64,000 nucleotides of DNA from the NCBI GenBank assembly GCA_964654855.1, contig CAZZJS010000002.1, forward strand, positions 15,285 through 79,284, given 5' to 3'. The notes beneath the pieces are model-generated. The model ran no database searches. It was given only the letters and a program-made list of their open reading frames with translations, and was not told the DNA's origin. The stretch comes from an uncultured Rickettsiales bacterium. Its GTDB lineage: Bacteria; Pseudomonadota; Alphaproteobacteria; Rickettsiales; JALZUV01. Below are positions 1-64,000 of the stretch, one piece after another. The stretch's first letter is position 1. Each line of letters opens with the position of its first letter. The position numbers and the translations under genes were made by a program.

Positions 1-459
1 ATTGAGCATTTCGTGGAGCATTACGCACAAAAAAACAATTCTGCGACTCCTACCCTTACCGATGAAGCGACAGATTATCTATTACAATATGAATGGCCAG
101 GAAATGTCCGTGAACTAGAAACAGCAATTCAGCGCGCAGTGATTCTTGATACAGATGGCTCAATTAGCGTGAGTGCCTTCACTCACTTTCTTTCCAATAC
201 CGCCTATATGGGGCAACCCGACCTTAATATTACGGGAGAAATAAATGGACATGTTGGTCTCCGCAATCAACAAGGGCAATTCAAGCCACTAAAGGCAATG
301 GAATGGGAAATTATGGAGCAAGTCCTCAATGCTTATCAAGGTAATGTCGTGGCAGCTTCAAAAGCATTAGGTATTGGGAAATCAACTCTTTATCGCCGTA
401 TTGATGAAGAAAAAGAAGGTGACACTCTTACAGAACCTGTCGAAGATACTGGAACTTGA
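1..459 (+). CDS. sigma54-dependent enhancer-binding protein, C-terminal part (end of AAA+ domain + Fis-type HTH); 5' truncated by window edge; SypG-like by context
   Basis: Frame open from base 1; YEWPGNVRELETAIQRA motif and C-terminal AASKALGIGKSTLYRRI HTH. Confidence 0.9.
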   Translation: MEHFVEHYAQKNNSATPTLTDEATDYLLQYEWPGNVRELETAIQRAVILDTDGSISVSAFTHFLSNTAYMGQPDLNITGEINGHVGLRNQQGQFKPLKAMEWEIMEQVLNAYQGNVVAASKALGIGKSTLYRRIDEEKEGDTLTEPVEDTGT

Positions 460-1331
460 GCTTGGCTGCGAGGTTTGGATACACAATCCTCGATTGCCTG
501 CTTCAATTTAACCGCCTGAAACGGCTTACTTAAGTAATGGTTCACTCCTAATATCTCTGATTCATATTGATCTTCTTTTCGCTGACTTCCACTGAGCATA
601 ATAATCGCCGCATGCGCATCTACTTGCCGGAGCCATCGGGCAACCTCGCACCCAGACATATCAGGTAACCCAATATCAAGAATACACAAATCTGGCTGTT
701 GGTTCAAAAACTCATACACTGCAGATTGCGCGTTGAACGCTCGAATTAAATGATAATCTCGACCTACAATGCTACGTAACAGGCTATGAATATGTGGTTC
801 ATCATCAATCACCAAGATCGTGGGTATTTGAGAGTTTTTTGTAAATTTCTCTGTATAATAGTCATCACTCACTTCGGCACTGACGGGAGGAAGAGAAAGT
901 TTTTTTGTCGCAGGATCGCGCAAATCTGCTTGCATCATTTGCTGTAAATAAGGCAAAGCCTGATCAATGGTTCCATACTGAATTGCAGAATCATCTACTG
1001 GTACAACTTCGCCTATTTCTTCAGTATATCCATAAAAATTGGAAAGATTTTCAACAACACCTTCCACATCCAAAATATTATCGCTACAGAGTAAAATAAT
1101 AGTATGCGTTTCTTCAATGAAACAATGCCAGAGTATATCACTCGTTCTCTCGATCACATTAAACATCTGCGGCAAACTATTCTCACTAATCGCACGATGA
1201 CGCTCTTTCGAAACACCTAAAGCCTCAATATTTACCATAATAACGTGCCACTTGGCTTCGCCTTCATATGAAATATCAGTTAATTTACTCTTCAAAGACT
1301 GATAGTTACTCTCTCGTATTATCGTTTCCAT
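390..1331 (-). CDS. Response regulator with unrecognised N-terminal domain and C-terminal REC domain
   Basis: ILVIDDEP...DLCILDIGLPDMSG...LSG...YLSKPF; 3' end overlaps the convergent activator gene by about 70 bp. Confidence 0.8.
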   Translation of the reverse strand: METIIRESNYQSLKSKLTDISYEGEAKWHVIMVNIEALGVSKERHRAISENSLPQMFNVIERTSDILWHCFIEETHTIILLCSDNILDVEGVVENLSNFYGYTEEIGEVVPVDDSAIQYGTIDQALPYLQQMMQADLRDPATKKLSLPPVSAEVSDDYYTEKFTKNSQIPTILVIDDEPHIHSLLRSIVGRDYHLIRAFNAQSAVYEFLNQQPDLCILDIGLPDMSGCEVARWLRQVDAHAAIIMLSGSQRKEDQYESEILGVNHYLSKPFQAVKLKQAIEDCVSKPRSQAQVPVSSTGSVRVSPSFSSSIRR

Positions 1332-1346
1332 ATCTCTTTATTCTCC

Positions 1347-2807
1347 TTAAATATAAAACCATTCACCAGCCAGCATTAGACACATAATGGCTAAAAATGT
1401 TCCTGCGGTACTACGTATGGTTTGTATTTTGCTGATAGGTAAGATATCTGCCATTTTATTAACAGAGCGGCGCCCCAGCGAATGGTAGCTAATATCAGTC
1501 TCTTCCATTTTCTTAGGGTCATAAATATTGCGTAAATCTAACATGAGAGCACTACGCATCAGCACTCCTATTTTTGATAAATCTAAATTTGTAAATTCAG
1601 ACCACTCTGTCGCGATAATTACCATATCTGCATTCTGAACGGCATGATAGGCATCAGCGGCATAATGAACGGTTTCAGGCAATTGCACCTTCGCATCTTC
1701 CATTGCCAATGGATCATAGACTACAAGATCAGCACTTTCCTTCACAAGCGCTCGAATTAATTCAAGCGCTGGGCTATCACGCATATCATCGGTACCAGCT
1801 TTAAACGCAAGCCCTAAGACTGCAATACGTTTACCCGAAACGCCATCCGTTAGCTCGCGAATGCGCTTCATAATACGCCCATGACGTGCTTCATTACTCA
1901 CCATCACACTATGCATAACACTCATAGGGGCATTAAAATGATTACCTATATGGACAAGAGCTTTTGAATCTTTTGGAAAACAAGAACCACCGAACCCAGG
2001 CCCAGGATTTAGAAACTGCGTGCCAATACGGCTATCGTAACCAATGCCACGTTTAATATCGTCCATATTACCACCGAGCTTCTCAGACAAATCAGCCAAC
2101 TCATTGGCAAAACAAACCTTCGTTGCTAACAGTCCATTCGCGGCATATTTAATAAGTTCTGCACTAACTGTATCGGTTTCAACCAACGCAATACCATTAC
2201 TAGTCAAAGGGCGATATAATCGATTCATTATATCACTCGCTTGTTGGCTATTGCTGCCGACAACGATGCGCTCAGCTTGCATGAAATCTTTAATCGCTGA
2301 ACCTTCACGTAAAAATTCAGGATTTGAAATAACATCTACTTCAACATCCCAATCTACATCAAGGCCAGCCCTTTCACGAGCAGCGTATATTTTGCGTTCA
2401 ACCAACGAAGCAGTGTTTGGAGGAACAGTCGATTTATTGACTATTACCGTATAACCTTCCAAATGTTTTGACACTTCTTCAGCAGCTTGAATCACATACG
2501 TTAGATCTGCTTTACCGTCCTCACGGGATGGGGTACCTACACATAAAAATACAATATCGGCCTCAGACACCGATTGCCCGAAATGATTAGAAAACTGCAA
2601 CTTACCTAGCTCAATATTGCGCTGTAATATCTCTTCTAGCCCTTCTTCATAAATGGTTGGAATTCCCTGCTTTAGTTGTGTAATTTTTTGCTTATCAGTA
2701 TCAATACAGGTAACGCGATGGCCTATTTCTGCCAAACAACAACCCGTCACAAGCCCTACATAACCTGTGCCAATAACGGTAATCTTGAGTGAAGGTGTTT
2801 TCATCAT
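1347..2807 (-). CDS. ugd: UDP-glucose 6-dehydrogenase
   Basis: GTGYVG Rossmann motif, SNPEFLREG, KYAANG, catalytic GFGGSCFPKD, LGLAFKAGTDDMRDSP. Confidence 0.95.
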   Translation of the reverse strand: MMKTPSLKITVIGTGYVGLVTGCCLAEIGHRVTCIDTDKQKITQLKQGIPTIYEEGLEEILQRNIELGKLQFSNHFGQSVSEADIVFLCVGTPSREDGKADLTYVIQAAEEVSKHLEGYTVIVNKSTVPPNTASLVERKIYAARERAGLDVDWDVEVDVISNPEFLREGSAIKDFMQAERIVVGSNSQQASDIMNRLYRPLTSNGIALVETDTVSAELIKYAANGLLATKVCFANELADLSEKLGGNMDDIKRGIGYDSRIGTQFLNPGPGFGGSCFPKDSKALVHIGNHFNAPMSVMHSVMVSNEARHGRIMKRIRELTDGVSGKRIAVLGLAFKAGTDDMRDSPALELIRALVKESADLVVYDPLAMEDAKVQLPETVHYAADAYHAVQNADMVIIATEWSEFTNLDLSKIGVLMRSALMLDLRNIYDPKKMEETDISYHSLGRRSVNKMADILPISKIQTIRSTAGTFLAIMCLMLAGEWFYI

Positions 2808-2842
2808 CTAACTCTTTCTTAAATTAATGTTATTTAAGAAGT

Positions 2843-2858
2843 AGCAAAGGCAATGCCA
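2843..2858 (-). promoter_or_regulatory. sigma54 -24/-12 promoter for ugd
   Basis: Minus strand TGGCAT-TGCCT-TTGCT (GG-N10-GC), about 35 bp upstream of the start codon. Confidence 0.75.
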
Positions 2859-2931
2859 GCACATAACTCACTGTATTATAATTCTTTTTATATTTGGAAT
2901 TCAAAAAACTTTCCCAATCTGAATAAAAACC

Positions 2932-2946
2932 TTCCGAAATTGGGAG
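2932..2946. promoter_or_regulatory. Candidate activator-binding palindrome between two divergent sigma54 promoters
   Basis: TTCCG-AAATT-GGGAG; half-site TTCCCAATCT at 2911. Confidence 0.5.
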
Positions 2947-3068
2947 CTTTTGGGACTTCTCATCCAAGCTTGTTCAAAGCACCTTCCGATAGAACAAAAC
3001 ACTTAAGCTAATGTTTTATATAACCATATGGACAACACTCCACGCCTAAAAAATCGATAAGTTCGAGC

Positions 3069-3084
3069 TGGTACGGTTACTGCT
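3069..3084 (+). promoter_or_regulatory. sigma54 -24/-12 promoter for the REC-exosortase-GT operon
   Basis: TGGTAC-GGTTA-CTGCT (GG-N10-GC), 31 bp upstream of ATG 3116. Confidence 0.6.
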
Positions 3085-3115
3085 TAGCTATAGAGACATA
3101 CATAAAGGATAGATT

Positions 3116-3535
3116 ATGGAACTATATGCAAGAACAGATACCTCCTCCCATTCAGGATTAAAAATACTGATCGCAGAAGATGACATGACACATTTCATGC
3201 ACCTCTCCTCACTATTGCGAAAACGTGGGTATTACGTAAAAGTCGTAAATAATGGAAAGGATGCTTTGCACATGCTGCAAACAGAACCTTTTCATGCATT
3301 TTTTCTAGATTTGATGTTGCCTAAAGTCGATGGATTCGAAGTCATTGAAAAGTTACAAGAAACTCCTGAGTTACAAAAAACTCCTGTAATCATTACCTCA
3401 GCGCATATCATGCGTAACTTTATGCACCGGTTCCCTCAAGACAGTGTGAAAGGCTTTTTACCAAAACCTATCGATCCTTCTGTGCTAGATGGAGCATTGA
3501 GAAAAGTAGAGGGTCATGCACCTATCTCATCATAA
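3116..3535 (+). CDS. Single-domain response regulator (REC)
   Basis: KILIAEDD...FFLDLMLPKVDG...ITSA...LPKP. Confidence 0.9.
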   Translation: MELYARTDTSSHSGLKILIAEDDMTHFMHLSSLLRKRGYYVKVVNNGKDALHMLQTEPFHAFFLDLMLPKVDGFEVIEKLQETPELQKTPVIITSAHIMRNFMHRFPQDSVKGFLPKPIDPSVLDGALRKVEGHAPISS

Positions 3536-4367
3536 ACTGCTCGCATGGATCGCATTGATTGGCTGCTTAAATGGGCTTAGTCGATCTATACTCGTTTCAA
3601 TATCAGAGCATGGTATAGTCAATGCGGTTATATCTGGGTTCCATCTCAATTTATTTGTCGTGATTGCCATTATCGCTGCATTGCGCCTGATAATAGGCGC
3701 AAAAGATAGCCACCCCCTCACGCTTACCGATAAGCATATAATCTCATTATTTTTCATTATATTAATGATTCCCAGCGCTATGACTAGCTGGTCTACTCTG
3801 GCTTGTTTCTCACTTTGGTGTATCTGGAAATATCGTCATAACCCGCGGGTATGTGCTGGCTTTTCTATCCTATTGGCCGTTGGAATACGTGAGCCAGTAG
3901 TGATGATATTGTTAAAAAGTCTGGCACCCGTGGTGCTAACTTTAGATGCAGTATTCGCACAAACATTTGCTGACTTTATGGGATTGTCTTCTCAACGCCA
4001 TGATAACCTAATTACTACAGAGCAAGGTCGATCAATTCTTATTCTCGCAGGGTGTTCTTCAGTCAGCAACCTTTCCCTAATTTGGTTAGGGTGGCTGGTC
4101 GTAGCACGCAACCTATCTTATCAATGGCAAAAACGTGATGCACTCGCACTTACAACACTCACCCTGATGGTACTAATACTTAACTGGCTTCGCCTAGCAG
4201 TGCTAACTCTCTCTCAAGAAGCGTATCACTGGCTCCATGGTGAGACCGGCCTCATAGTATATCAAACCATATTACTCATTCTGATGTTTCTAATTATTCG
4301 GAGGATCTATGCAAAAGAGATTATGGATTATTATCATCCTGCTCGCCAGCATCACGCTGTGGGGTAA
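3516..4367 (+). CDS. Exosortase/archaeosortase-family membrane transpeptidase
   Basis: About 8 hydrophobic segments with Cys (ILAGCSSVSNL), Arg (LNWLRLAVL) and His (YHWLHGETG) in the exosortase order. Confidence 0.75.
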   Translation: MHLSHHKLLAWIALIGCLNGLSRSILVSISEHGIVNAVISGFHLNLFVVIAIIAALRLIIGAKDSHPLTLTDKHIISLFFIILMIPSAMTSWSTLACFSLWCIWKYRHNPRVCAGFSILLAVGIREPVVMILLKSLAPVVLTLDAVFAQTFADFMGLSSQRHDNLITTEQGRSILILAGCSSVSNLSLIWLGWLVVARNLSYQWQKRDALALTTLTLMVLILNWLRLAVLTLSQEAYHWLHGETGLIVYQTILLILMFLIIRRIYAKEIMDYYHPARQHHAVG

Positions 4368-4791
4368 GGTCATGCGTTATCATACGCCTCTTCACAACAT
4401 AGAAGAGCATGTAAACATACAGTTAGAAAACACCATGAAAGAGCAAGGTTTCGAGCTTCTGGCACACCAAACCCTCACTTCAAGCGGTGTATTCTCTGCC
4501 TATCATTACACACACCAAAACTGTATTGGAGAGCTTACGATTACTCCTCTTTTCAAAAGCGCAGAAGCCGTCAGCATGGTTCAAAAGGACAGCCAAAAAC
4601 CAGTTTTCTATTATCGCCATTATCAAGGCGAAGCATTTCCGAACTGGTATTATCTCTGGCGCGAAGGAATTGCCCCATTACGACGCATGGCAGAGCTAGA
4701 AACCATTACCTTTCCCGCTGTTCTAGCGATATATGATCCATCAAATTGCGTGCAAGATGCATCCCTTTCGTTTGAGGAGTTCTGGCAATGA
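4309..4791 (+). CDS. Exosortase-adjacent protein with one N-terminal TM/signal segment (EpsI-like position)
   Basis: Hydrophobic LWIIIILLASITLWG followed by a soluble domain; overlaps exosortase 3' end; ATGA overlap with next gene. Confidence 0.55.
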   Translation: MQKRLWIIIILLASITLWGKVMRYHTPLHNIEEHVNIQLENTMKEQGFELLAHQTLTSSGVFSAYHYTHQNCIGELTITPLFKSAEAVSMVQKDSQKPVFYYRHYQGEAFPNWYYLWREGIAPLRRMAELETITFPAVLAIYDPSNCVQDASLSFEEFWQ

Positions 4792-5828
4792 GTCATTTCC
4801 TAAATAAAAAACAAGAAATTTGGCTAACAGTCGATTCCCGTCACTTTGGTGGAATTGAAACACATCTTTACCAACTAGCCACTGGATTGGTCAAAACAGG
4901 CTATCACCCACGTATTGTCTTCTTACGCGATTACGGCAAACACCCTTTAAGAAAGGCATTGCAAAAAGCCGAAATTCCCATCACTACTCTCACCCACCCT
5001 TTACGAGGATGGAAAGAAGCAATCTCACATTATAAACCTGCTTTGATTCATACACATGGTTATAAAGCAGGAATATTAGGCCGCCTCGCCGCTTATCGAA
5101 ATAATATTGCCTGTGTGTCTACCTATCATAGCGGAGATGCCAATAATGGTCGCTTAAAATGCTATCGCTGGTTCGATGAGCACACCGCTTCGCTCGCACA
5201 AAAGGTGATTGCCATAAGCGAGAATGTGGCTGCACGACTCCCCTCTCATGCGGCTATTATCCCTAACTTTGTGCCTGTTCCTTCAGATATCACTGAGCAT
5301 ACCGGTAAGCACATTGCCTTTGTTGGTCGACTTTCACACGAAAAAGGGCCTGACTATTTTGTAGAACTCGCAAAATCACTCCCCCAACACCTCTTTACCG
5401 TATATGGCGATGGCCCCATGCGCGAAACATTAGATGTTGTAGAAAATTTGAATTTTATTGGACAAGTCGATTCAATGGAACCTCACTGGCAAAAGATTGA
5501 TTTGCTTATTATGCCTTCTCGCCGCGAAGGTTTACCACTCGCAGCCTTAGAATCCATGGCACATAGAATCCCCGTAATCGCAAGCGCCGTAGGTGGTCTC
5601 CCCTCTCTTATACAAGATAAAGAAAACGGATTTTTGGTAGAAACCGGTAACCTCGCAGAATTGAGTAAGATTGCCTCTCATTGGTACCAGTTAGATGAGG
5701 TCACTCGCCAAACCATATGCCAAAAAGCGCAACAAACAGTTCGCGAGCAATACTCACCAGAAGTCATTTTACCGCAAATTATTCAACAATATGAGGAAGC
5801 TTATGCGCATCGGCACCCTACTCGGTAG
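4788..5828 (+). CDS. GT4 glycosyltransferase (SypH-like)
   Basis: GGIETH, HTHGYKA, FVGRLSHEKG, PSRREGLPLAALESMA. Confidence 0.9.
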   Translation: MSHFLNKKQEIWLTVDSRHFGGIETHLYQLATGLVKTGYHPRIVFLRDYGKHPLRKALQKAEIPITTLTHPLRGWKEAISHYKPALIHTHGYKAGILGRLAAYRNNIACVSTYHSGDANNGRLKCYRWFDEHTASLAQKVIAISENVAARLPSHAAIIPNFVPVPSDITEHTGKHIAFVGRLSHEKGPDYFVELAKSLPQHLFTVYGDGPMRETLDVVENLNFIGQVDSMEPHWQKIDLLIMPSRREGLPLAALESMAHRIPVIASAVGGLPSLIQDKENGFLVETGNLAELSKIASHWYQLDEVTRQTICQKAQQTVREQYSPEVILPQIIQQYEEAYAHRHPTR

Positions 5829-6963
5829 TTTCCCTGTTTTATCTGAAAGTTTTATTCGTAATGAAATTCATGCATTGCGTAAAACCGGCCTACCCGTTGA
5901 TATCGTTGCGATGGTTAAGGAGGAGAGCACACAGCTTTCCAAACAAGAACAGGAATTGGTAAAGACTGCCACCTATTTGCAAGATCTACCACCCCCATCG
6001 TGGAGTAAGGTATTAAAATTCCTACCCAATATCCTATCAATCATCCCATTTTTGTGGGCACAGAAAGAATTATCACCAGCATCCTTGCTTTATCACGGTA
6101 TCAGAATAGCCCTTAAAGGCTATGAGCTAGGATGGACACATATCCATACGCATTTTGCTTGGGGGCATGCTTCTTACGCGATTGTAGCCGCAAAGTTATT
6201 AAACATTCCCGTTACCTTAACGTGCCATGGATCGGATGTGTATGCCACACCACAAGACTTGCAGGCCAAGTTAGATCATAGTGATTCGATCATTGCCGTA
6301 TGCGATGAAATGCGAGAAACTCTTGCCGCACAAACGCACACTCCTATACAGATAATTGCTTGCGGAGTGGATACAGACGAATTTACTCCACTAAAAACGA
6401 AGAAATCGAATGGTCGATTATTATTCGTCGGACGCTTAATCGATTGCAAAGGCGTGGACGATTTACTGCATGCAATGACTGCATTACCCACCAAACACCG
6501 ATTACCTCTAGATATTATCGGTGATGGCCCTTTGCGCGCTGAACTTGAACAACTCAGCAAAGAATTAGAATTAGACGAGTCAGTTTCTTTCTTAGGCGCA
6601 AAACCAGCCAACTGGTTGAAAAAGAATGGCCCGCATTATCATGCATTTGTCTCTGCATTTCGAGAAGGAGAAGACGGTGCTAAGGATACTGGTCCCATCG
6701 TAATCAAGGAAGCAATGGCAATGGGTTTGCCCATTATAAGCACTGAATTTATGGGAATTCCAGAGATGGTTGACCCCACTTGTGGCACCCTTATTCCTCC
6801 TAAAAATCGCGAAGCATTGCAGCAAGCTCTCTTCCAGCTTTGGGAAAAACCAGAGAGCAAACGACTCAGAATGGGAGAAAATGGCCGAAAGAAGTTAATC
6901 GATAATTTCTCGATTAACAAGCAAATACACGATCTTAGGTCGTTATGGAGTGATCTGGCATAA
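5803..6963 (+). CDS. GT4 glycosyltransferase (SypI/J-like)
   Basis: FPVLSESFIRNEI, HIHTHF, FVGRLIDCKG, DTGPIVIKEAMAMG; start chosen at the ATG after a GAGG SD. Confidence 0.9.
   Translation: MRIGTLLGSFPVLSESFIRNEIHALRKTGLPVDIVAMVKEESTQLSKQEQELVKTATYLQDLPPPSWSKVLKFLPNILSIIPFLWAQKELSPASLLYHGIRIALKGYELGWTHIHTHFAWGHASYAIVAAKLLNIPVTLTCHGSDVYATPQDLQAKLDHSDSIIAVCDEMRETLAAQTHTPIQIIACGVDTDEFTPLKTKKSNGRLLFVGRLIDCKGVDDLLHAMTALPTKHRLPLDIIGDGPLRAELEQLSKELELDESVSFLGAKPANWLKKNGPHYHAFVSAFREGEDGAKDTGPIVIKEAMAMGLPIISTEFMGIPEMVDPTCGTLIPPKNREALQQALFQLWEKPESKRLRMGENGRKKLIDNFSINKQIHDLRSLWSDLA
6832..6846. promoter_or_regulatory. Candidate activator-binding palindrome
   Basis: TTCCA-GCTTT-GGGAA, about 110 bp upstream of the sigma54 site at 6956. 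Confidence 0.45.
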
Positions 6964-6971
6964 GTCATGCT
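6956..6971 (+). promoter_or_regulatory. sigma54 -24/-12 promoter for flippase-ligase-DUF1194
   Basis: TGGCAT-AAGTC-ATGCT (GG-N10-GC) spanning the GT stop codon, 47 bp before ATG 7019. Confidence 0.6.
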
Positions 6972-7018
6972 CCCAACAATTAGCAAGAATTAATTACTAA
7001 TTTTAATAAGGAACATGC

Positions 7019-8323
7019 ATGCGTCACTTTTTTCGCTCTTTAAACCATGCCCTCTGCTACGCGTTGGCGATTGCATTAGGCAAAGGTGTGTCGCTTTTGA
7101 TGCTACCCATTATCACCCATGCATTACCCGTTGCTGATTATGGACGATTAGAGCTAATGGTCGCCATTGCGGATATGGGGGGAGTTTTGCTTGGATTTAG
7201 CCTCGTCGATGCGCTATTTCGTTTCTCGGGCAGTGCTAAAACTCTAAAGCGCTCCAAAAAGCAAGCCGCCTCTATTTTTGGATTATGTTTAGTTTTGGCA
7301 CTTGTTGCGCTTTTATTCGGACAGCTATTAATACCAGCCTTACTACTTATCTTACCTGAATCCGTTATCGAAAGTGAGTTACGCATTCTGCTAGCCACCT
7401 TGTCGTTAACGGCTTTAATACAGGTACCGCTAGCCTGGTTACGCATGCAAGATCATGTGTACCGCTATTGTTTCTTATTTGGCGGGAAGGCACTACTCCA
7501 AGCTGGGCTAATCTGGACAGCACTGCATGCAGGTTATGGTGTTGTAGGTATCTTACTAGCAGGGTTAATGGTCGATCTTCTGCTTTGCGCCATTTTGTGC
7601 GCACAACAATATAGTCAAACTTCTGTGCGCTTTCACTGGTTAGAGACAAAATGTATTCTACCTTATAGCCTGCCTTTAATTCTGGGCGCGTTAGCTTGTT
7701 GTCTGCTCGGCAGTTTTGATCGTTTCTTTTTAGCCCCAATCGTAGGGGAAACGGCCTTGGCTCATTATGCATTAGCCGGTAAATTTGCTTTGATGGTCGC
7801 GCTACTCGCTGAACCTTTTAACATGTGGTGGTTTCCTCGTCGTTTTCGTCTCCTACAAGAACAAGATGGTGCATTACACAGCGCACGCAATGTGATGCTG
7901 GGAGTCGGCTATATTACTATCGCAGCAGCCATGGTTTCTGCGTTAGCTCCTTGTTTAATCACATGGCTAACTCCTGAAACTTATCACTCAGCTACCAAAT
8001 GGGTAGCGCCCTTATGCGGGATCGCGGCCTTACATGCGATCACTAACTTAATGAATATTGGAGTTTATGCAGGACGCACCGGCTGGCTCCCTAGCTTCAT
8101 CAACTTAAGCAGCGCAACTATCGCACTCATCGGATACCTACTACTTATCCCAATACACGGTGTCGGCGGTGCTATTGGTGCCACTTATCTGGCATTCGGA
8201 GTACGATTCGGTCTCTTTTTCTTCCTCAGTCAACAGCGTGTACCCATTCCTTATTTACGAGGTCTCGCCTCATTATGGAGCGATATAGGATTCAAAAGGA
8301 GGCTGTCTTATGAGCTTTCCTAA
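7019..8323 (+). CDS. Wzx-type polysaccharide flippase (SypK-like)
   Basis: Many TM segments; LLMLPIITHALPVADYG; DRFFLAPIVG..ALAHYALA. Confidence 0.85.
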   Translation: MRHFFRSLNHALCYALAIALGKGVSLLMLPIITHALPVADYGRLELMVAIADMGGVLLGFSLVDALFRFSGSAKTLKRSKKQAASIFGLCLVLALVALLFGQLLIPALLLILPESVIESELRILLATLSLTALIQVPLAWLRMQDHVYRYCFLFGGKALLQAGLIWTALHAGYGVVGILLAGLMVDLLLCAILCAQQYSQTSVRFHWLETKCILPYSLPLILGALACCLLGSFDRFFLAPIVGETALAHYALAGKFALMVALLAEPFNMWWFPRRFRLLQEQDGALHSARNVMLGVGYITIAAAMVSALAPCLITWLTPETYHSATKWVAPLCGIAALHAITNLMNIGVYAGRTGWLPSFINLSSATIALIGYLLLIPIHGVGGAIGATYLAFGVRFGLFFFLSQQRVPIPYLRGLASLWSDIGFKRRLSYELS

Positions 8324-9746
8324 TACGGCCAGCATCGCAATGAATGCACACACACCCGCTTCTCCTGCTATACTAACTGGATTGATGTGGCTGTGGTGTC
8401 TTGTGGGTATGGGAGTGCTCTATACCACAAGGGAGCCTCTCTTTTTACTGGTAATGATGATTCTACCACTCAGTGCCATCATGGGACTAAAACTCCCTTT
8501 CTTACTAGCAATGGGCTTTGTGCTATTCTCTTTCTTCCGAATACATGAAGCGTTCCCCTTTTTGATGCCGCTTCATATTCCCAAGCTCCTTTCCTTAGGA
8601 GCAATCGCAAGCTTTAGTTTGCTGTTATTACAGAAGCGTATCAAACTATTCTGGACTACTGAACTCACCTGCTTCGCCCTCTTTTTCTTCTATTGTAGCA
8701 TCAGTATTCTTTTAGCCGAAAACCGTGGATTGGCCTTTGCTTATTGGAGTGGCATTTACGCAAAAATTGCACTCATGGTATTCATCATTACCTACCTTAC
8801 GCGAACGCCACGCCAACTTCGCTGGATTAGCCGACTCATTGTGCTGACAGGTATGACAATTGCTATCGTTGCCATCAAAAACAAATTGCAAGGTATTGGA
8901 CTAGTCGAAGGCACACGCGTAACCATCAGCCGTGATTTAGGTAGCATCTTAGGCGATCCTAATGATCTAGCACTCACTCTACTCTTCCCATTCAGCTTTG
9001 CTATTACCATGGCCATGCGCTGGGGAGTACGGTGGGTAGACCGCTTCGTCGGCATTTTGGGAACAGGCATCATCTTGCTCGCCATTATTTATACGCAGAG
9101 CCGAGGCGGACTGCTTGGGATTGCTACCGTTATATTCACCCTAACCTGGTTTAGAGTACGTTCAAAAACCTTACTTATCGCCGGTGCTTTTTGCGCTGTT
9201 CTAGTATTATTTACATTAGCCGGTATTGCGGATCGCGCATCTGGCGGAACCCATGAAGAAGGACTAGATGAATCCGCCAGTATTCGTTTACATGCATGGA
9301 TGGCAGCTTTCAAAATGGCACTCTATAACCCGTTGACCGGTGTTGGGCTCGACAACTTTTATGCAAATTTCTTTTTCTATTCCGATTTCTGGGACAATAA
9401 AAACCACGCCGTACACTCCACTTGGTTTGGCGTAATGGCCGAAACAGGTTTTGTAGGATTCGGTTTATTTATCGCAATGATTTGGCAGTTATTGCGTACT
9501 GCTCGTAAATTGCATACGGCAACCTTGCATGCTGTACGAGCCGATGGAAAAGCCATTAGCCTTTCCATCACTTCTGAAGCGTTATTGGCAGGTATTCTTT
9601 CGTTCATTGTTTCTGGAACGTTCCTTACTCAGGGCTTTACCTGGCCAATATACATTCTGCTCGCACTAACCGTTGCGACCGTTCATATCCATCAGCAAAC
9701 GCTGAAAGATTCACACAGAAACCAATTAAACAGGAGATTATTATGA
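8310..9746 (+). CDS. O-antigen ligase/Wzy-type polymerase (SypL-like)
   Basis: LGDPNDLA, YTQSRGGLLG, SASIRLHAW, PLTGVGLDNF, HAVHSTW. Confidence 0.9.
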   Translation: MSFPNTASIAMNAHTPASPAILTGLMWLWCLVGMGVLYTTREPLFLLVMMILPLSAIMGLKLPFLLAMGFVLFSFFRIHEAFPFLMPLHIPKLLSLGAIASFSLLLLQKRIKLFWTTELTCFALFFFYCSISILLAENRGLAFAYWSGIYAKIALMVFIITYLTRTPRQLRWISRLIVLTGMTIAIVAIKNKLQGIGLVEGTRVTISRDLGSILGDPNDLALTLLFPFSFAITMAMRWGVRWVDRFVGILGTGIILLAIIYTQSRGGLLGIATVIFTLTWFRVRSKTLLIAGAFCAVLVLFTLAGIADRASGGTHEEGLDESASIRLHAWMAAFKMALYNPLTGVGLDNFYANFFFYSDFWDNKNHAVHSTWFGVMAETGFVGFGLFIAMIWQLLRTARKLHTATLHAVRADGKAISLSITSEALLAGILSFIVSGTFLTQGFTWPIYILLALTVATVHIHQQTLKDSHRNQLNRRLL

Positions 9747-10627
9747 TTTGTTTTTTCAAAAAACTGGTTGTTCCTGCCTTCATGGCAAGCACAACCTTAT
9801 TATACAGCACGCAAGCTTCGGCTCAGGATGTTGATGTAGAGCTTCAGCTTTTAATCGATGTATCTGGCAGTGTTAGCACCAGTGAGTATAATCTGATGAT
9901 GGATGGCTACGCTAACGCCTTCCGTAACGATTCAGTTCAGGACATTATCCTGAATAATTCTGGCGAAAATTTCGGAAGTATTGCTGTCCAAACGGTGATG
10001 TGGTCTAGCCAAAACCTACAGAGTACCATGACCGATTGGACCCTTCTCAATAGTATCGACAGTATTAATAATTACGCCTCTACCCTAGGCAGTATGGATC
10101 GTGCTTTTGGCGGCGCCACTTATCTGGCAGAAGGTCTTGATTACGGTGCCAATCTATTTTCGGATAATGGCTTTAACGGTACACGTAGCGTGATCGACAT
10201 TTCCGGCGACGGATATGGTTATGATTATCTGTATAAAGATTATTCTTTCTTCACAGGCGGAGATACTGCAACCCAGCGTGATGACGTGCTGGCCTCTGGT
10301 ATCACTACCATTAATGGGATTACGTTGGAAGGCACCTATGCTCAGTCTGGCGACCAAACCCTCACAGAATGGTATTCAACTAATGTAACAGGTGGTGATA
10401 ATGCTTTTGTCATCGCTGCAAATGGATTTGGTGACTTCGAGCGTGCTTTGGTCACCAAATTAAGCGCCGAGATTGAAGGTGGCTACATTCCGATCGAAGC
10501 CACTCCGGCCAATCCGATTGATACCGCACCCGCTCCCATTCTGGGAACTGGTCTTCCCATTTTGTTGCTTCTGCTACTATATAATAAATTTTTATTTATA
10601 AAAAACAGACAGTTAAGTGTGGCATAG
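9743..10627 (+). CDS. Secreted DUF1194 (vWA-fold) protein with PEP-CTERM-like C-terminal sorting signal
   Basis: Signal peptide ending ASA-QD; DVELQLLIDVSGSVS; VIDISGDG; TINGI; C-terminus APAPILGTGLP-ILLLLLLY-NKFLFIKNR. Confidence 0.8.
   Translation: MICFFKKLVVPAFMASTTLLYSTQASAQDVDVELQLLIDVSGSVSTSEYNLMMDGYANAFRNDSVQDIILNNSGENFGSIAVQTVMWSSQNLQSTMTDWTLLNSIDSINNYASTLGSMDRAFGGATYLAEGLDYGANLFSDNGFNGTRSVIDISGDGYGYDYLYKDYSFFTGGDTATQRDDVLASGITTINGITLEGTYAQSGDQTLTEWYSTNVTGGDNAFVIAANGFGDFERALVTKLSAEIEGGYIPIEATPANPIDTAPAPILGTGLPILLLLLLYNKFLFIKNRQLSVA
10533..10547. promoter_or_regulatory. Candidate activator-binding palindrome inside the sorting-signal codons
   Basis: CTCCC-ATTCT-GGGAA about 73 bp upstream of the sigma54 site at 10620; half-site TTCCCATTTT 21 bp further on. 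Confidence 0.45.
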
Positions 10628-10635
10628 GGATTGCT
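10620..10635 (+). promoter_or_regulatory. sigma54 -24/-12 promoter for the acetyltransferase (sypM-like) operon
   Basis: TGGCAT-AGGGA-TTGCT, near-consensus. Confidence 0.75.
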
Positions 10636-10734
10636 CCTCTTTTGTTAGACATAATGACAAAAGAGGAGTTTAGCCATGTGTGGCATTACCAACAAAACCG
10701 ATGCTCTCGAATTAGTGAAAGTTGGAGTAAGAAC

Positions 10735-11430
10735 ATGACCGTTTACGCATTAAAACAATGGGTCAAAAATGGTGATCATCCAGTCGCAAGACAAATAAAA
10801 CGCGTCGCACGAAGCGGCATGCCGCAAATCACATTCTTACATCGCAACCTGTATCGCCTGCACATAGGGTTACGCAACTTATGGGCCGAAACTACACGAA
10901 TTTTCTATTACACTCCTTTACTGCAAGCACGGTTAGTTTTTCCTTGTAAGCAGCTTTATCTTTATAGTGGCTTACCTTTTATCACTGGCTCGCTAGAAAT
11001 CACCTTAGGTGATAATTGTCGTATCTCAGGAAAAACAACTTTCAGCGGCCGCCCGGCAAGCGGCACACCTTCTTTAGTCGTGGGTAATAATTGCGATATT
11101 GGTTGGCAAAATACTATCGCCGTCGGCACTAAGGTAGAATTAAAAAACAATGTACGTTTAAGCGGCAATGTTTTCTTAGCGGGCTATCCCGGACATCCAT
11201 TAGATCAACAAGATCGCGCAGCCGGATACCCCTGCACACAAGAACAAATCGGCGATATTATTTTAGAAGACGATGTATGGCTAGCAACCGGCGTTACCGT
11301 CTTAGCGGGTGTCACAGTTGGTAAAGGCAGCATCATCGGCGCAAGCAGCGTCGTCACCAAAGACATTCCAGCTGGTGTCGTAGCAGCTGGCGTTCCAGCT
11401 CGTATCGTAAAGGAGCTAAACCATGACTGA
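10735..11430 (+). CDS. Hexapeptide-repeat sugar O-acetyltransferase (SypM-like)
   Basis: GHPLD, DIILEDDVWLATGVTVLAGVTVGKGSIIGASSVVTKDIPAG..AAGVPARIVK; start at the ATG after a GGAG SD. Confidence 0.9.
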   Translation: MTVYALKQWVKNGDHPVARQIKRVARSGMPQITFLHRNLYRLHIGLRNLWAETTRIFYYTPLLQARLVFPCKQLYLYSGLPFITGSLEITLGDNCRISGKTTFSGRPASGTPSLVVGNNCDIGWQNTIAVGTKVELKNNVRLSGNVFLAGYPGHPLDQQDRAAGYPCTQEQIGDIILEDDVWLATGVTVLAGVTVGKGSIIGASSVVTKDIPAGVVAAGVPARIVKELNHD

Positions 11431-12544
11431 TATTATTGTTTTCGGCGAAGATTACGGCGTACACCCGAGTTCTACTCAGCATTTAATGAATCGCTTAGCA
11501 GCAAATCATCGCATTATCTGGTTGAACTCTATCGGTTTACGTGCACCAAAACTTACATTGAACGATATGATGCGAATTATTCGTAAAGCCACAACGATAT
11601 TAACCGCGCGTCTTGCTCGAACAGATTCCGCACAGAATCAAACTAAAGCTCCTTTTCCAGTCTTACAGCCTATTGCCTTACCTTTCCCAGACTCTTCATT
11701 GGCACGTAAGGTCAATCAATGGCTGCTTAAACGCCAAATGCAAAAACTCATCAAGCGTTACGACTTACAACACCCTACCTTATGGACATCCCTTCCCTCT
11801 GCTGTGGATGCGGTCTGCCCAGAAATGAAACGCACCCTCTATTACTGTGGTGATGACTTCTCAGCGCTGGATGGGGTTGACCATAAGGCTGTTGAAGCGA
11901 TGGAAACAGAGCTAATTGATCAAGCTGATTTAGTTATTTCAGCCAGCAAATCTCTCCATCAACGCATGCCGCAAGAAAAACGCCTATTTCTCCCACATGG
12001 CGTTGATATTACACTATTTACCCGTAGGTTAGCCTGCCCACCAGAACTACAAAAAACGCGTAAACGTGCTTGCTTTTATGGCTCCATTGCTTCTTGGGTC
12101 AAGCTAGATTGGATTGCGTATGCGGCGCGTATGTTACCTGAATGGGAATTCATTTTAATCGGCAATATTAAAGCAGATGTTTCATCACTAAAGACAGAAC
12201 AAAACATCATCTTTACTGGTGCAATGGCTCATGATGAATTGGTACGCTATGCCAACCATTGCGATGTCTTGCTTATGCCATTTGCAGATAATGGACAGAT
12301 TCGCCACTGCAATCCGCTCAAACTTTATGAGTATTTGGCCATCGGAAAGCCGATTGTCACCACACAATTTCCAGCGATTGAACCATATCAGTCATTGCTT
12401 CACATCGCCGATTCAGCTGAGAGCTTTGTCTCTTGTCTGCTGGAAGCAGAAAAAGAAGGCAATCGACGCCTTCGCCAACGACAACAATCCGTACGCTGGG
12501 AAGATTGGAACCAACGTGCACAACAACTGGAGGAATGGCTATGA
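11423..12544 (+). CDS. Glycosyltransferase family 1/4 (SypN-like)
   Basis: GEDYGVHPSSTQHL, YYCGDDF, CNPLKLYEYLAIGKPIV. Confidence 0.85.
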   Translation: MTDIIVFGEDYGVHPSSTQHLMNRLAANHRIIWLNSIGLRAPKLTLNDMMRIIRKATTILTARLARTDSAQNQTKAPFPVLQPIALPFPDSSLARKVNQWLLKRQMQKLIKRYDLQHPTLWTSLPSAVDAVCPEMKRTLYYCGDDFSALDGVDHKAVEAMETELIDQADLVISASKSLHQRMPQEKRLFLPHGVDITLFTRRLACPPELQKTRKRACFYGSIASWVKLDWIAYAARMLPEWEFILIGNIKADVSSLKTEQNIIFTGAMAHDELVRYANHCDVLLMPFADNGQIRHCNPLKLYEYLAIGKPIVTTQFPAIEPYQSLLHIADSAESFVSCLLEAEKEGNRRLRQRQQSVRWEDWNQRAQQLEEWL

Positions 12545-12888
12545 TGAACCGCACCCCCCTTACACTCTTACTTATAATGCTTGGTCTAAGTGCCTGCGCG
12601 CCGCAAACCATTCATGATCTAATTCCCGCACATCAACTTAATATGATGCAAGTTGAGTCTTACATACAACCAGAAGGTGGTTTTTTACTCAAACCCGATC
12701 TGGCTGAGCCAAAACAACCAGCAGCGGAAGTTGTGGCACCGGCAATACCTCAGACTCACCCAGCGTGGGCTCCCGCAGCTCATCCAGCGCCCAATAGCAT
12801 AACCTCACCTTCTGAAGCGATTTCGGTTTCTAGCATGTTGCAACAAACACTTGATTACGCCCAAGACAACAAAGGAAATTCAAAATGA
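12541..12888 (+). CDS. Small Pro/Ala-rich lipoprotein
   Basis: Lipobox LSAC after hydrophobic LTLLLIMLG; ATGA overlaps on both sides. Confidence 0.65.
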   Translation: MMNRTPLTLLLIMLGLSACAPQTIHDLIPAHQLNMMQVESYIQPEGGFLLKPDLAEPKQPAAEVVAPAIPQTHPAWAPAAHPAPNSITSPSEAISVSSMLQQTLDYAQDNKGNSK

Positions 12889-14495
12889 CGCACCATACTA
12901 TCGTGATTGAACGTATCATTTATCGAGTACTCGAAATTGCATGGCGATTCCGAAAAACGATTATCCGCCCTATTCTAGTGATGCCAGTGTTAGCACTCGT
13001 TATTGGATTAGCGATCCCTAAAACGTACCAACTGCAAACAACTATCCTTTTTCAGGAACCTTCAAAAATCAACCCTTTCATGGAAGATATTTCAATTGGC
13101 ACCAGTTTAAAAGAACGTATGAAATCGCTCAATGCACTGTTACATAGCCACCACATGTTGGCAGGTGTACTGACCGACCTAAAGATTATTAATAAAGATA
13201 CCGATCCTAGAGAAGTAGCACAACATGTTGACCGCATTTCAGGCACCTTAAAAGCTGAATTAGCTGGAGACGATTTAGTCACTATTAGTGTGAGAAACCA
13301 CAATCCTACTCAAATGAATGCCACACTAGAAAGAGTCTCACGCCGCTTTATTGAGAAGGTGCTTACCCCAGCCTGGACCTCTCTCACTAACTCTGAGAAA
13401 TTTCTAAAAGAAGAACTCACCAAAAGCCATAAAAGCCTGACCGAAGCAGAAAACGCCTTAGCCGAATTCAAATCAAAACACTCTCAGGAATTACCAATGC
13501 TGCACTCCTCTAACGTGGCAAGATTGGCAAAAATTCAGAGCGACCTAGCAGATAAACGTAGCACACTATCAGGAGCAGAAGGTGCGGCAAAATCACTTGA
13601 AGGGCGGCTCGTGCAAACCAATCCTGTGATTGGCCGGTTAGAAGAAAAAATTATTCACTATAGCAGTGACTTAGCGCTCTTACGTTCTCGTTATACAAAC
13701 GCACATAGCAAAGTAAAAGCGGCTAAACGCACACTGAATCGCCTGCAAGAAGAACGAAATCGTTTATTAGAAACCGATATTTCACAATTGGATCAGGCTG
13801 TGCAAACCGCTAGCACTAACCATATATGGAATATAACCGTCGACGATAATAAAACCCAACCATTACTCGTTTCACAGATGGAACAAATGGATCTAGCTCG
13901 CACACGCATCACCAGTCTGACCGAAGAAATTACAGTACTTGAACAGGCGGAAGCAGAATTACAAGAGAAAGTGCATAACTTTGGATCAGTTGAACGGCAG
14001 TTATTAGAATTAGAACGAAAAACGACCGTACATCGCGAGCTACATGCCAATATGCTACGCCGTAGCGAAATGGCTCGTGTTACAGGCGATTTAAGCAAAT
14101 TTGAAGTACCTTCACGTGTCAAAATTCTTGACCGCCCTTTCAAACCACCTGTGCGTATCACTCCACCATTATTAATCTTTGTCATTGTCGGAGCCATCGG
14201 TGGGTTAATGATCGGCTGCGCACTAGCGGCAATTCTCAACGCAACAGACACCACCATTCGCTATCCCCATCAACTGGCTAATTTTGCAGGTGCCCCCGTA
14301 CTGATGAATTTAGGACCACAGACTTCTATCCAGCTTTTTGACCCAGATGAGCCAATTGATAACCCTAGTCGTTTTAAAACATATGCAAATACCTTCAAGC
14401 ATCAAACAGTCAAAGCAGCAAGAATCTCTACCCACAAATTCTCACAATCCAGAAAAGGAGCCTTCTCATGGATCAAAAAGCACCTAAACCGCTAA
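12885..14495 (+). CDS. Polysaccharide co-polymerase / chain-length determinant (Wzc/GumC N-terminal type, SypO-like)
   Basis: N-terminal TM + PKTY..QTTILFQEP, long coiled coil with RYTNAHSKV, ILDRPFKP + C-terminal TM; no kinase domain. Confidence 0.85.
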   Translation: MTHHTIVIERIIYRVLEIAWRFRKTIIRPILVMPVLALVIGLAIPKTYQLQTTILFQEPSKINPFMEDISIGTSLKERMKSLNALLHSHHMLAGVLTDLKIINKDTDPREVAQHVDRISGTLKAELAGDDLVTISVRNHNPTQMNATLERVSRRFIEKVLTPAWTSLTNSEKFLKEELTKSHKSLTEAENALAEFKSKHSQELPMLHSSNVARLAKIQSDLADKRSTLSGAEGAAKSLEGRLVQTNPVIGRLEEKIIHYSSDLALLRSRYTNAHSKVKAAKRTLNRLQEERNRLLETDISQLDQAVQTASTNHIWNITVDDNKTQPLLVSQMEQMDLARTRITSLTEEITVLEQAEAELQEKVHNFGSVERQLLELERKTTVHRELHANMLRRSEMARVTGDLSKFEVPSRVKILDRPFKPPVRITPPLLIFVIVGAIGGLMIGCALAAILNATDTTIRYPHQLANFAGAPVLMNLGPQTSIQLFDPDEPIDNPSRFKTYANTFKHQTVKAARISTHKFSQSRKGAFSWIKKHLNR

Positions 14496-15577
14496 CCGTA
14501 CAAATTGTACAACATTTACGCCCAGGAGGAATTGAGATGTTGGCGTTAGAGTTCCTGCGCCATCAATCGGATAACTCATCTACACATCTTATTAGTTTAG
14601 AGGGAACAGCAGAAGAAACCTTTCAGCAATGGTCAAAACTGAAAGATTATGCAGATCAAATTACCTTCTTGAATAAACCACAAGGAATTCATATTCCTAC
14701 TTTATTCAAGCTTACAAAACTTTTCAGAGAATGGAATGCGAACAGCATCCATACCCACCACATTGGCCCGCTGCTTTACGCAGGCATGGCTGCCCGCCTC
14801 GCAGGCTGTCAGAACCTTATTCATACCGAACATGATAGTTGGCATTTGCAACAAGAATCTGAGCGTAAATTGCAAGGAACCCTACTACGTTTACTCAGAC
14901 CAAAACTAGTAGCAGATAGCCAACATGTTGCTCGGGAACTGGATCGATTTTATCCATTTTCACAAAGCGAAGTAATCTTAAATGGCATTGATACAACCCG
15001 CTTTATACCAGGAGACAAACTAAACGCACGCAAAGCTCTGGCATTACCCAAAAACGCCAAACTAATTGGCTGTGCTGCACGATTAGAAACCGTAAAAAAT
15101 CATAGCCTTATTTTTCAAGCTCTGCGAAAGTTACCTAAAGAATACCATCTAGCACTTGCGGGCTCGGGCTCTTTAGAAGAACCACTAAAACATCAAGCAA
15201 CTATACTCGACATTACTGAACGGGTTCATTTTCTAGGACATGTCGATGATATTGTCTCTTTCTATCAATCACTTGATGCTTTTTGCCTTCCCTCCTTGAA
15301 AGAAGGCTTACCACTATCACTTTTAGAGGCACAAGCGGTTGACGTTCCTGTAATAGCAAGCGATGTAGGAAGTTGCCGAGAGGCATTGGCGCCGCAAAAA
15401 AGCCAACTTTTTCCTTCTAATAACCTGCCCGCTCTTCTTGAATCGGTAGAAGGTATATTTAAAGCTGATGCTTCACCCCAAACACGCAGCTTTGTTCTTG
15501 AGCAATTCAGCCTAAATAAGATGATCGAAAGCTATCAATCTCTTTGCGTAACAACAATGAGAGGAATATCATCATGA
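14468..15577 (+). CDS. GT4 glycosyltransferase (SypP-like)
   Basis: VQHLRPGGIE, HTHHIGPLLYAG, HTEHD, NGID, PSLKEGLPLSLLEAQA. Confidence 0.9.
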   Translation: MDQKAPKPLTVQIVQHLRPGGIEMLALEFLRHQSDNSSTHLISLEGTAEETFQQWSKLKDYADQITFLNKPQGIHIPTLFKLTKLFREWNANSIHTHHIGPLLYAGMAARLAGCQNLIHTEHDSWHLQQESERKLQGTLLRLLRPKLVADSQHVARELDRFYPFSQSEVILNGIDTTRFIPGDKLNARKALALPKNAKLIGCAARLETVKNHSLIFQALRKLPKEYHLALAGSGSLEEPLKHQATILDITERVHFLGHVDDIVSFYQSLDAFCLPSLKEGLPLSLLEAQAVDVPVIASDVGSCREALAPQKSQLFPSNNLPALLESVEGIFKADASPQTRSFVLEQFSLNKMIESYQSLCVTTMRGISS

Positions 15578-16752
15578 TCGTACCCATAAGTTTAATCGCT
15601 GGAATAATTGCTGTTATATGCGCCTTGTTGATCGTTTATCACCACGCGATCTGGCCTGTATTTTTGATGCTTCTAGCACGTATAAAGGCAGATGAAACAC
15701 AGCAACCAACGCCCAAGATCATTCCATCTGAGCTTCCCTCAATTTGCGTCATTATTCCCGTATATAATGAGGTTAAATTTATCGCTGATAAGCTATGGAA
15801 TTGCGCTATGCTGGATTATCCGCCCGAAAAACTAAGAATCCGGCTGATTTTTGATGGATGCACCGACCAAACAACCGTAATTGCACGTGAAACACTGAAA
15901 AATCCTATTTTTCGTCATTTACCAATATTTTTAGAGATCGAACAAGAAAACCACGGAAAACAGGCTATTCTTACCCAAGCTATTGAATCTTCTAATGAAG
16001 AAATTATCGTGCTTTCTGATTGTTCTTCTATGCTTTCTATGGATAGCCTAAAGCGTATTATCACTAGATTTAGGGATGAAACATTAGGCGTCGTATGCGC
16101 TAGCTACGAGCTTTTATACTCTGGATCAGCAGGCGAACAACAATATTGGAAATACCAGAAGAAAATTAAGACTGCTGAGAGCAAGTTAGGAAGTGTTTTA
16201 GGCGCTCACGGCGCTTGTTACGCATTTCGTCGTACATTATACCACCCATTACCCGCTAATACGATCAATGATGACTTTGTGCTACCTATGCAGATCGTCA
16301 AACAAGGCTATCGAGCCATTTATGATCAAGAAATCATCGCATTAGAGTTAGAAAAAGCCGACGAAGAGTTTGATTTCCATCGCCGTATTCGCATTGGAGC
16401 CGGAAATATGCAGCAATGCCAATTACTTATGGAAATGATACATCCACGTTATGGCATGACAGCACTTTCTTTTTTCTCTGGCAAAGTATTACGCACAGCG
16501 ATGCCTTATGTGATGCTTAGTGCGTTTATATTGAGCGGAGTCGCCTCACTAGAAATAAATGAATTCTTGCTACTCTTTGTTCCTCAACTCTTTGTTTATG
16601 CACTAGTTATAGTGAGTATTAAGCTCAATATCACTCAAGGAAAGCTAGCAAGCTTACGTTATCTAGTGTTAGGGCACCTTGCCGGCTTAATAGGCTCTTT
16701 ACGCTATTTTTTCACCCCTAAACAACTTAAATGGCAGGAGATTTCCTCATGA
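15574..16752 (+). CDS. GT2 glycosyltransferase (SypQ-like)
   Basis: IIPVYNE, DGCTD, LSDCS, GAHGACYAFR, INDDF, RRIRIGAGNMQQ. Confidence 0.9.
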   Translation: MIVPISLIAGIIAVICALLIVYHHAIWPVFLMLLARIKADETQQPTPKIIPSELPSICVIIPVYNEVKFIADKLWNCAMLDYPPEKLRIRLIFDGCTDQTTVIARETLKNPIFRHLPIFLEIEQENHGKQAILTQAIESSNEEIIVLSDCSSMLSMDSLKRIITRFRDETLGVVCASYELLYSGSAGEQQYWKYQKKIKTAESKLGSVLGAHGACYAFRRTLYHPLPANTINDDFVLPMQIVKQGYRAIYDQEIIALELEKADEEFDFHRRIRIGAGNMQQCQLLMEMIHPRYGMTALSFFSGKVLRTAMPYVMLSAFILSGVASLEINEFLLLFVPQLFVYALVIVSIKLNITQGKLASLRYLVLGHLAGLIGSLRYFFTPKQLKWQEISS

Positions 16753-17393
16753 CCACCTCTAACGATCCTTATCTTTCTTTTTCAACAACTTGCATTAAGC
16801 GCACTTTAGATATTACATGCTCTCTCATTGGCGGATTAATACTTCTTCCCCTCCTCCCTCTTATTGCTCTAGCCGTTAAATTAGATTCCCCAGGGCCCAT
16901 ATTTTTTAAGCAATTACGCATTGGTGAGCAATATCACAATCACACACGACTATTCATGATGGTGAAATTTCGTACGATGATCGTAGATGCAGAGGAGTCC
17001 GGAGCCAAATGGGCTTCCCAAAATGATCCTCGTATTACCAAAGTGGGAAATTTTCTACGTAAAACACGCCTGGATGAGTTACCTCAATTACTCAATGTAC
17101 TAAAAGGTGATATGTCTTTAGTTGGCCCTCGCCCAGAGCGCCCAGGCTTCTATCATACGCTTGAAAATGCCATCCCACTTTATGCTGATCGCACCTATGG
17201 TTTAAAACCGGGCATAACCGGATTTGCTCAGGTTTTACAAGGGTATGACGAGACAATCGAAGATGTAAGAAGCAAAGTTGGATACGACCATGCCTATGCA
17301 TTAATGTTACAAAATGCATGGACAGCTCTTTGCGCTGATATCAAAATTTTATGGATGACAATTAGCGTCGTTATCCATGGTCGGGGACAGTAA
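16749..17393 (+). CDS. Polyprenyl-phosphate sugar transferase (SypR-like priming glycosyltransferase)
   Basis: KRTLDI, DSPGPIFFKQLRIG, KFRTM, DPRITKVGNFLRKTRLDELPQL, SLVGPRPERP. Confidence 0.93.
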   Translation: MTTSNDPYLSFSTTCIKRTLDITCSLIGGLILLPLLPLIALAVKLDSPGPIFFKQLRIGEQYHNHTRLFMMVKFRTMIVDAEESGAKWASQNDPRITKVGNFLRKTRLDELPQLLNVLKGDMSLVGPRPERPGFYHTLENAIPLYADRTYGLKPGITGFAQVLQGYDETIEDVRSKVGYDHAYALMLQNAWTALCADIKILWMTISVVIHGRGQ

Positions 17394-17402
17394 AATGTAA
17401 AC

Positions 17403-17418
17403 TGGCACACCCGTTGCT
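17403..17418 (+). promoter_or_regulatory. sigma54 -24/-12 promoter for the STAS (sypA-like) operon
   Basis: TGGCAC-ACCCG-TTGCT, full consensus, 42 bp upstream of ATG 17461. Confidence 0.85.
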
Positions 17419-17460
17419 CCTATTCAGATACGTTAAGACGAATTAATAAAGGAGCAAATC

Positions 17461-17784
17461 ATGCCACATAGTATCGAACAACAAGACCAACAAACGGTTC
17501 TTACCCTTTCCGGCAGTTTAGACTCAGAAGAAACTCTCACTCTTAAACCCATTATAGACCAGTTTATCGAAACTGAATCTACCCACCTAACCGTAGAGAT
17601 GACAGAAGTCCATTTTCTGGATTCTTCTGGCATCGGCATACTGGTCTATGCCTTCAAACGTTTACGCAGTGACGAACGAGAAATCACCTTACGTAATGTG
17701 CAAGGACAACCTTCAGACCTAATGCGTATGCTTCGTATCGATAAAGCGATTACAATGGAAAGCTCTACAGGAGAAGCAGCATGA
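17461..17784 (+). CDS. STAS-domain anti-sigma-factor antagonist (SypA-like)
   Basis: VHFLDSSGIG phospho-serine motif, 107 aa. Confidence 0.9.
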   Translation: MPHSIEQQDQQTVLTLSGSLDSEETLTLKPIIDQFIETESTHLTVEMTEVHFLDSSGIGILVYAFKRLRSDEREITLRNVQGQPSDLMRMLRIDKAITMESSTGEAA

Positions 17785-18224
17785 AACCGACTCTCCTAAT
17801 TTCTGTAATCGCGCTACTAGCCGGATGCAGCAGCTTCCCCCCTTATGGAACAGGTGGTTTTGCTGAGCATCAACGCTACACACATGAAAATGCTTATCCG
17901 AAAGCATTTACTCACTTTATCGGCAATTCACGCCAACGTGGCTGGCAGCATTATAATCTCAGAGCTATCAACTGCATCGATCATCGTCTAGCAGAGTTAC
18001 GCCAGCATGGCATCAATGAGCATTACCCCGCACAGCTCTGGTTAATTGAACAACAGCGTAATCGTACCTTGCGTCTTTTTGCAGGTGGCTTGGGCTGGGA
18101 TGCCGAACGTGAAGTTCAAGAGCTTTACCAAATGATGGAAGATTTGCAGGAGCGTCTAATTGATCAAAACCAGATCAAAATGGACTTCTACCAACATCCG
18201 GAGAAAACCCAATGCGATATTTAA
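17781..18224 (+). CDS. Lipoprotein in the sypB position; no OmpA domain seen
   Basis: Lipobox LLAGC followed by SSFPPYGTGGFAEH; translationally coupled to both neighbours. Confidence 0.65.
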   Translation: MKPTLLISVIALLAGCSSFPPYGTGGFAEHQRYTHENAYPKAFTHFIGNSRQRGWQHYNLRAINCIDHRLAELRQHGINEHYPAQLWLIEQQRNRTLRLFAGGLGWDAEREVQELYQMMEDLQERLIDQNQIKMDFYQHPEKTQCDI

Positions 18225-20440
18225 CACTCCTCTTCTCTCTGTTTCTCATCAACCTTATGCTAACGAACCCTGCCTTGGCACAAGAAGAAGTTACTCTCTA
18301 CAATGAGGTGCATACCGTAGTTAACCAAACTTCAGATTCTGTAGCATCGACTGAAACACAAATTACTATTTCACAAGAAGAAGCCACCGAACCACCCGAA
18401 TTTACGATTCAAGTCGGGGATATTCTCTATATTTCATTACCGGGTGAAGAAGGCTTCAATGAGCTCTTCCAAGTCAATCGCGATGGTAAAGTTTTGTTAC
18501 CCGAAATCGGCGAAGTTTCATTGGAAAGCCAAAGCATGACCGATGCGACTGTCTTCTTACGAGAGAAGCTAGGAACCATGTTTCGTGACTTAGACCAACT
18601 CTCACTCCAACTCAAAAAACGTGAATTAATCGTAACCGTATTAGGTTATGTTAAAAAGCCCGGCACCGTGACACTTCCCTTAGAAGGGAACTTACAAACA
18701 GCGATCGCAGAAGCGGGTGGCCTAAAGCCCGGCGCTCAGCTAGATCGTGTACAATTACAACGCGAGGGAGAAACTACCAAAATTAACTATAAAGCCTATC
18801 TCGACTCAGGCGATGGTCGTTTGTTAAAACCGCTCACTTCGCGCGATGTCATTTTCGTACCTGTTTCTCCTCTATTGGGTAATGTGCAGATTGAATTTGA
18901 TGCTCGCACATTGATGGAACAAGGCGATGCTTCTGAAGAAGGCGAAGCCATTCAAATTATGGGCGAAGTACATAATCCCGGCACTTTTGCTTTTAAAGAA
19001 GGTGCCAGTGCTTTTGATATGCTGATGCGTGCTGGCGGCGTAACTCGCTATGCCGGTTCAGAGCAAATTCGCATTATCCATCAAGGAGCTCCAAAGCCCT
19101 TCAACCTGAAACGTTATATGGATACAGCAAATCGCAAATTTATGCCTGATATCGCCCCCGGAGATATCATCTTTGTACCGCAAAAAGAAAAGGGGATTAA
19201 AACCGGTAACCGTACAGTCTACGTCATGGGGGAAGTACACAAACCTGGTGCTTTTGAGATTCAGGGCGATATTGGGTTCTTCCACATCCTTTCCAACGCA
19301 GGAGGGCCTACTCGCTTTGCCGATACACGAAAGTTACAGATAATTCGCGCAGATAATCAAGTAGAGGCCTTTGATCTCTTCGCTTTCACCCAAAGCCCAA
19401 AAACCATCAAAGTACCACAAATTACCGCTGGGGATGCAGTACTGATCCCTGAAAAATCTCGTTCTAATGAAAATAGTTGGCTCAAAACTGCGCCACAGAA
19501 AGCTATACAGATTTTAGGCGCCGTCAATAAACCTGGCCGTTATGAATGGTCGAGCGAAATGAGTTTATTTGACCTGATCGGTCATGCAGGTGGCCCTAAA
19601 TTACAAGCCGACTTAGCACATCTTGAAATTGTCATTCCACAAGAAGATGGGGCTTCTAAATCGATGCGCTTTGACGCAGAAAGTGCGATTAAAAACGGAT
19701 ACCAGCCAGATGAGCTACCGAAGTTAGTAGGCGGGTCAGTCGTGATGGTACCTGAGCTTCCAAATGATCCATCCGACAATAAATCACAATGGATTCGTCA
19801 GGCACCCGAATCTTCGATCTATGTGTTCGGACAAGTAAATTCTCCAGGTCGTTATGCCTTCAACCCAGACTTTAGCTTACTGGATATCTTATCTGCTGCA
19901 AATGGCCCTTCTGGCGCGGCAGACATGCGCAATATTCGTGTTAATCAACGTAAACGTAATGGAAAGAATAAAGTCACCACCGTCAATATGACCCTTTATT
20001 TCCAAACTGGTGATGAAAGCTTGCTACCAGATTTACACACAGAAGATGTGATCTACGTACCTGAACGTAATCCAAACTGGTTAGATCTCTCTAAAGAAGA
20101 CAGCATTCGCGTGATGGGAGAAATTCGTAAACCTGGCCGCTACCGTTTTGAAGATGGCATGACCATTCTCGATTTACTCGCAGAAGCAGGTGGCCCTACC
20201 GGAGCAGCCTATCAACAAAAGATCATTGTCGTAAACTTCTCAGAATCAAAAGATCAAGCGCGCATGTTCAACTTAGTTGATTTTGCCAAAAACGGAGATT
20301 TCAGCAAGCTCCCCCTCCTTAAAACAGGTGACACCATTTATGTACCCAATATTGCACAAAGTGAGTGGAAGAAATTTATGGGCGGAGTAAGCGATGTTGT
20401 GCAGTTACTCTCTATCCCAGCCTTATTAGGAGGACTCTAA
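18212..20440 (+). CDS. Polysaccharide export protein with multiple SLBB domains (SypC-like)
   Basis: Signal peptide; IQVGDILYISLPGE...VNRDGKVLLPEIG; repeated V.GEV..PG.Y / AGGP SLBB units. Confidence 0.9.
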   Translation: MRYLTLLFSLFLINLMLTNPALAQEEVTLYNEVHTVVNQTSDSVASTETQITISQEEATEPPEFTIQVGDILYISLPGEEGFNELFQVNRDGKVLLPEIGEVSLESQSMTDATVFLREKLGTMFRDLDQLSLQLKKRELIVTVLGYVKKPGTVTLPLEGNLQTAIAEAGGLKPGAQLDRVQLQREGETTKINYKAYLDSGDGRLLKPLTSRDVIFVPVSPLLGNVQIEFDARTLMEQGDASEEGEAIQIMGEVHNPGTFAFKEGASAFDMLMRAGGVTRYAGSEQIRIIHQGAPKPFNLKRYMDTANRKFMPDIAPGDIIFVPQKEKGIKTGNRTVYVMGEVHKPGAFEIQGDIGFFHILSNAGGPTRFADTRKLQIIRADNQVEAFDLFAFTQSPKTIKVPQITAGDAVLIPEKSRSNENSWLKTAPQKAIQILGAVNKPGRYEWSSEMSLFDLIGHAGGPKLQADLAHLEIVIPQEDGASKSMRFDAESAIKNGYQPDELPKLVGGSVVMVPELPNDPSDNKSQWIRQAPESSIYVFGQVNSPGRYAFNPDFSLLDILSAANGPSGAADMRNIRVNQRKRNGKNKVTTVNMTLYFQTGDESLLPDLHTEDVIYVPERNPNWLDLSKEDSIRVMGEIRKPGRYRFEDGMTILDLLAEAGGPTGAAYQQKIIVVNFSESKDQARMFNLVDFAKNGDFSKLPLLKTGDTIYVPNIAQSEWKKFMGGVSDVVQLLSIPALLGGL

Positions 20441-20441
20441 A

Positions 20442-21197
20442 ATGACAGCCTATCAAATTCAATCTTCCAACACTCCGAACAACCCTGATAACATTACAAT
20501 CCCTGTTCATTACGTAGATATTGACCCACTCTTTAATGCCAGCATTGCACGCGGAGTGCGCAGCCTTTGCATAACCTCAAGTATGGCAAGAGAAGGAGTT
20601 TCAACCGTTGCATACTCTATTGCCAAACGCAGTGCAGCCAGCGGCAAAAAAACTCTGCTGGTAGATGCGAATTTAAATAACCCATGTGTAGGAGATAGAT
20701 TAGGCATTACTCAAAAAGATTGGGACGGAGAATTGAGTACTCTAACAGACGCACTTCATCACTTTGAAGGCATTAATTTGTCAATTCTAACAGGACTAAA
20801 TCGCCCTATTGCACCTTTAAACCTACGCGATCCCAATGGCATTAAAGAGTGGATAGAAAATCTGCTAGCGCAATTTGATATTATCATATTCGATTGCGCC
20901 CCCATAGGAGTTCCGTGCAACCAAGGAATTCCTAGCGATATCATAGCAACAAACTGTGACGGCTGTGTGTTGGTCGCGCAAGCAACACACACACCGCAAG
21001 AGCAACTATTACAGGCAATCTCTCACCTTCAAAATGTACAAGTTCCCTTATTGGGCTGTGTACTTAATCGCCAACATTATCCAGGGCTTTCAACGGAGAT
21101 GAAGAACGCCCTTCTATCAACTAAAACCCCTAAATTTATGGAGACATTATGGACACGGTTTATCATCAAACTACAGCATATCGAAACAATGCTGTAA
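20442..21197 (+). CDS. CpsD/CapB-like P-loop protein (SypD-like)
   Basis: ITSSMAREGVSTVA (degenerate Walker A), LLVDANL, IIIFDCAP, DGCVLVA, LGCVLNR. Confidence 0.8.
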   Translation: MTAYQIQSSNTPNNPDNITIPVHYVDIDPLFNASIARGVRSLCITSSMAREGVSTVAYSIAKRSAASGKKTLLVDANLNNPCVGDRLGITQKDWDGELSTLTDALHHFEGINLSILTGLNRPIAPLNLRDPNGIKEWIENLLAQFDIIIFDCAPIGVPCNQGIPSDIIATNCDGCVLVAQATHTPQEQLLQAISHLQNVQVPLLGCVLNRQHYPGLSTEMKNALLSTKTPKFMETLWTRFIIKLQHIETML

Positions 21198-22207
21198 TTA
21201 CCTCATTACGTACAACATTTTCTTATTTCGTAAGGCAAATTATGCATCTAACAAAAATGACTTTTTGGGGATTATTACTTATTAACGCCAGTTTATGCGT
21301 TATCTCCATTTTTGGTGATTTATTCTGGATCTCTGATGTATTGCATAATTTTGCTTTACACCTATTAGCCGGTTTTATTGTACTTTCAGTGACAGGTTTA
21401 TTGATAAAACAGCGAAAACTAGCAGCCATGGCGCTACTATTTATGATTCTACAAACTCTTCATATATCCCCACAACTACCAGAACTTTTACCCTTTTCAT
21501 CTCAACAAAACTGTGTCGAATGTAGCGGTGAAGAAATTAGCATTTTTCAATACAACTTACTCTTTTCAAACCCCAATATTCCCAAACTAGTAGAAGTAAT
21601 GCTTTCAAGGTTAGAACACGATGTCCTCGTATTCCAAGAAGTAACTGGCGCACACCAAGAAACGCTCGCACCGCTTGAATTTGCCTACCCCTTTGTCTAT
21701 CAGCAAAAAGACATTCGAGTATTTAGTCGGCTTCCTCTCGAAAAAGTAAGTTATAGCAAACATAATGCGTTTCTGGAGCTGATTGGACAAACCTCGCGTG
21801 CTCAAACGCCGTTCCATCTATTTGCAATTCACAGTACAGCACCCATTAATGCCCAAGCATGGAAAAAACGTAACCAACTGCTTATTGGTGCTGCTAAACA
21901 AATTGCGAAAGCTCCTATGCAACATAAGATACTCGTCGGCGATATGAACATAACTTCATATTCAAAATGGTTTCAGAAACTCATTAACTTGTCTGGCCTG
22001 CAAAACAACCAGAACCAACCGTTAATGAAGCCTAGTTGGTCACCTTTGGATAATCAGCCAATCTGGGCAAGTTTGAGAATTGACCATTTACTTACCAGTC
22101 CCTCAGTACAGGTACTAGAGCAACATATCGGCAATGACTTTGGCTCTGACCATCTACCAATTATCACACGGCTACAATTAACTAATGACGGATTATCAAC
22201 GCGGTAA
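21149..22207 (+). CDS. Membrane-anchored endonuclease/exonuclease/phosphatase family protein
   Basis: N-terminal TMs; QYNLL, VFQEV, LVGDMN, IDHLL, GSDHLPI; true start may be ATG 21242. Confidence 0.85.
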   Translation: MDTVYHQTTAYRNNAVITSLRTTFSYFVRQIMHLTKMTFWGLLLINASLCVISIFGDLFWISDVLHNFALHLLAGFIVLSVTGLLIKQRKLAAMALLFMILQTLHISPQLPELLPFSSQQNCVECSGEEISIFQYNLLFSNPNIPKLVEVMLSRLEHDVLVFQEVTGAHQETLAPLEFAYPFVYQQKDIRVFSRLPLEKVSYSKHNAFLELIGQTSRAQTPFHLFAIHSTAPINAQAWKKRNQLLIGAAKQIAKAPMQHKILVGDMNITSYSKWFQKLINLSGLQNNQNQPLMKPSWSPLDNQPIWASLRIDHLLTSPSVQVLEQHIGNDFGSDHLPIITRLQLTNDGLSTR

Positions 22208-23714
22208 CATCATCATATAGCACTTCACCAAAGTGCTGCGTATATCCGCTCCATAAATTGTCAGTCGATAATGAAGAGGTAGAGTTCTTTAACCATTTAT
22301 CAAATTGCTGCTGGGCTTGTGGGTCTCGGTTACCTTCCGTTAAACCATCGCTATACAATAAAACAGCCTGATTCTTAGATAATGTTAGCGAGTAAGACTC
22401 ATAAACTGTTCCCGCAAGCAACCCTGGCAACGCCCCCTCTATTGGCATCAGCTTTGCTCCCCCTTTGTCTAATAATATCGGAGGAGGATGCCCAGCACTG
22501 GCGATGGAAATAACCTCTTTGCGCAAAGAAACAATCTGACATGTAATGAAATTACCCGCCAGATACGGGTCAGCATCAATCATATCACTTAACCGTGCCA
22601 TCAGCACTTCTGGTGGTTCAACCGAGTCCATATGCTTGAGCAAACCATACAGATATCCCCCATATAAATGAGCGAAATACTTAGCTTTCGTGCCATGCCC
22701 CGTCACATCCGCGAGAAGAAGCAATTCATCCTGCGAACGTTTAAAATGCAGCACCATATCGCCGCCACCTGCACTGGCTTCCTTAAAGAGAAGTTCCGCT
22801 TCATACCCAGCAACATTAGAAGGGCAATGTGGAATCATCCTATCCGTTGCCTCAGCATCCAACTTTTCACCAATAGAATGAGTCAATTGCTGATTGCGTT
22901 GTAAAACGCGATGTACCGTATTGAGCAACTTCTCCTTCTCGATCGGCTTAGGCAAATAATCATCAACCCCCAAATCATAAGCTTGCTGTTCAATTGTGCT
23001 ATTCTCATTCGCAGTTAGAAAAACAAAGGGAATTGCTCGCAGAGCCGTATCTTGTTCTATTTGTTGACGCAGGGTAATACCATCCACATCTGGCAAACCA
23101 ATATCGCAAAGCACTAGATCAATCGATTGTGATTGCAAGATACCTTTAGCTTCTTGAGCATTGTAAGCCAGTAGAACATTATATTCTTCACCAAACATTT
23201 TGCGAATAAGCAAAGCCATAGGCTGCACATCTTCTACCACCAAGATCGTAGAAACAGAAGTTGAGCCAAATTCAGCAGCCAAGTTTTCTAGCGTGAAAGA
23301 CAAGATATTTTTCTCATCTTTGCGCTCATATTTCACCTTCGGAAAATGCTCACGTAGTAAATATAACCCCATACCTCCCGTATCGAGCTTTTCAACATCT
23401 AGCGTATCAGATAGTTGCTTTAGTTTTTGTTCAAATTCAGAGAAATAAGATCCATCATCTACGACACTAAAGGCCAGCATTCCCTGCGCTTCATCATGTT
23501 CTGCACGAATCAAAATATTATCTGCAACGTGTGAAGCATGCTCTACCAGATTCGTTATCCATTCTGAAAGCACTAACTGTACCGTCTGAATATCTTTATC
23601 AGTTAAATACTCGTTTAAGGCTTCTGCCAAATCATCCCGCAAAGGTCTGATTGCCGAAATCTCTGGGCGACATTCCTGATTAAAAATAGGAGTCATAATA
23701 GATAAAGTTTGCAT
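22182..23714 (-). CDS. RsbW-like kinase + REC + PP2C (SpoIIE) phosphatase (SypE-like)
   Basis: SEWITNLVEHA..VVDDG..GGMGLYL; ILVVED..DLVLCDIGLP..KP; GGDMV..LADVTGHG..YSDGLTE..DDVT. Confidence 0.88.
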   Translation of the reverse strand: MQTLSIMTPIFNQECRPEISAIRPLRDDLAEALNEYLTDKDIQTVQLVLSEWITNLVEHASHVADNILIRAEHDEAQGMLAFSVVDDGSYFSEFEQKLKQLSDTLDVEKLDTGGMGLYLLREHFPKVKYERKDEKNILSFTLENLAAEFGSTSVSTILVVEDVQPMALLIRKMFGEEYNVLLAYNAQEAKGILQSQSIDLVLCDIGLPDVDGITLRQQIEQDTALRAIPFVFLTANENSTIEQQAYDLGVDDYLPKPIEKEKLLNTVHRVLQRNQQLTHSIGEKLDAEATDRMIPHCPSNVAGYEAELLFKEASAGGGDMVLHFKRSQDELLLLADVTGHGTKAKYFAHLYGGYLYGLLKHMDSVEPPEVLMARLSDMIDADPYLAGNFITCQIVSLRKEVISIASAGHPPPILLDKGGAKLMPIEGALPGLLAGTVYESYSLTLSKNQAVLLYSDGLTEGNRDPQAQQQFDKWLKNSTSSLSTDNLWSGYTQHFGEVLYDDVTALIIRH

Positions 23715-23757
23715 TTTCTCTCAATCATCGCTGCTATGATGCTATGGTTAGTTATCT

Positions 23758-25035
23758 ATGAAAAGAATTCTACTCATTTCCTACTATTTCCCTCCGCAGA
23801 CGAGTGTTGGAACCTTTCGTTTAAAGCGCTTTGTTGATCATATGAAACAATGTGGTTTGGATGTTACCATCCTGACCGTCAAAAATCCCGATAAACAATT
23901 TCATCCTTATTCAGGAGAAATGCCTCAAGAAGATAAATACCTAGGTGCCCCCGTTCATAGGGTGGCAGAATGGCCTGTGCGCTGGGTATGGCAATGGCCA
24001 ACACGTGCAGCAAAATTTTTGAGTAAATTGCTACCCATGCCCTTTCAAGAGCATTCCTTTGCCTCTCGTTTTTGGCATATCGATATGGAGTGGGGATGGA
24101 TTCAACCCGCTTATCGCAAAGCACGAGAATTGCTTAAAGCAGAACCGTTAGATGCAATCGTGATTAGTTGTCCGCCCTTTAGCTCTGCACATATTGGCGC
24201 TAAATTAAAAAAGCATCATAATATCCCACTCATATTAGATTTTCGTGATGGCTGGGTTGCTTCCTCTCCTTACCTACATCAAGTGGCGAAAAAAGATGGG
24301 CCGATAGAACAAAAACTACTCACTCAAACGGATCACTTAATCGTGACCTCCAAAAGCGATCAAGAATGTTATCAAGCACTCTTGGGTAAAGATAAGGTAT
24401 CGTTAATCTATAATGGTTATGACACTCCTTTTATTCTCTCTCAAAACGAAACCCCTGAAACAGCTCCCAAGGATGATACATTAAAACTCCTATATCTCGG
24501 CGCATGGGGAGTATTTGGACGTTCGCCAGAAAGGTTATTAAGGGCTCTAAAAGCAGCAAATATCCCTTGGCACCTAACCTCTATCGGCAGCACCAATGAA
24601 ATAGTAGAAAAATCTGCCCAGAAATTAGGGGTAATGGGTTCTATCAAATTAATAAGCAATCAACCTAAAGAAGCTTTGATACCGTGGATTGCAGAATCAG
24701 ACGCCCTATTTGTTATTAAAGGAGCACCTCCGCAAGGTGGCCGCGATACGCATATTGCGGCCAAAATATACGATTATCTCGCAACAGGAAAAGCAGTGCT
24801 AGGGCAATTACCCGAAGGCGATAGTAAAGACATGCTAGAAGAATACTGCCACCAGCCATTTATTGCACCACCCGAGGATCATGAGCAGCTTATTCAGCAA
24901 ATCCAAGCAATGCACAAAGCAAAGATCGAAAATAGGTTGGTGCTCAAACCCAATGATAAATTCTTGAAAGAATTTAGCGGCGAAGAACTTACACGCAAAT
25001 TTGTAGAAACTATTCTCAAAACAAACACAATATAA
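23758..25035 (+). CDS. GT4 glycosyltransferase
   Basis: SYYFPP, VISCPPFSS, DFRDGW, YNGYD, AKIYDYLATGKAVL. Confidence 0.85.
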   Translation: MKRILLISYYFPPQTSVGTFRLKRFVDHMKQCGLDVTILTVKNPDKQFHPYSGEMPQEDKYLGAPVHRVAEWPVRWVWQWPTRAAKFLSKLLPMPFQEHSFASRFWHIDMEWGWIQPAYRKARELLKAEPLDAIVISCPPFSSAHIGAKLKKHHNIPLILDFRDGWVASSPYLHQVAKKDGPIEQKLLTQTDHLIVTSKSDQECYQALLGKDKVSLIYNGYDTPFILSQNETPETAPKDDTLKLLYLGAWGVFGRSPERLLRALKAANIPWHLTSIGSTNEIVEKSAQKLGVMGSIKLISNQPKEALIPWIAESDALFVIKGAPPQGGRDTHIAAKIYDYLATGKAVLGQLPEGDSKDMLEEYCHQPFIAPPEDHEQLIQQIQAMHKAKIENRLVLKPNDKFLKEFSGEELTRKFVETILKTNTI

Positions 25036-25041
25036 CCCCCA

Positions 25042-25085
25042 TTCCCATTTGGAGAGCCAAAGAGGTAAACTTCCCTAAATGGGAA
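25042..25085. promoter_or_regulatory. Tandem candidate activator-binding palindromes
   Basis: TTCCC-ATTTG-GAGAG (25042) and TTCCC-TAAAT-GGGAA (25071) upstream of the sigma54 site. Confidence 0.55.
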
Positions 25086-25136
25086 TAACTCAATCAAAAT
25101 ACAAAATTAAAGAACTGTTATATATAAATAATTTAA

Positions 25137-25152
25137 TGGCACCCTGCTTGCT
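25137..25152 (+). promoter_or_regulatory. sigma54 -24/-12 promoter for the hybrid kinase
   Basis: TGGCAC-CCTGC-TTGCT, full consensus, 36 bp upstream of ATG 25189. Confidence 0.85.
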
Positions 25153-25188
25153 ACGATACACATTAAGAGTGAAAAGGAGCCACCTAAG

Positions 25189-27093
25189 ATGCTAATAGAT
25201 TATCAATCTGATGAAAAGAAGCCAATACCGCGCTTATTCATCCTCTTCATTGGGCTATTCAGCTTACTTTTCATAGCCATTTCAGCGATCGTTATCATCC
25301 CAAAACTAGATATATTTTCTTCTAACTTATCTGTAAATGGCTATGAACTAAATCTAGACAAAAACAGCAACGTAGAAGCACCTTCTAAAGTTTCCCGAGC
25401 ACCAGCAGAGAAAACCCCAGAATGCTTATACACCCTCATATCTCAGTTAGCGGCTGGCGCTTTTATTCTAACGGTATTCTTAGGATGGTTGGGGTATCGC
25501 ATAATCGTTACCCCCTATAAAGCACTCGAAAAAGCACATAATAAATTACTAATTTTGCAAGAAGCAGTGGAGCATATGAGCGATATTTTCATTGTTACCA
25601 AGGCCGATGATTTGGATAAAAACTTAGAGATTGTTTATGTTAACCCAGCCGCAACACAAATAAGTGGCTATTCAGCAGAAGAATTGATTGGCCAAACTCC
25701 TCGCATTTTTCAAGGCGATCAAACCGATCGTGTTGCTCTAGACCGAATACGTGCAGCATTAGAAAAAGGCAATAGTATTTCAGAAGAAATTATCAATCAT
25801 ACGAAAAAAGGAGAACCTTACTGGGTTCAAATCAATATTACCCCTATCCGTAACCGCCACGGCAAAATTATTTATTATGCAGCATTAGAAAGTGATATTT
25901 CCGAGAGAAAGCGACAGGAAGAAGCATTGCAAGAAGCAAAATCTGTTGCAGAAACCGCAAACCAAACAAAAACAGAATTTTTAGCAAGTATGAGCCACGA
26001 ACTTCGCACTCCAATGAACGGCGTACTCACTTCGGTTGAATTACTTTTAGATGAACCACTCGACGAAGAGCAGCATGGTATTGTTGACGTAATTCATCGT
26101 TCTGGAAAACACTTACTAACTATCCTCAATAACATTTTAGATATATCGAAAGTCGAATCTGGTGAAATAGAGTTAGAATCGCATCCCGTTCGTCTACAAC
26201 ACTTAGCAAATGAACTCGAACAGCTTTTCAGACCTGTCGCTGAAAATAAATCTATCGCTCTATCAGTTGAAGTTGCCTCTGAACTGCCTGCTTTTGTCAT
26301 GGGAGACTCAACACGTATCGCACAAGTTTTAGGCAACCTAACAGGTAATTCACTAAAATTCACACCCGAAGGAGGAGAGGTATCTATCACCATTTCCGCT
26401 GATCAAGCCTCCCCAAACCTTATTCACTTCACAGTTGAGGATACAGGCATCGGCATTGCTGAAGATAAGTTAGAAACAATATTTGATAAATTCTCACAAG
26501 CGGATGCCGCAACGACTCGTCAATATGGAGGAACAGGACTTGGTTTAGCAATTTCGAAAGAACTCGTCGAATTAATGAAGGGTCACATTCATGCCAAAAG
26601 CACTCTAGGCAAAGGCTCTTGTTTCACTTTCTCGTTACCGATGAATCCAATTCGGAAAAGTCAACTTTCTGTGAACACCAAAATACCATCAAACCCACTC
26701 CCTATTCCAGAAGACGTTCATATTCTTTTGGTAGAAGATTACCCCATTAATACACAGCTCATTCAGAAACAATTAAACAAAATTGGAATCAAAAAAATTC
26801 ACTGCGCTGAGGATGGCCTTGAAGCATTAAAAATGCTCTCTAAGAACCCAGACATTTACGATCTCATTTTATTAGATTGCCAAATGCCAAATCTAAATGG
26901 TTATGAAACAGCAGTACAAATAAGAGAGAGTGAGAAACATAGTGGCTCTCACATCCCTATAATCGCTATGACTGCCAATGCAATGGTTGGAGATAAAGAA
27001 AAATGCTTTTATGCTGGAATGGACGACTATTTAAGCAAACCCTTAAAACAAAACGACCTACACAAAAAACTAGGATATTGGTTAAGCTGTTAA
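25189..27093 (+). CDS. Membrane hybrid sensor histidine kinase (2 TM-PAS-HisKA-HATPase-REC)
   Basis: PAS (YVNPAATQISGYSAEELIG..KKGEPYW), ASMSHELRTPMNG, NSLKFT, DTGIGI, QYGGTGLGL, DLILLDCQMP. Confidence 0.93.
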   Translation: MLIDYQSDEKKPIPRLFILFIGLFSLLFIAISAIVIIPKLDIFSSNLSVNGYELNLDKNSNVEAPSKVSRAPAEKTPECLYTLISQLAAGAFILTVFLGWLGYRIIVTPYKALEKAHNKLLILQEAVEHMSDIFIVTKADDLDKNLEIVYVNPAATQISGYSAEELIGQTPRIFQGDQTDRVALDRIRAALEKGNSISEEIINHTKKGEPYWVQINITPIRNRHGKIIYYAALESDISERKRQEEALQEAKSVAETANQTKTEFLASMSHELRTPMNGVLTSVELLLDEPLDEEQHGIVDVIHRSGKHLLTILNNILDISKVESGEIELESHPVRLQHLANELEQLFRPVAENKSIALSVEVASELPAFVMGDSTRIAQVLGNLTGNSLKFTPEGGEVSITISADQASPNLIHFTVEDTGIGIAEDKLETIFDKFSQADAATTRQYGGTGLGLAISKELVELMKGHIHAKSTLGKGSCFTFSLPMNPIRKSQLSVNTKIPSNPLPIPEDVHILLVEDYPINTQLIQKQLNKIGIKKIHCAEDGLEALKMLSKNPDIYDLILLDCQMPNLNGYETAVQIRESEKHSGSHIPIIAMTANAMVGDKEKCFYAGMDDYLSKPLKQNDLHKKLGYWLSC

Positions 27094-27219
27094 TAGGCAG
27101 TGCTAGAACTATTGTAATATAACTAGTATTTAAAATGCCTTTTTTTACTCCATGTTATGAAAACATATAGAGTCCAGAATTTCATAATATCGATTATGGA
27201 AAATTGGAGTTAACGCTTA

Positions 27220-27882
27220 TTAAGCAGCAGACTTCTTCAAGAAAACACGATAAGCGGTTGCCTGTATCTCCAATTTTTGAGAGGCTACAGTTTCAGCAAA
27301 CCCCTTAAAAACACGAACTTTAGGCTGCTTAGAAAGAACATTCATGACCCGGTAGATTTGGAATTGCTTAGGATGCTTCTGGCAGGCATCCCACTCATTT
27401 GCTGAGAGATAGAAACCAAGTAGGCTACTGCCCTGCGTTGACTTCACTTCAATAAATATCTTCTCTCCCTCTTCTGTGAAAGAAGTAATATCCCACCCAA
27501 CAAACTCATTTTCAAAGCAATGCGCCCGGATCTGATCCGCTAAATCCTCTCGCCCTGCATTAATCAAGCGCTCTCTTTCAGATTTGAGGACATATTGCTC
27601 ACCATGAGTGCCAATTGCAGTCTTTGAGAGATCACCCTCTTGTTTCGGTTTCTTCTTGCTCAGCTCCTGCTTGATGTCATGCTCAGTGACATGCTCATAA
27701 ACTATGCTGATTTTTTGTTCTGGCTTTTGATGAACAATAATATCTTCAATGCTTGGAAAAAGAGGGTCCAGTACCATAGACTGATAAAATTCGACAATTT
27801 CGATTAAGTCCTTTTTGAAGCGCTCTTCATTTAGCGAAACCTTGAGATTACGCTTCCTCGCTCCCGACATCATCGAATCCAT
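27220..27882 (-). pseudogene. DUF3883 (NOV C-terminal, PD-(D/E)XK-like) domain protein, probably 5' truncated
   Basis: GEQYVLKSERERL..GWDITSF..IFIEVKST..FYLSANEW; its 5' end runs into a recombinase relic on the other strand. Confidence 0.7.
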
Positions 27883-27982
27883 TTTGAATGGAACTAATCC
27901 AACGCATTGGACCTATAAAAAACTCATCCGTGTTAAAGCTACAAATTGGGATGATCAGCGCCAACAACTTGGCAGCGCCTAA
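27842..27982 (+). pseudogene. 3' relic of a large serine recombinase (alphaproteobacterial island type)
   Basis: Translates LRLRFLAPDIIESILNGTNPTHWTYKKLIRVKATNWDDQRQQLGSA*, matching the remembered LRLAFLAPDIVEAIL.G.QP...W.EQR..LG terminus; not in the ORF track. Confidence 0.7.
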
Positions 27983-28071
27983 CTCTCCAACTCCTGCTCG
28001 TAAATCGCCAACAGAGAATATTGGCCTAATTGGCTCTGATTTTCTCCATTTTATCATTCTCTGGCAGGAGT

Positions 28072-28180
28072 TGTGGGGATAGTAGGCGCCGCAAGCGGCG
28101 CACACGCGGCGGCTCTGGTGAGCGACTCTTTGAATGTGTTGGAAACTAAGGAAACAGTGGCGAGACAGCCCGCCTAACAT
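28072..28180 (+). repeat. About 110-bp imperfect direct repeat, copy 1, with att-like core TGGCG-AGACAG (28158-28168)
   Basis: Aligns with 33790-33900; core resembles the tRNA-Ser 3' end TGGCGGAGAGACAG at 40112. Confidence 0.85.
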
Positions 28181-28231
28181 ACATCCATAATCGTTAATAG
28201 AAGCTAAATACCACATACCAATATCAAACAA

Positions 28232-28251
28232 TACTCATATATCTACTCATA
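28232..28251 (+). promoter_or_regulatory. Candidate integrase arm-type sites
   Basis: TACTCATA-n4-TACTCATA, same 12-bp period and similar distance from the core as the repeat at 33952. Confidence 0.45.
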
Positions 28252-28363
28252 AAAGCACTGGCTCTTAGTGCATTTTAATGGAATATATTGGATTCCAATC
28301 AGATAAAACCCTGTGCCCTCTTAACGCTTAGGGTTAGCGTGGTGCGGTGGGGTAAATTTAGGC

Positions 28364-28425
28364 AAAAGAAAACCCGCTCATCTGCACTCCTTATTAGGAG
28401 TGACCGGATAAACGGGGTTCTTTTT
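28364..28425 (-). terminator. Long stem-loop / intrinsic terminator downstream of the cargo gene
   Basis: Minus strand AAAAGAACCCCGTTTATC..CACTCC-TAATAA-GGAGTG..GATGAGCGGGTTTTCTTTT with G-U pairs and a U tract. Confidence 0.7.
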
Positions 28426-28436
28426 GGCAGTTTCTC

Positions 28437-28961
28437 TTACTTCACGTATAGTTTCCACTTGTAAGGAGTTTCCCTTTTTGCTTTGAGGTCTCTGACGTCT
28501 TTGTCAGTTACTTCTACAACTTGGAATATTAGCTCCCATTGCGTACAATACACTTCGTCGTTTAACGAAAGGCTGTTATCGGTGAAAAATTCTTCGTCAG
28601 GGAAATAAGCAATTAATACTCCTGCCATCAGCATTCCTTGAGCTGGGTATTTGCTTAAGTAGCTAATATGGAGAGCATTTGCAATTTCCTTTGCTTTCTT
28701 GTCTTGCTTCTCCTTTTCGAGGGCTTTTTCCTTTGCAATTTCCTTTGCTTTCTTGTCTTGCTTCTCCTTTTCGAGAGCTTTTTCCTTTGCAATTTCCTTT
28801 GCCTTGAGTGCTCGTTTTTGATTTCTCTTCAACAGAGTAATGATTAGCATAACTAGCATATATATTGCTAGAACCGCGAAACTAGCTTTAGGACGGTCGT
28901 TTCCAAGCAACATTAGGCTTAAGAGTGCAGTAAAAATTCCAAAAAAATTTACTTTTTTCAT
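28437..28961 (-). CDS. Hypothetical membrane protein with 18-aa tandem repeat
   Basis: Two N-terminal hydrophobic segments; (KAKEIAKEKALEKEKQDK)x2.3. Confidence 0.7.
   Translation of the reverse strand: MKKVNFFGIFTALLSLMLLGNDRPKASFAVLAIYMLVMLIITLLKRNQKRALKAKEIAKEKALEKEKQDKKAKEIAKEKALEKEKQDKKAKEIANALHISYLSKYPAQGMLMAGVLIAYFPDEEFFTDNSLSLNDEVYCTQWELIFQVVEVTDKDVRDLKAKRETPYKWKLYVK
28680..28802. repeat. 54-bp tandem repeat, about 2.3 copies
   Basis: TGCAATTTCCTTTGC recurs at 28680, 28734 and 28788. Confidence 0.95.
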
Positions 28962-29059
28962 AACTGGTTGTTTAAATAATTAGAAATAAATGTTCTTTTT
29001 ACATCTTCCCCGGCAGGTGAATAACGATAAACAGTCATGTATGAAATACAGGAAAACTC

Positions 29060-29183
29060 TAAAAATAGAGAAAAGAACCCTTGAATTATAACTGAAGCGA
29101 CTTCAAATAGCATGTTACAGTTCTGTTAAGATTTCTTCCAACAAACAGTAATCACGAAGTCATCTTCTAGCAGCAGGTCATCA
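29060..29183 (-). repeat. About 125-bp block A, inverted copy of 32616-32740
   Basis: Both copies read TGATGACC..GATGACTT..TTACTGTTTGTTGGA..TTAACAGAACTGTAACATG.TATTTGA..CTTCAGTTATAAT..GGTTCTTTTC. Confidence 0.9.
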
Positions 29184-29320
29184 GGGTGCTCTACATTGAA
29201 TCTAACTCTTGCCTCCTCCACACTTTCACCCACCTCACAGAACACAACCCTCACCCGCTCATGTGATGGGGTGATAGATTGCTCCAATTTATCCATACGG
29301 CGCTCTAATGGCTTGCTCAT
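29126..29320 (-). CDS. Small hypothetical protein of a phage-satellite-like module
   Basis: ATGA-coupled to the upstream ORF; its 3' end is conserved in the inverted copy at 32616. Confidence 0.6.
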   Translation of the reverse strand: MSKPLERRMDKLEQSITPSHERVRVVFCEVGESVEEARVRFNVEHPDDLLLEDDFVITVCWKKS

Positions 29321-29517
29321 GCCTGACTTCTTTCTCGTTCCTCTAATATAGCTGCTACTTCATCTTGCGTGTAAGAGCGCGTGATTATGTGAGGCACTTC
29401 TTCGACGGGAATACCTGAAGTCTCTGCCCAAAACTTCCTCATTTGCTCTCCCAACTCGATTTCTCTTCCGCGCGCAGATTCTAGCTGCTCTAACCGCTTT
29501 GATAGTTGCTTGCTCAT
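29317..29517 (-). CDS. Small hypothetical protein of a phage-satellite-like module
   Basis: ATGA overlaps on both sides; MSKQLSKRLEQLE coiled-coil start. Confidence 0.55.
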   Translation of the reverse strand: MSKQLSKRLEQLESARGREIELGEQMRKFWAETSGIPVEEVPHIITRSYTQDEVAAILEERERSQA

Positions 29518-30020
29518 AACTGCTTTCCTTCCAATGCTTCTATGCGTTTTTCTAGCTCACAGGCTTCTAATGAGCGCCTATGTAGCTCTAATAATGCTGC
29601 AACTGATTGTGCTTCATTTGGAGTTAGCTCTCCTTGTGACACCGCATCAATCAATGCAGCAATAGCGGTGGGCAAATCCTCCGCTGACTCAATGGCAGGA
29701 AGCCGGAATGATACGGGTGCATCTTTACGCGGTGGAAGGTCACCTGATTTACCTGCTCCTGGATAACAAAAACCCATTGGAAGAATGGCAATCTTTTGAA
29801 GATCATAAAAAACATTCTTATCAATGCCCATCCACTCGCGCAGACGATCTCCGCTAGGGTCATCAAATGGAATACCCGTTTTATGCACCTTACTGCCCGG
29901 TGCTTGGCCTGCGATTAGAATTTTGGCATTAGGGTGAATTTGCACGACGGGGCGTGCCCCCAAAGGCAAATGAGGTTCGCAGATGGTGCAGCTTTTTACT
30001 TCGTCTATGAGGTTCTGCAC
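29514..30020 (-). pseudogene. In-frame chimera: N-terminal half of a uracil-DNA glycosylase family protein + C-terminal half of a DUF5681-type protein
   Basis: CTIC..LPLGARPV..GQAPG..GIPFDDPSGDRLREWMG..PMGFCYPG..GDLPPR joined to KDAPVSFRLPAI..AVSQGELTPNEA..LEKRIEALE. Confidence 0.8.
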
Positions 30021-30044
30021 AAGGTTTAGGTTTGTTACCAGCTT

Positions 30045-31412
30045 CTACGGGCATCCTTTTCGCGTAATTTCACGCATAGTGACAAATTCTTCTGAGATCG
30101 TAGGATGTACACCAACGGTTCGATCAAATTCATGCTTTGTAGCTCCTGCCCGTAAAGCCACGCCTAGCATTTGAATAATTTCCCCTGCATCAGGCCCTAC
30201 CATATGTGCGCCAACCACTTTGTCGCTGCTTACATCTACAATGAGCTTCATTAGTATTTTTTCATTCATATCATCGGAGAGCCGGTATTTTGTGGGACCG
30301 AAGCTCGTCATATAAATATCAATATCGGAATATTGAGCACATGCTTCTTCTTCGGTTAGCCCAACTGTTCCAATTTGAGGCTGACAAAATACTGCCGTCG
30401 GCACGATAAAGTCGGAAATATTACGTTTTTTATTGCCGAAATGCGTATCAGCAAAAGCGCGGCCTTCATTAATGGCTACGGGGGTTAGATTGTGGTGCTT
30501 ATTGGTAGCGTCACCTACGGCATAGATATTTTCAACTGATGTTTGCTGCCACTCATCTACATCAATTTGGCCTCGTTCATCTAATTTAACCTTTGTGTTT
30601 TCTATCCCTAATTCGTCAAACATCGGAACTCGTCCTGTTGCAAACATGACTTGATCTACAGGCCAGTCCTTATTGTGATCGCACTTAAGAGTTAAACTGC
30701 TATCAGCATTTTTACTTACCGCAACGGGATTGGTGGTGGAGACTATCGTAATGCCTTTTTTCTCAAGCTCTGCTCTAACATGTTCTCGCACATCACGATC
30801 AAACCCATTAAGAACACGGTTTCTACGCACCATGAGTGTCGTTTCAACACCGAGACTGTGAAAGATACTAGCAAATTCAATGGCAATATAACCACCGCCA
30901 ACCACAATGATTTTTTCTGGTAGTGCATCTAGATGGAAAGCTTCATCGGAGGTAATCGCATGTTCTTTACCTTCAATATCAGGAACAAAAGGCTTACCAC
31001 CAACGGCAATAATAAATTTATCTGCTGTTATGTGCGTATCGCCGATGGCAACGGTGTGATTATCAATAAATCGTGCAAAGCCAGTATGGATATCCACCCC
31101 CGCTTTACCCAGCATTGTGTCATAGATACCGTTAAGGCGCTTGATCTCTTTAAAGGTATTCTCTTTCAAGGCTTCCCAATTAAACTTGGGCTTTTCAAAC
31201 TCCCAACCAAAGCTACGTGAAGTTGTAAATTCATCCGCACACATGGAAGCATACATATACCATTTTTTAGGCATACAGCCACGATTGACGCAGGTGCCAC
31301 CAAATTTATCACCTTCTGCAATACCTACTTTTGCACCAAGTGCCGCTGATGAGCGAGCAGCGGCTACACCACCTGAGCCGCCTCCAATAACGAATAGATC
31401 ATAATGGGTCAT
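30045..31412 (-). CDS. gor: Glutathione-disulfide reductase
   Basis: GGGSGG, GGTCVNRGCMPKK, VGGGYIAIEFA, PTAVF, VGVHPTISEEFVTM. Confidence 0.93.
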   Translation of the reverse strand: MTHYDLFVIGGGSGGVAAARSSAALGAKVGIAEGDKFGGTCVNRGCMPKKWYMYASMCADEFTTSRSFGWEFEKPKFNWEALKENTFKEIKRLNGIYDTMLGKAGVDIHTGFARFIDNHTVAIGDTHITADKFIIAVGGKPFVPDIEGKEHAITSDEAFHLDALPEKIIVVGGGYIAIEFASIFHSLGVETTLMVRRNRVLNGFDRDVREHVRAELEKKGITIVSTTNPVAVSKNADSSLTLKCDHNKDWPVDQVMFATGRVPMFDELGIENTKVKLDERGQIDVDEWQQTSVENIYAVGDATNKHHNLTPVAINEGRAFADTHFGNKKRNISDFIVPTAVFCQPQIGTVGLTEEEACAQYSDIDIYMTSFGPTKYRLSDDMNEKILMKLIVDVSSDKVVGAHMVGPDAGEIIQMLGVALRAGATKHEFDRTVGVHPTISEEFVTMREITRKGCP

Positions 31413-31849
31413 GTTTTTTCCTGTTTCTGAGCTTGTTTGATAAGTTCTTTTGTTTTCTCGCAGTTTAAAATCAGTTTTGAAGCGATGATAGATTCTTTTA
31501 CCAGATGATAAGCTCCCAAAATAACACTGATAATACCAATACCTGTGATTATTTTCGCCATATTTTGCTACAATAAAGCATCCCCCTCAGACACAAATCC
31601 AGTCACGCTTCCGATAAGTGCAGAGATTGCCAGTAATCCGATAGAAATGTAGAAAGCAACAAGCGCCTTGTGAAAGTGATAAGTACGCTTAACTAGTTTT
31701 TCGATATCCATCGCATGGATACGGTTCTGCGTTCTAACAATTTCGCGAATCAGAGAACTTACGTGAAACAAACGGGTAGCCGTTGATAAAACCAACATTG
31801 CTACACCGGGAATAAAGGTGAAAGGTATAATCCAACTACCAAATTCCAT
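31409..31849 (-). pseudogene. DUF2721-like membrane protein interrupted by one in-frame TAG (31568-31570)
   Basis: Frame continues after the TAG as QNMAKIITGIGIISVILGAYHLVKES... to a TGA that overlaps the gor ATG. Confidence 0.7.
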
Positions 31850-31888
31850 CTTATTTCATCCTTTTAATATTCTAACTTTAGCTAAAAG

Positions 31889-32326
31889 TTACGCTATAAC
31901 TGTTTCAACGCTGGCGCCACTTTTTAGAAGTTTTTGGATAGGGCATTTCTCTGCCATTTCTTTTAACGCCTCGCGCTCTTCATCGCTGGCATTACCTTCA
32001 ATAATAATTTCACGTGTAATGACAAGTTCATCATCTTCACGCTTCTGGCTAACGGCGACGTGCAAATTGTTTATTTCAAGACCTTTGACTTCAATGGCGA
32101 GACGCAATACCTGGATAGTACTTCTAGCAAGACTGACAAGTAGCAATTCAATTGGAGATAGCATTGTCGGTGCATCTTCAATTTCATCGTGCCCAACAGT
32201 ATAAAGAGATACGCGGTTTGTTGAAACCGTGATGTTATCTACTTCATTTAAGTCAGCACTCGCCAAAACGTTCCCTGAGCTCAACTCTTTTGGATCAATT
32301 GTAATGGTGTGGTGATGGTCGCTCAT
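31889..32326 (-). CDS. OsmC-family protein (first conserved Cys replaced by Ser)
   Basis: SPIELLLVSLARST, ITREIIIEG, AEKCPIQKLL. Confidence 0.8.
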   Translation of the reverse strand: MSDHHHTITIDPKELSSGNVLASADLNEVDNITVSTNRVSLYTVGHDEIEDAPTMLSPIELLLVSLARSTIQVLRLAIEVKGLEINNLHVAVSQKREDDELVITREIIIEGNASDEEREALKEMAEKCPIQKLLKSGASVETVIA

Positions 32327-32408
32327 AGTTCTACTTCCTTTATCATTCATTTAAAGAAAGGAAGCCTAGAGAGTTCCAGAAGCGTGAAGCCTTGCCTGCA
32401 CCTCGAGC

Positions 32409-32435
32409 TATCCATATCCATATCCATATCCATAT
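32409..32435. repeat. (TATCCA)4 simple sequence repeat
   Basis: tatccatatccatatccatatccatat upstream of the OsmC gene. Confidence 0.9.
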
Positions 32436-32615
32436 ATTAGATAGTATAAACTGTAATGGTGAGCAAAAAGTTAATAAATACACCACCAACTCCCCTTCCG
32501 AAAGCGGCAATAGAGAATATCGTCACGATCTGCAGGGAAACTCTCCGAATTCGTATTCTCTTATAGCACTCAAGGCTTTCGGAGAAGAATGCGGTTTAAT
32601 CTGACAACACCAAAG

Positions 32616-32740
32616 TGATGACCCACTGCTTGAGGATGACTTTATACTTACTGTTTGTTGGAGGAAAAACTTAACAGAACTGTAACATGTTATTTGAGGG
32701 GACTTCAGTTATAATCTGAAGGTTCTTTTCACTATCTTTA
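32616..32740 (+). repeat. Block A copy 2 (inverted relative to 29060-29183), with relic ORF end DDPLLEDDFILTVCWRK
   Basis: Direct alignment to the reverse complement of 29060-29183. Confidence 0.9.
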
Positions 32741-32857
32741 ATTTATTAAAGAAAGCTGTTTTCATCGCACTTGCGCTGTCGATTTATTCGTTTATTGCAA
32801 CTGCAATGATGTAAATAAGAACTACTAAAACATTTTTCAATAATCTTCTAAAAAACA

Positions 32858-33388
32858 ATGTTTATGAAAAACTTATTGTTCTTTGCGCTAATTCTTATGC
32901 TAACTTCATGCAGCAATTCTTTGAGAGTGACTCAAGAAACACCTCTCGAGATACTACCTTTAGAAAATGATAAATTTGAACAATCTCCAAAAGAGGTGTT
33001 CAATATTAACTTCATCTTCGTCGATGATAATCATGATGAAAGTGAGGAAGCTCTTTTAGGACACACCTATCAAGCTAAAGTAGAGAAATATGCTGGTTTA
33101 ACCGTCTGGCACGTAGGAGAAGGTCCTGTGTGGGGAAGCACTACATGGGTTCAAGATGACTCTGGTCGCTTGGGAAAAATCCTTGCACCAAATAGTTGGA
33201 GCACTTTTTTGGAAATTGCCAAAATGACATCACTACGGGAGGCGTTAGACTTAGTTTCTAAAATGAGCTTTCTTGATGGACATTTGATGCAAATGGACTT
33301 TTCAGGAAAGTATCTTAAATTAGGAATGGTCGGTGGCAGTCCTCACTTTGATTATTTCAAGGTGACGGAGGTTGCTAAAGGAAATTAG
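32858..33388 (+). CDS. Hypothetical lipoprotein
   Basis: MKNLLFFALILMLTSC lipobox; lies between blocks A and B. Confidence 0.7.
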   Translation: MFMKNLLFFALILMLTSCSNSLRVTQETPLEILPLENDKFEQSPKEVFNINFIFVDDNHDESEEALLGHTYQAKVEKYAGLTVWHVGEGPVWGSTTWVQDDSGRLGKILAPNSWSTFLEIAKMTSLREALDLVSKMSFLDGHLMQMDFSGKYLKLGMVGGSPHFDYFKVTEVAKGN

Positions 33389-33413
33389 CCTAAGCCCTAA
33401 GCTCTGCGCTTAG

Positions 33414-33490
33414 AAAAAGAAACCTTGCAAATTGCTTACGCTTTTGTGGGGTTTTCTTTTGTCTGAATTTAACCCAGCCGCATCACGCTA
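33414..33490 (+). repeat. Block B copy 2: terminator-like hairpin plus conserved tail, inverted relative to 28335-28425
   Basis: AAAAAGAAACC..GGGTTTTCTTTTGTCTGAATTTAACCCAGCCGCATCACGCTA vs AAAAAGAACCC..GGGTTTTCTTTTGCCTAAATTTACCCCACCGCACCACGCTA. Confidence 0.85.
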
Positions 33491-33506
33491 TTCACATAGT
33501 TCTCCT

Positions 33507-33791
33507 TCATTCAGTATTGCCTAATAGCTTAGAACTCTGCTTAAGCGCATAGGCAATAATGTAATCGGTAACATTGTGACTTACCGCATCTTCAATAAAT
33601 TGCTTCTTAATCTTAAATGGCCGACCTCCGAGCAGTAACTCTACCTCTCCGGTTTCTTTGATAGCGTCAAGAGAGCCACCAAATTGTTTGAGTACATTGG
33701 TGCTATCGAATGGTGCACCAATCGTTACTACCGCTTTTACATGCTCAATCTGTGCAGCAACTACTAACGTTGCTGCACCACCAAGACTATG
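33507..33791 (-). pseudogene. Internal fragment of an alpha/beta hydrolase (type usually fused to OsmC)
   Basis: HSLGGAATL..KAVVTIGAP..LLLGGRPFKIKKQFIED; truncated at the G-H-S-L-G-G elbow by the repeat. Confidence 0.75.
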
Positions 33792-33900
33792 TGGGTATGG
33801 TGAATGCCGCAAGCGGCGCACACGCCGCGGCTCTGGCGGGACGCTCTCTAAAGGTGTTGGAAACTAAGGAAACAGTGGCGGGAGACAGCCCGCCTAACAT
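33790..33900 (+). repeat. About 110-bp imperfect direct repeat, copy 2, with att-like core TGGCGGGAGACAG (33876-33888)
   Basis: Aligns with 28072-28180; GGCGGG-AGACAG-CCCGCC dyad. Confidence 0.85.
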
Positions 33901-34067
33901 TAACTACAAGCAATTGATAAATAATTATATTTATATCATTATCTTAGATAATACCCGCATATATACCCTGATTAACCTTGGTTGATATTGGATTTTAGTA
34001 GACTAGGCAGCTATTATTTAGATTCTGTTCAAGAGGATAGTTCAGGAACAAGAATCAAGGAATTCAA

Positions 34068-34784
34068 ATGCAAAAAACTTTAACGATACTCATCATCGCC
34101 ATACTCTTAACAGCCTGCAACGCGCAAAAAATGAAAATACGGAAAATCGAAAGAAGTTGCAACGAAACACACAGCAACTCAACTATGGAAGCCACACGCT
34201 GCGCCATAGATAAAATCAAATCAACAATGGTTCTAAACGAATCACAGTATGCGTTTTATGATTCGGCAGATGAAGCTCTACAGCTGGTCGAATCAGGAAA
34301 AATATCATTTAGCGAACTTGAAATTAAAACTAAAGAAATAGCTCAAATTAAATTATTAGAATTAAAAAGAGAACAAGACCTAGAACAAGCCAAAATCTCA
34401 GCTTATAAACTACAAGAAACAGTCTCTAAAAATGACGCAAAATGCAAAAGTTATGGCTTAAAAACAGGAACAGAAAGTTACGCCAACTGCCGCATACGAC
34501 TTGAACAAGTGAATAAAAGCAAAGTACCTGTTAAAACAAAGAGCCTCTCTGAGAGATTAAATGATTTTTCGAATGCTTTAGACGAAGATAAGAACTTTCA
34601 AAAAACTCGCCTAGAAGCAAAAGGGATATACCCTAATTCTCAAAATAACACACAGTGTGGCTTCAAATCCATTCCACCTTTTGGTTGCAAAGCTGATAGC
34701 GCTATTTGTATGTGTGGAAATAAAAGCAATCGCCTAGGCGTTAATTCATTAAATCAATGTGAATGGGTTTATACAAATTGTTAA
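34068..34784 (+). CDS. Hypothetical lipoprotein (cargo), Cys-rich C-terminus
   Basis: MQKTLTILIIAILLTAC lipobox; CGFKSIPPFGC..ICMC..CEWV. Confidence 0.7.
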   Translation: MQKTLTILIIAILLTACNAQKMKIRKIERSCNETHSNSTMEATRCAIDKIKSTMVLNESQYAFYDSADEALQLVESGKISFSELEIKTKEIAQIKLLELKREQDLEQAKISAYKLQETVSKNDAKCKSYGLKTGTESYANCRIRLEQVNKSKVPVKTKSLSERLNDFSNALDEDKNFQKTRLEAKGIYPNSQNNTQCGFKSIPPFGCKADSAICMCGNKSNRLGVNSLNQCEWVYTNC

Positions 34785-36297
34785 ATCGACCTATTCAGAA
34801 TGTTTCCACTATTATACAACAACCTCTAGCTCAAAGGAAAATAGATTGCCAACTATAGAAGAAATAAAAATAACAGACGGCTCTGGTTTCTTTACTAAGA
34901 AAAACTTTGAGTGGACAGGAATCAAACCATTTTCAATCATCACTGGAATTAACGGTAGTGGTAAAACAAAACTACTTGAGTACATAGATGGTTCAAGCGT
35001 ACTAACTGAAAATCATCTAATTAGGTACATTGAAACTAACTATAAGCCTCCTCTTGAAAAACATGCAAATGAGCTAGAAAGCAAGTACACTTATAAATTC
35101 AATCAAATAGGAGACATCTACGAGGTTCTCCAAAAAGCAGACACCTCTACTCGCGAAAGCTGGAGCAACAATAAGAGTGCAATCAAGAAAAATGTAATTA
35201 AGCACATTGATTACATGATTCTCGATGGCATTATTAAGCAACGTATCAAGTTCAACCAAGATAGCACCAAACAAAGAGAGGAGCTGGATAGGGTAGATAA
35301 ATATCAAGAGCTTTACGACATGAGCGTTTTACTACCATCTGACCCAACAAAAGACCAACCTTGGGATAGAATTGACAGGATATTGAATAATTTTGAAATC
35401 AAAGTTAGGATTGACCGCAGCAACTTAAACGCGCAATTAAGATTTTTAAGATTAAACACCGAAGAAAAAACAGAGATAGGTGTAGAACTAAACGAACTAT
35501 CATCAGGTGAGAAGGTAGCGTTTTCACTAGCTTTATGGACATGGGGAAATGCCGAAGGACAAAAAACTGAAGTTCTCTTAGTTGATGAGTTTGATGCACA
35601 CCTTAACCCATCTATTTCTCAGAAATTTATTCAAATTATTAAAACGTATTTTGTCGAAATGGGAGTTCAAGTAATAATGACTACCCATAACCCATCAACC
35701 GTCAGCTTTGCGAAGGAATTAGGGGCAAGTATCATTTGGATGGAAGATGGCAGAGTTAGCCCTAAAATGGACTATGAAAATATCATACACACTTTATCCA
35801 ATGGCCTAATAGATATTTATAATCTTCTGGATGAAACTCAATTATTGATAGGAAACAGAGAAAAAACAGTTATCTACACAGAAGGAAAGACTGATAAGAA
35901 ACATATTGAAAGTGCAATCAAAGCACTCAACTTTGAAGAAAAATTTGAGAATTATTTTGTATTTGCCTGCACCTCTGCCTCAACTGTTCCGTTTTTCATT
36001 AGTCTGCCTACAGGACAATCTAAACGAATAGCATTACTTGACAGCGATAAAGCAGGAAAAAGCGCCGAGACTGAAATCAACAAACGCAATACGAAAAAGA
36101 TAGAAGAAGGTAAATATAAAATTACTTTTGTTTCTGATGAGGAGAACAAAGTTATTGAAGACCTATTTAGTTTAGAAATTCGTAACGATGGAGCAGAAAA
36201 CAAAAGTAATTTTGCAGATTATATGGCTCGACCTGAAAACCTAACAAAAGCTAACTTTTTAGGTTTCAAACCTCTATTGGAAAAAATTTTAAGCTAA
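34759..36297 (+). CDS. ABC-type (AAA_15/21) ATPase + TOPRIM-like domain (OLD-family-like nuclease)
   Basis: Walker A GINGSGKT, LSSGEK, Walker B LLVDEFDAHLNP, MTTHNP; IYTEGKTD and LLDSD TOPRIM motifs. Confidence 0.8.
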   Translation: MNGFIQIVKSTYSECFHYYTTTSSSKENRLPTIEEIKITDGSGFFTKKNFEWTGIKPFSIITGINGSGKTKLLEYIDGSSVLTENHLIRYIETNYKPPLEKHANELESKYTYKFNQIGDIYEVLQKADTSTRESWSNNKSAIKKNVIKHIDYMILDGIIKQRIKFNQDSTKQREELDRVDKYQELYDMSVLLPSDPTKDQPWDRIDRILNNFEIKVRIDRSNLNAQLRFLRLNTEEKTEIGVELNELSSGEKVAFSLALWTWGNAEGQKTEVLLVDEFDAHLNPSISQKFIQIIKTYFVEMGVQVIMTTHNPSTVSFAKELGASIIWMEDGRVSPKMDYENIIHTLSNGLIDIYNLLDETQLLIGNREKTVIYTEGKTDKKHIESAIKALNFEEKFENYFVFACTSASTVPFFISLPTGQSKRIALLDSDKAGKSAETEINKRNTKKIEEGKYKITFVSDEENKVIEDLFSLEIRNDGAENKSNFADYMARPENLTKANFLGFKPLLEKILS

Positions 36298-36472
36298 TAC
36301 GCTTCTTGTTTTTTATCACTTCAAGTCTTTGTATTTCTATTTTTGGAGTTAAGCTGTTTTTCTTATTCTTATCTTCAGTCATGATGCTTCTCCCTTTCTT
36401 CGTTAGAGCATCTATTAAAATGGTAGGGGCATGGTATATTATATGTGTCCCTGTAGTCTGACCGTGAAACAT
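36266..36472 (-). CDS. Small hypothetical protein (start uncertain)
   Basis: Short ORF following the HTH gene on the element's core strand. Confidence 0.3.
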   Translation of the reverse strand: MFHGQTTGTHIIYHAPTILIDALTKKGRSIMTEDKNKKNSLTPKIEIQRLEVIKNKKRISLKFFPIEV

Positions 36473-36484
36473 TGTGAAACATCT

Positions 36485-36952
36485 CTACAGTCCCTCTGGC
36501 GATACAATCTGAGCCTCCATAAAGGCCTTCCTGTCCTTCAGGCGGGACTCCACGTCCTTCACGTTATGACGCGTGATTTTTTCAAGCCGTGGTCGTGAAT
36601 GCTTCCAATCATTTGTCGCGGGTTGACCATTATACGGCTCACAGGTGAGGATATATTCGCTGGCCTGACCGCTTTCAAAAGTCCCCACCTTGCGGCGCTT
36701 AACATGCGAGTAATACTCAAGCTCTAATAAAGCTCTATTTGCCGTATCTTTACTACATTTAGCAACCTTACCTGCCTCTCGACAAGAAAGACTTATCTGG
36801 CCATTATTATGGCCGTTATAGCGCCGCCTTAATTCAATCAAAATAAGCTGTGCATTACTGCTCAATTCTAACCATGAAGGATGCTTCAAGAAATAATACG
36901 TCAACTTAACGTATTGCTCGCCGCCGCCCCTAGTTTTCTTTCTTCGTGCCAT
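36485..36952 (-). CDS. Helix-turn-helix protein, possible replication-initiator type
   Basis: WLELSSNAQLILIEL..YNGHNNGQISLSCREAGKVAKCSKDTANRALLELE. Confidence 0.65.
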   Translation of the reverse strand: MARRKKTRGGGEQYVKLTYYFLKHPSWLELSSNAQLILIELRRRYNGHNNGQISLSCREAGKVAKCSKDTANRALLELEYYSHVKRRKVGTFESGQASEYILTCEPYNGQPATNDWKHSRPRLEKITRHNVKDVESRLKDRKAFMEAQIVSPEGL

Positions 36953-37005
36953 ATCTTTTTATCGACGAGGAGAGTAGCAAGCGCCACCCTCCATCGCCTC
37001 TCCAT

Positions 37006-37308
37006 TTACGCTGTTATCAATTCCAAAACTTCTATTTCACACCCCAGTACATACCGTGCATGACTTACGCCATCATGTGGTTCTCGAAGTATCTCAATAG
37101 GGACGCCATAATCATGGCGCAGAATATGGACACAAGTTCTCAGTCCGTATGCAGAACTGAGCATCTCTGGCGCGCTAATACCTTTTGCACCTTTCTCGAC
37201 CAACGCCGCTATTGTTTGCGCGACGCGGCCATTAGCCATACGTATAGTTTTTTCACCATCTTTCGTGATACGGAAGGTGATGTAGCAATTACTTAGCTTT
37301 TCAAACAT
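37006..37308 (-). CDS. Small winged-helix-like protein
   Basis: TIAALVEKGAKGISAPEM..LRTCVHILRH.YGVPIE..HARYVL. Confidence 0.55.
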   Translation of the reverse strand: MFEKLSNCYITFRITKDGEKTIRMANGRVAQTIAALVEKGAKGISAPEMLSSAYGLRTCVHILRHDYGVPIEILREPHDGVSHARYVLGCEIEVLELITA

Positions 37309-37588
37309 CGCGCCCTCCCTCTAAACCACTAGCATTAGCAATAGCTGACGCCATTGAAAGGGACACATTGTAACGCTTGGCTATATGCCCATAACGCTGC
37401 TTCATGGTTTTGTGAATTCGCTGCTTTTCGCTATATTCGAAAAGCGGAAGTGAGTTTTGGATATAGCTATCCTGTTTCCCATATGATAAGATCATTGAGT
37501 AATCTCCATTTTTATAATTTCGTTTAAGAGTGCTGATTTGAGGGTGGATTACGCTGGTCGTACCCAGCGCCACCCTGCTAATCACCAA
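37301..37588 (-). CDS. Hypothetical protein of the element core
   Basis: Co-oriented with AlpA; ends with GGAGGG SD overlapping the next start. Confidence 0.5.
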   Translation of the reverse strand: MVISRVALGTTSVIHPQISTLKRNYKNGDYSMILSYGKQDSYIQNSLPLFEYSEKQRIHKTMKQRYGHIAKRYNVSLSMASAIANASGLEGGRDV

Positions 37589-37609
37589 TAGTCATCTTCG
37601 GCTAGAGCT

Positions 37610-37828
37610 TCATAAAACTTCATATCGCGTCTCCTCGATACGAGAAGAAATCCAATCATCAATTTCTGATTCTATCCAACCAACAGCTCGTTTACCTATG
37701 CTAATCGGCTTTGGAAATTCGCCGCGCTTTATATCTGCATAAATACTTGAGCGTGAACGACCTGTTCGACTTATAACCTTTTTCAAGCGTAAAATTCTAG
37801 TTTCAACCATATCAAACCTTTCTGTCAT
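37610..37828 (-). CDS. AlpA-family excisionase/regulator
   Basis: ILRLKKVISRTGRSRSSIYADIKRGEFPKPISIGKRAVGWIESEIDDWI. Confidence 0.92.
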   Translation of the reverse strand: MTERFDMVETRILRLKKVISRTGRSRSSIYADIKRGEFPKPISIGKRAVGWIESEIDDWISSRIEETRYEVL

Positions 37829-37917
37829 TTATAGGCAGATTATAGCAGGTATAGGAATCTAATATATTGTTTTTTATAAACTTTATTTCCTTCCAGTTGA
37901 AAGGAAATATCGTATCA

Positions 37918-38733
37918 TTAACTCCATGCTTTGTTATCTTGGGAGTTCAAGTAGGTCTGAAGGGTTTTTTCTTTCTGCTTAATTCTTAATGCTGCACACA
38001 AAATTTTTATAAATTCGGCTGAGTTACCATTCAGTTTACAATAGTGGTCACTAATCGGATTAGTAGATACTGAGGTTTTTGGTATTTCACCTGTGAACCA
38101 ATAATAGGCATTTGCCGCCGCCCAAACATATTCTGACGCTCTATCATCCCTTTTATTTCTTTGCTTTGGGGGAGTTTTATACTCACTACTATCCACCATT
38201 TTCTCAATTGAGGTTATAGTACGCTCAAGAATCTCAACATCTATATGCGTCAACTGAAAAGGATTCTCATAAAAACCGAAAATTTCATAATCGTATATGG
38301 TATCAGCACTACTTATCTTTTTCTTCATCTCTGGTGATTTCAAATAGCTAGTTTCCAAGCCTTCATTTTTTCTAATTTCTACTACTGAGTTATGTATCAT
38401 TTTCCGAAGAAGAGAATTAGATTCATCCTTAGCATCATAGATATTATCGAGTGTTGATAAAGCATCTCTCATTTTTTCAGCAGCTTTTAATACTGGCCTT
38501 ATTGCATTCAAAACTTCATCTTTAGATAGTTTCCTAGGGTAGGAATAACTAGCCTCACTAAACGCTGCTGTTAAAATTTCCAGCAACTCGCCAGCCCTAC
38601 TAATATCTTGCTTTCCAGCTATGCAAAGTTTTTGGAGCAACTTTTGATTCAGCGATTCAACTATCATACGCCCTACAAGAAAGTCAGGTTTGGATAGCAA
38701 ATTATCAGGTCGAGTAGGTAAGCATCTAGGCAT
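37918..38733 (-). CDS. Hypothetical protein between integrase and AlpA
   Basis: 271-aa ORF overlapping the integrase stop. Confidence 0.6.
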   Translation of the reverse strand: MPRCLPTRPDNLLSKPDFLVGRMIVESLNQKLLQKLCIAGKQDISRAGELLEILTAAFSEASYSYPRKLSKDEVLNAIRPVLKAAEKMRDALSTLDNIYDAKDESNSLLRKMIHNSVVEIRKNEGLETSYLKSPEMKKKISSADTIYDYEIFGFYENPFQLTHIDVEILERTITSIEKMVDSSEYKTPPKQRNKRDDRASEYVWAAANAYYWFTGEIPKTSVSTNPISDHYCKLNGNSAEFIKILCAALRIKQKEKTLQTYLNSQDNKAWS

Positions 38734-39949
38734 TTAAGACTACACCTTCAATCGAGAAAATCTTTTCATTCGTACCATTACTTAACAAGTCCAACCAATC
38801 AGCATATTCTTGCATCATTTTGATACGCTCTAAGCGATACTTAGCGCGGTTATATGCACCTCGAACCTTATCTCTCTCAGCATGAGCCAATTGGTATTCA
38901 ATAACATCAGGCCTACAGCCTTTTTCATTAAGTATGGTGCTTGCCAATGTACGAAAACCATGCCCCGTCATGCGCCCTTGATAACCCATACGGCGCAAAC
39001 CCATTAAGACAGCACCATTACTGATATGCTTTGATTTGCTTGCAGCACTAAAGAAAATGAAATCTCTATTTCCTGTTTTTTCTTGCATCTCCCTCAACAA
39101 GTCTAGTGCTTGGCGGGACAATGGTACTAAATGAGGGCGGCGCATCTTCATACGTTCTTTCGGGATATTCCATTCTTCTTTTTGCCAATCGATTTCTTCC
39201 CACCGCGCACCAATAAGCTCATTGGTACGAACGAAGGTCAGCATCAACAGTTTTGTGGCATAATAGGTGAAATCACGCCTTCGAGATTCAATCTTCTCAA
39301 TCAACTCTGGCAATTCATCGATTGGAATACAGGGATGGTGTTTCTCTTCTCGCGTTGGCAATACATCACGCAAGTCACTGGCAGGATTATGAAGGCATAG
39401 ACCACGCTGGGCAGCATAGCGAAAAACTTGTCCCATCACTTGCTTCATACGTTTCGCTGTTTCAATCGTACCATGCTCGCCAATCGCTTCCACCACCGCA
39501 ACAACATCAGGTATAGTAATATCTTCAATTGGCAATGCTCCAACCCTAGGAAAGATATGCTGTTCCATACGAGCTAGTGTTTGCTTTGCGTACTTCGCAT
39601 TTAGGTTTGGGCTTTTTACTTCGAGCCATCGCCGCGCGATAACCTCAAAGCTATTCTCTCCCTTTATAGTATTACGGAGTTTCTCTGCTTTCTTTTCGCG
39701 TGCAGGGTTTTTACCTTCATCCAGTAAAGCACGAGCTTCCAACATTTTCTTACGAGCCTCACTCAGCGAAACTTGTGGGTATTTCCCTAAAGCAAGCACC
39801 TGCTCTTTGCCGTTAAACCGATAACGATAGCGCCATAACTTACTGCCAGTCTTAGCAACCTCAAGCAACAAACCATTACCATCAGCCAACTTGTAGGCTT
39901 TGTCTTTAGCTTTAGCACCTCTGATTGCTACGTCAGTAAGTTTGCTCAT
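38726..39949 (-). CDS. P4-like tyrosine integrase with Arm-DNA-binding domain
   Basis: KAYKLADGNGL..GSKLWRYRY; LTFVRTNEL; MTGHGFRTLAST; IEYQLAH; GAYNRA. Confidence 0.95.
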   Translation of the reverse strand: MSKLTDVAIRGAKAKDKAYKLADGNGLLLEVAKTGSKLWRYRYRFNGKEQVLALGKYPQVSLSEARKKMLEARALLDEGKNPAREKKAEKLRNTIKGENSFEVIARRWLEVKSPNLNAKYAKQTLARMEQHIFPRVGALPIEDITIPDVVAVVEAIGEHGTIETAKRMKQVMGQVFRYAAQRGLCLHNPASDLRDVLPTREEKHHPCIPIDELPELIEKIESRRRDFTYYATKLLMLTFVRTNELIGARWEEIDWQKEEWNIPKERMKMRRPHLVPLSRQALDLLREMQEKTGNRDFIFFSAASKSKHISNGAVLMGLRRMGYQGRMTGHGFRTLASTILNEKGCRPDVIEYQLAHAERDKVRGAYNRAKYRLERIKMMQEYADWLDLLSNGTNEKIFSIEGVVLNA

Positions 39950-40111
39950 TTATCCAATCTCCTAAAAAATCTCTAATTATACCCGCAAATATACCCGCTT
40001 TTTATTTAGCTGGTATAGCACTTCGCTGGAACTCAAGGGAACCAAAACCAACCAAACACTTATATAACATAAGGTTTTTTGGACTTTATTGGAAGCTATA
40101 AGGAAGAGAAA

Positions 40112-40201
40112 TGGCGGAGAGACAGGGATTCGAACCCTGGAAGGAGTTGCCCCCTTGCTGGTTTTCAAGACCAGTGCATTCAACCGCTCTGCCATCTCTC
40201 C
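40112..40201 (-). tRNA. tRNA-Ser(TGA) with encoded CCA
   Basis: GGAGAGA acceptor stem, anticodon arm CTGGT-CTTGAAA-ACCAG, long variable arm, GGTTCGAATCC, GCCA end. Confidence 0.97.
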
Positions 40202-40254
40202 GCGCTGGTGACTAGTTAGCAGGGTCTACTTAACCCGACAAGCCTAAAATTGCG

Positions 40255-40470
40255 CTAGCTTTTCTTCAGGAACTCGGTACGTAGCACAATGGTAGACTTT
40301 CCAATACGGCATTCGACTTCGTCTTCATCATTGGTGAGGCGAATTTTGTTTACTTTCGTGCCACGTTTTAGGTTCAAGGAGGAGCCTTTTACTTTTAAAT
40401 CACGAATGAGGGTGACGGCATCGCCATCGTTTAATGTGTTACCGTTACTGTCTTTCACTTCTTCGCTCAT
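40255..40470 (-). CDS. phnA: PhnA/YjdM C-terminal-domain protein
   Basis: VKDSNGNTLNDGDAVTLIRDLKVKG..LKRGTKV..IRL..LRTEFLKK. Confidence 0.85.
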   Translation of the reverse strand: MSEEVKDSNGNTLNDGDAVTLIRDLKVKGSSLNLKRGTKVNKIRLTNDEDEVECRIGKSTIVLRTEFLKKS

Positions 40471-40480
40471 GATAATTCCT

Positions 40481-41521
40481 TTAGGGTGCCGGATTCGGGT
40501 TCTGATTATGGACATGCTCAATCTCTGCCAAACAATCATCTGAAAGAGTTATATTAATCGACTCAATATTCTCTTTAAGCTGATCCATCGTCGTAGCGCC
40601 AATGATATTGCTCGTCACAAATGGGCGGCTATTTACATAAGCTAGCGCCATTTGCGCGGGGGTGAGGCTATGCTTCTCAGCAATCTTGCAATATTCTAAT
40701 GTCGCTGCACGTGCACGCGGGTTGAGATAACGCTGAAAATGGCTGAATAGCGTGAGGCGCCCCTCTGCTGGCCATTTTTCATCGTCATTATATTTTCCTG
40801 TTAGCATACCGAATGCGAGGGGCGAATAGGCAAGCAAACCCATTTCCTCACGGATCGAGATTTCAGCACATCCCACTTCATAAGTACGATTTAACAAACT
40901 ATAGGGGTTCTGAACGGACATCATGCGCGGCAAGCCTTTTTCACGCGCCAAGCGCAAGCACTCGCTCATCCCCCACGGGGTTTCATTAGACAAGCCAACA
41001 TAGCGAACCTTACCCGCCTTTACCAACTCATCCAGTGTTTCGAGTGATTCTTCTAGCGCAATCGCATCTTCATTCGCTTTATGTTCATAACCTAACTGTC
41101 CAAAGAAGTTGGTGGAGCGATCCGGCCAATGCAGCTGGTAGAGATCAATATAGTCAGTCTTCAAACGTGTAAGGCTACCTTCTACGGCTTCTAATATATG
41201 CTTTCGATTGAGGCGAGATTCTTCTCCGCGAAACCATTCCATGCCGGAGCGTCCCGTCACTTTCGTCGCTAAAATCACTTGGTCACGATTCTTGCGTTCC
41301 GCAAACCAATTTCCGATGATTGTTTCAGTCGAACCTTGCGTTTCAGCCATGGGAGGAACGGAGTAAAGCTCAGCCGTATCGAAAAAGTTAACACCTTGGC
41401 TTAAAGCATAGTCCATCTGCTCAAACCCTTCTTCTTGGGTGTTTTGCTGCCCCCAAGTCATTGTTCCTAAACAAACTTTACTTACATCAAGATCTGTATT
41501 TCCGATTTTTTTAGTTTCCAT
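40481..41521 (-). CDS. tas: NADP(H)-dependent aldo-keto reductase (Tas family)
   Basis: CLGTMTWGQQN, FDTAELY, DLYQLHWPDR, GLSNETPWG, LLAYSPLAFG. Confidence 0.9.
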   Translation of the reverse strand: METKKIGNTDLDVSKVCLGTMTWGQQNTQEEGFEQMDYALSQGVNFFDTAELYSVPPMAETQGSTETIIGNWFAERKNRDQVILATKVTGRSGMEWFRGEESRLNRKHILEAVEGSLTRLKTDYIDLYQLHWPDRSTNFFGQLGYEHKANEDAIALEESLETLDELVKAGKVRYVGLSNETPWGMSECLRLAREKGLPRMMSVQNPYSLLNRTYEVGCAEISIREEMGLLAYSPLAFGMLTGKYNDDEKWPAEGRLTLFSHFQRYLNPRARAATLEYCKIAEKHSLTPAQMALAYVNSRPFVTSNIIGATTMDQLKENIESINITLSDDCLAEIEHVHNQNPNPAP

Positions 41522-41672
41522 ATTAGATATTAATTCCCTAATAATATTTCATATTTGTGACAGAAGAGTAAATTTTTGCAAAAAATCGCCTCACTGTAAA
41601 AAAACTGTAACAGTTGGCTGCTATATTATGCGCAAGTTAGAGAACAAACAGTACAAAAACAAGGGTAACGAG

Positions 41673-42452
41673 ATGCCAACATATTCGGACAATAAAGATC
41701 ATCCTCTCACGGTCGCATGGGACTCACGTGAAGGAAAACGTCGCTTGTTCGAATCGCGCTTCAACAAAGATTTCTTTGAGCTTGCCCATCGTTTTCAACC
41801 TCAAATCAAACCCACCTATTGTGGTGTTGCTAGTGCGGTAACCGTACTGAATGCATTACGCCTTAAAACCGGCCTACGCATCGACTCTGGACTCGAAGTA
41901 CAAGCACCAGAATGTCATGGCGGCGATACAATGCATTATAATAGCTACTCACAGCTTACCTTCATGAATGAGCGTACCGAACTCGTTAAACCACGCGAAT
42001 GGGTAGAAGGCGTGACCGTTGAATGTGAATCAACCGGTGATATTATTTTTGAGCCTGGATTGAATCTCGATCAACTCGCTCGCAAATTGAAATTATACTT
42101 GCTGGATGTTCGCACTAAACATGCTGATATCACACAAGAACCTAAAACCAGTAAAGACAATCCAGTAAGTCGCTTCCGTCATGATTTGATGGCTTACCTA
42201 AACGATAAAAGCACTTTCTTAATTGTGAATTATTGCGGTAAAACAATTGAAAAGAATATCGATACAGATGGACACTTCTCTCCCATCGCCGCTTATCATA
42301 AAGAGACCGATAGCTGCTTAGTGATGGATGTGGCAGGCCATAAACACCCATGGTTCTGGGTTTCTTTACGCGACCTTTACCATGCAATGGCGACAAAAGA
42401 TGGCAAAGATACGCGCGGTTATGTGCTAGTATCAGATAAGCTAAGACACTAG
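41673..42452 (+). CDS. Phytochelatin synthase family protein
   Basis: Q..PTYCGVASAVTVLNAL, GHFSPIAAY, LVMDVA, PWFWV (Cys-His-Asp triad); start moved to ATG 41673. Confidence 0.88.
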   Translation: MPTYSDNKDHPLTVAWDSREGKRRLFESRFNKDFFELAHRFQPQIKPTYCGVASAVTVLNALRLKTGLRIDSGLEVQAPECHGGDTMHYNSYSQLTFMNERTELVKPREWVEGVTVECESTGDIIFEPGLNLDQLARKLKLYLLDVRTKHADITQEPKTSKDNPVSRFRHDLMAYLNDKSTFLIVNYCGKTIEKNIDTDGHFSPIAAYHKETDSCLVMDVAGHKHPWFWVSLRDLYHAMATKDGKDTRGYVLVSDKLRH

Positions 42453-42463
42453 AATTAGAAACA

Positions 42464-42835
42464 TTAGCGCGCTAACGCGTCATCCGCTAACAAGCCACCT
42501 AAATTCTCACCCCCTAAAATATGGATATGAAAATGCGCCACCGTTTGGTTCGCATCCGCTCCATGATTGGTAATAAGGCGATAACCTGAATCTGCTAGCC
42601 CTTCTTGCTCCGCCACTTTGCGAACAGAGGCAAAAAATTGCCCGACAAATTGAACATCTTGCTCGGCAAAATCATCAAAAGATGTCACCTCACGTTTGGG
42701 GATTACCAAAATATGTGACGGCGCAGCCGGCGCAATATCGCGAAAAGCCAATGCAAATTCATCTTCATAAAGCTTCTCGCACGGAATCTCTTCTCGCAGA
42801 ATTTTCGCAAAGATATTTTCTTTATCGTAAGTCAT
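42464..42835 (-). CDS. hinT: HIT-family nucleotide-binding protein
   Basis: NIFAKIL, DIAPAAPSHILVIPK, QTVAHFHIHILGG. Confidence 0.9.
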   Translation of the reverse strand: MTYDKENIFAKILREEIPCEKLYEDEFALAFRDIAPAAPSHILVIPKREVTSFDDFAEQDVQFVGQFFASVRKVAEQEGLADSGYRLITNHGADANQTVAHFHIHILGGENLGGLLADDALAR

Positions 42836-43425
42836 TAGATAATTTTGCAGAATTTATCGAAATCAGGGCGCGGGCTGCGCGGAAAGAGAGAAGACTCCAA
42901 CCCGTAACCAATATTGCAAAGGAAGTTCGATTTAATCTTTGTACCGGCAAAGAATAGCTCATCGACCATAGCATTATCGAAACCTGAAAGCGCACCCGTA
43001 TCTAACCCCAATGCGCGCGCAGCGAGGATGAAATATCCGCCCTGCATGCTTGAGTTACGAAAAGCGCTATCTTCAATCAACTTCTCGTTCCCAACAAACC
43101 AACTCTTCGCATCCGCATGCGGGAACAACTCTGGCAAATGCTCGTAAAATTTCATATCCATTCCCAGAATCGCACAAGCAGGTGCTGTTTGAACTTTATC
43201 AACATTACCTTCTGCAATGGCAGGCATCAGCTTTGCTTTGGCTTCATCTGATTTCACATAAATAACACGCAAAGGCTGCATATTCGCCGAAGTCGGTCCC
43301 ATTTTCGTCAGGTCATAAAGTTGAGTCAGCAACTCATCCGATACGTCTTTATCTTCCCAACCATTATAGGTGCGCCCGTCGTTAAATAATCGATCCAGCG
43401 CTTCTTGGTTTAATGCATGACTCAT
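42835..43425 (-). CDS. Nitroreductase family, malonic semialdehyde reductase (RutE-like)
   Basis: LFNDGRTYNGW, GPTSAN.QP, FRNSSMQGGYFILAARALGLDTG. Confidence 0.88.
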   Translation of the reverse strand: MSHALNQEALDRLFNDGRTYNGWEDKDVSDELLTQLYDLTKMGPTSANMQPLRVIYVKSDEAKAKLMPAIAEGNVDKVQTAPACAILGMDMKFYEHLPELFPHADAKSWFVGNEKLIEDSAFRNSSMQGGYFILAARALGLDTGALSGFDNAMVDELFFAGTKIKSNFLCNIGYGLESSLFPRSPRPDFDKFCKII

Positions 43426-43754
43426 TTCTTTTTCTTTCCTCGGTTTTTCTTTTCTTCGATGCCAGAGATACCTTCACGCTTTTGCAGCTCTTTCATTAAC
43501 TGCTTTGGCGTAATTTTCATATCCGTCCATAACACGCATAAATGGTATAATAGATCTGCCGTCTCACTAATAGTTTCTTTTTTGCTATCTTGCACCGCCG
43601 CCAGCGAAACTTCGACCGCTTCTTCGCCGACTTTTTTACAAATATGCTCGCGGCCTTTATTCATTAGTTTGGCCGTATAAGATTTATCCGGCGATTGCTT
43701 GCGGCGCTTTTTGATGGTTTTCATCAGCACATCTAAGGTTTCAAATTCGCTCAT
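43422..43754 (-). CDS. hisE: Phosphoribosyl-ATP diphosphatase
   Basis: [30 protein letters not shown]. Confidence 0.95.
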
Positions 43755-44512
43755 GCGACACTCCTAATTGCTACACCCGCATCATGCATGGCTTGCTTTG
43801 CTTGAGCAATAGACACTTCACCGAAATGGAAAATTGAAGCCGCCAATACCGCCGAAGCATGACCTTCCGTTACACCTTCTATCAAGTGCGAAACTTCACC
43901 TACCCCACCAGACGCGATAATCGGCACCGAAACCGCATCCGCAATGGCACGCGTCATTGGAATATCAAAGCCGATTTTGGTGCCATCACGATCCATCGAA
44001 GTTACCAGTAGTTCACCCGCGCCGTATTCCACCATTTTCTTTGCCCACTGCACCGCATCAATGCCCGTCGCATTGCGACCGCCATGGGTAAAAATCTCAA
44101 AGCGATCACCCACCGTTTTCGCATCAATCGCGACCACGATACATTGGCTGCCAAATTTCTGAGACGCTTCGCGGACAAATTCAGGATTCTTCACCGCCGT
44201 CGTATTGATACTCACCTTATCGGCACCTGCCATCAGCAGCTTGCGAATATCTTCTAACGTGCGCACTCCACCGCCCACGGTAAAGGGCAAAAAGCAACTC
44301 GCCGCCACTTGTTCTACCATCTCATAGAGCGTGCCACGATTCTCCACGCTCGCACCGATATCGAGGAAGCAAAGCTCATCCGCCCCCTCCACATCATAGC
44401 GCTTAGCCTGCTCCACAGGATCCCCCGCATCGCGTAAACCAACAAAGTTAATTCCCTTCACCACACGACCGTCTTTCACGTCGAGGCAAGGAATAAGACG
44501 AGTTTTCAACAT
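43751..44512 (-). CDS. hisF: Imidazole glycerol phosphate synthase subunit HisF
   Basis: [32 protein letters not shown]. Confidence 0.97.
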
Positions 44513-44517
44513 AGAGT

Positions 44518-45240
44518 TTAATCTTCTAAAGTTGCACGGGCTTTGGCCACATCCATGCCTTCATAAAGTGCGCGGCCAACAATGGCGCCAGCAATGCCTT
44601 GCTTCTTTTCAGCGCGGACTTTCTTTAGGTCATCTAGCGAGGATACTCCGCCGGAAACGATCACAGGAATATCAACCGCATCAGCAAGCTTTAAGGTCGC
44701 GCTAAGGTCTGGCCCCTGCATCATACCATCGCGCTCCACCGCCGTATGGATAATTGCAGCCACGCCGCAATCCGCGAAACGTTTGGCTAGCTCAATCGCA
44801 TTCACGCCGCTATCCGTCGCCCAGCCTTCAGTGGCCACATTCTCGCCTTTCGTATCAATCCCCACCGCAATACGGCCAGGGAATTCCTTACAGGCTTCTT
44901 CTACTAGCTTCGGATTCTTCACCGCTGCTGTCCCTAAAATCACGCGGTTAATACCGGTCATCAGCCAAGTGGAAATACAATCCATCGTACGGATACCGCC
45001 GCCTAATTGGATATTACTATCGACGCTTGCACGAATATTAGCAACGGTACGACGGTTAATCGGCTCGCCGGCAAAAGCGCCGTTCAAATCCACCAAATGC
45101 AGCCAATCACAGCCTGCATCTGCAAAGGCTCTAGCCGGAGTAGTTGGGTCTTCATCAAATACGGTCGAATCTTCCATCCGCCCCTGTTTGAGGCGCACGC
45201 ACTGGCCATCTTTTAAATCAATCGCAGGATAAAGATGCAT
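44518..45240 (-). CDS. hisA: ProFAR isomerase
   Basis: [35 protein letters not shown]. Confidence 0.97.
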
Positions 45241-45759
45241 CTAACGCTCCAACGTTTTCGCATAGAAAGAACCCGCAACCATGCGGCCATTGATCATTTC
45301 GTAATAAGGCATCTCTCCCCATTTGGAGTAGCCATGAGATTCGTAAATTTCGATTGCGCGCTTTTGGCTTTCGCGTACTTCCAGCGTCAGAGCACGGAAG
45401 CCATGGCGTTTTGCTTCCGCTTCTGCATCGCGTAAAAGCTGTACGGCCATCCCATGACCACGCGCCCAAGGAGCTACAAAATGGTTCGTAATACGCGCAC
45501 GAAAGGCTTGTGATTGCTTACTCGCAGGAGGCTTCACTAACTGAATCGCACCAGCAATGGTGCCATCCAAACGGCCCACGAACAACTCACGCCCCGGCAC
45601 TACCAACACACCGCGCCAGTAAGATTCCAGCACTTCACGCGCGGGAGCCGTATTCCAATTAAAGCCAATTCCATCGCGAATGGCTTCTTCCGTCGCTTCG
45701 CAAAGCGAGGCTTTATCCGCACGTTTTAGTTCGGTCAGTTTCTCAGTTCTAAGAGGCAT
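45241..45759 (-). CDS. GNAT family N-acetyltransferase
   Basis: HFVAPWARGHGMA..LTLEVRESQKRAI..Y; start at MPLRTE. Confidence 0.85.
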   Translation of the reverse strand: MPLRTEKLTELKRADKASLCEATEEAIRDGIGFNWNTAPAREVLESYWRGVLVVPGRELFVGRLDGTIAGAIQLVKPPASKQSQAFRARITNHFVAPWARGHGMAVQLLRDAEAEAKRHGFRALTLEVRESQKRAIEIYESHGYSKWGEMPYYEMINGRMVAGSFYAKTLER

Positions 45760-46387
45760 GAGGCTGTTGTAGGAAGTTTTCCAAAATACGCAAGCCCGTC
45801 TTTTGGCTCTTTTCGGGATGGAACTGCGTCGCGAATAGATTATCGCGCGCAATGGCCGCCACAATATCGCCACCATAATCGATAGTTACTGCCACTATAT
45901 CCTCGGTAGGCACACAATGATAACTATGCACAAAATAAGCGTGATCGCCTTGCTCGATACCATCTAATAACGGATGTTCGGCGGAAAGCTTCAACTCATT
46001 CCATCCCATATGCGGAATTTTGAGCGATTTATCCTCTGGCTCCAACGCGAGGACTTCGCCCTTGAACCAACCAAGACCTTCATGTACGCCATACTCAACT
46101 CCTCGCTCAAAAAGCATTTGCATGCCTACGCAAATTCCTAAAAATGGCGTATCCCCCTGCAGCACCTTTGCTTCCAGCGCTTCGCGCATGCCAAGCAGAG
46201 CATTCAAACCGTTCATGCAATCGGCAAAAGCCCCTACACCAGGTAAAATTACATGAGTTGCTTTATCAAGCTGCGCCGCATCAGAACATAAAAATACCTC
46301 GGTATCTTCATCTACCACATGGCGAACCGCTTTCTCCACCGAATAGAGATTACCGGAGCCAACATCAATAATAGCAACGCGTTTCAT
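45749..46387 (-). CDS. hisH: Imidazole glycerol phosphate synthase subunit HisH
   Basis: LPGVGAF, GICVGMQ, PHMGWN, QFHPEKS. Confidence 0.97.
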   Translation of the reverse strand: MKRVAIIDVGSGNLYSVEKAVRHVVDEDTEVFLCSDAAQLDKATHVILPGVGAFADCMNGLNALLGMREALEAKVLQGDTPFLGICVGMQMLFERGVEYGVHEGLGWFKGEVLALEPEDKSLKIPHMGWNELKLSAEHPLLDGIEQGDHAYFVHSYHCVPTEDIVAVTIDYGGDIVAAIARDNLFATQFHPEKSQKTGLRILENFLQQPHAS

Positions 46388-46788
46388 TAATTCTGTGCGG
46401 AAAGCCAGTTGGAATAGAAACGACGTTTCGCCGCTAACTCTGACTCACCCGATACCACATCAGAAAGAATATACCCTTTGGCACGCAACTGTTTACCGCG
46501 CCAATGATTACCATCAAAACTGACTAAGATCCGCACTGCAAATTCAATAATAGCAGAGCTAATCAACCCAATACCAAGCTGCACCCCTGCGCCAACAAAA
46601 GTTCCCCAGATGGCTAACACCACCGCACCATGAACCCACAGCCCATGATAGAGGCACCAAAAACCATGAAACACAAATGCCCAGAGAGAGAAATGCTCAT
46701 CGACAAATTCTGCCGTTTCATGCGGCACATCATCATCGGGCTTGATATAAACCGCGTAAAGTTTCGTTGATTGGCCGAATAAAGACAT
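46387..46788 (-). CDS. DUF2628-type membrane protein
   Basis: FSLWAFVF..W..YHGLW; position between hisB and hisH as in many Alphaproteobacteria. Confidence 0.75.
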   Translation of the reverse strand: MSLFGQSTKLYAVYIKPDDDVPHETAEFVDEHFSLWAFVFHGFWCLYHGLWVHGAVVLAIWGTFVGAGVQLGIGLISSAIIEFAVRILVSFDGNHWRGKQLRAKGYILSDVVSGESELAAKRRFYSNWLSAQN

Positions 46789-47384
46789 TACCCCTCCAAC
46801 GTGCCCTTGGTAGAAGGTACGGAATCTAGCGCGCGAGGGTCTACCTCCACCGCTTCACGCAAAGCACGGGCGAGAGCTTTAAAACAGCTTTCAATAATAT
46901 GGTGGTTATTCGTGCCGTAGCGGTTTTCAACATGCAAGGTTGCACCCAGTGCAAAAGCAAAAGCTTGGAACCATTCTTTGAAAAGCTCCGTATCCATTTC
47001 GCCCACTTTATCGCGGTCAAATTCAACATTCCACACAAGGTAAGGGCGGCCTGAAATATCAATCGCACATTCAGTTTTCGTTTCATCCATCGGGATAATT
47101 CGCTGGCCGTAACGCTTAATACCACGACGCTCGCCAAGTGCTTTTTTCACCGCCGTACCAATAGCGATACCGCTATCTTCGGTCGTATGATGACCATCAA
47201 TATGCAAATCGCCATCCGCCTTCACGGTCATATCAATCAGGCTATGCTTAGAAAGCTGCTCAAGCATATGATCGAGAAAACCAATGCCGGTGCTAATATC
47301 ATATTTACCCGTCCCATCGAGGCTTACCTCAGCAGAGATTTGAGTTTCGGTCGTATTACGTTCGATTTTTGCGCTACGTGTCAT
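46788..47384 (-). CDS. hisB: Imidazoleglycerol-phosphate dehydratase
   Basis: [28 protein letters not shown]. Confidence 0.97.
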
Positions 47385-47416
47385 CCCACTCTTTTACGGC
47401 AAAATTCTTTAGGGTT

Positions 47417-48223
47417 CTAGCGTAAAAATGCTTTCACCTTTTCAACCTGCCATGGGCGATCAAATTCGACATGGCCATGCGCATCCACAATCTCCAACTT
47501 TTTAGGATCATTCGCAGCTTCATAGAGCGCCTTGCCGTGGTGTGACGGCACGATGCGATCCACTTCATTATGGAAGATAATTAGCGGTGCCTTCACTTGA
47601 TCAATCTTAGCAAGATTATCATAGCGGTCCTTCACCAAATATTTCACCGGCATATACCAATGGATTTCCTGCGCTCGTTTCCAGAGCGAGGTAAACGGTG
47701 CCTCCAAAATGACGGCTTGTGAATCTATTTCTGTCGCCATTTGCACAGCCACTCCTGTGCCAATCGACTCCCCATAAAGGATGATGTCTGATTCTGCCAA
47801 ACCCTGCTCTTTCAGATACTCAATCGCGGTACGAGCATCCGTATAGAAGCCTTCCTCACTTGGGATTTCGGTCGAGACACCATAACCACGCCACTCCAAT
47901 GCCAACACGCCATAACCCGCTGCATGAAACGCATTATAAACCGGCGATCGATAGGAAATATTTCCTGCATTGCCATGCATATGCAAAATAGTTGGCATAC
48001 CTTCGGCTGCTGGCATCTCCCACGCAACCAGCCGCGCATTATCTGCTGTGATAAGCGTCCGCACCTCCGCTTCCACGTTATAAGCCACTGGCGCTAGCAA
48101 TGTTTTATCGGGAAAATACATGAGTTTTCGCTGAAACACATACATAAGCGTCATGACCACGCAGTAAATGATAATCGCTTTTAAAATCATCTTTTTCAGC
48201 TTCTCTTTCATTGCACTATGCAT
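47417..48223 (-). CDS. Alpha/beta hydrolase (ABHD13/BEM46-like), membrane anchored
   Basis: HGNAGNI, WRGYG, YGESIGTGVA, LEAPFTS. Confidence 0.88.
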   Translation of the reverse strand: MHSAMKEKLKKMILKAIIIYCVVMTLMYVFQRKLMYFPDKTLLAPVAYNVEAEVRTLITADNARLVAWEMPAAEGMPTILHMHGNAGNISYRSPVYNAFHAAGYGVLALEWRGYGVSTEIPSEEGFYTDARTAIEYLKEQGLAESDIILYGESIGTGVAVQMATEIDSQAVILEAPFTSLWKRAQEIHWYMPVKYLVKDRYDNLAKIDQVKAPLIIFHNEVDRIVPSHHGKALYEAANDPKKLEIVDAHGHVEFDRPWQVEKVKAFLR

Positions 48224-48255
48224 GACAGTCCGCTAGCGTGATGGCAACTTAAATT

Positions 48256-48759
48256 ATGTTAATTATTACGTTCATTCTCATCACTCTGATGCTCGCCGTT
48301 TTCTGGTTTGATGCATCGCGCTTTATTATTCCCAATTGGTTAGTGCTTTGCGTGCTAGCACTTTACCCGTCCTACCTCTTCCTAAGCCCCATACCGGTTG
48401 ATTGGGTAGGTGCATTAGGTGTAGCTGTTATCGCCTTTGCTATCGGTCTCGCTTTATTTGCTGGGAATATTATGGGCGGCGGCGATGTGAAACTTCTCGC
48501 AGCATGCTGCCTATGGGTCGGCATGCCTCCTATTTTAGAATATGTTATTCATACGACGCTGATTGGTGGGATACTCTCCATCGCACTCCTCGTAGGACGC
48601 CCCGTCATGGGCTATCTCTGGCTAAAAACTATCAAGAGCGACACCATGCCACGCCTCTTTGAAAAAGGCGCTCCCATCCCCTACGGATTAGCCATTGCCG
48701 GAGGCATGCTAATTCTGATAGCACAGAATAAAATAACAGGATTAGGATTACCGCTATGA
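48256..48759 (+). CDS. cpaA: A24 prepilin peptidase (CpaA-like)
   Basis: D..RFIIPNW, MGGGDVKLLAA, IPYGLAIA. Confidence 0.85.
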   Translation: MLIITFILITLMLAVFWFDASRFIIPNWLVLCVLALYPSYLFLSPIPVDWVGALGVAVIAFAIGLALFAGNIMGGGDVKLLAACCLWVGMPPILEYVIHTTLIGGILSIALLVGRPVMGYLWLKTIKSDTMPRLFEKGAPIPYGLAIAGGMLILIAQNKITGLGLPL

Positions 48760-50180
48760 CGCTTCTAAACTCAACCAACCCGGCTACGGGTGAAGTAATC
48801 TGGGAAAAAGAATCAAACACTCCAGCAGATGTGGATGCGGCAGTTGCCGCAGCACGTGCCTCCTTCCCTGCTTGGGCGAAACGCCCTCTGGCTGAACGCG
48901 TTGAGATTCTGGAACGCTACCGCGACCTGCTCACTGAAAATAAAGCTGCTATGGCTGAAGCAATCGCAATGGAAACCGGAAAACCTTTATGGGATGCTAC
49001 AGGCGAAGCAGGTGCTATGATTGGTAAAGTCGCAATCTCACTCAAAGCCTATCACGAGCGCACCGGTGAAAATTCATTTGATATGGGCGCAGGTATGACC
49101 GGCCATCTCACCCACCGCCCGCATGGCGTAATGGCAGTGTTTGGACCTTATAATTTCCCTGGTCACCTGCCCAATGGGCACATCATTCCAGCGCTCATCG
49201 CGGGTAACACCATCGTGTTTAAGCCCAGCAATATGACACCTATGGTCGGCGAAAAAATGGTCGAGCTCATGCATGAAGCGGGCATTCCCAAAGATGTCGT
49301 AATTTATGTACAAGGCCAGCGCGATGTCGGAGAGGCTCTATCAAACCATAAAGGCATTGATGGTTTACTCTTCACCGGCTCCACCCATGTCGGCACCATC
49401 CTGAATAAACAACTAGCCGGCGAGCCAGAAAAAATCATCGCGCTGGAGATGGGTGGCAATAACCCGCTTATCATTTGGGATGCAGAATCGCCAGAAGCGG
49501 CAGCTTATCATACGATACTATCCGCCTTTATCTCCACCGGCCAGCGCTGTACTTGTGCCCGTCGTTTAATCCTGCCTAAAGGCGCTGAGGGCGATGCGGT
49601 ATTAGAAGCACTCATTCCCCTCGCACAGAATTTAAAAGTCGGCGCTTATAATGAATCCGAAGAGCCTTTCATGGGCCCTCTTATTCGTCAAAAAGAAGCC
49701 GAAGATATTATCGCGGCACAAGCGGAGTTAGAGAAAGTCGGCGGCAAGCCATTGCTAAAGTCTACTATGCCACGCGAAGGTCTCCCCTTCATCACGCCAG
49801 GTATTATGGATGTGACCAACATCAATAACCGCGAAGATATCGAATTCTTTGGCCCATTCCTACAAGTGATCCGCGTGGCTGATTTTGACGATGCCATTGC
49901 CGAAGCTAACAACACTAGTTACGGTCTCAGCAGCGCTATCTTCACAAAGGATAAAACTCTTTATGAGCGCGCCTTGCTAGAAGTTCGTGCTGGCCTCATC
50001 AACTGGAACCGTCAAACCACCGGAGCCTCTGGCGCGATGCCATTTGGCGGTATCGGCGTCAGCGGAAACCACCGCCCAGCGGCTTATTATGCCTCTGATT
50101 ATTGCGCTTATCCGGTTGCCTCCGTTGAGAGCGAAGTGCTTGATGTGCCGGAAACTCCAGCAGCAGGCATTAAGCTGTAA
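48756..50180 (+). CDS. astD: Succinylglutamate-semialdehyde dehydrogenase
   Basis: FGPYNFPGHLPNGH, LEMGGNNP, GQRCTCARR, GNHRPAAYYASDYCAYP. Confidence 0.95.
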   Translation: MTLLNSTNPATGEVIWEKESNTPADVDAAVAAARASFPAWAKRPLAERVEILERYRDLLTENKAAMAEAIAMETGKPLWDATGEAGAMIGKVAISLKAYHERTGENSFDMGAGMTGHLTHRPHGVMAVFGPYNFPGHLPNGHIIPALIAGNTIVFKPSNMTPMVGEKMVELMHEAGIPKDVVIYVQGQRDVGEALSNHKGIDGLLFTGSTHVGTILNKQLAGEPEKIIALEMGGNNPLIIWDAESPEAAAYHTILSAFISTGQRCTCARRLILPKGAEGDAVLEALIPLAQNLKVGAYNESEEPFMGPLIRQKEAEDIIAAQAELEKVGGKPLLKSTMPREGLPFITPGIMDVTNINNREDIEFFGPFLQVIRVADFDDAIAEANNTSYGLSSAIFTKDKTLYERALLEVRAGLINWNRQTTGASGAMPFGGIGVSGNHRPAAYYASDYCAYPVASVESEVLDVPETPAAGIKL

Positions 50181-51469
50181 TGAGCACCATTGAAGTCAAT
50201 TTTGATGGCCTTGTGGGGCCTACCCATAACTATGCGGGTTTAAGCTTTGGTAATCTGGCGAGTGAAACAAATTTGGGCGACACCTCACGCCCGAAAGCTG
50301 CTGCGCTACAGGGATTGGCAAAGATGAAATTCGTGAATGGCTTGGGTTTAACGCAAGGCTTACTTCCGCCGTTGAAACGCCCATTCCTCACGCTTCCACG
50401 CCAAATGGGATTCACCGGATCAGACGAAGAAGTGTTGCGTGATGTAATACAGACTATGCCGCAACTACTGCCGCAGATTTATTCCGCTAGTAATATGTGG
50501 GTCGCTAATGCGGCAACCGTTTCACCGAGCGCGGATTGTGCGAATGGAAAAGTAAACTTTACTGCGGCCAATCTCGTCACTCATATGCATCGTTCAATTG
50601 AAGCAGAAGAAACAAGTACAAACCTACGTTCAATCTTTGCCAATGAAAAGTATTTTAATCACCATGCTCCACTGCCACCTCACGGTAAACTGGGCGATGA
50701 AGGCGCAGCGAATATCATGCGTTTTACCACGCAACATGGTGAAGCAGGTTTAGAGGTTTTGGTATATGGCGAGAACACCAAACGCTATCCCGCTCGCCAA
50801 ACGCAGATAGCGTCTGAGACCGTATTACGTCGCCATGGCGCAACGAATGCGATGACCGTTCAGCAATCGTCTTTCGCCATTGATGAAGGTGTTTTTCATA
50901 ATGATGTGATCGCCGTCGCTAATGAAAATGTGCTACTCTATCACGAGCATGCGTTTGAAGAAGGCGAAGCCGCGGTTGATAAAATGGAAGCTGCTTTTGG
51001 CAGCCCCATCATTCGCCTAAAAGTAATGGATGTCGATGTATCGGTGAAAGACGCTGTAAAAACCTATCTGTTCAATTCGCAGCTTATTACGCTGCCCGAT
51101 GGCTCCATGGCTGTCATCGCACCGACGGAATCGGAAGAACATATGGCCGTCGCCGCCACGTTCCAACGTTTTGTTGAGGCCAATGACAACCCAGTGCAAG
51201 CCGTGCATTATTTGAACCTACGCGAGAGTATGAAAAATGGTGGTGGCCCTGCCTGCCTGCGCCTTCGCGTTGCACTTAACGAAGCAGAGCTTGCCGCCAT
51301 GCATCAAGATGTCATCTTCACTGATAGCCTGCATGAACGCCTCGGCAATTGGGTTGAAACGCATTATCGCGACAGCCTTTCACCAAATGAATTAGGCGAC
51401 ATCAACCTCATGCATGAATCCTTTAAAGCACATGAAGAGTTGAATAAATTACTGGAACTCCCTACATAA
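50180..51469 (+). CDS. astB: N-succinylarginine dihydrolase
   Basis: EVNFDGLVGPTHNYAGLSFGN, SASNMWVANAAT, FHNDVIAV, NGGGPACLRLRV. Confidence 0.97.
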   Translation: MSTIEVNFDGLVGPTHNYAGLSFGNLASETNLGDTSRPKAAALQGLAKMKFVNGLGLTQGLLPPLKRPFLTLPRQMGFTGSDEEVLRDVIQTMPQLLPQIYSASNMWVANAATVSPSADCANGKVNFTAANLVTHMHRSIEAEETSTNLRSIFANEKYFNHHAPLPPHGKLGDEGAANIMRFTTQHGEAGLEVLVYGENTKRYPARQTQIASETVLRRHGATNAMTVQQSSFAIDEGVFHNDVIAVANENVLLYHEHAFEEGEAAVDKMEAAFGSPIIRLKVMDVDVSVKDAVKTYLFNSQLITLPDGSMAVIAPTESEEHMAVAATFQRFVEANDNPVQAVHYLNLRESMKNGGGPACLRLRVALNEAELAAMHQDVIFTDSLHERLGNWVETHYRDSLSPNELGDINLMHESFKAHEELNKLLELPT

Positions 51470-51474
51470 ACATT

Positions 51475-52206
51475 ATGGAACTCGTATTACAAAGCGCCAT
51501 TAAGGCGATTGATGATTTTAAAGCCCCCGGCATGGTGAAGCTATTTTTCATCTGTTTAGGACTCACGGCACTAGCAGCTGCCTTCGTGATTATGGTAGGC
51601 GTTGGTGTAGTACAATCATGGCTTGGCCCATGGATTCCAAGCGGCGAGATGCTCGGGTTTGAATGGCTCGGCTGGATTGCTGACTTCTTATTTTGGGGAC
51701 TCTCAGTAGCGGCTTTTGTCGTACCCGCTTTCCTCGTATTCTGGTCATTGATGATCTTTATCGCTAGCTTCTTCGACGAGCATATTGCGGAGAAAATTGA
51801 AACTCACCGCTATCCTAAAATGGCTCTCGGCACGAACCAGCCTTTCTGGCAGGAATTCCGTCAGGATATTTTATTCGTTTTGAAAACGGTATTTTTGAAT
51901 CTTTTACTCATCGTGATTCCACCCTTCTGGCCTTTCTGGCCAATCCTGTTCCCTGCGCTGAATGCGTACCTTCTAGGCACCTACTTCTTCATGATGGCCG
52001 GTGGCCGTCATGTAGGAAAAAAGGAAGCAAAGAAACTCGCCAAACAACATCGCTGGAAAGTGATGGGTGCTGGCTTGCTGATTGTCATTGCTTCGGGAAT
52101 TCCGTTTTTGAACTTATTGGTACCCTTCTGGGGCGTGGCGATGATGGTGCATCTGTATCATCTCGTTGATAACCCACCCGTAGTAGAGCAACTGCCTGAA
52201 GCCTAA
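51475..52206 (+). CDS. EI24/CysZ-like membrane protein
   Basis: Multiple TMs; FF.EHIAEKIE..YP; IPFLNLLVPFWGVA. Confidence 0.75.
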   Translation: MELVLQSAIKAIDDFKAPGMVKLFFICLGLTALAAAFVIMVGVGVVQSWLGPWIPSGEMLGFEWLGWIADFLFWGLSVAAFVVPAFLVFWSLMIFIASFFDEHIAEKIETHRYPKMALGTNQPFWQEFRQDILFVLKTVFLNLLLIVIPPFWPFWPILFPALNAYLLGTYFFMMAGGRHVGKKEAKKLAKQHRWKVMGAGLLIVIASGIPFLNLLVPFWGVAMMVHLYHLVDNPPVVEQLPEA

Positions 52207-52763
52207 ATCTTCTTCGCGAAGATCATACGGCTGATACCATATTTGCGTTCATCTAGGATGAGCAAACCTTCGGGGATTTCAACAGGTTCTTTCCAACTTT
52301 GCTCTAGCACAATGGCAGTATTTTCATCAACCCACCCCCCTGCAAGAGCAGTCTCAAGCGAGGCCACCCCCATGCCTGTTTCATAAGGCGGGTCTAAAAA
52401 CAGAAGATCATACGGTTGATTAGCCGGCGGTAATTGCGTGGAATCGGTACGCAAGATTTTGCAATTATCCGTCTCATCAAATTGATCAAGATTAAACTCC
52501 ACCGCTTCCAATGAGGTACGATTTTTATCAACAAACGTAATATGCTCTGCCCCTCGCGAGAGAGCTTCCAGCCCCATCGCACCGGAGCCACAAAAAATAT
52601 CCGCAACACGCCCTTGCAGCACGCCACGTTCACCATATTCACCATGAGTGAGGATATTAAAGATTGCTTCACGCGTGCGCGCACCAGTTGGGCGCACTTC
52701 TTTCCCCGCGGGCGCCTCGATACGTCGGTTCTTATGTTTTCCTGAAATGATACGCATCGCCAT
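52203..52763 (-). CDS. rsmD: 16S rRNA (G966-N2)-methyltransferase
   Basis: MRIISG, RPT..REAIFN, DIFCGSGAMGLEALSRGA, FLDPPY. Confidence 0.93.
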   Translation of the reverse strand: MAMRIISGKHKNRRIEAPAGKEVRPTGARTREAIFNILTHGEYGERGVLQGRVADIFCGSGAMGLEALSRGAEHITFVDKNRTSLEAVEFNLDQFDETDNCKILRTDSTQLPPANQPYDLLFLDPPYETGMGVASLETALAGGWVDENTAIVLEQSWKEPVEIPEGLLILDERKYGISRMIFAKKI

Positions 52764-52802
52764 GCTTAAATCATAAAGCGGTAACGAGACGAGGCAACAA
52801 AC

Positions 52803-53492
52803 TTAACCTTTGTTGAGAGATAAAGTAGGTTTCTTCAATTTACCTGAGGCTAAATCACCCAATTCATACTTTCCGTATGCTACACGAATGAGCCGGCTTA
52901 CCGGATGGTCGAAATGCTCAAAAATACGACGAATCTCACGATTCTTCCCCTCCGTTAGCGTCACAACAAGCCAGCTATTACTGCCTTTTTTCTCTACCAC
53001 TGTTTTGAGAGGACGATATTTAGTGCCCGCAATTTTAACCCCCTTAGCCAAGCGCGCCAACGTATCCTTACTTGGGCAGCCACGCACACGCACACGATAT
53101 CTACGCTCTAACCCTGTCGAAGGAAGCTCCAACTCACGCTTCAATTCACCATTATTGGTCATAAGCAACAGACCTTCAGAGTTTAAATCTAAACGGCCTA
53201 CGGGATGGAGTTGCTGTGCATCTTTAGGAAGGTGATCATAAATCACCGCACGCCCCTGCGGATCGCTGCGAGTTGTCATTACGCCTTTGGGTTTATGGAA
53301 TAGCCATATCGCGGCTTTTTCGGGTTTGGGGATGGGTTTATCATCTACCTCAATGAGAGAACCTTCAGAAACATTAATGGCCGGGCTATCAATCACCTGG
53401 CCATCAATTTTTACTTTACCTTGTTCAATCCAACGCTCTGCTTCACGACGTGACGCTAATCCGCTGGCGGCGATCGCCTTGGCTATACGCAT
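52803..53492 (-). CDS. S4-domain pseudouridine synthase (RluB/RsuA family)
   Basis: SRREAERWI, HKPKG, VGRLDLNSEGLLL, EGKNREIRR. Confidence 0.9.
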   Translation of the reverse strand: MRIAKAIAASGLASRREAERWIEQGKVKIDGQVIDSPAINVSEGSLIEVDDKPIPKPEKAAIWLFHKPKGVMTTRSDPQGRAVIYDHLPKDAQQLHPVGRLDLNSEGLLLMTNNGELKRELELPSTGLERRYRVRVRGCPSKDTLARLAKGVKIAGTKYRPLKTVVEKKGSNSWLVVTLTEGKNREIRRIFEHFDHPVSRLIRVAYGKYELGDLASGKLKKPTLSLNKG

Positions 53493-53502
53493 AATACTCT
53501 TT

Positions 53503-54756
53503 CTATTGAAGGATACGAATACGCGCCGTTGTGCGTCCGATCAATGAAAATACTTGATCCAAGTCATTACCGGTTGTGGCTTGCAAACTTTGCGCAGGAT
53601 CGCTTGCGCAAAAATCCATTACGGCAAGATTTTGACCACTATTAGCGCCATTACCAAAACGGACCGTCCAAATAGAAGGATCGTTTGTTGGCGGAAACAA
53701 AACCTCCACTGATGAAGCGGGACTACGAATTTGGTGTTCAAACGGGCTACCATTTGGAAGAGTTCCCACTAGATTTCTCATTGCGTAACATTCCATACCC
53801 GCCATACCATGAGGCCCTGAGCCTAAATTATTTGGTGCAGTATTACCATCATACCCCGGAGGTTGTGGGTTCATATAAGTAGCACCTTGGTTTAACTGAC
53901 CATCCGTCATAAAGATAATAATGCTCTGACGATCCTGCGTATCAGGCGTAGCATTATCAATTAACCGTTCTTTGGCATCACGCAAGCCACATCCACCACA
54001 GGTCGTTCCACTCGGACTCAACATTGGGTTTAGTTGAGCAATGATACTAGCCTTGTCATCGTTCAAATCATGCGTATCTGCATACGTACCTCGATAGTTT
54101 GTCAAACTTACACGATAGTTGGAAATACCATTTGCACCAACAGCTTGATTCGCAAATACGATATCGAGGAAATTATTGATAGCAACACCCACTGCTTGCG
54201 CTCTTGTGTTACCTGAACCACTAGAGCTTGCCATTGAACCAGAGGAGTCAATAATGAAATAATAGTCTGCAGGCTCAAAGGCTGCAGCAGCCAATCCAAC
54301 TACACTACCTCCGGCTACATCCACAGTTGAATTCACATTCGTACCCGCACTAAAGAAAGCGGGAACATTAAATCCTCTTGGCAGAACTGATACCGTACCT
54401 GCCGCCGTATCAACCGTATGAGTTACATCAGAGCCATAATCATAGGTAATTCCCAATGTTCCAACAGGTAAATTCGCCATAAAATAAGCTCTGGCCTTAT
54501 CTTCATCGCCACCTTCAACCGCAGAAGCTACCGCTGCAGCATCTGCTGCCCCAGCAATCGCGCTTGAAGCCATGTAAGCACGCCCTAAATCCATCGAAAG
54601 AGCAATGGCTAGGATAAGCACATTAATCATCACCGCAAAGGTGATCATAATGGCTCCACGTTCGTCTTTTACAAAACCTTTGATGCTTTTCTCACTGATT
54701 TTCGACATAGCTACTATCCCTAATATTATATTCTTAATCTTATCATAGTTTAGCAC
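53503..54756 (-). CDS. TadG-like pseudopilin with vWA domain, paralogue 1
   Basis: DERGAIMITFA..TM..AADAAAVA; MIDAS IIDSSGSM; IIFMTDG. Confidence 0.8.
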   Translation of the reverse strand: MLNYDKIKNIILGIVAMSKISEKSIKGFVKDERGAIMITFAVMINVLILAIALSMDLGRAYMASSAIAGAADAAAVASAVEGGDEDKARAYFMANLPVGTLGITYDYGSDVTHTVDTAAGTVSVLPRGFNVPAFFSAGTNVNSTVDVAGGSVVGLAAAAFEPADYYFIIDSSGSMASSSGSGNTRAQAVGVAINNFLDIVFANQAVGANGISNYRVSLTNYRGTYADTHDLNDDKASIIAQLNPMLSPSGTTCGGCGLRDAKERLIDNATPDTQDRQSIIIFMTDGQLNQGATYMNPQPPGYDGNTAPNNLGSGPHGMAGMECYAMRNLVGTLPNGSPFEHQIRSPASSVEVLFPPTNDPSIWTVRFGNGANSGQNLAVMDFCASDPAQSLQATTGNDLDQVFSLIGRTTARIRILQ

Positions 54757-54806
54757 CTAACTATAACAGTTTCATGACAATATAAAATAATCACAACTTT
54801 TCTTAT

Positions 54807-55214
54807 TTAATGAGCATAATACCCTGGGAGAGCCATGTAATAGACTGTTTTATAATGATTAATTGGCATAATATGCTGCGTTCCGGTGTAATAATTAAGA
54901 CTTGTTGCAGTCTCTGGACCAAAAATTCCATCCGCTTTTAAGCCATAATCCCTCTGAAAACGCTGAATAGCTACACGCATTTCAGGGCGCATCTGCCCAT
55001 TTACAAGATAGGTCGGATAATAGCCAATAACCGCCAAACGCTCCTGTACATTCAGAATATTTCCCTCAAGATCGCTATTCGTTACTAAAGGATTCTCTTC
55101 CTCACCTTGATATTTCGCTATATCTTCGACGGTACCATCTGCCCCCGCAAAAGCATTACTCATCAAAAACATTGATGCCAGTACTATCCATACGGTTTTC
55201 TTTGTAGTTTTCAT
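54807..55214 (-). CDS. Secreted peptidoglycan-binding domain protein
   Basis: Signal peptide; VQERLAVIGYY..AIQRFQRDYGLKADGIFGPET. Confidence 0.85.
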   Translation of the reverse strand: MKTTKKTVWIVLASMFLMSNAFAGADGTVEDIAKYQGEEENPLVTNSDLEGNILNVQERLAVIGYYPTYLVNGQMRPEMRVAIQRFQRDYGLKADGIFGPETATSLNYYTGTQHIMPINHYKTVYYMALPGYYAH

Positions 55215-55307
55215 TTCAAACTCCCAAAAAGTTAATTCATTACAGCTATAATATCTAAAATTTACGAACTAAAAGTTAATATATTAAATAATATTTATTA
55301 TAATTAA

Positions 55308-56501
55308 CTACTGTTTGATACGTACCCGCGAAACCTGCTGCGCAATATTCACAAAAATATCTCGCAATTCATCTCCGCTTGTTGGCTGCAAATACTGATT
55401 TGGAGCACTCGCACAATATTCTAAAACATCTTTATTCAAAACACCATTGGCTGACGCGCCAAAACCAATTGTCCAGAAATCAACGTCCGGATCTTGCTTA
55501 ATAAGATTACATTCTGACGCCGCATATCGATGCGCAACACTATTGCCTTGCTGCCCGTTATAATCAGCAGGCCATTGCCACGGACCTGACTTAGGTTGAT
55601 TCAAATCCCCATCGGTCAAAAACACATAGATATTTCGTCGACCAGCCGATGAATTAGCAAGTTCTTGTCTACCAGCATTTAAGGCAACTCCCGCATTGGT
55701 CGAAGTTCCAGGATCAACAATATTAGGGAAATGGCTGACTAATGTTGCCTCATCCCCAGAAAAAGGCTTATCACCGCGCAGCCCTGAATCATAACTTTTT
55801 AAACTCACTCTAAAAGTTGGCAACCCATCTGATCCAACCGGATTACCACCATCAAACACAATATCAAACAGACTCAAAACCCCTGCCTCAAGTGCTTCCC
55901 ACTTAAATACCTGCTGCCCATCCACAATCGTCACTGGGTTATAGCTCGTCACTTTAGATCCGCTAATTCGTGGCAAAAAACCCATCGAACCTGACGCATC
56001 CATAATAATCACAATATCTGCAGGCGGCACTACAGTAGCCGCCGACCCTACAACGGCACTATCACCTACTTTAATGGCTCCACTTGCCCCCGAACCACGA
56101 CTAAAGAAAGCTGGTATATCAAAACCTGTCGTATTGACTGATATATCTTTCGTGACCGGATCAATTGTATGTTGAACATTCTGATCATAATCATAACCAA
56201 TACCTAATGCACCATCAGGTAAGTTTGCCTGAAAATAAGCTTTTGCCTTATCTGCATCCCCCTCTTCAACCGCTGAAGCAATAGCGGCAGCATCTGCCGC
56301 ACCTGAAATAGCACTTTTGGCCATAAACCCGCGCCCCAAATCCATTGAAAGCGCAATCGCTAAAATCAACACATTCAACATCACAGCGAAGGTGATAATG
56401 ATTGAGCCTTTTTCATCTGATAAAATATTGTTCTGATTGCGCATATATCCTACTCTCTTCTGATTGGTAGCATTATCAACATTACCCGCCCTAAAAGACA
56501 T
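55308..56501 (-). CDS. TadG-like pseudopilin with vWA domain, paralogue 2
   Basis: DEKGSIIITFA..AADAAAIA; MIDAS IMDASGSM; VFLTDG. Confidence 0.8.
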   Translation of the reverse strand: MSFRAGNVDNATNQKRVGYMRNQNNILSDEKGSIIITFAVMLNVLILAIALSMDLGRGFMAKSAISGAADAAAIASAVEEGDADKAKAYFQANLPDGALGIGYDYDQNVQHTIDPVTKDISVNTTGFDIPAFFSRGSGASGAIKVGDSAVVGSAATVVPPADIVIIMDASGSMGFLPRISGSKVTSYNPVTIVDGQQVFKWEALEAGVLSLFDIVFDGGNPVGSDGLPTFRVSLKSYDSGLRGDKPFSGDEATLVSHFPNIVDPGTSTNAGVALNAGRQELANSSAGRRNIYVFLTDGDLNQPKSGPWQWPADYNGQQGNSVAHRYAASECNLIKQDPDVDFWTIGFGASANGVLNKDVLEYCASAPNQYLQPTSGDELRDIFVNIAQQVSRVRIKQ

Positions 56502-56532
56502 TTTAATGACAAAAGGTTAAGAAGATACAAAG

Positions 56533-57882
56533 ATGGCAAAACCGATTCTCACTTATGCTTGCAATGCGTGCGGCAATACCACCTCCAAATGGGCAGGCAA
56601 ATGCGAAGTATGCGGTGAGTGGAACTCGATTGATCAAAAGGAAAGCGCAGGAAACACCCCTAAAGGCTTAAGTAAAGGCAAAGGAAAACGCTTAGAACTC
56701 GTCGCATTAGATGGCAAACAAGTGGATACTCCGCGCCAATCAATCGGTATTCATGAATTAGATCGCGTATTAGGCGGCGGTATGGTTTCTGGCTCTGCCG
56801 TACTCATCGGAGGTGATCCGGGTATCGGAAAGTCCACCTTACTCTTACAGGTCGCGGCAAAAGTTGCAGCAAATGGCTTACAATGCTCTTATTTTTCTGG
56901 CGAGGAATCAACTGGGCAAATCCAACTTCGAGCGAAACGCCTTGGGCTAGAGCAAAGCAAAGTTAATCTCGCGACTGCCACTTCCGTGCGCGATATTATT
57001 CATACGTTAGAGAAAGATACACCTAACTTGGTGATCATTGATTCTATCCAAACCATGTATGTTGATAATATTGATGCAGCACCTGGCACGGTCACGCAAG
57101 TTCGTGCCTGCTCTAATGAGTTGATACGCTTTGCTAAACAGAATGATTGCGCTGTCTTTTTAGTCGGGCACGTCACCAAAGAAGGACAAATTGCCGGCCC
57201 ACGCGTGTTGGAGCATATGGTCGATACAGTGCTCTATTTTGAAGGTGAGCGCGGTCATGAATTTCGTATCTTACGCGCAGTAAAGAATCGTTTTGGCGGT
57301 ACGGATGAAATTGGCGTATTCGAAATGCGCGATACAGGCCTCAACGAAGTTGCCAATCCTTCCGCTTTATTCCTTAATGAGCGCGCAACCCCTGTTAGCG
57401 GCACTGCGATTTTTGCTGGAATGGAAGGCTCACGCCCCCTTCTTGTTGAAATTCAGGCACTACTTGCCCCCACACCCATGGCGAATCCAAGACGCGCCGT
57501 CGTTGGCTGGGATAGTGGCCGCCTTGCCATGTTACTTGCTGTGCTAGAAACACGCTGCGGCATCGCATTGCATGATAAAGAAGTTTATTTAAGTGTGGCT
57601 GGTGGGTTACGCGTCAACGAACCTGCCGCTGATCTGGCCGTCGCTGCGGCCATCCTTTCTGCTCTCACAGATATTCCCACCCCCGAAGGAGCCATCTATT
57701 TTGGCGAAGTCGGACTCTCTGGAGAAATCCGTAAAGTCAGCCGAGCCGCAGCGCGCATCAAAGAAGCCGATAAATTAGGTTTTAAACAAGCATTTTTGCC
57801 TAAGTCTGAGCAGAAATCAGGCTTAAAATGCTCACCCCTTTCACATTTATCAGACTTAAATCAATTATTCTCAATCACTTAG
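56533..57882 (+). CDS. radA: DNA repair protein RadA
   Basis: C4 zinc finger, GGDPGIGKSTL, KNRFG, Lon-like C-terminus. Confidence 0.97.
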   Translation: MAKPILTYACNACGNTTSKWAGKCEVCGEWNSIDQKESAGNTPKGLSKGKGKRLELVALDGKQVDTPRQSIGIHELDRVLGGGMVSGSAVLIGGDPGIGKSTLLLQVAAKVAANGLQCSYFSGEESTGQIQLRAKRLGLEQSKVNLATATSVRDIIHTLEKDTPNLVIIDSIQTMYVDNIDAAPGTVTQVRACSNELIRFAKQNDCAVFLVGHVTKEGQIAGPRVLEHMVDTVLYFEGERGHEFRILRAVKNRFGGTDEIGVFEMRDTGLNEVANPSALFLNERATPVSGTAIFAGMEGSRPLLVEIQALLAPTPMANPRRAVVGWDSGRLAMLLAVLETRCGIALHDKEVYLSVAGGLRVNEPAADLAVAAAILSALTDIPTPEGAIYFGEVGLSGEIRKVSRAAARIKEADKLGFKQAFLPKSEQKSGLKCSPLSHLSDLNQLFSIT

Positions 57883-58156
57883 CCTCTTCACAGACGGAAG
57901 CTCACTTCAAATATGCACTGAATTACTATAATTAAATTATAAGTTTTTATAATTTTTCTCTTTATTAGAGAATTATTATAAGGTAAGTATAAGGGGTAGT
58001 TGTCATTTATTACCTCATTCGAAACTACTTAAATGCTTGAGGCATTTTATATTATTACCTCCCTTAAGAGGCTGTTTTCAAACATTATGAATGTAAGAAA
58101 GCAGCCTCTTTCTTTTTGCAGTAGAAATCGTAGCTCAAACTGTCTAAGACAGAGGT

Positions 58157-58834
58157 ATGATTGAAGCTCAATTTAATATGTTCGATGCAGCTGTACTCAT
58201 TGTGATGCTGCTTTCCACAATGCTCGCTTTTTTCCGTGGTTTTGTACGTGAATTTCTATCACTCGGTGCATGGGTAGGAGCTGGAGCAATTACAGTCTAT
58301 TGGTTTGACGATGTAGCTGAATGGTTAAAACCTCATACCACGCAAGATATGGTGGCTTACCTGATTGGTGGCGTTGGAACTTATATCGTCGCACTTCTTA
58401 GCTTCTCTATCATCAACTCCACCATCATTCGTTATGTTAAAAATGCAGAAGAAATCGGCATGTTTGATAATTTCCTCGGCATGATCTTTGGCTTGCTGCG
58501 TGGTGGCTTCATTATTTCATTAGGCTATTTGGTTCTTTCATTGGTGATAGATAATGAAAACCCACCCCTATGGGTAAAACAGGCGATGACTCAACCCTAC
58601 GCACAAAAAGGCGCAGTCATGCTCGCTAACGTTGCTCCGGGTTATTTAGAAGATATCTCAAGCCTAGGTGAGAAGCTTGAAGCACAAAGTAAAACAATGG
58701 GTGAAACGAGCAGCAAAGAAGGTGAAATAAACCTTCTAGAAGCAGGCAGCAATCTGCTAAAAATGGATCAGGATAAAGGCTACTCCGATAATGAGCGTAA
58801 ATTACTTGAGCAGATTATGAAATCTCGCCAATAA
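58157..58834 (+). CDS. cvpA: CvpA family membrane protein
   Basis: FFRGFVREFLSL, DNFLGMIFGLLRG. Confidence 0.88.
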   Translation: MIEAQFNMFDAAVLIVMLLSTMLAFFRGFVREFLSLGAWVGAGAITVYWFDDVAEWLKPHTTQDMVAYLIGGVGTYIVALLSFSIINSTIIRYVKNAEEIGMFDNFLGMIFGLLRGGFIISLGYLVLSLVIDNENPPLWVKQAMTQPYAQKGAVMLANVAPGYLEDISSLGEKLEAQSKTMGETSSKEGEINLLEAGSNLLKMDQDKGYSDNERKLLEQIMKSRQ

Positions 58835-58873
58835 AAAAAACGCTCTGACTTTAATCCCAGCAGAGCGTTTTTT
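58833..58873. terminator. Bidirectional intrinsic terminator between cvpA and gabD
   Basis: A8-CGCTCTG..CAGAGCG-T6. Confidence 0.85.
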
Positions 58874-58894
58874 ATTTTCATCTCCGTTATAGAA

Positions 58895-60394
58895 TTACTG
58901 ATGTAATTCGCCAATCGCGAGATATTTTGTTTCCAAGAACTCTTCCAGACCATAGCTTGAAGATTCACGGCCAATGCCCGATTCTTTATAGCCACCAAAC
59001 GGCGCTGTTACCGAACTCACATGACCAAGATTGGCACCAACCATACCATATTCCAGTGCTTCTGCTACGCGGAAAGTACGCTTCATATCTTGCGTAAAGA
59101 AGTAAGAAGCTAAGCCAAATGGCGTATCATTCGCCATTTCGATTACTTCTTCTTCACTGCTGAATTTGATGAGGATAGCCACTGGGCCGAAAATCTCTTC
59201 CTGGGCAATTTCCATATCATTTGTGATATTTTCCATCACAGTTGGCGCCAAGAAAGGAACACCCATTCCTGCAGGAGAGTCCCCTCCCGTTAAAATGGTC
59301 GCACCGGCTTCCACCGCACGATCAACAAGACCTTTCACACCGTTATAAGCTTTCTCATCCACCAAGCACCCTACTTCCGTTTCCGGATTCATCGGATCAC
59401 CTGTGTTCAAGCTATCAGCAAGCGCAACAACTTTTGCTTTAAACTCATCGTAAATACTCTCATGCACAAAAATACGATTCGCGCAGACACAAGTTTGACC
59501 TGTATTGCGGAATTTTGCGGTGCTTAGGCCTTTAATAGCCGCATCTTGATCTGCATCGTCAAATACGATGAAAGGCGCATTACCTCCCAGCTCTAACGAC
59601 ATTTTCTTCACCGTGTCAGCACATTGCTTATAAAGCAGCTTACCAATCGGCGTTGAGCCTGTGAAGCTTAGCTTACGCACTTTACCATTATCGGTGAGTG
59701 ACTTACCAATTTCAGAAGCTCTACCGGTTACGACATTAAAGATACCGGCTGGAATACCCGCCATTTCTGCACATTTTGCCATCGCGAGTGCGGTTAGCGG
59801 TGTATTTTCCGCTGGCTTTGAGATCGCTGGGCACCCTGCTGCGAGCGCTGGTGCAACTTTACGTGCGATCATCGCTGCTGGAAAATTCCATGGCGTAATC
59901 GCAGCCGAAACACCAACAGGCTCTTTCCATACTGTCTCACGACGGCCTGGCTTGGTCTGCTGTACAGTTTCACCAGCAATGCTTTGCCCTTCAAACGCAT
60001 ACCATTCGATAAAGCTCGCTGCGTAATCTACTTCGCCTTTGGCTTGAGCAATAGGCTTACCCTGTTCTTGCGTCATAATCGTGCCAATATCGTCGCGATT
60101 TTTGACGAGAATATCTGCCCATTTAAGCATAAGCTTCGCACGCTGGCTCGCCAACATACTGCGCCACTGACCCCAAGCTTCATGCGCTTGATCAATCACC
60201 TTTGTGACTTCCTCATACGTCATTTTTGGGACGGTTGCGATAATTTCACCCGTAGCTGGGTTTTCAATTTCACTTACTTCACCTGATACCGCATCTTTCC
60301 ATTCGCCATTTACATAGCACTGCATTTGTAGCATTTGCGGGTCTTTTAATAGATCTCTCAAGTTACATTCCTCTTCTTTCATCAAGGCAGACAT
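58895..60394 (-). CDS. gabD: NAD(P)-dependent succinate-semialdehyde dehydrogenase
   Basis: ITPWNFPAAMIARK, SFTGST, LELGGNAP, GQTCVCANR, EEIFGPVA. Confidence 0.9.
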   Translation of the reverse strand: MSALMKEEECNLRDLLKDPQMLQMQCYVNGEWKDAVSGEVSEIENPATGEIIATVPKMTYEEVTKVIDQAHEAWGQWRSMLASQRAKLMLKWADILVKNRDDIGTIMTQEQGKPIAQAKGEVDYAASFIEWYAFEGQSIAGETVQQTKPGRRETVWKEPVGVSAAITPWNFPAAMIARKVAPALAAGCPAISKPAENTPLTALAMAKCAEMAGIPAGIFNVVTGRASEIGKSLTDNGKVRKLSFTGSTPIGKLLYKQCADTVKKMSLELGGNAPFIVFDDADQDAAIKGLSTAKFRNTGQTCVCANRIFVHESIYDEFKAKVVALADSLNTGDPMNPETEVGCLVDEKAYNGVKGLVDRAVEAGATILTGGDSPAGMGVPFLAPTVMENITNDMEIAQEEIFGPVAILIKFSSEEEVIEMANDTPFGLASYFFTQDMKRTFRVAEALEYGMVGANLGHVSSVTAPFGGYKESGIGRESSSYGLEEFLETKYLAIGELHQ

Positions 60395-60412
60395 ACCTCT
60401 CTCCTCTTACTT

Positions 60413-61168
60413 TTAAACACACTCCACTTTTATCACGACGGGCGAATTAGGACCTCCAAGCTGCAAGGTGTTTTCTCCTTTTTGCAACGGTGCCATATAC
60501 ACCCCTTTACCACGTCCAATTTGTTTTTCATTTACTAGCGTGGTGAAACGGCTCCCAGTATCTCGTAGATGGATACCCCCTTCGTGAACCTCAACCTGAC
60601 AATGTTGAGACGACACTATAGGCGGGCTTTGCCTTGATGCAATATTAATATGATTTTGCTGATGCTTCTTACTCATCCCCTCATCCGCTTGATATCCACC
60701 AATTTTCAACGGCAAACGAGCCACCGGCACCTCTATCGGTTCAAATAATGCAGGCTCGTTTAGCGATGTTACTTTTACATTGCTAATATCAACTTCCAAA
60801 ATCACGCTAGCGGCTTCTGTTTCGCTGACACGTTTATTACTACTACGCAGACGATCCAAGACCATCATGATAATAGGCATAATACGCGGCGGACATTGGC
60901 CGAGCATTTGTTCAAATTCTTCGCGTGAAATTACATCACATACCACGACAGGGGTTAGAGCTCGCGCCGTTGCAGAACGTGGCATTCCTTGTTCAAATAA
61001 TGCTAACTCTCCTAGTACATCTCCCGCAGTAAGTGTTGCAAGACGCACTTCACCATGTTGAGCACGCTTTAAAACTTCCACTTCACCTTCGCGAATCACA
61101 TAAGCTTCATCTGCCTGATCACCTTCACGAAAAATAATCGCCCCTGCTTCAATCGAAAGTTCATTCAT
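60413..61168 (-). CDS. Cyclic-nucleotide-binding domain + FHA domain protein
   Basis: IFREGDQAD..GDVLGELAL..RSATARA; VSSQHCQV..LRDTGSRFTTLVNE. Confidence 0.8.
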   Translation of the reverse strand: MNELSIEAGAIIFREGDQADEAYVIREGEVEVLKRAQHGEVRLATLTAGDVLGELALFEQGMPRSATARALTPVVVCDVISREEFEQMLGQCPPRIMPIIMMVLDRLRSSNKRVSETEAASVILEVDISNVKVTSLNEPALFEPIEVPVARLPLKIGGYQADEGMSKKHQQNHINIASRQSPPIVSSQHCQVEVHEGGIHLRDTGSRFTTLVNEKQIGRGKGVYMAPLQKGENTLQLGGPNSPVVIKVECV

Positions 61169-61178
61169 ACTAGCTCGT

Positions 61179-63002
61179 TCACTCTACCGTCACAGATTTA
61201 GCTAAATTTCGAGGTTGATCCACATCCGTCCCTTTTAACACAGCAGTATAATAGGCTAACATCTGAATCGGAACAGAGTAGATAAATGGAGCAATAAATT
61301 CATCACAATCAGGTATGGCAATCGAATAATGCACCTGATCTGCATTAGCTTTAATAGCCGCTTCATCGCTTATAAGGACAATCTTTCCACCCCGCGCACG
61401 CGCTTCTTGCATATTAGAAAGTGTCTTTTCCTGCCATTTATCATTTGGAGCAATCACAATAATCGGCACGCGCTCATCAATCAAAGCGATTGGCCCATGC
61501 TTCATTTCCCCTGCAGCATAACCTTCCGCATGAATGTACGAGATCTCTTTCAGCTTCAACGCGCCTTCCATCGCCAACGGATAAGAAGTACCACGCCCAA
61601 GGTAGAGCACATCAAATGCCTTCATCAAATTTTGGCATGCAGGGCTTTCAGCAGTTACATGATGCGTTGCCTCACGCATTAAGCTTGGCACTTTTTCTAG
61701 CACATTCCAATAATGCTCCACCTGATCTTTCGAGATTTGACCAATAGTTTCGCCTAGTTCAACCGATAACCCTGCTAAGATAGCAAGCTGCGTTGTAAAT
61801 GCTTTGGTCGAAGCGACTCCAATCTCTGGCCCCGCTTGCGTATGCAGCACTGCATCTGCCTCACGCTCCATCGAACTACCCTGCATATTTACAATGGCAA
61901 GCGTTGGATGCCCCATTTCCTTTACCATGCGAAGCGCCGCTAAAGTATCTGCCGTTTCGCCGGACTGGGAAATAAATAATGCCAGCACACCTTCATTTAA
62001 ACGAGGCGTACGATATCTAAATTCTGAGGCAATATCAATACTGACGGGCAGGCCTGTTAACTCTTCCAGCCAATATTGCCCAACCATTCCAGCATAAAAA
62101 GACGTTCCACACGCAATAATAACAATGCGACGCAAATCCTTCACATCAATATTAATGTCCGGCAGAGTGAAGCTTCCTAGCGTCGGATGGCGCATATGTT
62201 CAAGCGTTTTAGTAATCGCTTCAGGCTGCTCGTGAATCTCTTTTTCCATAAAGTGACGATAGCCACCTTTTGTGCTCGCCTCCGCCGCCACTCCGCTTAA
62301 CACTTCAGGGCGCACCACTTCATTGCCCTGTTTATTAAAAATAGCCATACCCTTTTGCGTTAGCTTTGCCCAGTCCCCCTCTTCTAGGTAAATTACTCGA
62401 TTCGTAAAGAGTGACAGAGCAATCGCATCCGAACCAATGGCCATTTCACCATCACACACACCTACTGCAAGCGGAGAACCCCAACGTGCCGCATATAATG
62501 TATCTGGCTCTGATTGGAACAAGACCCCAACCGCATAAGCCCCCTCTAAACGACCTAGTGCCTCTTTCAATGCGTCTTCCGGCGCCTTGCCTTGCTTTAC
62601 TAAATGAGTCAACAGCTGCGTAATCACTTCTGTATCTGTCTCGCTAACAAAAACCACGCCTGTCGCTTCCAGCTCTTTACGGAGCTCCGAATGGTTTTCA
62701 ATAATACCATTATGCACGACAGCCACTTCGTCTGTCGTATGCGGATGTGCGTTCTCTTTCGTAGGAGCACCATGGGTTGCCCAGCGCGTATGGCCAATCC
62801 CGACCACACCCTCTAACGGCATCTCCTGCAATGCAGCTTCTAGGTTATTAAGCTTACCACTGGCACGAGTGCGATTAATCACCCCTTCATGCAGGGTTGC
62901 AATACCCGCTGAATCATAGCCACGATATTCCAACTTTTTTAACGCTTCTAACAAGCGTAAGGAAACTTCCGATGTTCCAACAATTCCAACAATTCCACAC
63001 AT
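61179..63002 (-). CDS. glmS: Glutamine-fructose-6-phosphate transaminase
   Basis: MCGIVG, LEYRGYDSAG, GHTRWATHG, SQSGETADT, DQPRNLAKSVTVE. Confidence 0.98.
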   Translation of the reverse strand: MCGIVGIVGTSEVSLRLLEALKKLEYRGYDSAGIATLHEGVINRTRASGKLNNLEAALQEMPLEGVVGIGHTRWATHGAPTKENAHPHTTDEVAVVHNGIIENHSELRKELEATGVVFVSETDTEVITQLLTHLVKQGKAPEDALKEALGRLEGAYAVGVLFQSEPDTLYAARWGSPLAVGVCDGEMAIGSDAIALSLFTNRVIYLEEGDWAKLTQKGMAIFNKQGNEVVRPEVLSGVAAEASTKGGYRHFMEKEIHEQPEAITKTLEHMRHPTLGSFTLPDINIDVKDLRRIVIIACGTSFYAGMVGQYWLEELTGLPVSIDIASEFRYRTPRLNEGVLALFISQSGETADTLAALRMVKEMGHPTLAIVNMQGSSMEREADAVLHTQAGPEIGVASTKAFTTQLAILAGLSVELGETIGQISKDQVEHYWNVLEKVPSLMREATHHVTAESPACQNLMKAFDVLYLGRGTSYPLAMEGALKLKEISYIHAEGYAAGEMKHGPIALIDERVPIIVIAPNDKWQEKTLSNMQEARARGGKIVLISDEAAIKANADQVHYSIAIPDCDEFIAPFIYSVPIQMLAYYTAVLKGTDVDQPRNLAKSVTVE

Positions 63003-63252
63003 ACTTTTCTTCTATCTAACTTTGACTTTAAAAGAAAGCCAAGGATAGCTCACACTTTGTAACGATTTCCACCAGATTCTACCTAGATACAAAACTGTGG
63101 CTTTTTGCTAACAATCTGTGACTTTGTTAACACTTTGTTAATATTTGTTGCATTTTAGGAACAAATGTGGATAACTCCCCCTTACCAGAGACAGCAAATG
63201 ATCAAAAATGGTTTATTATACTAGCTTTTGATCGAGATATTTGGAGTATTAA

Positions 63253-63981
63253 ATGTTTGAGCAAGGTATGCAATATCGCGAAACAACTGAATTTCCAGAG
63301 GGAGCTTCTATGGAGCATGTGCTACAAGAAGAAATGATGTTCAGACGCCACCGCCGCTTGCGCGAGGCTGAAGAGCTGACCTATGAATTCACAACAGACC
63401 CCGCATTACTTCATCAATATTATGTTTTGCGGAGCATACTACTTTATCGTGCCGTTGGTTCAGAAATCTCTACAGAAGCCGATAGTTACGATGAACGTAG
63501 CCATATTTTAGTAGCCCGCAAAGGAAACCAAGTGGTTGGCGGCGTAAGACTTATCATTCGCGACCCACGCAAAGGAGACAAACCCCTTTGGCTAGAACGC
63601 GGAGGATTCTCTTTAGCAGATCAACTACCGCAACTTGAACTTGACAAAACACCTTATTGCGACTTTTCGCGACTAGCTATTCTGGAAGAATTTCAACAAA
63701 CAGGAGCCTCACTCCGCATGTATGAGGAACTCTATAAGCTCTCTTCATCTTACGGAGTAAAGTACCATTTCGCCACCGCCACTGCGCCAGCACTTCGTAT
63801 TCAAAAGCGTATGCTGCAAAAAATGGGCCATCATATTTACATACTCCCTCAAGTTTCAGTACCTGAAAGAGACGGTGATTTTGGCAAGATGCGACTCATC
63901 TTAATGACTCCAAAAACGGAAAAACCAGTCACCCCAGAGCTACTCAACACTCAAGAGGATGACACCAAAGAATTAGCATAA
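63253..63981 (+). CDS. N-acyl amino acid synthase / AHL-synthase-fold acyltransferase (FeeM-like GNAT)
   Basis: YYVLR..DSYDERS.ILVA..VGGVRL..LWLE..SRLAI. Confidence 0.6.
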   Translation: MFEQGMQYRETTEFPEGASMEHVLQEEMMFRRHRRLREAEELTYEFTTDPALLHQYYVLRSILLYRAVGSEISTEADSYDERSHILVARKGNQVVGGVRLIIRDPRKGDKPLWLERGGFSLADQLPQLELDKTPYCDFSRLAILEEFQQTGASLRMYEELYKLSSSYGVKYHFATATAPALRIQKRMLQKMGHHIYILPQVSVPERDGDFGKMRLILMTPKTEKPVTPELLNTQEDDTKELA

Positions 63982-64000
63982 CCACCTCTAAACACGCGTC

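Follow-up and report, generated by a model that had tools for sequence, protein, structure and literature searches.

The 64,000-nt stretch of DNA analysed here (the window) very probably, at roughly 85%, carries a genuine exopolysaccharide locus of the syp/scv type, with Wzx/Wzy-dependent assembly and control by sigma-54 and a partner switch. The host, an uncultured alphaproteobacterium with a small genome, comes from an algal sample, and DNA runs holding the locus sequence come from one algal metagenome sample only. Compared with the canonical 18-gene sypA-R locus of Aliivibrio sp. S3MY1, the locus has 14 reciprocal best hits (SypA, C, D, E, G, H, K, L, M, N, O, P, Q, and R), with identities of 30–58% over 81–99% of the sequence, i.e., near full length. 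The Aliivibrio proteins were searched for best hits over the whole 1.92-Mb genome; searches in the other direction were genome-wide for SypC and SypE and against the locus set for the remaining proteins. Gene order is kept in the runs K-L-(x)-M-N-(x)-O-P-Q-R and A-(B')-C-D, and 14 collinear reciprocal best hits exclude chance. The original prediction of homology to V. (Aliivibrio) fischeri sypA-R (Yip et al., 2005; Morris and Visick, 2013, PMC3610818) is therefore upheld, rather than a relationship to unrelated EPS systems.

Every gene listed earlier was found in its place with its predicted domains (ORF listing, Pfam scans; Table 1). The H-R block had been proposed to precede A-F. It does precede A-E, but F is not last: the best SypF match is a HisKA-HATPase-REC-Hpt hybrid kinase upstream of the window, coupled to a globin gene and adjoining the SypG-like gene, so the true order is F-G-H..R-A..E. 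Nor does the locus start at base 1 of the window, since the activator begins 977 bases earlier and conserved regulatory genes extend ~6.4 kb upstream (G000:C2:8861-15743, G000 being the host genome). The expected additions (ugd, DUF1194, an EEP enzyme, and an extra glycosyltransferase) are all present by Pfam; ugd, which is outside Vibrio syp, and the extra glycosyltransferase correspond to none of the 18 Aliivibrio syp genes.

Table 1. Mapped features of the window (RBH, reciprocal best hit with the Aliivibrio locus).
Feature	Position	Strand	Remarks
SypG-like sigma-54 enhancer-binding response regulator, 3' end	1..459	+	whole gene G000:C2:14307-15743, 478 aa
313-aa receiver protein	390..1331	-	Pfam Response_reg at residues 172-281 (C-terminal); N-terminal domain without assignment
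UDP-glucose 6-dehydrogenase (Ugd)	1347..2807	-	three UDPG_MGDP_dh domains; TIGR03026 435 bits
Candidate sigma-54 promoter, one mismatch	2844..2858	-	TGGCATTGCCTTTGC; 36 nt before ugd start
Candidate enhancer box	2911..2926	+	TTCCCAATCTGAATAA; divergent ugd/receiver intergenic region
Stand-alone receiver protein, 139 aa	3116..3535	+	Pfam Response_reg
Divergent exosortase-like polytopic membrane protein (X283)	3516..4367	+	~8 hydrophobic segments; no Pfam match
160-aa partner of X283	4309..4791	+	N-terminal membrane anchor or signal (one hydrophobic segment); no family match
SypH-like GT4 glycosyltransferase	4788..5828	+	RBH, 40%, 95-97% coverage
GT4 in SypI position, not a clear orthologue	5695..6963	+	28% to SypI over 48% of its length
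SypK-like Wzx flippase	7019..8323	+	RBH, 36%; Pfam Polysacc_synt
SypL-like Wzy_C protein (polymerase/ligase family)	8310..9746	+	RBH, 47%; Pfam Wzy_C
Secreted DUF1194 protein	9743..10627	+	Pfam DUF1194 166 bits; C-terminal sorting-signal-like tail TAPAPILGTGLPILLLLLLYNKFLFIKNR
SypM-like hexapeptide acetyltransferase	10642..11430	+	RBH, 44%
SypN-like glycosyltransferase (GT1)	11423..12544	+	RBH, 41%, 99% coverage
Small lipoprotein	12433..12888	+	50% identical in G002; no family match
SypO-like polysaccharide co-polymerase (GNVR)	12885..14495	+	RBH, 39%
SypP-like GT4	14468..15577	+	RBH, 43%
SypQ-like GT2	15544..16752	+	RBH, 44%
SypR-like small priming phosphoglycosyl transferase	16731..17393	+	RBH, 58%; Pfam Bac_transf
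Perfect sigma-54 -24/-12 promoter	17403..17417	+	TGGCACACCCGTTGC; 43 nt before sypA-like start
SypA-like single-domain STAS protein	17461..17784	+	RBH, 36%
147-aa lipoprotein in SypB position	17781..18224	+	lipobox LLAGC; no OmpA domain
SypC-like outer-membrane polysaccharide exporter	18212..20440	+	RBH; Poly_export and several SLBB
SypD-like degenerate ParA/BY-kinase-type (CpsD-like) ATPase	20442..21197	+	RBH, 31%
Membrane-anchored EEP-family enzyme	21149..22207	+	Pfam Exo_endo_phos; three N-terminal hydrophobic segments
SypE-like serine kinase-receiver-PP2C phosphatase	22182..23714	-	RBH, 30% over 89-90%; HATPase_c_2-REC-SpoIIE
Extra glycosyltransferase	23758..25035	+	Pfam GT4 N-terminal domain matches only; 68% identical in G002
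Perfect sigma-54 promoter	25137..25151	+	37 nt before kinase gene; TTCCCATTTGG box 95 bp upstream
PAS-HisKA-HATPase-REC hybrid histidine kinase without Hpt	25189..27093	+	Pfam; second-best SypF match
tRNA-Ser(UGA)	40112..40201	-	ARAGORN; right-hand limit of the variable region with the locus

Besides the 14 orthologues, the locus and V. fischeri syp have in common the Wzx/Wzy-type machinery, a multi-SLBB SypC, a lysine-less SypD, and a SypA/SypE partner switch in which the Ser, Asn, and Asp residues are conserved. Both also have a hybrid kinase with Hpt and a sigma-54 activator that goes with -24/-12 promoters. The SypC-like protein is 47–50% identical over its full length to the single SypC of each of five gammaproteobacterial genomes (four Vibrionaceae and one unclassified; E ~1e-215 to 1e-231), and the SypD P-loop, GEGV[ST][ST], lacks the lysine in every family member, the window copy included. 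Ser55 of the SypA-like protein, in FLDSSGIG, aligns with the phospho-serine S56 of SypA. In the SypE-like protein N55, D204, D319, D336, D456, and D501 are invariant, covering the equivalents of N52, D192, and the PP2C aspartates. The A-E block, however, follows the F-R block here, sypE is inverted, and three genes differ. SypB, which is OmpA-like in V. fischeri, has no orthologue and is replaced by a lipoprotein whose weak match to SypB is confined to the N-terminal region (28%, E 2.6e-4) and whose homologues lie directly before SypC in three other genomes (G178, G310, and G216). Other GT4s take the place of SypI and SypJ: SypJ has no match, and SypI matches weakly, its best hits in the host genome lying elsewhere than in the gene at its position. 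The polymer therefore need not resemble V. fischeri SYP. Further additions are the exosortase-like gene and its partner, a small lipoprotein (its true start probably at an internal MAMMNRT...LSAC lipobox), extra receiver and Hpt proteins, and the globin gene coupled to the SypF-like kinase.

The SypG-like protein has REC, Sigma54_activat, AAA_lid_14, and HTH_8 domains (Pfam), the last two within the window. It is the best match of Aliivibrio SypG in the host genome (35%, 261 bits), but two further bEBPs come close, with 235 and 226 bits, and by score alone its assignment as SypG is weak. Perfect TGGCAC-N5-TTGC sites number 13 in the genome, where rpoN is present, and three of them precede locus genes (~0.2 expected). 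Boxes resembling the published SypG UAS lie 65–95 bp upstream of most candidate promoters, and as motif matches these are candidate enhancer sites. The one at the ugd/receiver divergence, TTCCCAATCTGAATAA, is one mismatch from the V. fischeri UAS, TTCTCANNNTGMDWN, the half-site being TTCCCA here and TTCTCA in V. fischeri. A one-mismatch sigma-54 site before the sypM-like gene lies so near the annotated TTG start that it must be read with caution. The 313-aa receiver protein has two paralogues upstream of the window and is kept at 57% in the sister genome G002. The second hybrid kinase, 38% identical to SypF over 51–61% of the length, is specific to the host genome and absent at the matching place in G002.

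Family knowledge suggests how the locus could work. The SypR-like transferase would prime undecaprenyl phosphate, and six glycosyltransferases (H-, N-, P-, and Q-like plus the two non-orthologous GT4s) and the M-like acetyltransferase would build the repeat unit. Ugd would supply UDP-glucuronate, making an acidic polymer probable. Flipping and polymerisation of the unit may fall to the K-like flippase and the L-like Wzy_C protein, and passage of the polymer across the envelope to the O-like co-polymerase, the D-like degenerate ATPase, the C-like exporter, and a small lipoprotein. Control is predicted at two levels. A phosphorelay (the upstream globin-coupled hybrid kinase with Hpt, the second PAS hybrid kinase, a free Hpt protein, and several receivers) would act through the SypG-like activator on -24/-12 promoters preceded by TTCCCA-N3-TGG boxes, and the SypE-like kinase/phosphatase would set phosphorylation of Ser55 in the SypA-like protein, gating production post-transcriptionally. 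Wzy_C is a family of O-antigen ligases and polymerases, and this membership, the replaced or missing SypI/SypJ-type glycosyltransferases, and the added ugd would also suit a syp homologue making a constitutive capsule or LPS-linked glycan instead of a regulated biofilm matrix, function not being readable from sequence. That is very unlikely, because the sigma-54 promoters, bEBP, hybrid kinases, and SypA/SypE switch are all kept with catalytic residues intact, the full regulatory apparatus of a conditionally expressed matrix polysaccharide.

The most novel part of the locus is an exosortase-like gene, divergent in sequence and paired with a single candidate substrate. Exosortase genes had been predicted, and such a gene is present, but its product, X283, scores just under the curated cut-off (TIGR04178 exo_archaeo, 22.0 bits vs. 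23, model positions 3-94 of 97). Six homologues all keep C180, R226, and H241, and four of them match the same model. The partner gene is always directly 3' of the exosortase-like gene; Parasalinivibrio and Ca. Enterovibrio have a small gene in this position with no detectable similarity (blastp E > 2). A screen of the host ORF set found just one convincing C-terminus with P-x-P, a hydrophobic helix, and basic residues, that of the DUF1194 protein, a candidate for the sole substrate; two other matches were rejected as resembling the ends of ordinary membrane proteins. The same type of tail occurs in G002, in the alphaproteobacterium G261, and in Vibrionaceae neighbours, and the module recurs within other syp-type loci, two of them in Vibrionaceae.

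Exosortase-type EPS loci with XrtA and PEP-CTERM proteins have reportedly been described by Haft and colleagues, and such a locus might merely resemble syp. The window locus likewise combines EPS genes with an exosortase-like gene and encodes a protein whose tail resembles PEP-CTERM, and XrtA-locus families (TIGR03007, 03013, 03027, 03088, 03097, 02915) are the closest curated ones for several window proteins. The best NCBIfam matches of the exporter, co-polymerase, Wzy_C protein, one GT4, and priming transferase are TIGR03027, TIGR03007, TIGR03097, TIGR03088, and TIGR03013. All of these are under their curated cut-offs except TIGR03027, lifted over by repeated SLBB domains, and Aliivibrio Syp proteins match the same models with similar scores (189/184, 135/134, 214/182, 145/151, and 233/231 bits), so the resemblance is a general property of syp proteins. 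X283 matches no named Xrt subfamily and is far more divergent than XrtA, its single candidate substrate in the genome carries a (T/S)AP-x-P signal instead of PEP, and the PEP-CTERM model TIGR02595 gave no match; no PrsK-type kinase was recognised. With the SypA/SypE pair and the lysine-less SypD as syp traits, a locus of the XrtA type is highly improbable.

Returning to the syp-type locus and its host, named GlmS matches are all alphaproteobacterial, and the core genes that share a 252-kb contig with the locus are syntenic with same-genus genomes, which bears out the predicted alphaproteobacterial host and not a gammaproteobacterial one. Synteny with the same-genus genome G001 runs rightwards from 40481 and breaks at the tRNA-Ser gene, so that the locus sits in a strain-variable region with this tRNA on one side. 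Import from Vibrionaceae or another gammaproteobacterium in recent times would fit this setting, as well as the adjoining integrative-element remnants (in G002, a serine recombinase and a ParB-like gene), the presence of the locus in just two of four genomes of the genus and three of 201 in the order, and its G+C content (42.2% vs. 45.2% for the genome). Three observations make it a most improbable history, however. Identity to gammaproteobacterial proteins (30–58%) is no higher than to other alphaproteobacterial loci. In both a SypC tree and a concatenated tree of eight proteins the gammaproteobacterial loci form one clade (100/100), with the window and G002 loci outside it on their own long branch. 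The locus is collinear in G002, an independent MAG of the same genus, yet the proteins differ by 13–50% between the two, so it has been long in the lineage or long exchanged within it. It belongs to an old syp-type lineage, patchy across Alpha- and Gammaproteobacteria; a SypC-type exporter was found in nine of 400 other sampled alphaproteobacterial genomes.

This agrees with the picture in the abstract and the distribution and diversity results of Liu et al. (2022, PMC8941931), where V. parahaemolyticus scv has homologues in 28 genera, including the alphaproteobacterial Elstera and Terasakiella, and syp/scv loci are shown to be divergent, subject to gene gain and loss (scvB included), and spread by horizontal transfer. 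The window locus keeps equivalents of SypE, SypF, and SypM, all absent from scv as described there, and its uncultured lineage is outside that survey as presented in those sections, which do not mention the exosortase-like module. The rarity implied by the original prediction does not hold, as this arrangement of blocks and these additional genes are also found in other Alpha- and Gammaproteobacteria, through which syp-type clusters, those with H-R before A-E included, are scattered. Psychromonas sp. psych-6C06, gammaproteobacterium 45_16_T64, and alphaproteobacterium G261 have this order, with protein identities of 28–61% to the window. Psychromonas shares the EEP gene, a recurrent accessory (31% identical, between sypR and sypA), but keeps an OmpA-type SypB and has F and G after E. 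G261, an unrelated alphaproteobacterium, shares the exosortase-like gene, its partner, DUF1194, the small lipoprotein, and the inverted sypE.

The original prediction had read the start of the window as a permuted relative of the Vibrio syp biofilm locus. Its gene order was reproduced exactly by the ORF list and three Pfam scans (see table), and the syp interpretation is supported, with corrections. Reference sequences were taken from Aliivibrio sp. S3MY1, where 18 genes on one strand of a 34-kb stretch agree with sypA–R in size and order. Reciprocal best matches were obtained for 14 of these (SypA, C, D, E, G, H, K, L, M, N, O, P, Q, and R). When the Aliivibrio proteins were searched against all ORFs of the genome carrying the window (G000, GCA_964654855.1), each of the 14 best matches fell at the corresponding window gene, with identities from 30% (SypE) to 58% (SypR) over 86–98% of the query. 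The forward direction, which was genome-wide for SypC and SypE only and against the Syp set for the other proteins, recovered the same pairs. All eight proteins of the biosynthetic core, K through R, are among them (36–58% identity) and keep their order, with a DUF1194 gene and a small lipoprotein gene interposed. The SypC-type exporter (about 700 aa, with Poly_export and several SLBB domains) is 47–50% identical over residues ~60–742 to gammaproteobacterial SypC; five gammaproteobacterial genomes, of which four are Vibrionaceae, each gave one match, located in the syp locus every time. No syp-specific model among the NCBIfam families matched the locus proteins. A scan of species genomes with a SypE-like alignment gave full-length relatives in Aliivibrio, Enterovibrio, Parasalinivibrio, Psychromonas, Zooshikella, and others, with only the top ten or so useful; unrelated REC proteins, brought in by the receiver-domain motif, made up about 70 of the 80 loci.

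Table. Features of the syp-type locus and of comparison loci. Positions are those of the window unless a contig or fetched locus is named; negative positions lie upstream of the window start.
Feature	Position	Remarks
1341-aa ORF	G000:C2:3791-7816	outside window
Bac_globin gene and SypF-like kinase	G000:C2:8861-10956 (-6423..-4328)	kinase at G000:C2:9226-10956
Tandem palindromes	G000:C2:13384-13419 (-1901..-1866)	TTCCCATATTGGGA
Perfect sigma-54 site	upstream of window	before 229-aa gene
Sigma-54 activator, tail	1-459
Receiver protein		minus strand
ugd		minus strand
Stand-alone receiver		after ugd
X283, exosortase-like	3516-4367	no family match
X160, 160-aa partner	4309-4791	no family match
GT4
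GT4
Flippase
Wzy_C protein
DUF1194 protein	9743-10627	candidate substrate of X283
Hexapeptide acetyltransferase
GT1
Small lipoprotein
GNVR co-polymerase
GT4
GT2
Bac_transf priming enzyme
Perfect sigma-54 site	17403	before sypA-like gene
STAS protein		SypA-like
147-aa lipoprotein		SypB position
Poly_export/multi-SLBB exporter		SypC-type, 742 aa
ParA/CpsD-like protein	20442-21197	SypD-like
EEP enzyme
HATPase_c_2-REC-SpoIIE protein		SypE-like, minus strand
GT4-N protein
Perfect sigma-54 site	25137	before PAS kinase
PAS hybrid kinase	25189-27093	last gene of the listed order
tRNA-Ser(UGA)	40112-40201	confirmed by ARAGORN
X283-like gene with partner and substrate, Parasalinivibrio latis	L125:4399-6702	between sypL and sypM
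GlmS paralogue, Parasalinivibrio latis	L125:6885-8705	just before sypM-like gene
X283-like gene with partner and substrate, Ca. Enterovibrio altilux	L126:8641-10950	after sypK
GlmS paralogue, sister MAG (G002)	G002:C49:20180-21952	same place

Residues with known roles in the V. fischeri switch are in place. In the SypA-like STAS protein, the alignment puts Ser55 (in FLDSSGIG) opposite S56, the phosphorylatable serine of V. fischeri SypA. In the SypE-like three-domain protein, N55, D204, D319, D336, D456, and D501 are invariant in alignment with Aliivibrio SypE; N55 and D204 align with N52 and D192, the kinase asparagine and receiver aspartate of SypE studied by Morris and Visick (PMC3610818), and the PP2C metal-binding aspartates are likewise invariant. 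The P-loop (Walker-A) lysine of SypD is absent from all 17 aligned family members, those of the Vibrionaceae included. The loop reads GEGV[ST][ST] in the window, in G002 (a sister MAG of the same genus), and in the Vibrionaceae, with variants such as GDGAT and GEGNS in some alphaproteobacterial members, and neither the window nor the G002 SypD-like protein has a C-terminal tyrosine cluster. Judged by these motifs, the SypD-like protein is probably not an active BY-kinase.

Three other alphaproteobacterial genomes (G159, G310, and G428) have SypA-like proteins in which Ala or Pro takes the place of S56 (DASG, DPSG). The 40 kb examined for each showed no SypE-like gene, and the loci with SypE all keep the Ser; substitution at this position in SypE-less loci would be consistent with loss of phospho-control. 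SypE is optional in the syp/scv family, scv being without it.

The other equivalents are outside the window, marginal, or missing. The best match to SypF in the genome is a HisKA-HATPase-REC-Hpt kinase upstream of the window (35% identity over 67%), and the PAS hybrid kinase inside the window is without an Hpt domain. A SypG-like bEBP with REC, AAA+, and HTH domains is present in the locus, its orthology with SypG being marginal by score alone. OmpA-like SypB is absent; in its place is the 147-aa lipoprotein, which matches SypB weakly at the N-terminus and has no OmpA domain. Liu et al. (2022, PMC8941931) report scvB as lost in Aeromonas and Endozoicomonas, so SypB is not universal in loci of the syp/scv type. 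SypI is matched only weakly, at 28% identity across half of it, with its best matches in the genome outside the locus, and SypJ matched none of the genome's ORFs in the reverse search. Two other GT4 genes stand in place of SypI and SypJ, leaving the number of transferases unchanged.

The best NCBIfam matches of the locus proteins are to families of the XrtA/PEP-CTERM system, which could suggest an XrtA system as the alternative to syp. These matches fall below their cut-offs (TIGR03007, 182 vs. 279; TIGR03097, 134 vs. 188; TIGR03088, 151 vs. 409; TIGR03013, 231 vs. 393) except for TIGR03027, which passes only via repeated domains. The XrtA assignment was rejected because the Aliivibrio Syp proteins score essentially alike on the same models; the resemblance is thus general to syp proteins and no ground for setting this locus apart from syp.

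The locus is longer than had been proposed, and its order somewhat different. The window corresponds to G000:C2:15285-79284, and the 15 kb upstream of it were covered as well. There a Bac_globin gene is followed by the SypF-like kinase, two receiver proteins whose N-terminal domains have no assignment, a free Hpt protein, a perfect sigma-54 promoter with the 229-aa gene that it precedes, and the complete SypG-like gene. All of these are collinear in G002 and the PAS kinase is not, which gives the order F-G-(ugd, receivers, sortase pair)-H..R-A-B'-C-D-(EEP)-E(inverted), where B' is the 147-aa lipoprotein. Of the proposed arrangement, with an H–R block placed before A–F, the position of A–E behind F–R relative to Vibrio therefore stands, but F and G are at the front, F being upstream of the window. 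Farther left in the variable region is a 1341-aa ORF that has no Pfam match below E 0.05 and was not found in the G002 version of the region. Permissive Pfam and NCBIfam searches gave nothing for this protein, the upstream 229-aa protein, the 160-aa partner X160, or the 151-aa and 147-aa lipoproteins. On the other side, in the stretch 27220-40201 that ends with tRNA-Ser, a NOV_C-domain gene follows the locus.

Similar arrangements are found elsewhere. Psychromonas sp. psych-6C06 has ..O-P-Q-R-EEP-A-B-C-D-E-RR-x-F-G, in which the EEP gene recurs; the gammaproteobacterium 45_16_T64 has N-O-P-Q-A-B-C-D-E; and an unrelated alphaproteobacterium, G261, has H-X283-X160-K-L-M-N-O-P-Q-DUF1194-A-lipoprotein-C-D-E(inverted)-G. 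The order with H–R before A–E is common and present in both classes, and the Vibrio order is not the reference state. A third member of the taxonomic order, from a second family (G034), has C-D-H-E(inverted)-x-K-L on a short contig (L124, G034:C13:1-7947), with a SypE-like protein only 25% identical to that of the window. SypC-type exporters (47–55% identity) were found in nine of 400 other evenly sampled genomes of the class, in eight genera, and in three of 201 genomes of the taxonomic order. Liu et al. (2022, PMC8941931) had described scv/syp homologues from 28 genera, of which two are alphaproteobacterial, together with duplications, fusions, integrase-linked transfer, and the loss of genes, scvB among them. 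The occurrence of syp-type loci outside the Vibrionaceae, Alphaproteobacteria included, is thus already published. The present counts suggest that they are commoner in the Alphaproteobacteria than the two published genera, and the known range now takes in an alga-associated lineage of this class, uncultured and with a genome of 1.9 Mb. The points of note that are left are the lineage of the host, the setting in an island, the coupling of a globin gene to the SypF-like kinase, and, most of all, an exosortase-like module.

The original prediction had listed exosortase genes among the additions to the locus. X283 (283 aa) is a polytopic membrane protein with about eight hydrophobic segments and has a candidate substrate tail nearby. 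Its C180, R226, and H241 are invariant in an alignment of homologues; we take these to be the Cys/Arg/His catalytic triad of the exosortase family, for which, to our knowledge, no solved structure exists. X283 scores 22.0 bits on the exosortase/archaeosortase signature TIGR04178, just under the cut-off of 23 (E 1.5e-4, nearly the full model length), and none of the NCBIfam Xrt subfamilies recognizes the module. Four of six X283 homologues match TIGR04178, the best at E 1.2e-4; a Vibrionaceae homologue scores 16.7 bits. The candidate substrate is the DUF1194 protein, which ends in TAPAPILGTGLPILLLLLLYNKF..KNR and is the only convincing case of a sorting-type tail (motif, TM helix, and basic cluster) in a genome-wide motif screen; the tails of two other proteins picked up by the screen look like those of ordinary membrane proteins. 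PEP-CTERM and VPLPA-CTERM models gave no match in the permissive Pfam/NCBIfam searches, the DUF1194 tail included. Tails of the form (T/S)AP-x-P are also found on neighboring proteins in G002, G261, Parasalinivibrio, and Ca. Enterovibrio.

A word-based search for X283 homologues returned just two near-identical fragments, and the distant relatives were revealed by a profile search instead. In chosen genomes, the X283-family profile found strong relatives adjoining sypH in four other alphaproteobacterial loci and weaker ones (E 1e-16 to 1e-28) in three further genomes (G178, G212, and G257) and two Vibrionaceae, Parasalinivibrio latis and Ca. Enterovibrio altilux. In both Vibrionaceae the X283-like gene is followed by a small anchored protein and then by a secreted protein of ~313 aa ending in ATAPLP and a helix. 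The cargo domain differs: DUF1194 in the alphaproteobacteria, an unrelated domain in these two. Next in Parasalinivibrio is a GlmS paralogue, 46% identical to housekeeping GlmS; G002 has one at the same place (39% identity), and the window's locus has none. Because X283-type genes recur in several syp-type loci, the genes originally regarded as additions are better described as a recurrent module of such loci. We put at about 0.4 the probability of a more specific reading, in which syp-type loci of several alphaproteobacterial families and two Vibrionaceae carry, within or next to them, an undescribed and very divergent exosortase subfamily as an optional module, consisting of the X283-like protein, a small anchored partner, and one dedicated secreted substrate with a C-terminal (T/S)AP-x-P motif, helix, and basic residues, often with a GlmS paralogue alongside. 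If it holds, syp-type matrices in many bacteria would include a sortase-processed protein, and syp loci might be cousins of exosortase-linked EPS systems, with the sorting module lost by V. fischeri. The sampled V. fischeri literature makes no mention of such a module.

An alphaproteobacterial host, as originally proposed, is supported. The window's GlmS is at most 59% identical to those of named organisms, all Alphaproteobacteria (Emcibacter, Kordiimonas, Sphingomonas, and Rhodospirillales), and 88% identical to a protein labeled “Rickettsiales bacterium” from a MAG. The genome is 1.92 Mb, 45.2% G+C, and 99% complete; the public runs holding the sequence are DNA only, all from one algal metagenome sample. 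A search for an ATP/ADP translocase of the kind expected for a Rickettsiales-type lifestyle, made without a positive control, found none. Within the genus, the locus is present in two of four genomes. G001, a same-genus genome in three contigs, has perfect synteny with window positions 40481-60394, breaking at the position of tRNA-Ser and resuming ~3 kb on with orthologues of G000:C1:17776-21240; in G002 the locus has these same orthologues directly beside its globin end, and a serine recombinase and a ParB-like gene after its opposite end. The locus is in a region of at least 55 kb that varies between strains; tRNA-Ser bounds this region on the right, and its left end is lost at a contig break.

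Both an artefact and a recent import were rejected as explanations of its presence. A binning or assembly error is excluded by the physical linkage of the locus to core genes in two independent assemblies. Locus proteins are 50–87% identical between G000 and G002, compared with 82–96% for flanking core proteins, and locus G+C is 42.2% against 45.2% for the genome, a difference too small alone to argue transfer. In an unrooted SypC tree the gammaproteobacterial loci form one clade (100/100), as they do in an unrooted concatenated tree of eight proteins (3501 columns, 100/100). The window and G002 are on their own long branch outside this clade, and support is only 90/91 where that branch joins G261 and the gammaproteobacterial loci. 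Both trees argue against a recent import from the Vibrionaceae and for an old lineage that has evolved separately.

The genome has rpoN and 13 perfect TGGCAC-N5-TTGC sites, of which three lie 37–43 nt before locus genes (~0.2 expected); several −24/−12 sites with one mismatch also precede locus genes, ugd and the sypM-like gene among them. Most candidate promoters have, 65–95 bp upstream, a TTCCCA-N3-TGG box, often palindromic and one base off the first half of the published SypG UAS, TTCTCANNNTGMDWN. Ten of 214 matches of this type genome-wide are inside the locus (~3.7 expected), and on motif grounds the box is a candidate SypG-like enhancer. From homology, residues, motifs, and context we infer a chemistry, signal flow, and biological role. 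The families present suggest that the product would most likely be an acetylated, uronic-acid-containing heteropolysaccharide made by the Wzx/Wzy route and exported through a SypC/SypO/SypD-type complex, the uronic acid being expected from ugd. A phosphorelay with the sigma-54 activator as its last step would drive transcription, and the SypE/SypA switch would act post-transcriptionally as in V. fischeri. For comparison with that model the locus has a modest practical value, in that its SypA/SypE switch, SypG enhancer box, and globin-coupled SypF-like kinase are naturally occurring variants.

Two details lie upstream of the window. Tandem palindromes, 20 bp apart, are located 67 and 87 bp upstream of the perfect sigma-54 promoter of the 229-aa gene, which has no family match and directly precedes the SypG-like gene; they may reflect autoregulation. 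The Bac_globin (truncated-haemoglobin) gene overlaps the start of the soluble SypF-like kinase by 4 nt, its stop lying within the kinase start, and the pair is conserved in G002. The pair may feed a gas signal into the system, much as HnoX/HahK do in controlling syp in V. fischeri.

Follow-up and report, generated by a model that had tools for sequence, protein, structure and literature searches.

Predicted sigma-54 promoters and a candidate palindromic enhancer in a syp-type exopolysaccharide locus of an uncultured marine alphaproteobacterium

The exopolysaccharide (EPS) locus analyzed in this study is probably split into operons by RpoN (sigma-54) promoters; judging from the sequence, we give this reading a probability of about 0.8. 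Most likely, an activator encoded in the locus would drive about nine promoters, including its own and that of a hybrid kinase, so that a feedback loop would be formed. The window, a stretch of 64,000 nt, opens inside a permuted syp-type exopolysaccharide locus of a small marine alphaproteobacterium, which is uncultured and represented by a metagenome-assembled genome of 1.9 Mb. Pfam recognized a STAS protein of the SypA type, a HATPase_c_2-REC-SpoIIE protein of the SypE type and genes for the export and assembly of EPS. Homologues of the SypE-like protein are found in canonical syp-type loci, both in Psychromonas and in metagenomes.

Predicted promoters and operon layout

A first-pass annotation of this DNA had placed six GG-N10-GC promoters upstream of ugd, a REC/exosortase operon, a flippase, an acetyltransferase, STAS and a hybrid kinase. 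All six 16-mers were present at the positions and on the strands it gave, and the genes were named correctly; the acetyltransferase is of the hexapeptide type, the exosortase is exosortase-like and the hybrid kinase has a PAS domain. Its two full consensus sites, 17403 and 25137, indeed have zero mismatches to TGGCAC-N5-TTGCW. Across the six sites, mismatches in this context range from 0 to 2 and scores from 13.9 to 16.8 bits, with 3069 and 6956 being the two weakest (~14 bits).

2843..2858, minus strand: predicted ugd promoter, TGGCATTGCCTTTGCT, 16.5 bits, 35 nt before ATG 2807
3069..3084, plus strand: predicted promoter of the REC/exosortase-like operon, TGGTACGGTTACTGCT, 14.1 bits, 31 nt before ATG 3116
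6956..6971, plus strand: predicted flippase operon promoter, TGGCATAAGTCATGCT, 13.9 bits, 47 nt before ATG 7019
10620..10635, plus strand: predicted promoter of the acetyltransferase-to-sugar-transferase operon, TGGCATAGGGATTGCT, 16.1 bits
17403..17418, plus strand: predicted STAS operon promoter, TGGCACACCCGTTGCT, perfect consensus, 16.6 bits, 42 nt before ATG 17461
25137..25152, plus strand: predicted hybrid kinase promoter, TGGCACCCTGCTTGCT, perfect consensus, 16.8 bits, 36 nt before ATG 25189
390-1331: REC gene (313 aa), likely co-driven with ugd

Four of the six sites are wholly non-coding, and the other two overlap the stop codon with which the preceding gene ends (TAA of a GT4 gene at 6956, TAG of the DUF1194 gene at 10620). 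The distance to the start codon is 31-47 nt for five of them and 99 nt for the acetyltransferase site; the true start of the acetyltransferase gene is probably ATG 10735, judging from a congener. For the minus-strand promoter, the transcription start is predicted at ~2832, and its transcript would likely cover ugd and the 313-aa REC gene.

Non-coding DNA makes up only ~3% of the 22.3-kb region, and nearly all co-directional neighbors in the locus overlap or abut. One -24/-12 element was found in every gap of more than 40 nt between co-directional genes of the window, that is, before the flippase, acetyltransferase, STAS and kinase genes, and the divergent ugd/REC region has one on each strand. 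A single 93-nt junction (12-13 kb) stands before an Hpt-like gene. The operons so delimited comprise REC, exosortase-like, 160-aa, GT4 and GT4 genes; flippase, Wzy and DUF1194 genes; the acetyltransferase gene and those up to the sugar-transferase gene; and STAS (sypA-like), lipoprotein, SypC-like, SypD-like and EEP genes.

Enrichment and conservation of the sites

The genome-wide matrix scan that the first-pass annotation had proposed (GG-N10-GC, 1.92 Mb, with a weight matrix that is our own approximation of the published consensus) revealed an enrichment of sigma-54 sites in the locus. At 16 bits or more, five of the 24 matches in 1.92 Mb fell within the 22.3 kb (expected 0.22, Poisson P = 3.8e-6). 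At 13.9 bits or more there were 85 matches, seven of them in the region (expected 0.92, P = 4.8e-5). Among 1000 dinucleotide-preserving shuffles of the region, none equaled the seven real matches of at least 13.85 bits (mean 0.77, maximum 4). When only well-placed sites of at least 13.8 bits were considered, the locus held eight of the 17 in the genome. Five of the nine others have flagellar Pfam genes downstream (flagellin, FlgF/G-type rod, FliX, FlgI and FlgB-type rod), which validates the matrix.

One high match was judged non-functional and is probably due to chance.

22443..22458, plus strand: seventh high match, TGGCATCAGCTTTGCT, 16.2 bits

It lies antisense inside the sypE-like coding sequence, 1.3 kb from the next plus-strand gene, and no TCCCA/TGGGA occurs within 400 nt upstream and no palindrome of the kind described below. 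As so strong a match is evidently non-functional, the score alone is no proof. In addition, when all 64 kb of the window were searched for the pattern with up to two mismatches, 49 matches were obtained against 37.7 in shuffles, only a mild excess. Both observations would fit the idea that all the matches are fortuitous GG-N10-GC strings without promoter function. However, the outcome of the shuffles, the non-random placement in such scarce non-coding DNA, the conservation in a congener and the pairing with a locus-specific palindrome make this idea hardly credible. The six sites are not a product of chance, given their enrichment, placement and conservation.

The congener, G002, is the only other genome with an orthologous locus, so the footprinting relies on a single pair with ~50-88% DNA identity. 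NCBI labels a protein of this congener "Rickettsiales bacterium". At all eight orthologous places, G002 has -24/-12 elements, with invariant GG and GC dinucleotides and differing spacers. These include all five of the six sites whose downstream gene is present in G002. Its counterparts are TGGCATCTCATTTGCT, 36 nt before ugd; TGGTATAAGAACTGCT and TGGCACAGCTTGTGCG, at the aligned positions of the REC operon and the flippase; TGGCACGAGCATTGCT, with a glmS-like gene between it and the acetyltransferase; and TGGCATGGCCGTTGCT for STAS. The kinase gene is absent from the G002 locus, so the comparison covers the other five of the six. In the ugd-REC intergenic region, 63 of 76 positions within the elements are identical between the two genomes, compared with 108 of 232 in the remainder (P = 1.4e-8). 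In Psychromonas, AGGCACACCCCCTGCA stands 39 nt upstream of the STAS gene. A point against the sigma-54 reading is that L020, an alphaproteobacterial locus related more distantly to this one, has no sigma-54 site before its STAS gene.

A candidate enhancer and the activator of the locus

A palindrome, TTCCCA-N3-TGGGAA, was found upstream of the sites. It was first spotted by eye, and an exhaustive hexamer test was performed afterwards. Between -20 and -250 of nine promoters (the six above and three upstream of the window), its hexamer TGGGAA/TTCCCA ranked first of 2080 (10 occurrences against 0.85 expected, P = 2.4e-8). Matches to TTCCCANNNTGGGAA with at most one mismatch number eight in the genome, half of them in the locus. 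Of 11 palindrome-promoter pairs genome-wide, nine are in the locus, and ~2 pairs would be expected by chance across the genome. The palindromes are usually centered ~60-130 nt upstream of the -24 element.

2911..2946, no strand: candidate enhancer block common to the divergent ugd and REC promoters, 15-mers TTCCCAATCTGAATA and TTCCGAAATTGGGAG, 21 bp apart
6832..6877, no strand: candidate enhancer of the flippase promoter, TTCCAGCTTTGGGAA plus a TGGGAG half-site at 6872
10533..10568, no strand: candidate enhancer pair of the acetyltransferase promoter, CTCCCATTCTGGGAA and TTCCCATTTTGTTGC
17015..17049, no strand: candidate distal enhancer pair of the STAS promoter, TTCCCAAAATGATCC and TTACCAAAGTGGGAA
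25042..25085, no strand: candidate enhancer pair of the kinase promoter, TTCCCATTTGGAGAG and TTCCCTAAATGGGAA, in non-coding DNA

Most of these elements could be compared with G002. A 44-nt enhancer block between ugd and REC is identical at 39 of 44 positions, and the remaining intergenic DNA at 47%. Both acetyltransferase palindromes, whose centers lie ~80 and 59 nt ahead of the 16-mer, have exactly the same cores in G002, in a segment that is non-coding there. The flippase palindrome and its half-site are both kept too, although they sit in the coding end of the GT4 gene and are less informative for that reason. No palindrome occurs in the 250 nt ahead of the STAS promoter. Tentatively, this promoter might be served by the pair at 17015..17049, ~360-390 nt upstream inside the sugar-transferase gene; this pair is part of a conserved coding motif, and the 47-nt run around it matches G002 at 100% of its positions, synonymous ones included.

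The palindromes also bear on the weak sites at 3069 and 6956. Scores of ~14 bits are reached by ~80 sites genome-wide, mostly inside genes, and sigma-70-like hexamers are present in the ugd-REC intergenic region. It could be argued, then, that only the strong sites (2843, 10620, 17403 and 25137) work and that the genes behind the other two are transcribed by read-through or from sigma-70 promoters. Yet both weak sites are rightly placed before their start codons, both have a palindrome 117-130 nt upstream, and both keep GG-N10-GC at the aligned G002 positions amid diverged flanking DNA. Sigma-70-like matches across the locus are even rarer than in shuffles (27 vs 43). We regard this restricted set of promoters as quite improbable.

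Just upstream of the window, three further predicted sigma-54 promoters bear the palindrome. They precede a receiver gene, in which case one enhancer-type site is GTCTCATAATGAGAG; the Hpt gene; and the activator's own operon. The first-pass annotation had missed the enhancer motif as well as these promoters, which lie outside its coordinates.

1..459, plus strand: locus activator gene (REC, AAA+ with GSFTGA loop, HTH_8), 3' end only; the whole gene, C2:14307-15743, starts upstream of the window
25189..27093, plus strand: hybrid sensor kinase (PAS-HisKA-HATPase-REC) without an Hpt domain, a candidate input to a phosphorelay

The genome contains rpoN (C3:~141.5 kb). Besides the locus activator, it encodes a FlbD-like protein, an NtrX without GAFTGA and a truncated AAA-only protein; the FlbD-like protein is the only other DNA-binding sigma-54 activator that retains a GAFTGA loop. 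The locus activator is 79% identical to its G002 counterpart, with a near-identical HTH. Its identity is 46-53% to activators of the same order and 36% to the activator of the Psychromonas syp locus, all by pairwise comparison only.

The sigma-54 promoters might be real while some or all of them answer to another activator, such as the FlbD-like one; the palindromes would then be occupied by something else, perhaps a repressor or one of three REC-bearing paralogues encoded in the locus. Binding of the palindrome by the locus activator is itself predicted from sequence, the similarity to the Psychromonas activator is low, and three paralogous locus proteins, each with an N-terminal domain of no recognized family followed by REC, could have an unrecognized DNA-binding role. 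However, the palindrome has the 6-N3-6 form of the SypG and LuxO enhancers and lies at a typical enhancer distance. Its pairing with sigma-54 sites is essentially confined to the locus, the activator's own operon included, and the flagellar sigma-54 promoters of the same genome, where the FlbD-like protein would be expected to act, are without it. Control by another activator thus appears unlikely.

Under control by the locus activator, this NtrC-family protein would be phosphorylated through a relay from the hybrid kinase to Hpt. It would bind paired TTCCCA-N3-TGGGAA-type palindromes and, at about nine promoters simultaneously, remodel the closed complexes of the sigma-54 holoenzyme. As the activator operon and the Hpt, receiver and PAS hybrid kinase genes all carry the same promoter-palindrome unit, the circuit would feed back on its own signaling parts. 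Feedback through the kinase promoter, suggested earlier to be positive, gains support, whichever its sign may be, from the presence of the same TTCCCA-type palindrome at 25042-25085 and before the activator's operon; the kinase may signal to this activator. The analysis directly establishes the sequence elements, how they are enriched, placed, conserved and paired, and which rpoN and activator genes the genome has; the dependence on sigma-54, the identity of the palindrome-binding protein, the start sites and the sign of the feedback are all inferred.

Comparison with known systems and implications

Four operons make up the V. fischeri locus (sypA, sypI, sypM and sypP); all of them have a sigma-54 promoter together with SypG sites (PMC10804989), and SypG works at the four promoters via TTCTCANNNTGMDWN (PMC10162802; PMC10804989). 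The locus studied here resembles it in having STAS, RsbW-REC-PP2C (SypE-like), a Wza/SLBB exporter, a flippase, Wzy, an acetyltransferase, glycosyltransferases, a priming sugar transferase and a locus-encoded NtrC-family REC-AAA+-HTH_8 activator with a hybrid kinase. Both have several internal sigma-54 promoters with upstream activator sites (PMC10804989), here predicted, and an enhancer in the form of a 6-N3-6 palindrome, TTCTCANNNTG... in the known system (PMC10162802). The promoters had been said to occupy the same positions as in V. fischeri. This holds for the sypA-like STAS and the sypM-like acetyltransferase (PMC5801674), but the sypI and sypP positions are not used, with no site of at least 9 bits before the sypI-like or the sypP-like GT4 gene. 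Instead, extra promoters occur at ugd, the REC/exosortase-like operon, the flippase, the kinase, Hpt, the receiver and the activator operon, making about nine promoters versus four. Unlike in V. fischeri, the genes stand in a permuted order with the sypE-like one inverted, Hpt forms a protein of its own, and the host, whose genome measures 1.9 Mb, belongs to the alphaproteobacteria; the activator is just 36% identical to a gammaproteobacterial syp-locus activator. The half-site is TTCCCA rather than TTCTCA, a difference of one base per half-site, and the published Syp enhancer TTCTCANNNTGMDWN is not enriched here (14 matches vs 17.6 expected).

The LuxO/Qrr system of Vibrionaceae is similar in that an NtrC-family regulator is fed by a hybrid kinase through Hpt (LuxU), a route that is predicted here. 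The LuxO enhancer is also a palindrome with an N3 spacer, TTGCAWWWTGCAA (PMC10162802). Its half-site differs, however, and the targets here are EPS and signaling operons, not small RNAs; the activator scored 374 bits with the NCBIfam LuxO model, against a cut-off of 800. PrsK/PrsR (PEP-CTERM-box) likewise combines a sigma-54 activator with an EPS locus holding an exosortase-like gene, and the PrsR model TIGR02915 was among the best-scoring ones for the activator. Membership in PrsR was rejected, as the score of 398.6 bits is below the equivalog cut-off of 502.6. The exosortase-like protein fell just under its signature cut-off (22.0 vs 23), and no PrsK-type kinase was identified here. The Caulobacter-type FlbD/FliX flagellar regulon shares the genome and the -24/-12 consensus, and so served as an internal positive control for the scan; it differs in its activator, its lack of TTCCCA palindromes and its motility targets.

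A metagenomic syp locus has TTCGCA as its half-site, beside TTCTCA in V. fischeri and TTCCCA in the present locus. One might speculate that the activator of the syp locus was taken over from the host's own NtrC-like lineage and is no SypG orthologue, and that the enhancer co-evolved with it, changing one base in each half-site. Such a circuit would act as a positive-feedback switch with several nodes, and competition with the FlbD regulon for the single sigma-54 would couple it to the motile-to-sessile decision. We consider this scenario doubtful. If it were true, these loci would offer a natural series of orthogonal activator/enhancer pairs.

The regulatory design is already known from V. fischeri syp. 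The locus is a well-supported but unsurprising new member of the syp-type regulons, and there is nothing conceptually new in the finding. Its value lies in a confident, sequence-based operon and regulon map for an EPS/biofilm locus of an uncultured small-genome marine alphaproteobacterium. The TTCCCA-N3-TGGGAA element could aid studies of activator/enhancer specificity or serve as an orthogonal sigma-54 part. The map also implies that the syp-style design, in which one sigma-54 activator controls many operons through a short palindromic enhancer, reaches beyond Vibrionaceae. Flagella and the EPS locus seem to be the only two modules that sigma-54 serves in this genome, and such a two-module network would be a simple case of the choice between motility and biofilm.

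Sigma-54 sites within the exopolysaccharide locus

The assembly is 1.92 Mb in size, with 45% G+C, and is about 99% complete. It encodes both FliX and an FlbD-like activator, which fits an alphaproteobacterium. Gene products of the locus were assigned from Pfam results. A syp-type exopolysaccharide locus fills the window's first 27 kb.

Genes of the locus in the window
1-459, plus strand: C-terminus of the sigma-54 activator (AAA lid and HTH_8)
390-1331, minus strand: REC protein
1347-2807, minus strand: ugd
from 3116, plus strand: small REC
from 3516, plus strand: exosortase-like protein (22.0 bits, signature cut-off 23)
from 4788 and 5695, plus strand: two GT4 glycosyltransferases
from 7019, plus strand: flippase
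from 8310, plus strand: Wzy
from 9743, plus strand: DUF1194
from 10642 (longest ORF), plus strand: hexapeptide acetyltransferase
from 11423, plus strand: GT1
from 12885, plus strand: chain-length protein
from 14468, plus strand: GT4
from 15544, plus strand: GT2
from 16731, plus strand: priming sugar transferase
from 17461, plus strand: STAS
from 17781, plus strand: lipoprotein
from 18212, plus strand: Wza/SLBB exporter
from 20442, plus strand: ParA-like protein
from 21149, plus strand: EEP
22182-23714, minus strand: HATPase_c_2-REC-SpoIIE (SypE-like)
from 23758, plus strand: GT4
25189-27093, plus strand: PAS-HisKA-HATPase-REC hybrid kinase

The first-pass annotation placed GG-N10-GC sites ahead of ugd (2843, minus strand), REC (3069), the flippase (6956), the acetyltransferase (10620), STAS (17403) and the hybrid kinase (25137), and described two of them as full consensus. 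We found all six 16-mers at these positions, and the sites at 17403 and 25137 are perfect TGGCAC-N5-TTGCT. The whole genome was scanned for GG-N10-GC with a weight matrix that was our own approximation of the published consensus. The proposed enrichment in the locus was borne out. At 16 bits or more, 5 of the 24 matches in the genome fell within 2843-25152 (0.22 expected; Poisson p = 3.8e-6). At 13.9 bits or more, seven of 85 did so (0.92 expected; p = 4.8e-5), and 1000 dinucleotide shuffles of this region averaged 0.77 matches and never exceeded 4, compared with these seven. Enrichment was not found in a sigma-70 promoter scan.

Placement is a stronger argument for the six sites than enrichment. 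In the part of the locus that the window covers, nearly all co-directional genes touch or overlap their neighbours, and each co-directional gap longer than 40 nt (6964-7018, 10628-10734, 17394-17460 and 25036-25188) has exactly one site. The divergent ugd/REC region (308 nt) has one site per strand. Counted from the 3′ end of each 16-mer, the start codon lies 35 nt away for ugd, 31 for REC, 47 for the flippase, 42 for STAS and 36 for the kinase. Four of these five starts (REC, flippase, STAS and kinase) have an AAGGA(G)-type ribosome-binding site, and that of ugd is weaker (GAAAGAG). The acetyltransferase site lies just 6 nt ahead of the TTG of the longest ORF. In the congener G002, which carries an orthologous locus, this gene starts at the equivalent of ATG 10735, giving a distance of 99 nt.

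A match at 22443(+) was rejected as a seventh promoter despite a score equal to those of the real sites. It was treated as a chance match because it is antisense inside the sypE-like coding sequence, lies 1.3 kb away from the next gene, and lacks an upstream half-site or palindrome. The sypE-like gene (22182-23757 region) is inverted relative to its neighbours and is 43 nt from the divergent GT4 gene (23758). No recognisable sigma-54 promoter for either gene was found in this gap, so the promoter of the sypE-like gene must sit within coding DNA.

Additional predicted promoters and a candidate enhancer

Three further sites were found upstream of the window, in positions 1-16000 of the same contig (L001). 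The divergent region 13268-13523 contains two tandem palindromes, TTCCCATATTGGGAT and TTCCCATATTGGGGC, flanked by the first two of these sites.

Sigma-54 sites upstream of the window
minus strand: TGGTATGACAATTGCT, 46 nt ahead of the Hpt-domain gene
plus strand: TGGCACATGCATTGCG, 38 nt ahead of a 229-aa ORF, which is followed by the activator gene
ahead of the receiver gene 11852-12715: TGGCACATCTCCTGCG, at 47 nt

These three sites bring the locus to about nine sigma-54 promoters of this kind. The activator is predicted to autoregulate. The 229-aa ORF (L001 13524-14213) opens the activator operon. It is without a Pfam match and only weakly similar to the LuxQ kinase core, and it may encode a degenerate kinase or phosphatase; its counterpart in G002 has 348 aa. 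The locus also contains three REC paralogues of approximately 280-310 aa (window 390-1331, minus strand; L001 10975-11823 and 11852-12715, both minus strand), each with an N-terminal domain of about 160 aa without assignment and a C-terminal receiver domain. At the locus edge (L001 8861-10956, contig coordinates), a Bac_globin (truncated-haemoglobin) gene overlaps the beginning of the gene for a HisKA-HATPase-REC-Hpt hybrid kinase. It may give the locus a gas (O2/NO) input that would resemble the one from HnoX/HahK to syp in V. fischeri.

TTCCCA/TGGGAA repeats were first noticed upstream of the sites, and all hexamers were then tested without bias. Among 2080 strand-collapsed hexamers, TGGGAA/TTCCCA ranked first for enrichment between -20 and -250 of the nine promoters, with 10 occurrences against 0.85 expected (p = 2.4e-8), followed by ATGGGA. 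The full palindrome TTCCCA-N3-TGGGAA has eight matches in the genome with at most one mismatch, four of them in the locus. When palindromes with at most two mismatches were paired with sigma-54 matches of at least 12 bits lying 30-250 nt downstream, 9 of the 11 pairs in the genome were in the locus, with about two expected by chance. Proximal palindromes are centred 59-61 or 80-81 nt upstream of the 16-mer at the ugd, acetyltransferase, kinase, Hpt and activator-operon promoters, 117 nt upstream at the flippase and 130 nt at REC. They are mostly paired, with 21-29 nt between.

The palindrome has the same form as the SypG enhancer of V. fischeri (TTCTCANNNTGMDWN) and the LuxO site (TTGCAWWWTGCAA) (PMC10162802), but its central half-site base differs. 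A search of the window for the published SypG enhancer TTCTCANNNTGMDW with at most one mismatch gave 14 matches against 17.6 expected; thus it was not enriched, and the matches were not positioned upstream of promoters. In a metagenomic canonical syp locus (L027), TTCGCACATTGCGAA lies upstream of a TGGCATGTTCTCTGCA site ahead of the STAS gene. These sequences hint that the enhancers form a series varying at the central half-site base. Ahead of the receiver-gene promoter (L001 12740-12800) is GTCTCATAATGAGAG, with V. fischeri-like TCTCA half-sites, and its counterpart in the congener's locus (L015 15900-15920) is TTCCCTAAATGGGAG. The difference is natural variation at the single base separating the two enhancer types.

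The STAS promoter has a perfect consensus, yet no palindrome lies within 250 nt of it. The best candidate enhancer, a pair of sites about 370 nt upstream at 17015-17049, falls within the sugar-transferase gene. The 47-nt run around this pair shows 100% identity to G002, even at synonymous positions. This is suggestive of a distal STAS enhancer, but the same run encodes the most conserved protein motif. For a missing sypO/sypP-type promoter, a palindrome-like sequence at 12134 was considered as enhancer but rejected, since no GG-N10-GC site of at least 9 bits follows it. A terminator-like hairpin at 10542-10559 was set aside as an intrinsic terminator and read as part of the enhancer, because it is built of two enhancer half-sites and lies within an ORF here.

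Conservation in a congener and the acetyltransferase junction

In a sample of 41 genomes of the order (40 relatives), an orthologue of the SypE-like protein was found in just one, G002 of the same genus (66% identity; NCBI source label "Rickettsiales bacterium" MAG). The locus of G002 is on a 47-kb contig, with its genes arranged in the same order. Elements of the -24/-12 type were present at all eight orthologous places, with GG and GC retained and the spacers variable. The PAS kinase gene is absent from this locus, and its promoter is excluded from the comparison.

Orthologous elements in G002
ugd: TGGCATCTCATTTGCT
REC: TGGTATAAGAACTGCT
flippase: TGGCACAGCTTGTGCG
acetyltransferase operon: TGGCACGAGCATTGCT
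STAS: TGGCATGGCCGTTGCT
activator operon: TGGCATAGCGCTTGCG
Hpt: TGGCATGGCAATTGCC
receiver: TGGCACGTCTTTTGCG

Between ugd and REC, three elements are identical to G002 at 63 of 76 positions, compared with 108 of 232 in the remainder (Fisher p = 1.4e-8). G002 has identical palindromes at the acetyltransferase promoter, and this stretch encodes no protein there. Therefore, their conservation is not explained by coding constraint. The activators of the two genomes are 79% identical, with near-identical HTH. A more distant alphaproteobacterial contig (L020, 53% SypE-like) has no sigma-54 site ahead of its STAS gene, so the architecture is not universal among relatives. A related-locus search of genome contigs gave a single unrelated REC match, and exact-pattern scans of metagenome contigs for the conserved enhancer block and the sugar-transferase block matched neither.

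In the congener, a 590-aa glmS-like gene (MCGIVG...) separates the sigma-54 promoter from the acetyltransferase gene (L015 150-222, 1925-2011). At this position our genome (10636-10745) has only a 20-codon remnant ORF, 10677-10739 (MCGITNKTDALELVKVGVRT). The remnant still has the ribosome-binding site and overlaps the start of the acetyltransferase gene at 10735 in an ATGA, as if an internal deletion had spared a mini-ORF for coupling. The palindromes of the acetyltransferase promoter also encode the C-terminal tail of DUF1194 (...APAPILGTGLPILLLLLLYNKF..., 10440-10627). In the congener this gene stops about 270 nt sooner and encodes another hydrophobic tail, and the enhancer there is non-coding (L015 1990-2450). 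For this reason, the "atypical sorting signal" of DUF1194 may be a by-product of a deletion fusing the ORF to regulatory DNA.

Sigma-54 machinery and comparison with V. fischeri syp

Well-placed sites (at least 13.8 bits, mostly non-coding, at most 110 nt from a co-directional start) numbered 17 in the genome, eight of them in the locus. The other nine are on contigs C4, C5, C6 and C7. Five precede genes with flagellar Pfam matches (flagellin, FlgF/G-type rod, FliX, FlgI and FlgB-type rod), two precede large proteins that are FliK- or FlgK-like in sequence appearance, one precedes a 132-aa protein without a Pfam match and one precedes nuoA. These flagellar sites act as a positive control within the genome: the matrix recovers a classic alphaproteobacterial sigma-54 regulon, and a Caulobacter-like FlbD/FliX hierarchy is implied in this small genome. 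It seems that sigma-54 serves two modules here, flagella and the exopolysaccharide locus.

The genome has rpoN, and a sigma-54 interaction domain scores above threshold in four of its proteins. These are the locus activator (REC-AAA+-HTH_8, carrying a GSFTGA loop), the FlbD-like protein (723.6 bits, cut-off 750), NtrX (673 bits, cut-off 600), which has no GAFTGA, and a truncated, AAA-only protein. By elimination, the locus activator would be the natural driver of the non-flagellar sigma-54 promoters. It is under every NCBIfam equivalog cut-off (NtrC 400, PrsR 399 and LuxO 374 bits). Its identity is 36% to the activator of a Psychromonas syp locus but 46-53% to activators of its own order (27 of 151 genomes).

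The syp locus of V. fischeri has four operons, sypA, sypI, sypM and sypP (PMC10804989). The claim that the same promoter positions are used here held for the sypA- and sypM-type positions; otherwise, the number and positions of promoters differ. The overall design is common to both loci. However, the present locus differs in gene order and enhancer half-site, has a separate Hpt protein, and has each signalling gene wired separately. The sigma-54 sites themselves are confirmed, and their interpretation as promoters is supported at the sequence level. We assign the locus to the known syp-type sigma-54 regulon, within which it stands out by its variant enhancer and larger number of promoters. It is a useful annotation and a modest surprise.

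Follow-up and report, generated by a model that had tools for sequence, protein, structure and literature searches.

Genes and sigma-54 promoters of the locus

The window, by which we mean the whole 64,000-nucleotide stretch of DNA analyzed here, derives from the 1.92 Mb genome of an uncultured alga-associated alphaproteobacterium, whose DNA is publicly present solely in the DNA runs of an alga metagenome. It bears a biofilm-polysaccharide locus that spans 29 kb and extends leftward past the window edge. By its Pfam architectures this locus is of the syp type: it codes for a STAS protein (SypA) with a kinase/REC/PP2C partner (SypE), a Wza-like protein (SypC), and a run of genes in the sypK-to-sypR order, which we take to be that of Vibrio fischeri. 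The structural proteins are 27-63% identical to their counterparts in Vibrio, Kiloniella, and Nisaea loci, with partial synteny. The locus also holds an exosortase-like gene, a hit to the XrtA-type chain-length determinants, a DUF1194 protein with a sorting-signal-like tail, and three paralogous proteins combining an unknown N-terminal domain with a receiver (window 390-1331, C2:10975-11823, and C2:11852-12715).

At the left edge of the window lies the end of a regulatory gene:

1-459, + strand: 3' end of the activator gene (AAA lid and HTH_8; Pfam AAA_lid_14, HTH_8)

The full gene (C2:14307-15743) starts 977 bp to the left of the window and encodes a 478-aa NtrC-type response regulator with REC, Sigma54_activat, AAA_lid_14, and HTH_8 domains. 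The AAA+ module is intact, with Walker A (GESGVGKE), sigma-54 contact loop (GSFTGA), and Walker B (LFLDEVGE) motifs, and is followed by the C-terminal HTH, which is the sole recognizable DNA-binding domain among the proteins of the locus. The genome also encodes rpoN (C3:141533-142015). Using at most two mismatches to TGGCAC-N5-TTGCW directly ahead of a gene start as the promoter criterion, we found six sigma-54-like sites in the window, each 20-60 bp ahead of a gene start, and three more directly to its left, among them the activator's own. All nine have the -24/-12 (GG-N10-GC) form and are kept in a congener, G002, whose activator is 79% identical. The six in the window are:

2843-2858, - strand: sigma-54 promoter TGGCATTGCCTTTGCT of the UDP-glucose dehydrogenase (ugd)/response-regulator operon; kept in G002
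3069-3084, + strand: sigma-54 promoter TGGTACGGTTACTGCT of the operon headed by a 139-aa receiver protein (RR139), with the exosortase-like gene; TGGTAT-N5-CTGCT kept in G002
6956-6971, + strand: sigma-54 promoter TGGCATAAGTCATGCT of the flippase/Wzy-like/DUF1194 operon; TGGCACAGCTTGTGCG at the equivalent position in G002
10620-10635, + strand: sigma-54 promoter TGGCATAGGGATTGCT of the acetyltransferase-to-sugar-transferase (sypM-to-sypR-like) operon
17403-17418, + strand: sigma-54 promoter TGGCACACCCGTTGCT of the STAS/Wza-like operon; perfect consensus
25137-25152, + strand: sigma-54 promoter TGGCACCCTGCTTGCT ahead of the gene for a PAS hybrid histidine kinase (25189-27093)

A paired dyad upstream of the sigma-54 promoters

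An earlier note on this DNA had described a dyad, TTCCCA-N3-TGGGAA, recurring 50-125 bp ahead of five of the six sigma-54 sites in the window, and quoted five 15-mers. All five occur exactly where placed (2932, 6832, 10533, 25042, and 25071), the distances are correct, and the pattern extends to eight of the nine promoters, with site centers 60-152 bp from the -24 GG. Second sites at 6863 and 10554 had been missed, and the one at 2911 was just implied through a start coordinate. The copies in the window are as follows (listed without strand; distances are from the dyad center to the -24 GG):

2911-2925: dyad TTCCCAATCTGAATA, 61 bp from the ugd-promoter GG and 152 bp from the RR139-promoter GG
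2932-2946: dyad TTCCGAAATTGGGAG; common to the divergent pair, with GG distances of 82 bp (ugd) and 131 bp (RR139)
6832-6846: dyad TTCCAGCTTTGGGAA, 118 bp from the flippase-promoter GG; within the end of a glycosyltransferase gene
6863-6877: weaker dyad, read on the reverse strand as CTCCCATTCTGAGTC, 87 bp from the flippase-promoter GG; weight-matrix score 13.8
10533-10547: dyad CTCCCATTCTGGGAA, 81 bp from the acetyltransferase-promoter GG
10554-10568: dyad TTCCCATTTTGTTGC, of which the left half alone is strong; 60 bp from the acetyltransferase-promoter GG
17035-17049: near-perfect copy TTACCAAAGTGGGAA; the STAS promoter lies 354 bp downstream
25042-25056: dyad TTCCCATTTGGAGAG, 89 bp from the hybrid-kinase-promoter GG
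25071-25085: dyad TTCCCTAAATGGGAA, 60 bp from the hybrid-kinase-promoter GG

The DNA separating the Hpt gene from the activator operon contains the best two copies, TTCCCATATTGGGAT and TTCCCATATTGGGGC, with a sigma-54 site on either side of them. Several dyads have one good half only; position 4 is C in all nine tabulated sites and position 12 is G in six of them, while in three sites added later position 4 is T in two, one of which (CTCTCATTATGAGAC) is of the Vibrio type.

The sites have dyad symmetry and occur in multiple phased copies. Their centers fall 60-62 and 80-82 bp from the -24 GG at the RR operon, Hpt, HK-like/activator operon, ugd, and acetyltransferase promoters; the hybrid kinase has them at 60 and 89 bp, the flippase at 87 and 118 bp, and RR139 at 131 and 152 bp. 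The two members of a pair are 20-21 bp apart at six promoters (shared pairs counted) and 29-31 bp apart at two, and the short spacer between dyads and promoter is 69-86% A+T at the six paired promoters. The STAS promoter, which has the best sigma-54 consensus of the locus, lacks a dyad within 250 bp, in agreement with the earlier failure to find a convincing copy there. The copy at 17035 is a possible remote site for it: it has the sixth-best matrix score in the genome and is identical at 15 of 15 positions in G002. It also encodes the conserved ITKVGN motif of a sugar transferase, and 12% of that gene's 15-nt windows are equally conserved (P = 0.055).

Recurrence beyond chance and conservation

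The enrichment over background that the earlier note called for is evident: in an unbiased count over the 1,063 bp that precede the sigma-54 sites, TTCCCA/TGGGAA is the top of 2,080 hexamers, seen 8 times against 0.49 expected (P = 5.6e-8). Allowing at most two mismatches, the genome contains 65 copies of the dyad, nine of them inside the 29-kb locus, where about one is expected; at up to three mismatches the 36 copies seen in the whole window against 26.3 expected are not significant alone. At the nine promoters 6 to 8 dyads with at most two mismatches have their centers 58-64 or 79-84 bp ahead of the -24 GG against 0.004 expected, the range reflecting how sites common to divergent promoters are counted. 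A weight matrix built from nine locus sites finds 60 genome positions scoring at least 13.4 bits, 11 of them in the locus, a count with some circularity, as locus sites were used to train the matrix. A sigma-54-like site follows 30-250 bp downstream of 10 of these 11 matches, versus 2 of the 49 elsewhere.

Conservation in orthologous loci, likewise proposed as a check, is seen in G002, the one congener with the locus and hence a single evolutionary lineage of comparative support: sites and distances are kept at all eight shared promoters. The 2911 dyad reads TTCCCAATaTGAATA there and sits within a 44-bp block identical at 40 positions amid diverged noncoding DNA; those at 6832 and 6863 read TTCCAGaTTTGGGAt and AATGGGAGAAAA, 119 and 88 bp from the GG; the 10533 dyad is identical, and its partner at 10554 reads TTCCCATTTTGcTtA, 60 bp from the GG. 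These observations bear on the view that the recurrence is non-functional, a product of chance, coding constraint, or residual likeness among duplicated promoter modules. The copies at 6832, 6863, 10533, and 17035 do lie in coding sequence, and one at 12134 is unconserved and looks like chance. However, the enrichment and positional statistics oppose chance, noncoding footprints are kept amid diverged flanks, likeness between modules is confined to the dyads and the -24/-12 boxes, and the 10533 pair, though coding in the source genome (G000), is conserved in G002, where it is noncoding. We therefore regard this view as very improbable.

Across 41 related genomes, the tandem sites and the activator orthologue occur together in two only, G000 and G002. 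A loosened tandem pattern gives three locus hits in G000, two in G002, and six scattered across the other 39, in which the activator orthologue was not found. A more distant relative has a syp-like locus and an activator that is 57% identical with an identical recognition helix; its two intergenic regions have neither a recognizable sigma-54 promoter nor a TTCCCA-N3-TGGGAA dyad.

The predicted enhancer and its activator

Taken together, these features suggest that TTCCCA-N3-TGGGAA is the enhancer (upstream activating sequence) of a sigma-54 regulon confined to the syp-like locus, a reading to which we assign a probability of roughly 0.75. What the analysis shows is the sequence of the dyads, their position, enrichment, and conservation; from these, the activator encoded in the cluster is the protein most likely to dock there, with binding, phosphorylation, and activation all inferred. 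The activator at 1-459, already named as the binder by the earlier note, is the most economical candidate because it has the sole recognizable DNA-binding domain of the locus, the best two copies precede its own operon, and motif and activator co-occur in just two of the 41 genomes.

The dyads could instead be genuine sigma-54 enhancers bound by another bEBP, encoded at C2:218371, C5:139620, or C5:179418. Besides the presence of these three further bEBP-like genes, HTH_8 recognition helices differ little within the family, and V. fischeri SypG and LuxO have common sites at qrr1 (PMC10162802). Yet the dyads are confined to the activator-encoding locus, the activator's own promoter carries the best pair, G000 and G002 alone combine the motif with the activator orthologue, and a sister bEBP of the same genus goes with a different palindrome, AGTTTCA-TAT-TGAAACT; another bEBP as the binder is hence unlikely.

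A further alternative makes the dyad an operator through which a non-bEBP regulator, a repressor or one of the three receiver paralogues with unknown N-terminal domains, modulates the promoters. Tandem TTCCCA-N3-TGGGAA pairs are indeed widespread in metagenomes in unrelated contexts, and some overlap sigma-70-like TTGACA boxes. In the locus, though, centers 60 and 81 bp upstream of the -24 element are enhancer positions rather than promoter-overlapping operator positions, the experimentally defined SypG enhancer of Vibrio loci has the same layout, and the other locus proteins lack a detectable DNA-binding domain, all of which makes an operator quite unlikely.

Under the enhancer reading with the cluster's own activator, a hybrid-kinase/Hpt phosphorelay encoded alongside would phosphorylate the NtrC-type activator (REC, AAA+, HTH_8), which would then bind the dyads as dimers centered about 60 and 81 bp ahead of the -24 GG, the 20-21 bp spacing placing them on the same helix face at most promoters. 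The bound dimers would build the active oligomer, which would reach the sigma-54 holoenzyme over the AT-rich spacer and, at as many as eight promoters, remodel the closed complex. The two dyad pairs between divergent promoters probably serve both directions. As the activator operon, the Hpt gene, and the hybrid kinase gene belong to the proposed regulon, the circuit would entail positive feedback.

Origin of the activator and implications

The best NCBIfam matches of the activator are NtrC, PEP_resp_reg, and LuxO, all under their cut-offs. It is 36-38% identical to SypG from four Vibrio, one Kiloniella, and one Nisaea syp loci; in a tree these six form one clade (support 100), and the activator falls in another (support 98-100) with alphaproteobacterial bEBPs that are about 50% identical to it. 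Orthology with SypG is rejected by this identity and by the placement outside the SypG clade. The earlier description of the dyad as a variant of the syp enhancer accordingly stands as a statement on form and layout rather than on proven common descent. We tentatively suggest that a syp-type locus may have kept its enhancer grammar (CA-N3-TG, pairs at ~60/80 bp) while an alphaproteobacterial bEBP of another lineage replaced its activator.

The half-sites differ by lineage, mainly at the inner bases: Vibrio and Kiloniella have TTCTCA, Nisaea has TTGCAA/CTCGCA, the present locus has TTCCCA, and the sister bEBP of the same genus goes with GTTTCA. Should these differences follow the recognition helix, the result would be a natural series of near-orthogonal activator/enhancer pairs from which the DNA-recognition code of HTH_8 bEBPs could be mapped. 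The half-site variants could also clarify how LuxO/SypG-type activators read DNA and supply insulated sigma-54 switches. The understanding of sigma-54 activation itself is unchanged. More immediately, the analysis furnishes a predicted regulon map, with nine sigma-54 promoters, enhancer sites, and a feedback loop, for an uncultured 1.9 Mb alga-associated alphaproteobacterium, and suggests that the promoter grammar of the squid symbiont Vibrio fischeri reaches well past Vibrionaceae, even with a non-orthologous activator.

Comparison with known systems

A well-established system is the NtrC enhancer of enteric glnAp2, where two dyads serve a phosphorylated REC-AAA+-HTH activator and nucleate its oligomer, which reaches the sigma-54 holoenzyme by DNA looping. 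The two-dyad arrangement recurs here, but the glnAp2 sites, at about -108 and -140, are further upstream and have another sequence (TGCACC-N5-GGTGCA), and the activator scores 400 bits on the NtrC model, under the cut-off of 558.6. PrsK/PrsR, the PEP-CTERM/exosortase-associated sigma-54 two-component system (TIGR02915), has its likeness here in the exosortase-like gene, the XrtA-type hit, and the DUF1194 protein of the locus; against the PrsR model the activator reaches 398.6 bits, under the cut-off of 502.6, and we know of no described PrsR binding site. The LuxO upstream activating sequence, TTGCAWWWTGCAA, of the qrr promoters of Vibrionaceae has the same HTH_8 bEBP family, CA-N3-TG core, and paired sites. 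It differs in its outer bases (TTGCA versus TTCCCA) and in its targets, small RNAs rather than polysaccharide operons, and the activator reaches 374 bits on the LuxO model against a cut-off of 800. A LuxO-like GTTGCAAATTGCAAT is also found in the syp-like locus of Nisaea.

The closest parallel is the SypG-bound syp enhancer (SE) at the sigma-54 promoters of the V. fischeri syp locus, with the consensus TTCTCANNNTGMDWN (Ray et al. 2013, as quoted in PMC10162802). The geometry and the T-to-C change given in the earlier note agree with this SypG site. The present dyad does not match that consensus strictly, since C replaces T at position 4 of the half-site, with the mirror G for A. The loci themselves are homologous and partly syntenic, sharing the STAS/SypE-type partner switch, the Wza-like exporter, and the flippase-to-sugar-transferase order. 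The sypA promoters of Vibrio fortis, V. orientalis, and two congeners have TTCTCA-N3-TGAGAA-type sites 79-80 and 56-60 bp from the -24 GG, so that paired centers at ~80 and 56-60 bp in Vibrio correspond to 80-82 and 60-62 bp here; the sites lie at enhancer distance upstream of syp-operon sigma-54 promoters, for which the Vibrio range is 56-91 bp. Differences lie in the wiring: four promoters in syp versus nine here, where the activator, Hpt, and kinase genes also fall inside the predicted regulon, and a STAS (sypA-like) promoter that is without a site here but carries the best pair in Vibrio. Both systems share the 6-N3-6 dyad with a CA-N3-TG core and have one half far better conserved than the other, and single sites overlap between them (CTCTCATTATGAGAC here, TTCCCATAATGAGAA in a Vibrio). 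Because Vibrio loci show TTCTCA-N3-TGAGAA in a like layout, the predicted enhancer is, by form and layout, a one-base-per-half variant of the syp enhancer within what otherwise appears to be a conventional switch.

Gene content of the locus

The dyad TTCCCA-N3-TGGGAA was followed up in a genome of 1.92 Mb (G000; 45% G+C, 99% complete, DNA from an alga metagenome, with no RNA runs found to contain it) that encodes RpoN and carries an exopolysaccharide locus resembling the Vibrio symbiosis polysaccharide (syp) locus. This locus spans window positions 1-27,100 and about 4.5 kb leftward (C2 denotes contig CAZZJS010000002.1, the window being C2:15285-79284).

Features of the syp-like locus and its regulatory genes
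Ends at window 459, starts 977 bp left of the window: activator, NtrC-type (REC, AAA+, HTH_8)
Window 390-1331, C2:10975-11823 and C2:11852-12715, all minus strand: paralogous receiver proteins
Within the locus: UDP-glucose dehydrogenase (ugd) and several glycosyltransferases
Within the locus: flippase and Wzy-like protein
Within the locus: DUF1194 protein
Within the locus: hexapeptide acetyltransferase
Within the locus: chain-length determinant and initiating sugar transferase
Within the locus: STAS protein and Wza-like exporter
Within the locus: SypE-like kinase/REC/PP2C protein
Within the locus: hybrid histidine kinases and Hpt protein

Each of the three receiver paralogues is about 280-310 aa long and combines an uncharacterised N-terminal domain with a C-terminal receiver domain, and all fall within the predicted regulon. 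Upstream of the locus, a truncated-globin gene immediately precedes that of a hybrid histidine kinase ending in an Hpt domain (C2:8861-10956). Next to the gene for a 62%-identical relative of the activator (L119:1958-3648) come a Bac_globin gene and then one of 443 aa for which no Pfam hits are recorded. These globin neighbours may provide a gas-sensing (O2/NO) input, an arrangement reminiscent of V. fischeri, where syp receives NO/HnoX-HahK input.

Enrichment of the dyad upstream of sigma-54 promoters

The five 15-mers quoted in the earlier note were all found where it had placed them, and six sigma-54-like boxes in the window each stand just ahead of a gene start. That note had also named enrichment over background as a check on the motif: stricter and unbiased counts show such enrichment, whereas counting loose matches to the consensus across the window does not (36 seen against 26.3 expected, not significant). 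Genome-wide there are 65 copies with at most two mismatches, nine of them in the 29-kb locus. When all 2,080 hexamers are ranked by enrichment in the 1,063 bp preceding the sigma-54 boxes, TTCCCA/TGGGAA comes first, with 8 occurrences against 0.49 expected (P = 5.6e-8). A weight matrix trained on nine locus sites, with the weakest of the nine as its threshold, matched 60 genomic positions, 11 of them inside the locus, a locus count that is partly circular. A sigma-54-like box lies 30-250 bp downstream of 10 of these 11 locus matches, as opposed to 2 of the 49 elsewhere.

A fixed layout of paired dyads

Three further sigma-54 modules, with two dyads each, lie immediately left of the window; their boxes precede the operon of the HK-like gene and the activator (C2:13470), the divergent Hpt gene (C2:13312-13327) and the receiver-protein operon (C2:12763-12778).

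Distances of dyad centres from the GG of the -24 box at nine sigma-54 promoters
RR operon: 62 and 81 bp
Hpt: 62 and 82 bp
HK-like/activator operon: 61 and 81 bp
ugd: 61 and 82 bp
Acetyltransferase: 60 and 81 bp
Hybrid kinase: 60 and 89 bp
Flippase: 87 and 118 bp
RR139/exosortase-like operon: 131 and 152 bp (pair in common with ugd)
STAS: no dyad within 250 bp

By chance, only 0.004 dyads with at most two mismatches would be expected to have their centres 58-64 or 79-84 bp from the -24 GG at the nine promoters. At the STAS promoter, for which the earlier note had seen no convincing copy, we likewise find none within 250 bp, though its sigma-54 box is perfect; a near-perfect copy 354 bp upstream (17035) sits inside a conserved coding motif and is ambiguous. 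At the six paired promoters, the DNA separating the proximal dyad from the -24 box has an A+T content of 69-86%, compared with 55% genome-wide. An IHF consensus is present upstream of just two of the nine promoters, so that AT-richness is the sole ground for the idea of IHF-assisted bending.

The region C2:12763-13485, 507 to 1,244 bp upstream of the activator gene start, forms a symmetric divergent control region. One near-perfect dyad pair lies midway between the outward-facing Hpt and HK-like/activator sigma-54 promoters, at 61-62 and 81-82 bp from each, and a third module precedes the next operon; the arrangement is kept in the congener G002.

Conservation in a congener

A syntenic locus occurs in only one of 41 related genomes, that of G002, a member of the same genus whose activator is 79% identical. 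Conservation in orthologous loci, another check named earlier, is borne out in this single congener with the locus: the dyads are kept, and their distances are unchanged at all eight shared promoters. The ugd/RR139 region is noncoding; there, one 44-bp block, which contains both dyads, matches at 40/44 positions and its flanks have diverged, and the other clearly conserved blocks are the -24/-12 boxes. A loosened tandem pattern gave three locus matches in G000, two in G002 and six in total across the other 39 genomes. For the coding-embedded copies at 6832, 6863 and 17035, synonymous-site tests do not separate dyad conservation from coding constraint; for the copy at 12134 the test was negative, and it is not conserved.

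The acetyltransferase module is conserved despite a 2-kb insertion in G002 between the DUF1194 and acetyltransferase genes (15550-17772 on the joined reverse complement of contigs L093/L094), which brings a small ORF and a glmS-like gene (MCGIVGVANG...). Its dyads lie in the last codons of the DUF1194 gene in G000 and, because of this insertion, are noncoding in G002. The insertion falls under this same enhancer and promoter module; PMC5801674 mentions glmS insertions in Vibrionaceae eps/syp clusters.

The G000 acetyltransferase dyads (window 10521-10627) double as codons for PILGTGLPIL, where the DUF1194 protein has a C-terminal tail resembling a sorting signal (APAPILGTGLPILLLLLLYNK...). The homologous tails of G002 and Kiloniella lack dyads (APVPIAGGGLAGLIMLLF..., APAPIAGSGLLSLLMLGF...), and in G002 the pair lies 350 bp downstream in noncoding sequence (L094, around C49:22064-22094), where one frame still reads TPILGKGLPILLIS. 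The enhancer overprint may be what makes the sorting signal atypical.

Searches beyond the genus

Activator homologues in eight related genomes (46-48% identical) lie outside syp-like loci and have no dyad; they serve as outgroups only, and one has a different palindrome. A collection-wide search of genome contigs with the activator returned only generic sigma-54 activator proteins (bEBPs) of at most 41% identity. The nearest outside relatives are the 62%-identical protein, whose contig is 3.6 kb long, and one of 57% identity in a rearranged syp-like locus of a Logan metagenome organism (L115/L120); the recognition helix of the latter is identical to the activator's, and SypE is divided between two genes in its locus. 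The intergenic regions of these two relatives contain no dyad upstream of a sigma-54 promoter, and the two of the L120 locus (8860-9219, 21406-21513) no recognisable sigma-54 promoter. Their only candidate dyad, ATCCTAGCATAGGAA, lies between the activator and Hpt genes in L120 and has both halves altered symmetrically relative to TTCCCA/TGGGAA.

A metagenome scan for the tandem pattern gave at least 120 heterogeneous matches, about as many as chance together with unrelated operators would produce, none linked to a syp-like locus. Perfect tandem pairs about 21 bp apart occur there in unrelated contexts (L152:12388-12418, L188:6089-6119, L184:10428-10456); on two contigs the pair comes straight after a TTGACA box, like a sigma-70 operator, and on one a REC-AAA+ bEBP gene, neighbour to a Por_Secre_tail protein gene, has a GTCCCA-N3-TGGGA pair immediately upstream. 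Since such pairs are common in unrelated settings, it is not the sequence alone that is diagnostic but its position relative to sigma-54 boxes.

The activator and a proposed mechanism

We infer that the activator binds the dyads and activates from them; the sequence, position, enrichment and conservation of the dyads are themselves observed. In the mechanism we propose, the neighbouring hybrid-kinase/Hpt relay would phosphorylate the activator, whose dimers would bind the paired dyads on one helix face and yield an active oligomer; this would open sigma-54 closed complexes across the short AT-rich spacer, and the activator would thereby increase its own expression and that of the Hpt protein and a kinase. 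A possible link with the Caulobacter ShkA-ShpA-TacA phosphorelay was considered and set aside; the paper on that phosphorelay gives no TacA binding site.

Another congener, G003, lacks the syp locus and encodes a paralogous bEBP, 46% identical (L109, G003:C314), beside a PAS hybrid kinase gene. AGTTTCA-TAT-TGAAACT (AGTTTCATATTGAAACT-type) palindromes flank this bEBP (L109 1416-1531 and 5985-6100), about 63-91 bp, judged by eye, before two sigma-54 boxes. The arrangement resembles a sister regulon whose half-site differs. A CA-N3-TG core with variable outer bases thus seems to be a general feature of this branch of the bEBP family.

Comparison with the syp enhancers

The comparison loci were retrieved through their Wza-like protein out of 400 sampled genomes of the phylum; exact protein matches identified two of the Vibrio genomes as Vibrio fortis and V. 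orientalis, and the two alphaproteobacterial ones as Kiloniella sp. and Nisaea nitritireducens. The enterobacterium Plesiomonas shigelloides has a syp-like locus on a 396-kb megaplasmid (NZ_CP027853.1, 308167-350191; L121), with a Wza-like protein 50% identical and the sugar transferase - STAS - Wza-like order of G000; the 42 kb examined contain no well-placed sigma-54 promoter, enhancer or sypG.

As quoted in PMC10162802, the published consensus of the site bound by SypG, the sigma-54 activator of syp, is TTCTCANNNTGMDWN (Ray et al., 2013). Vibrio sypA promoters carry TTCTCA-N3-TGAGAA-type pairs with centres 79-80 and 56-60 bp from the GG, and other Vibrio syp promoters single sites at 58-91 bp. 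In Kiloniella the site is GTCTCATTTTGTGAA, 79 bp away; Nisaea has CTCGCAATTTGCGGC 84 bp away and, before a different promoter, a LuxO-like GTTGCAAATTGCAAT 75 bp away. The G000 dyad has the same geometry, core and layout as the syp enhancer, the main difference being a single inner base in each half-site.

The activator shares 36-38% identity with SypG from the compared Vibrio, Kiloniella and Nisaea loci, and about 50% with many alphaproteobacterial bEBPs. In the tree these SypG proteins form one clade, and the G000/G002 activator and its 57-62% relatives fall inside another; the recognition helices are similar, not identical (IGKSTLYRRI in G000, LSPSTVYRKK in Vibrio). By identity and tree placement, then, the activator is not SypG. 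The description of the dyad as a variant of the syp enhancer thus holds for geometry, core and layout, with mainly one inner base changed per half, but implies no proven common ancestry. Overall, the G000 dyad is a conserved, locus-specific and genuine sigma-54 enhancer, conventional in kind: a syp-enhancer variant served by a non-orthologous activator.
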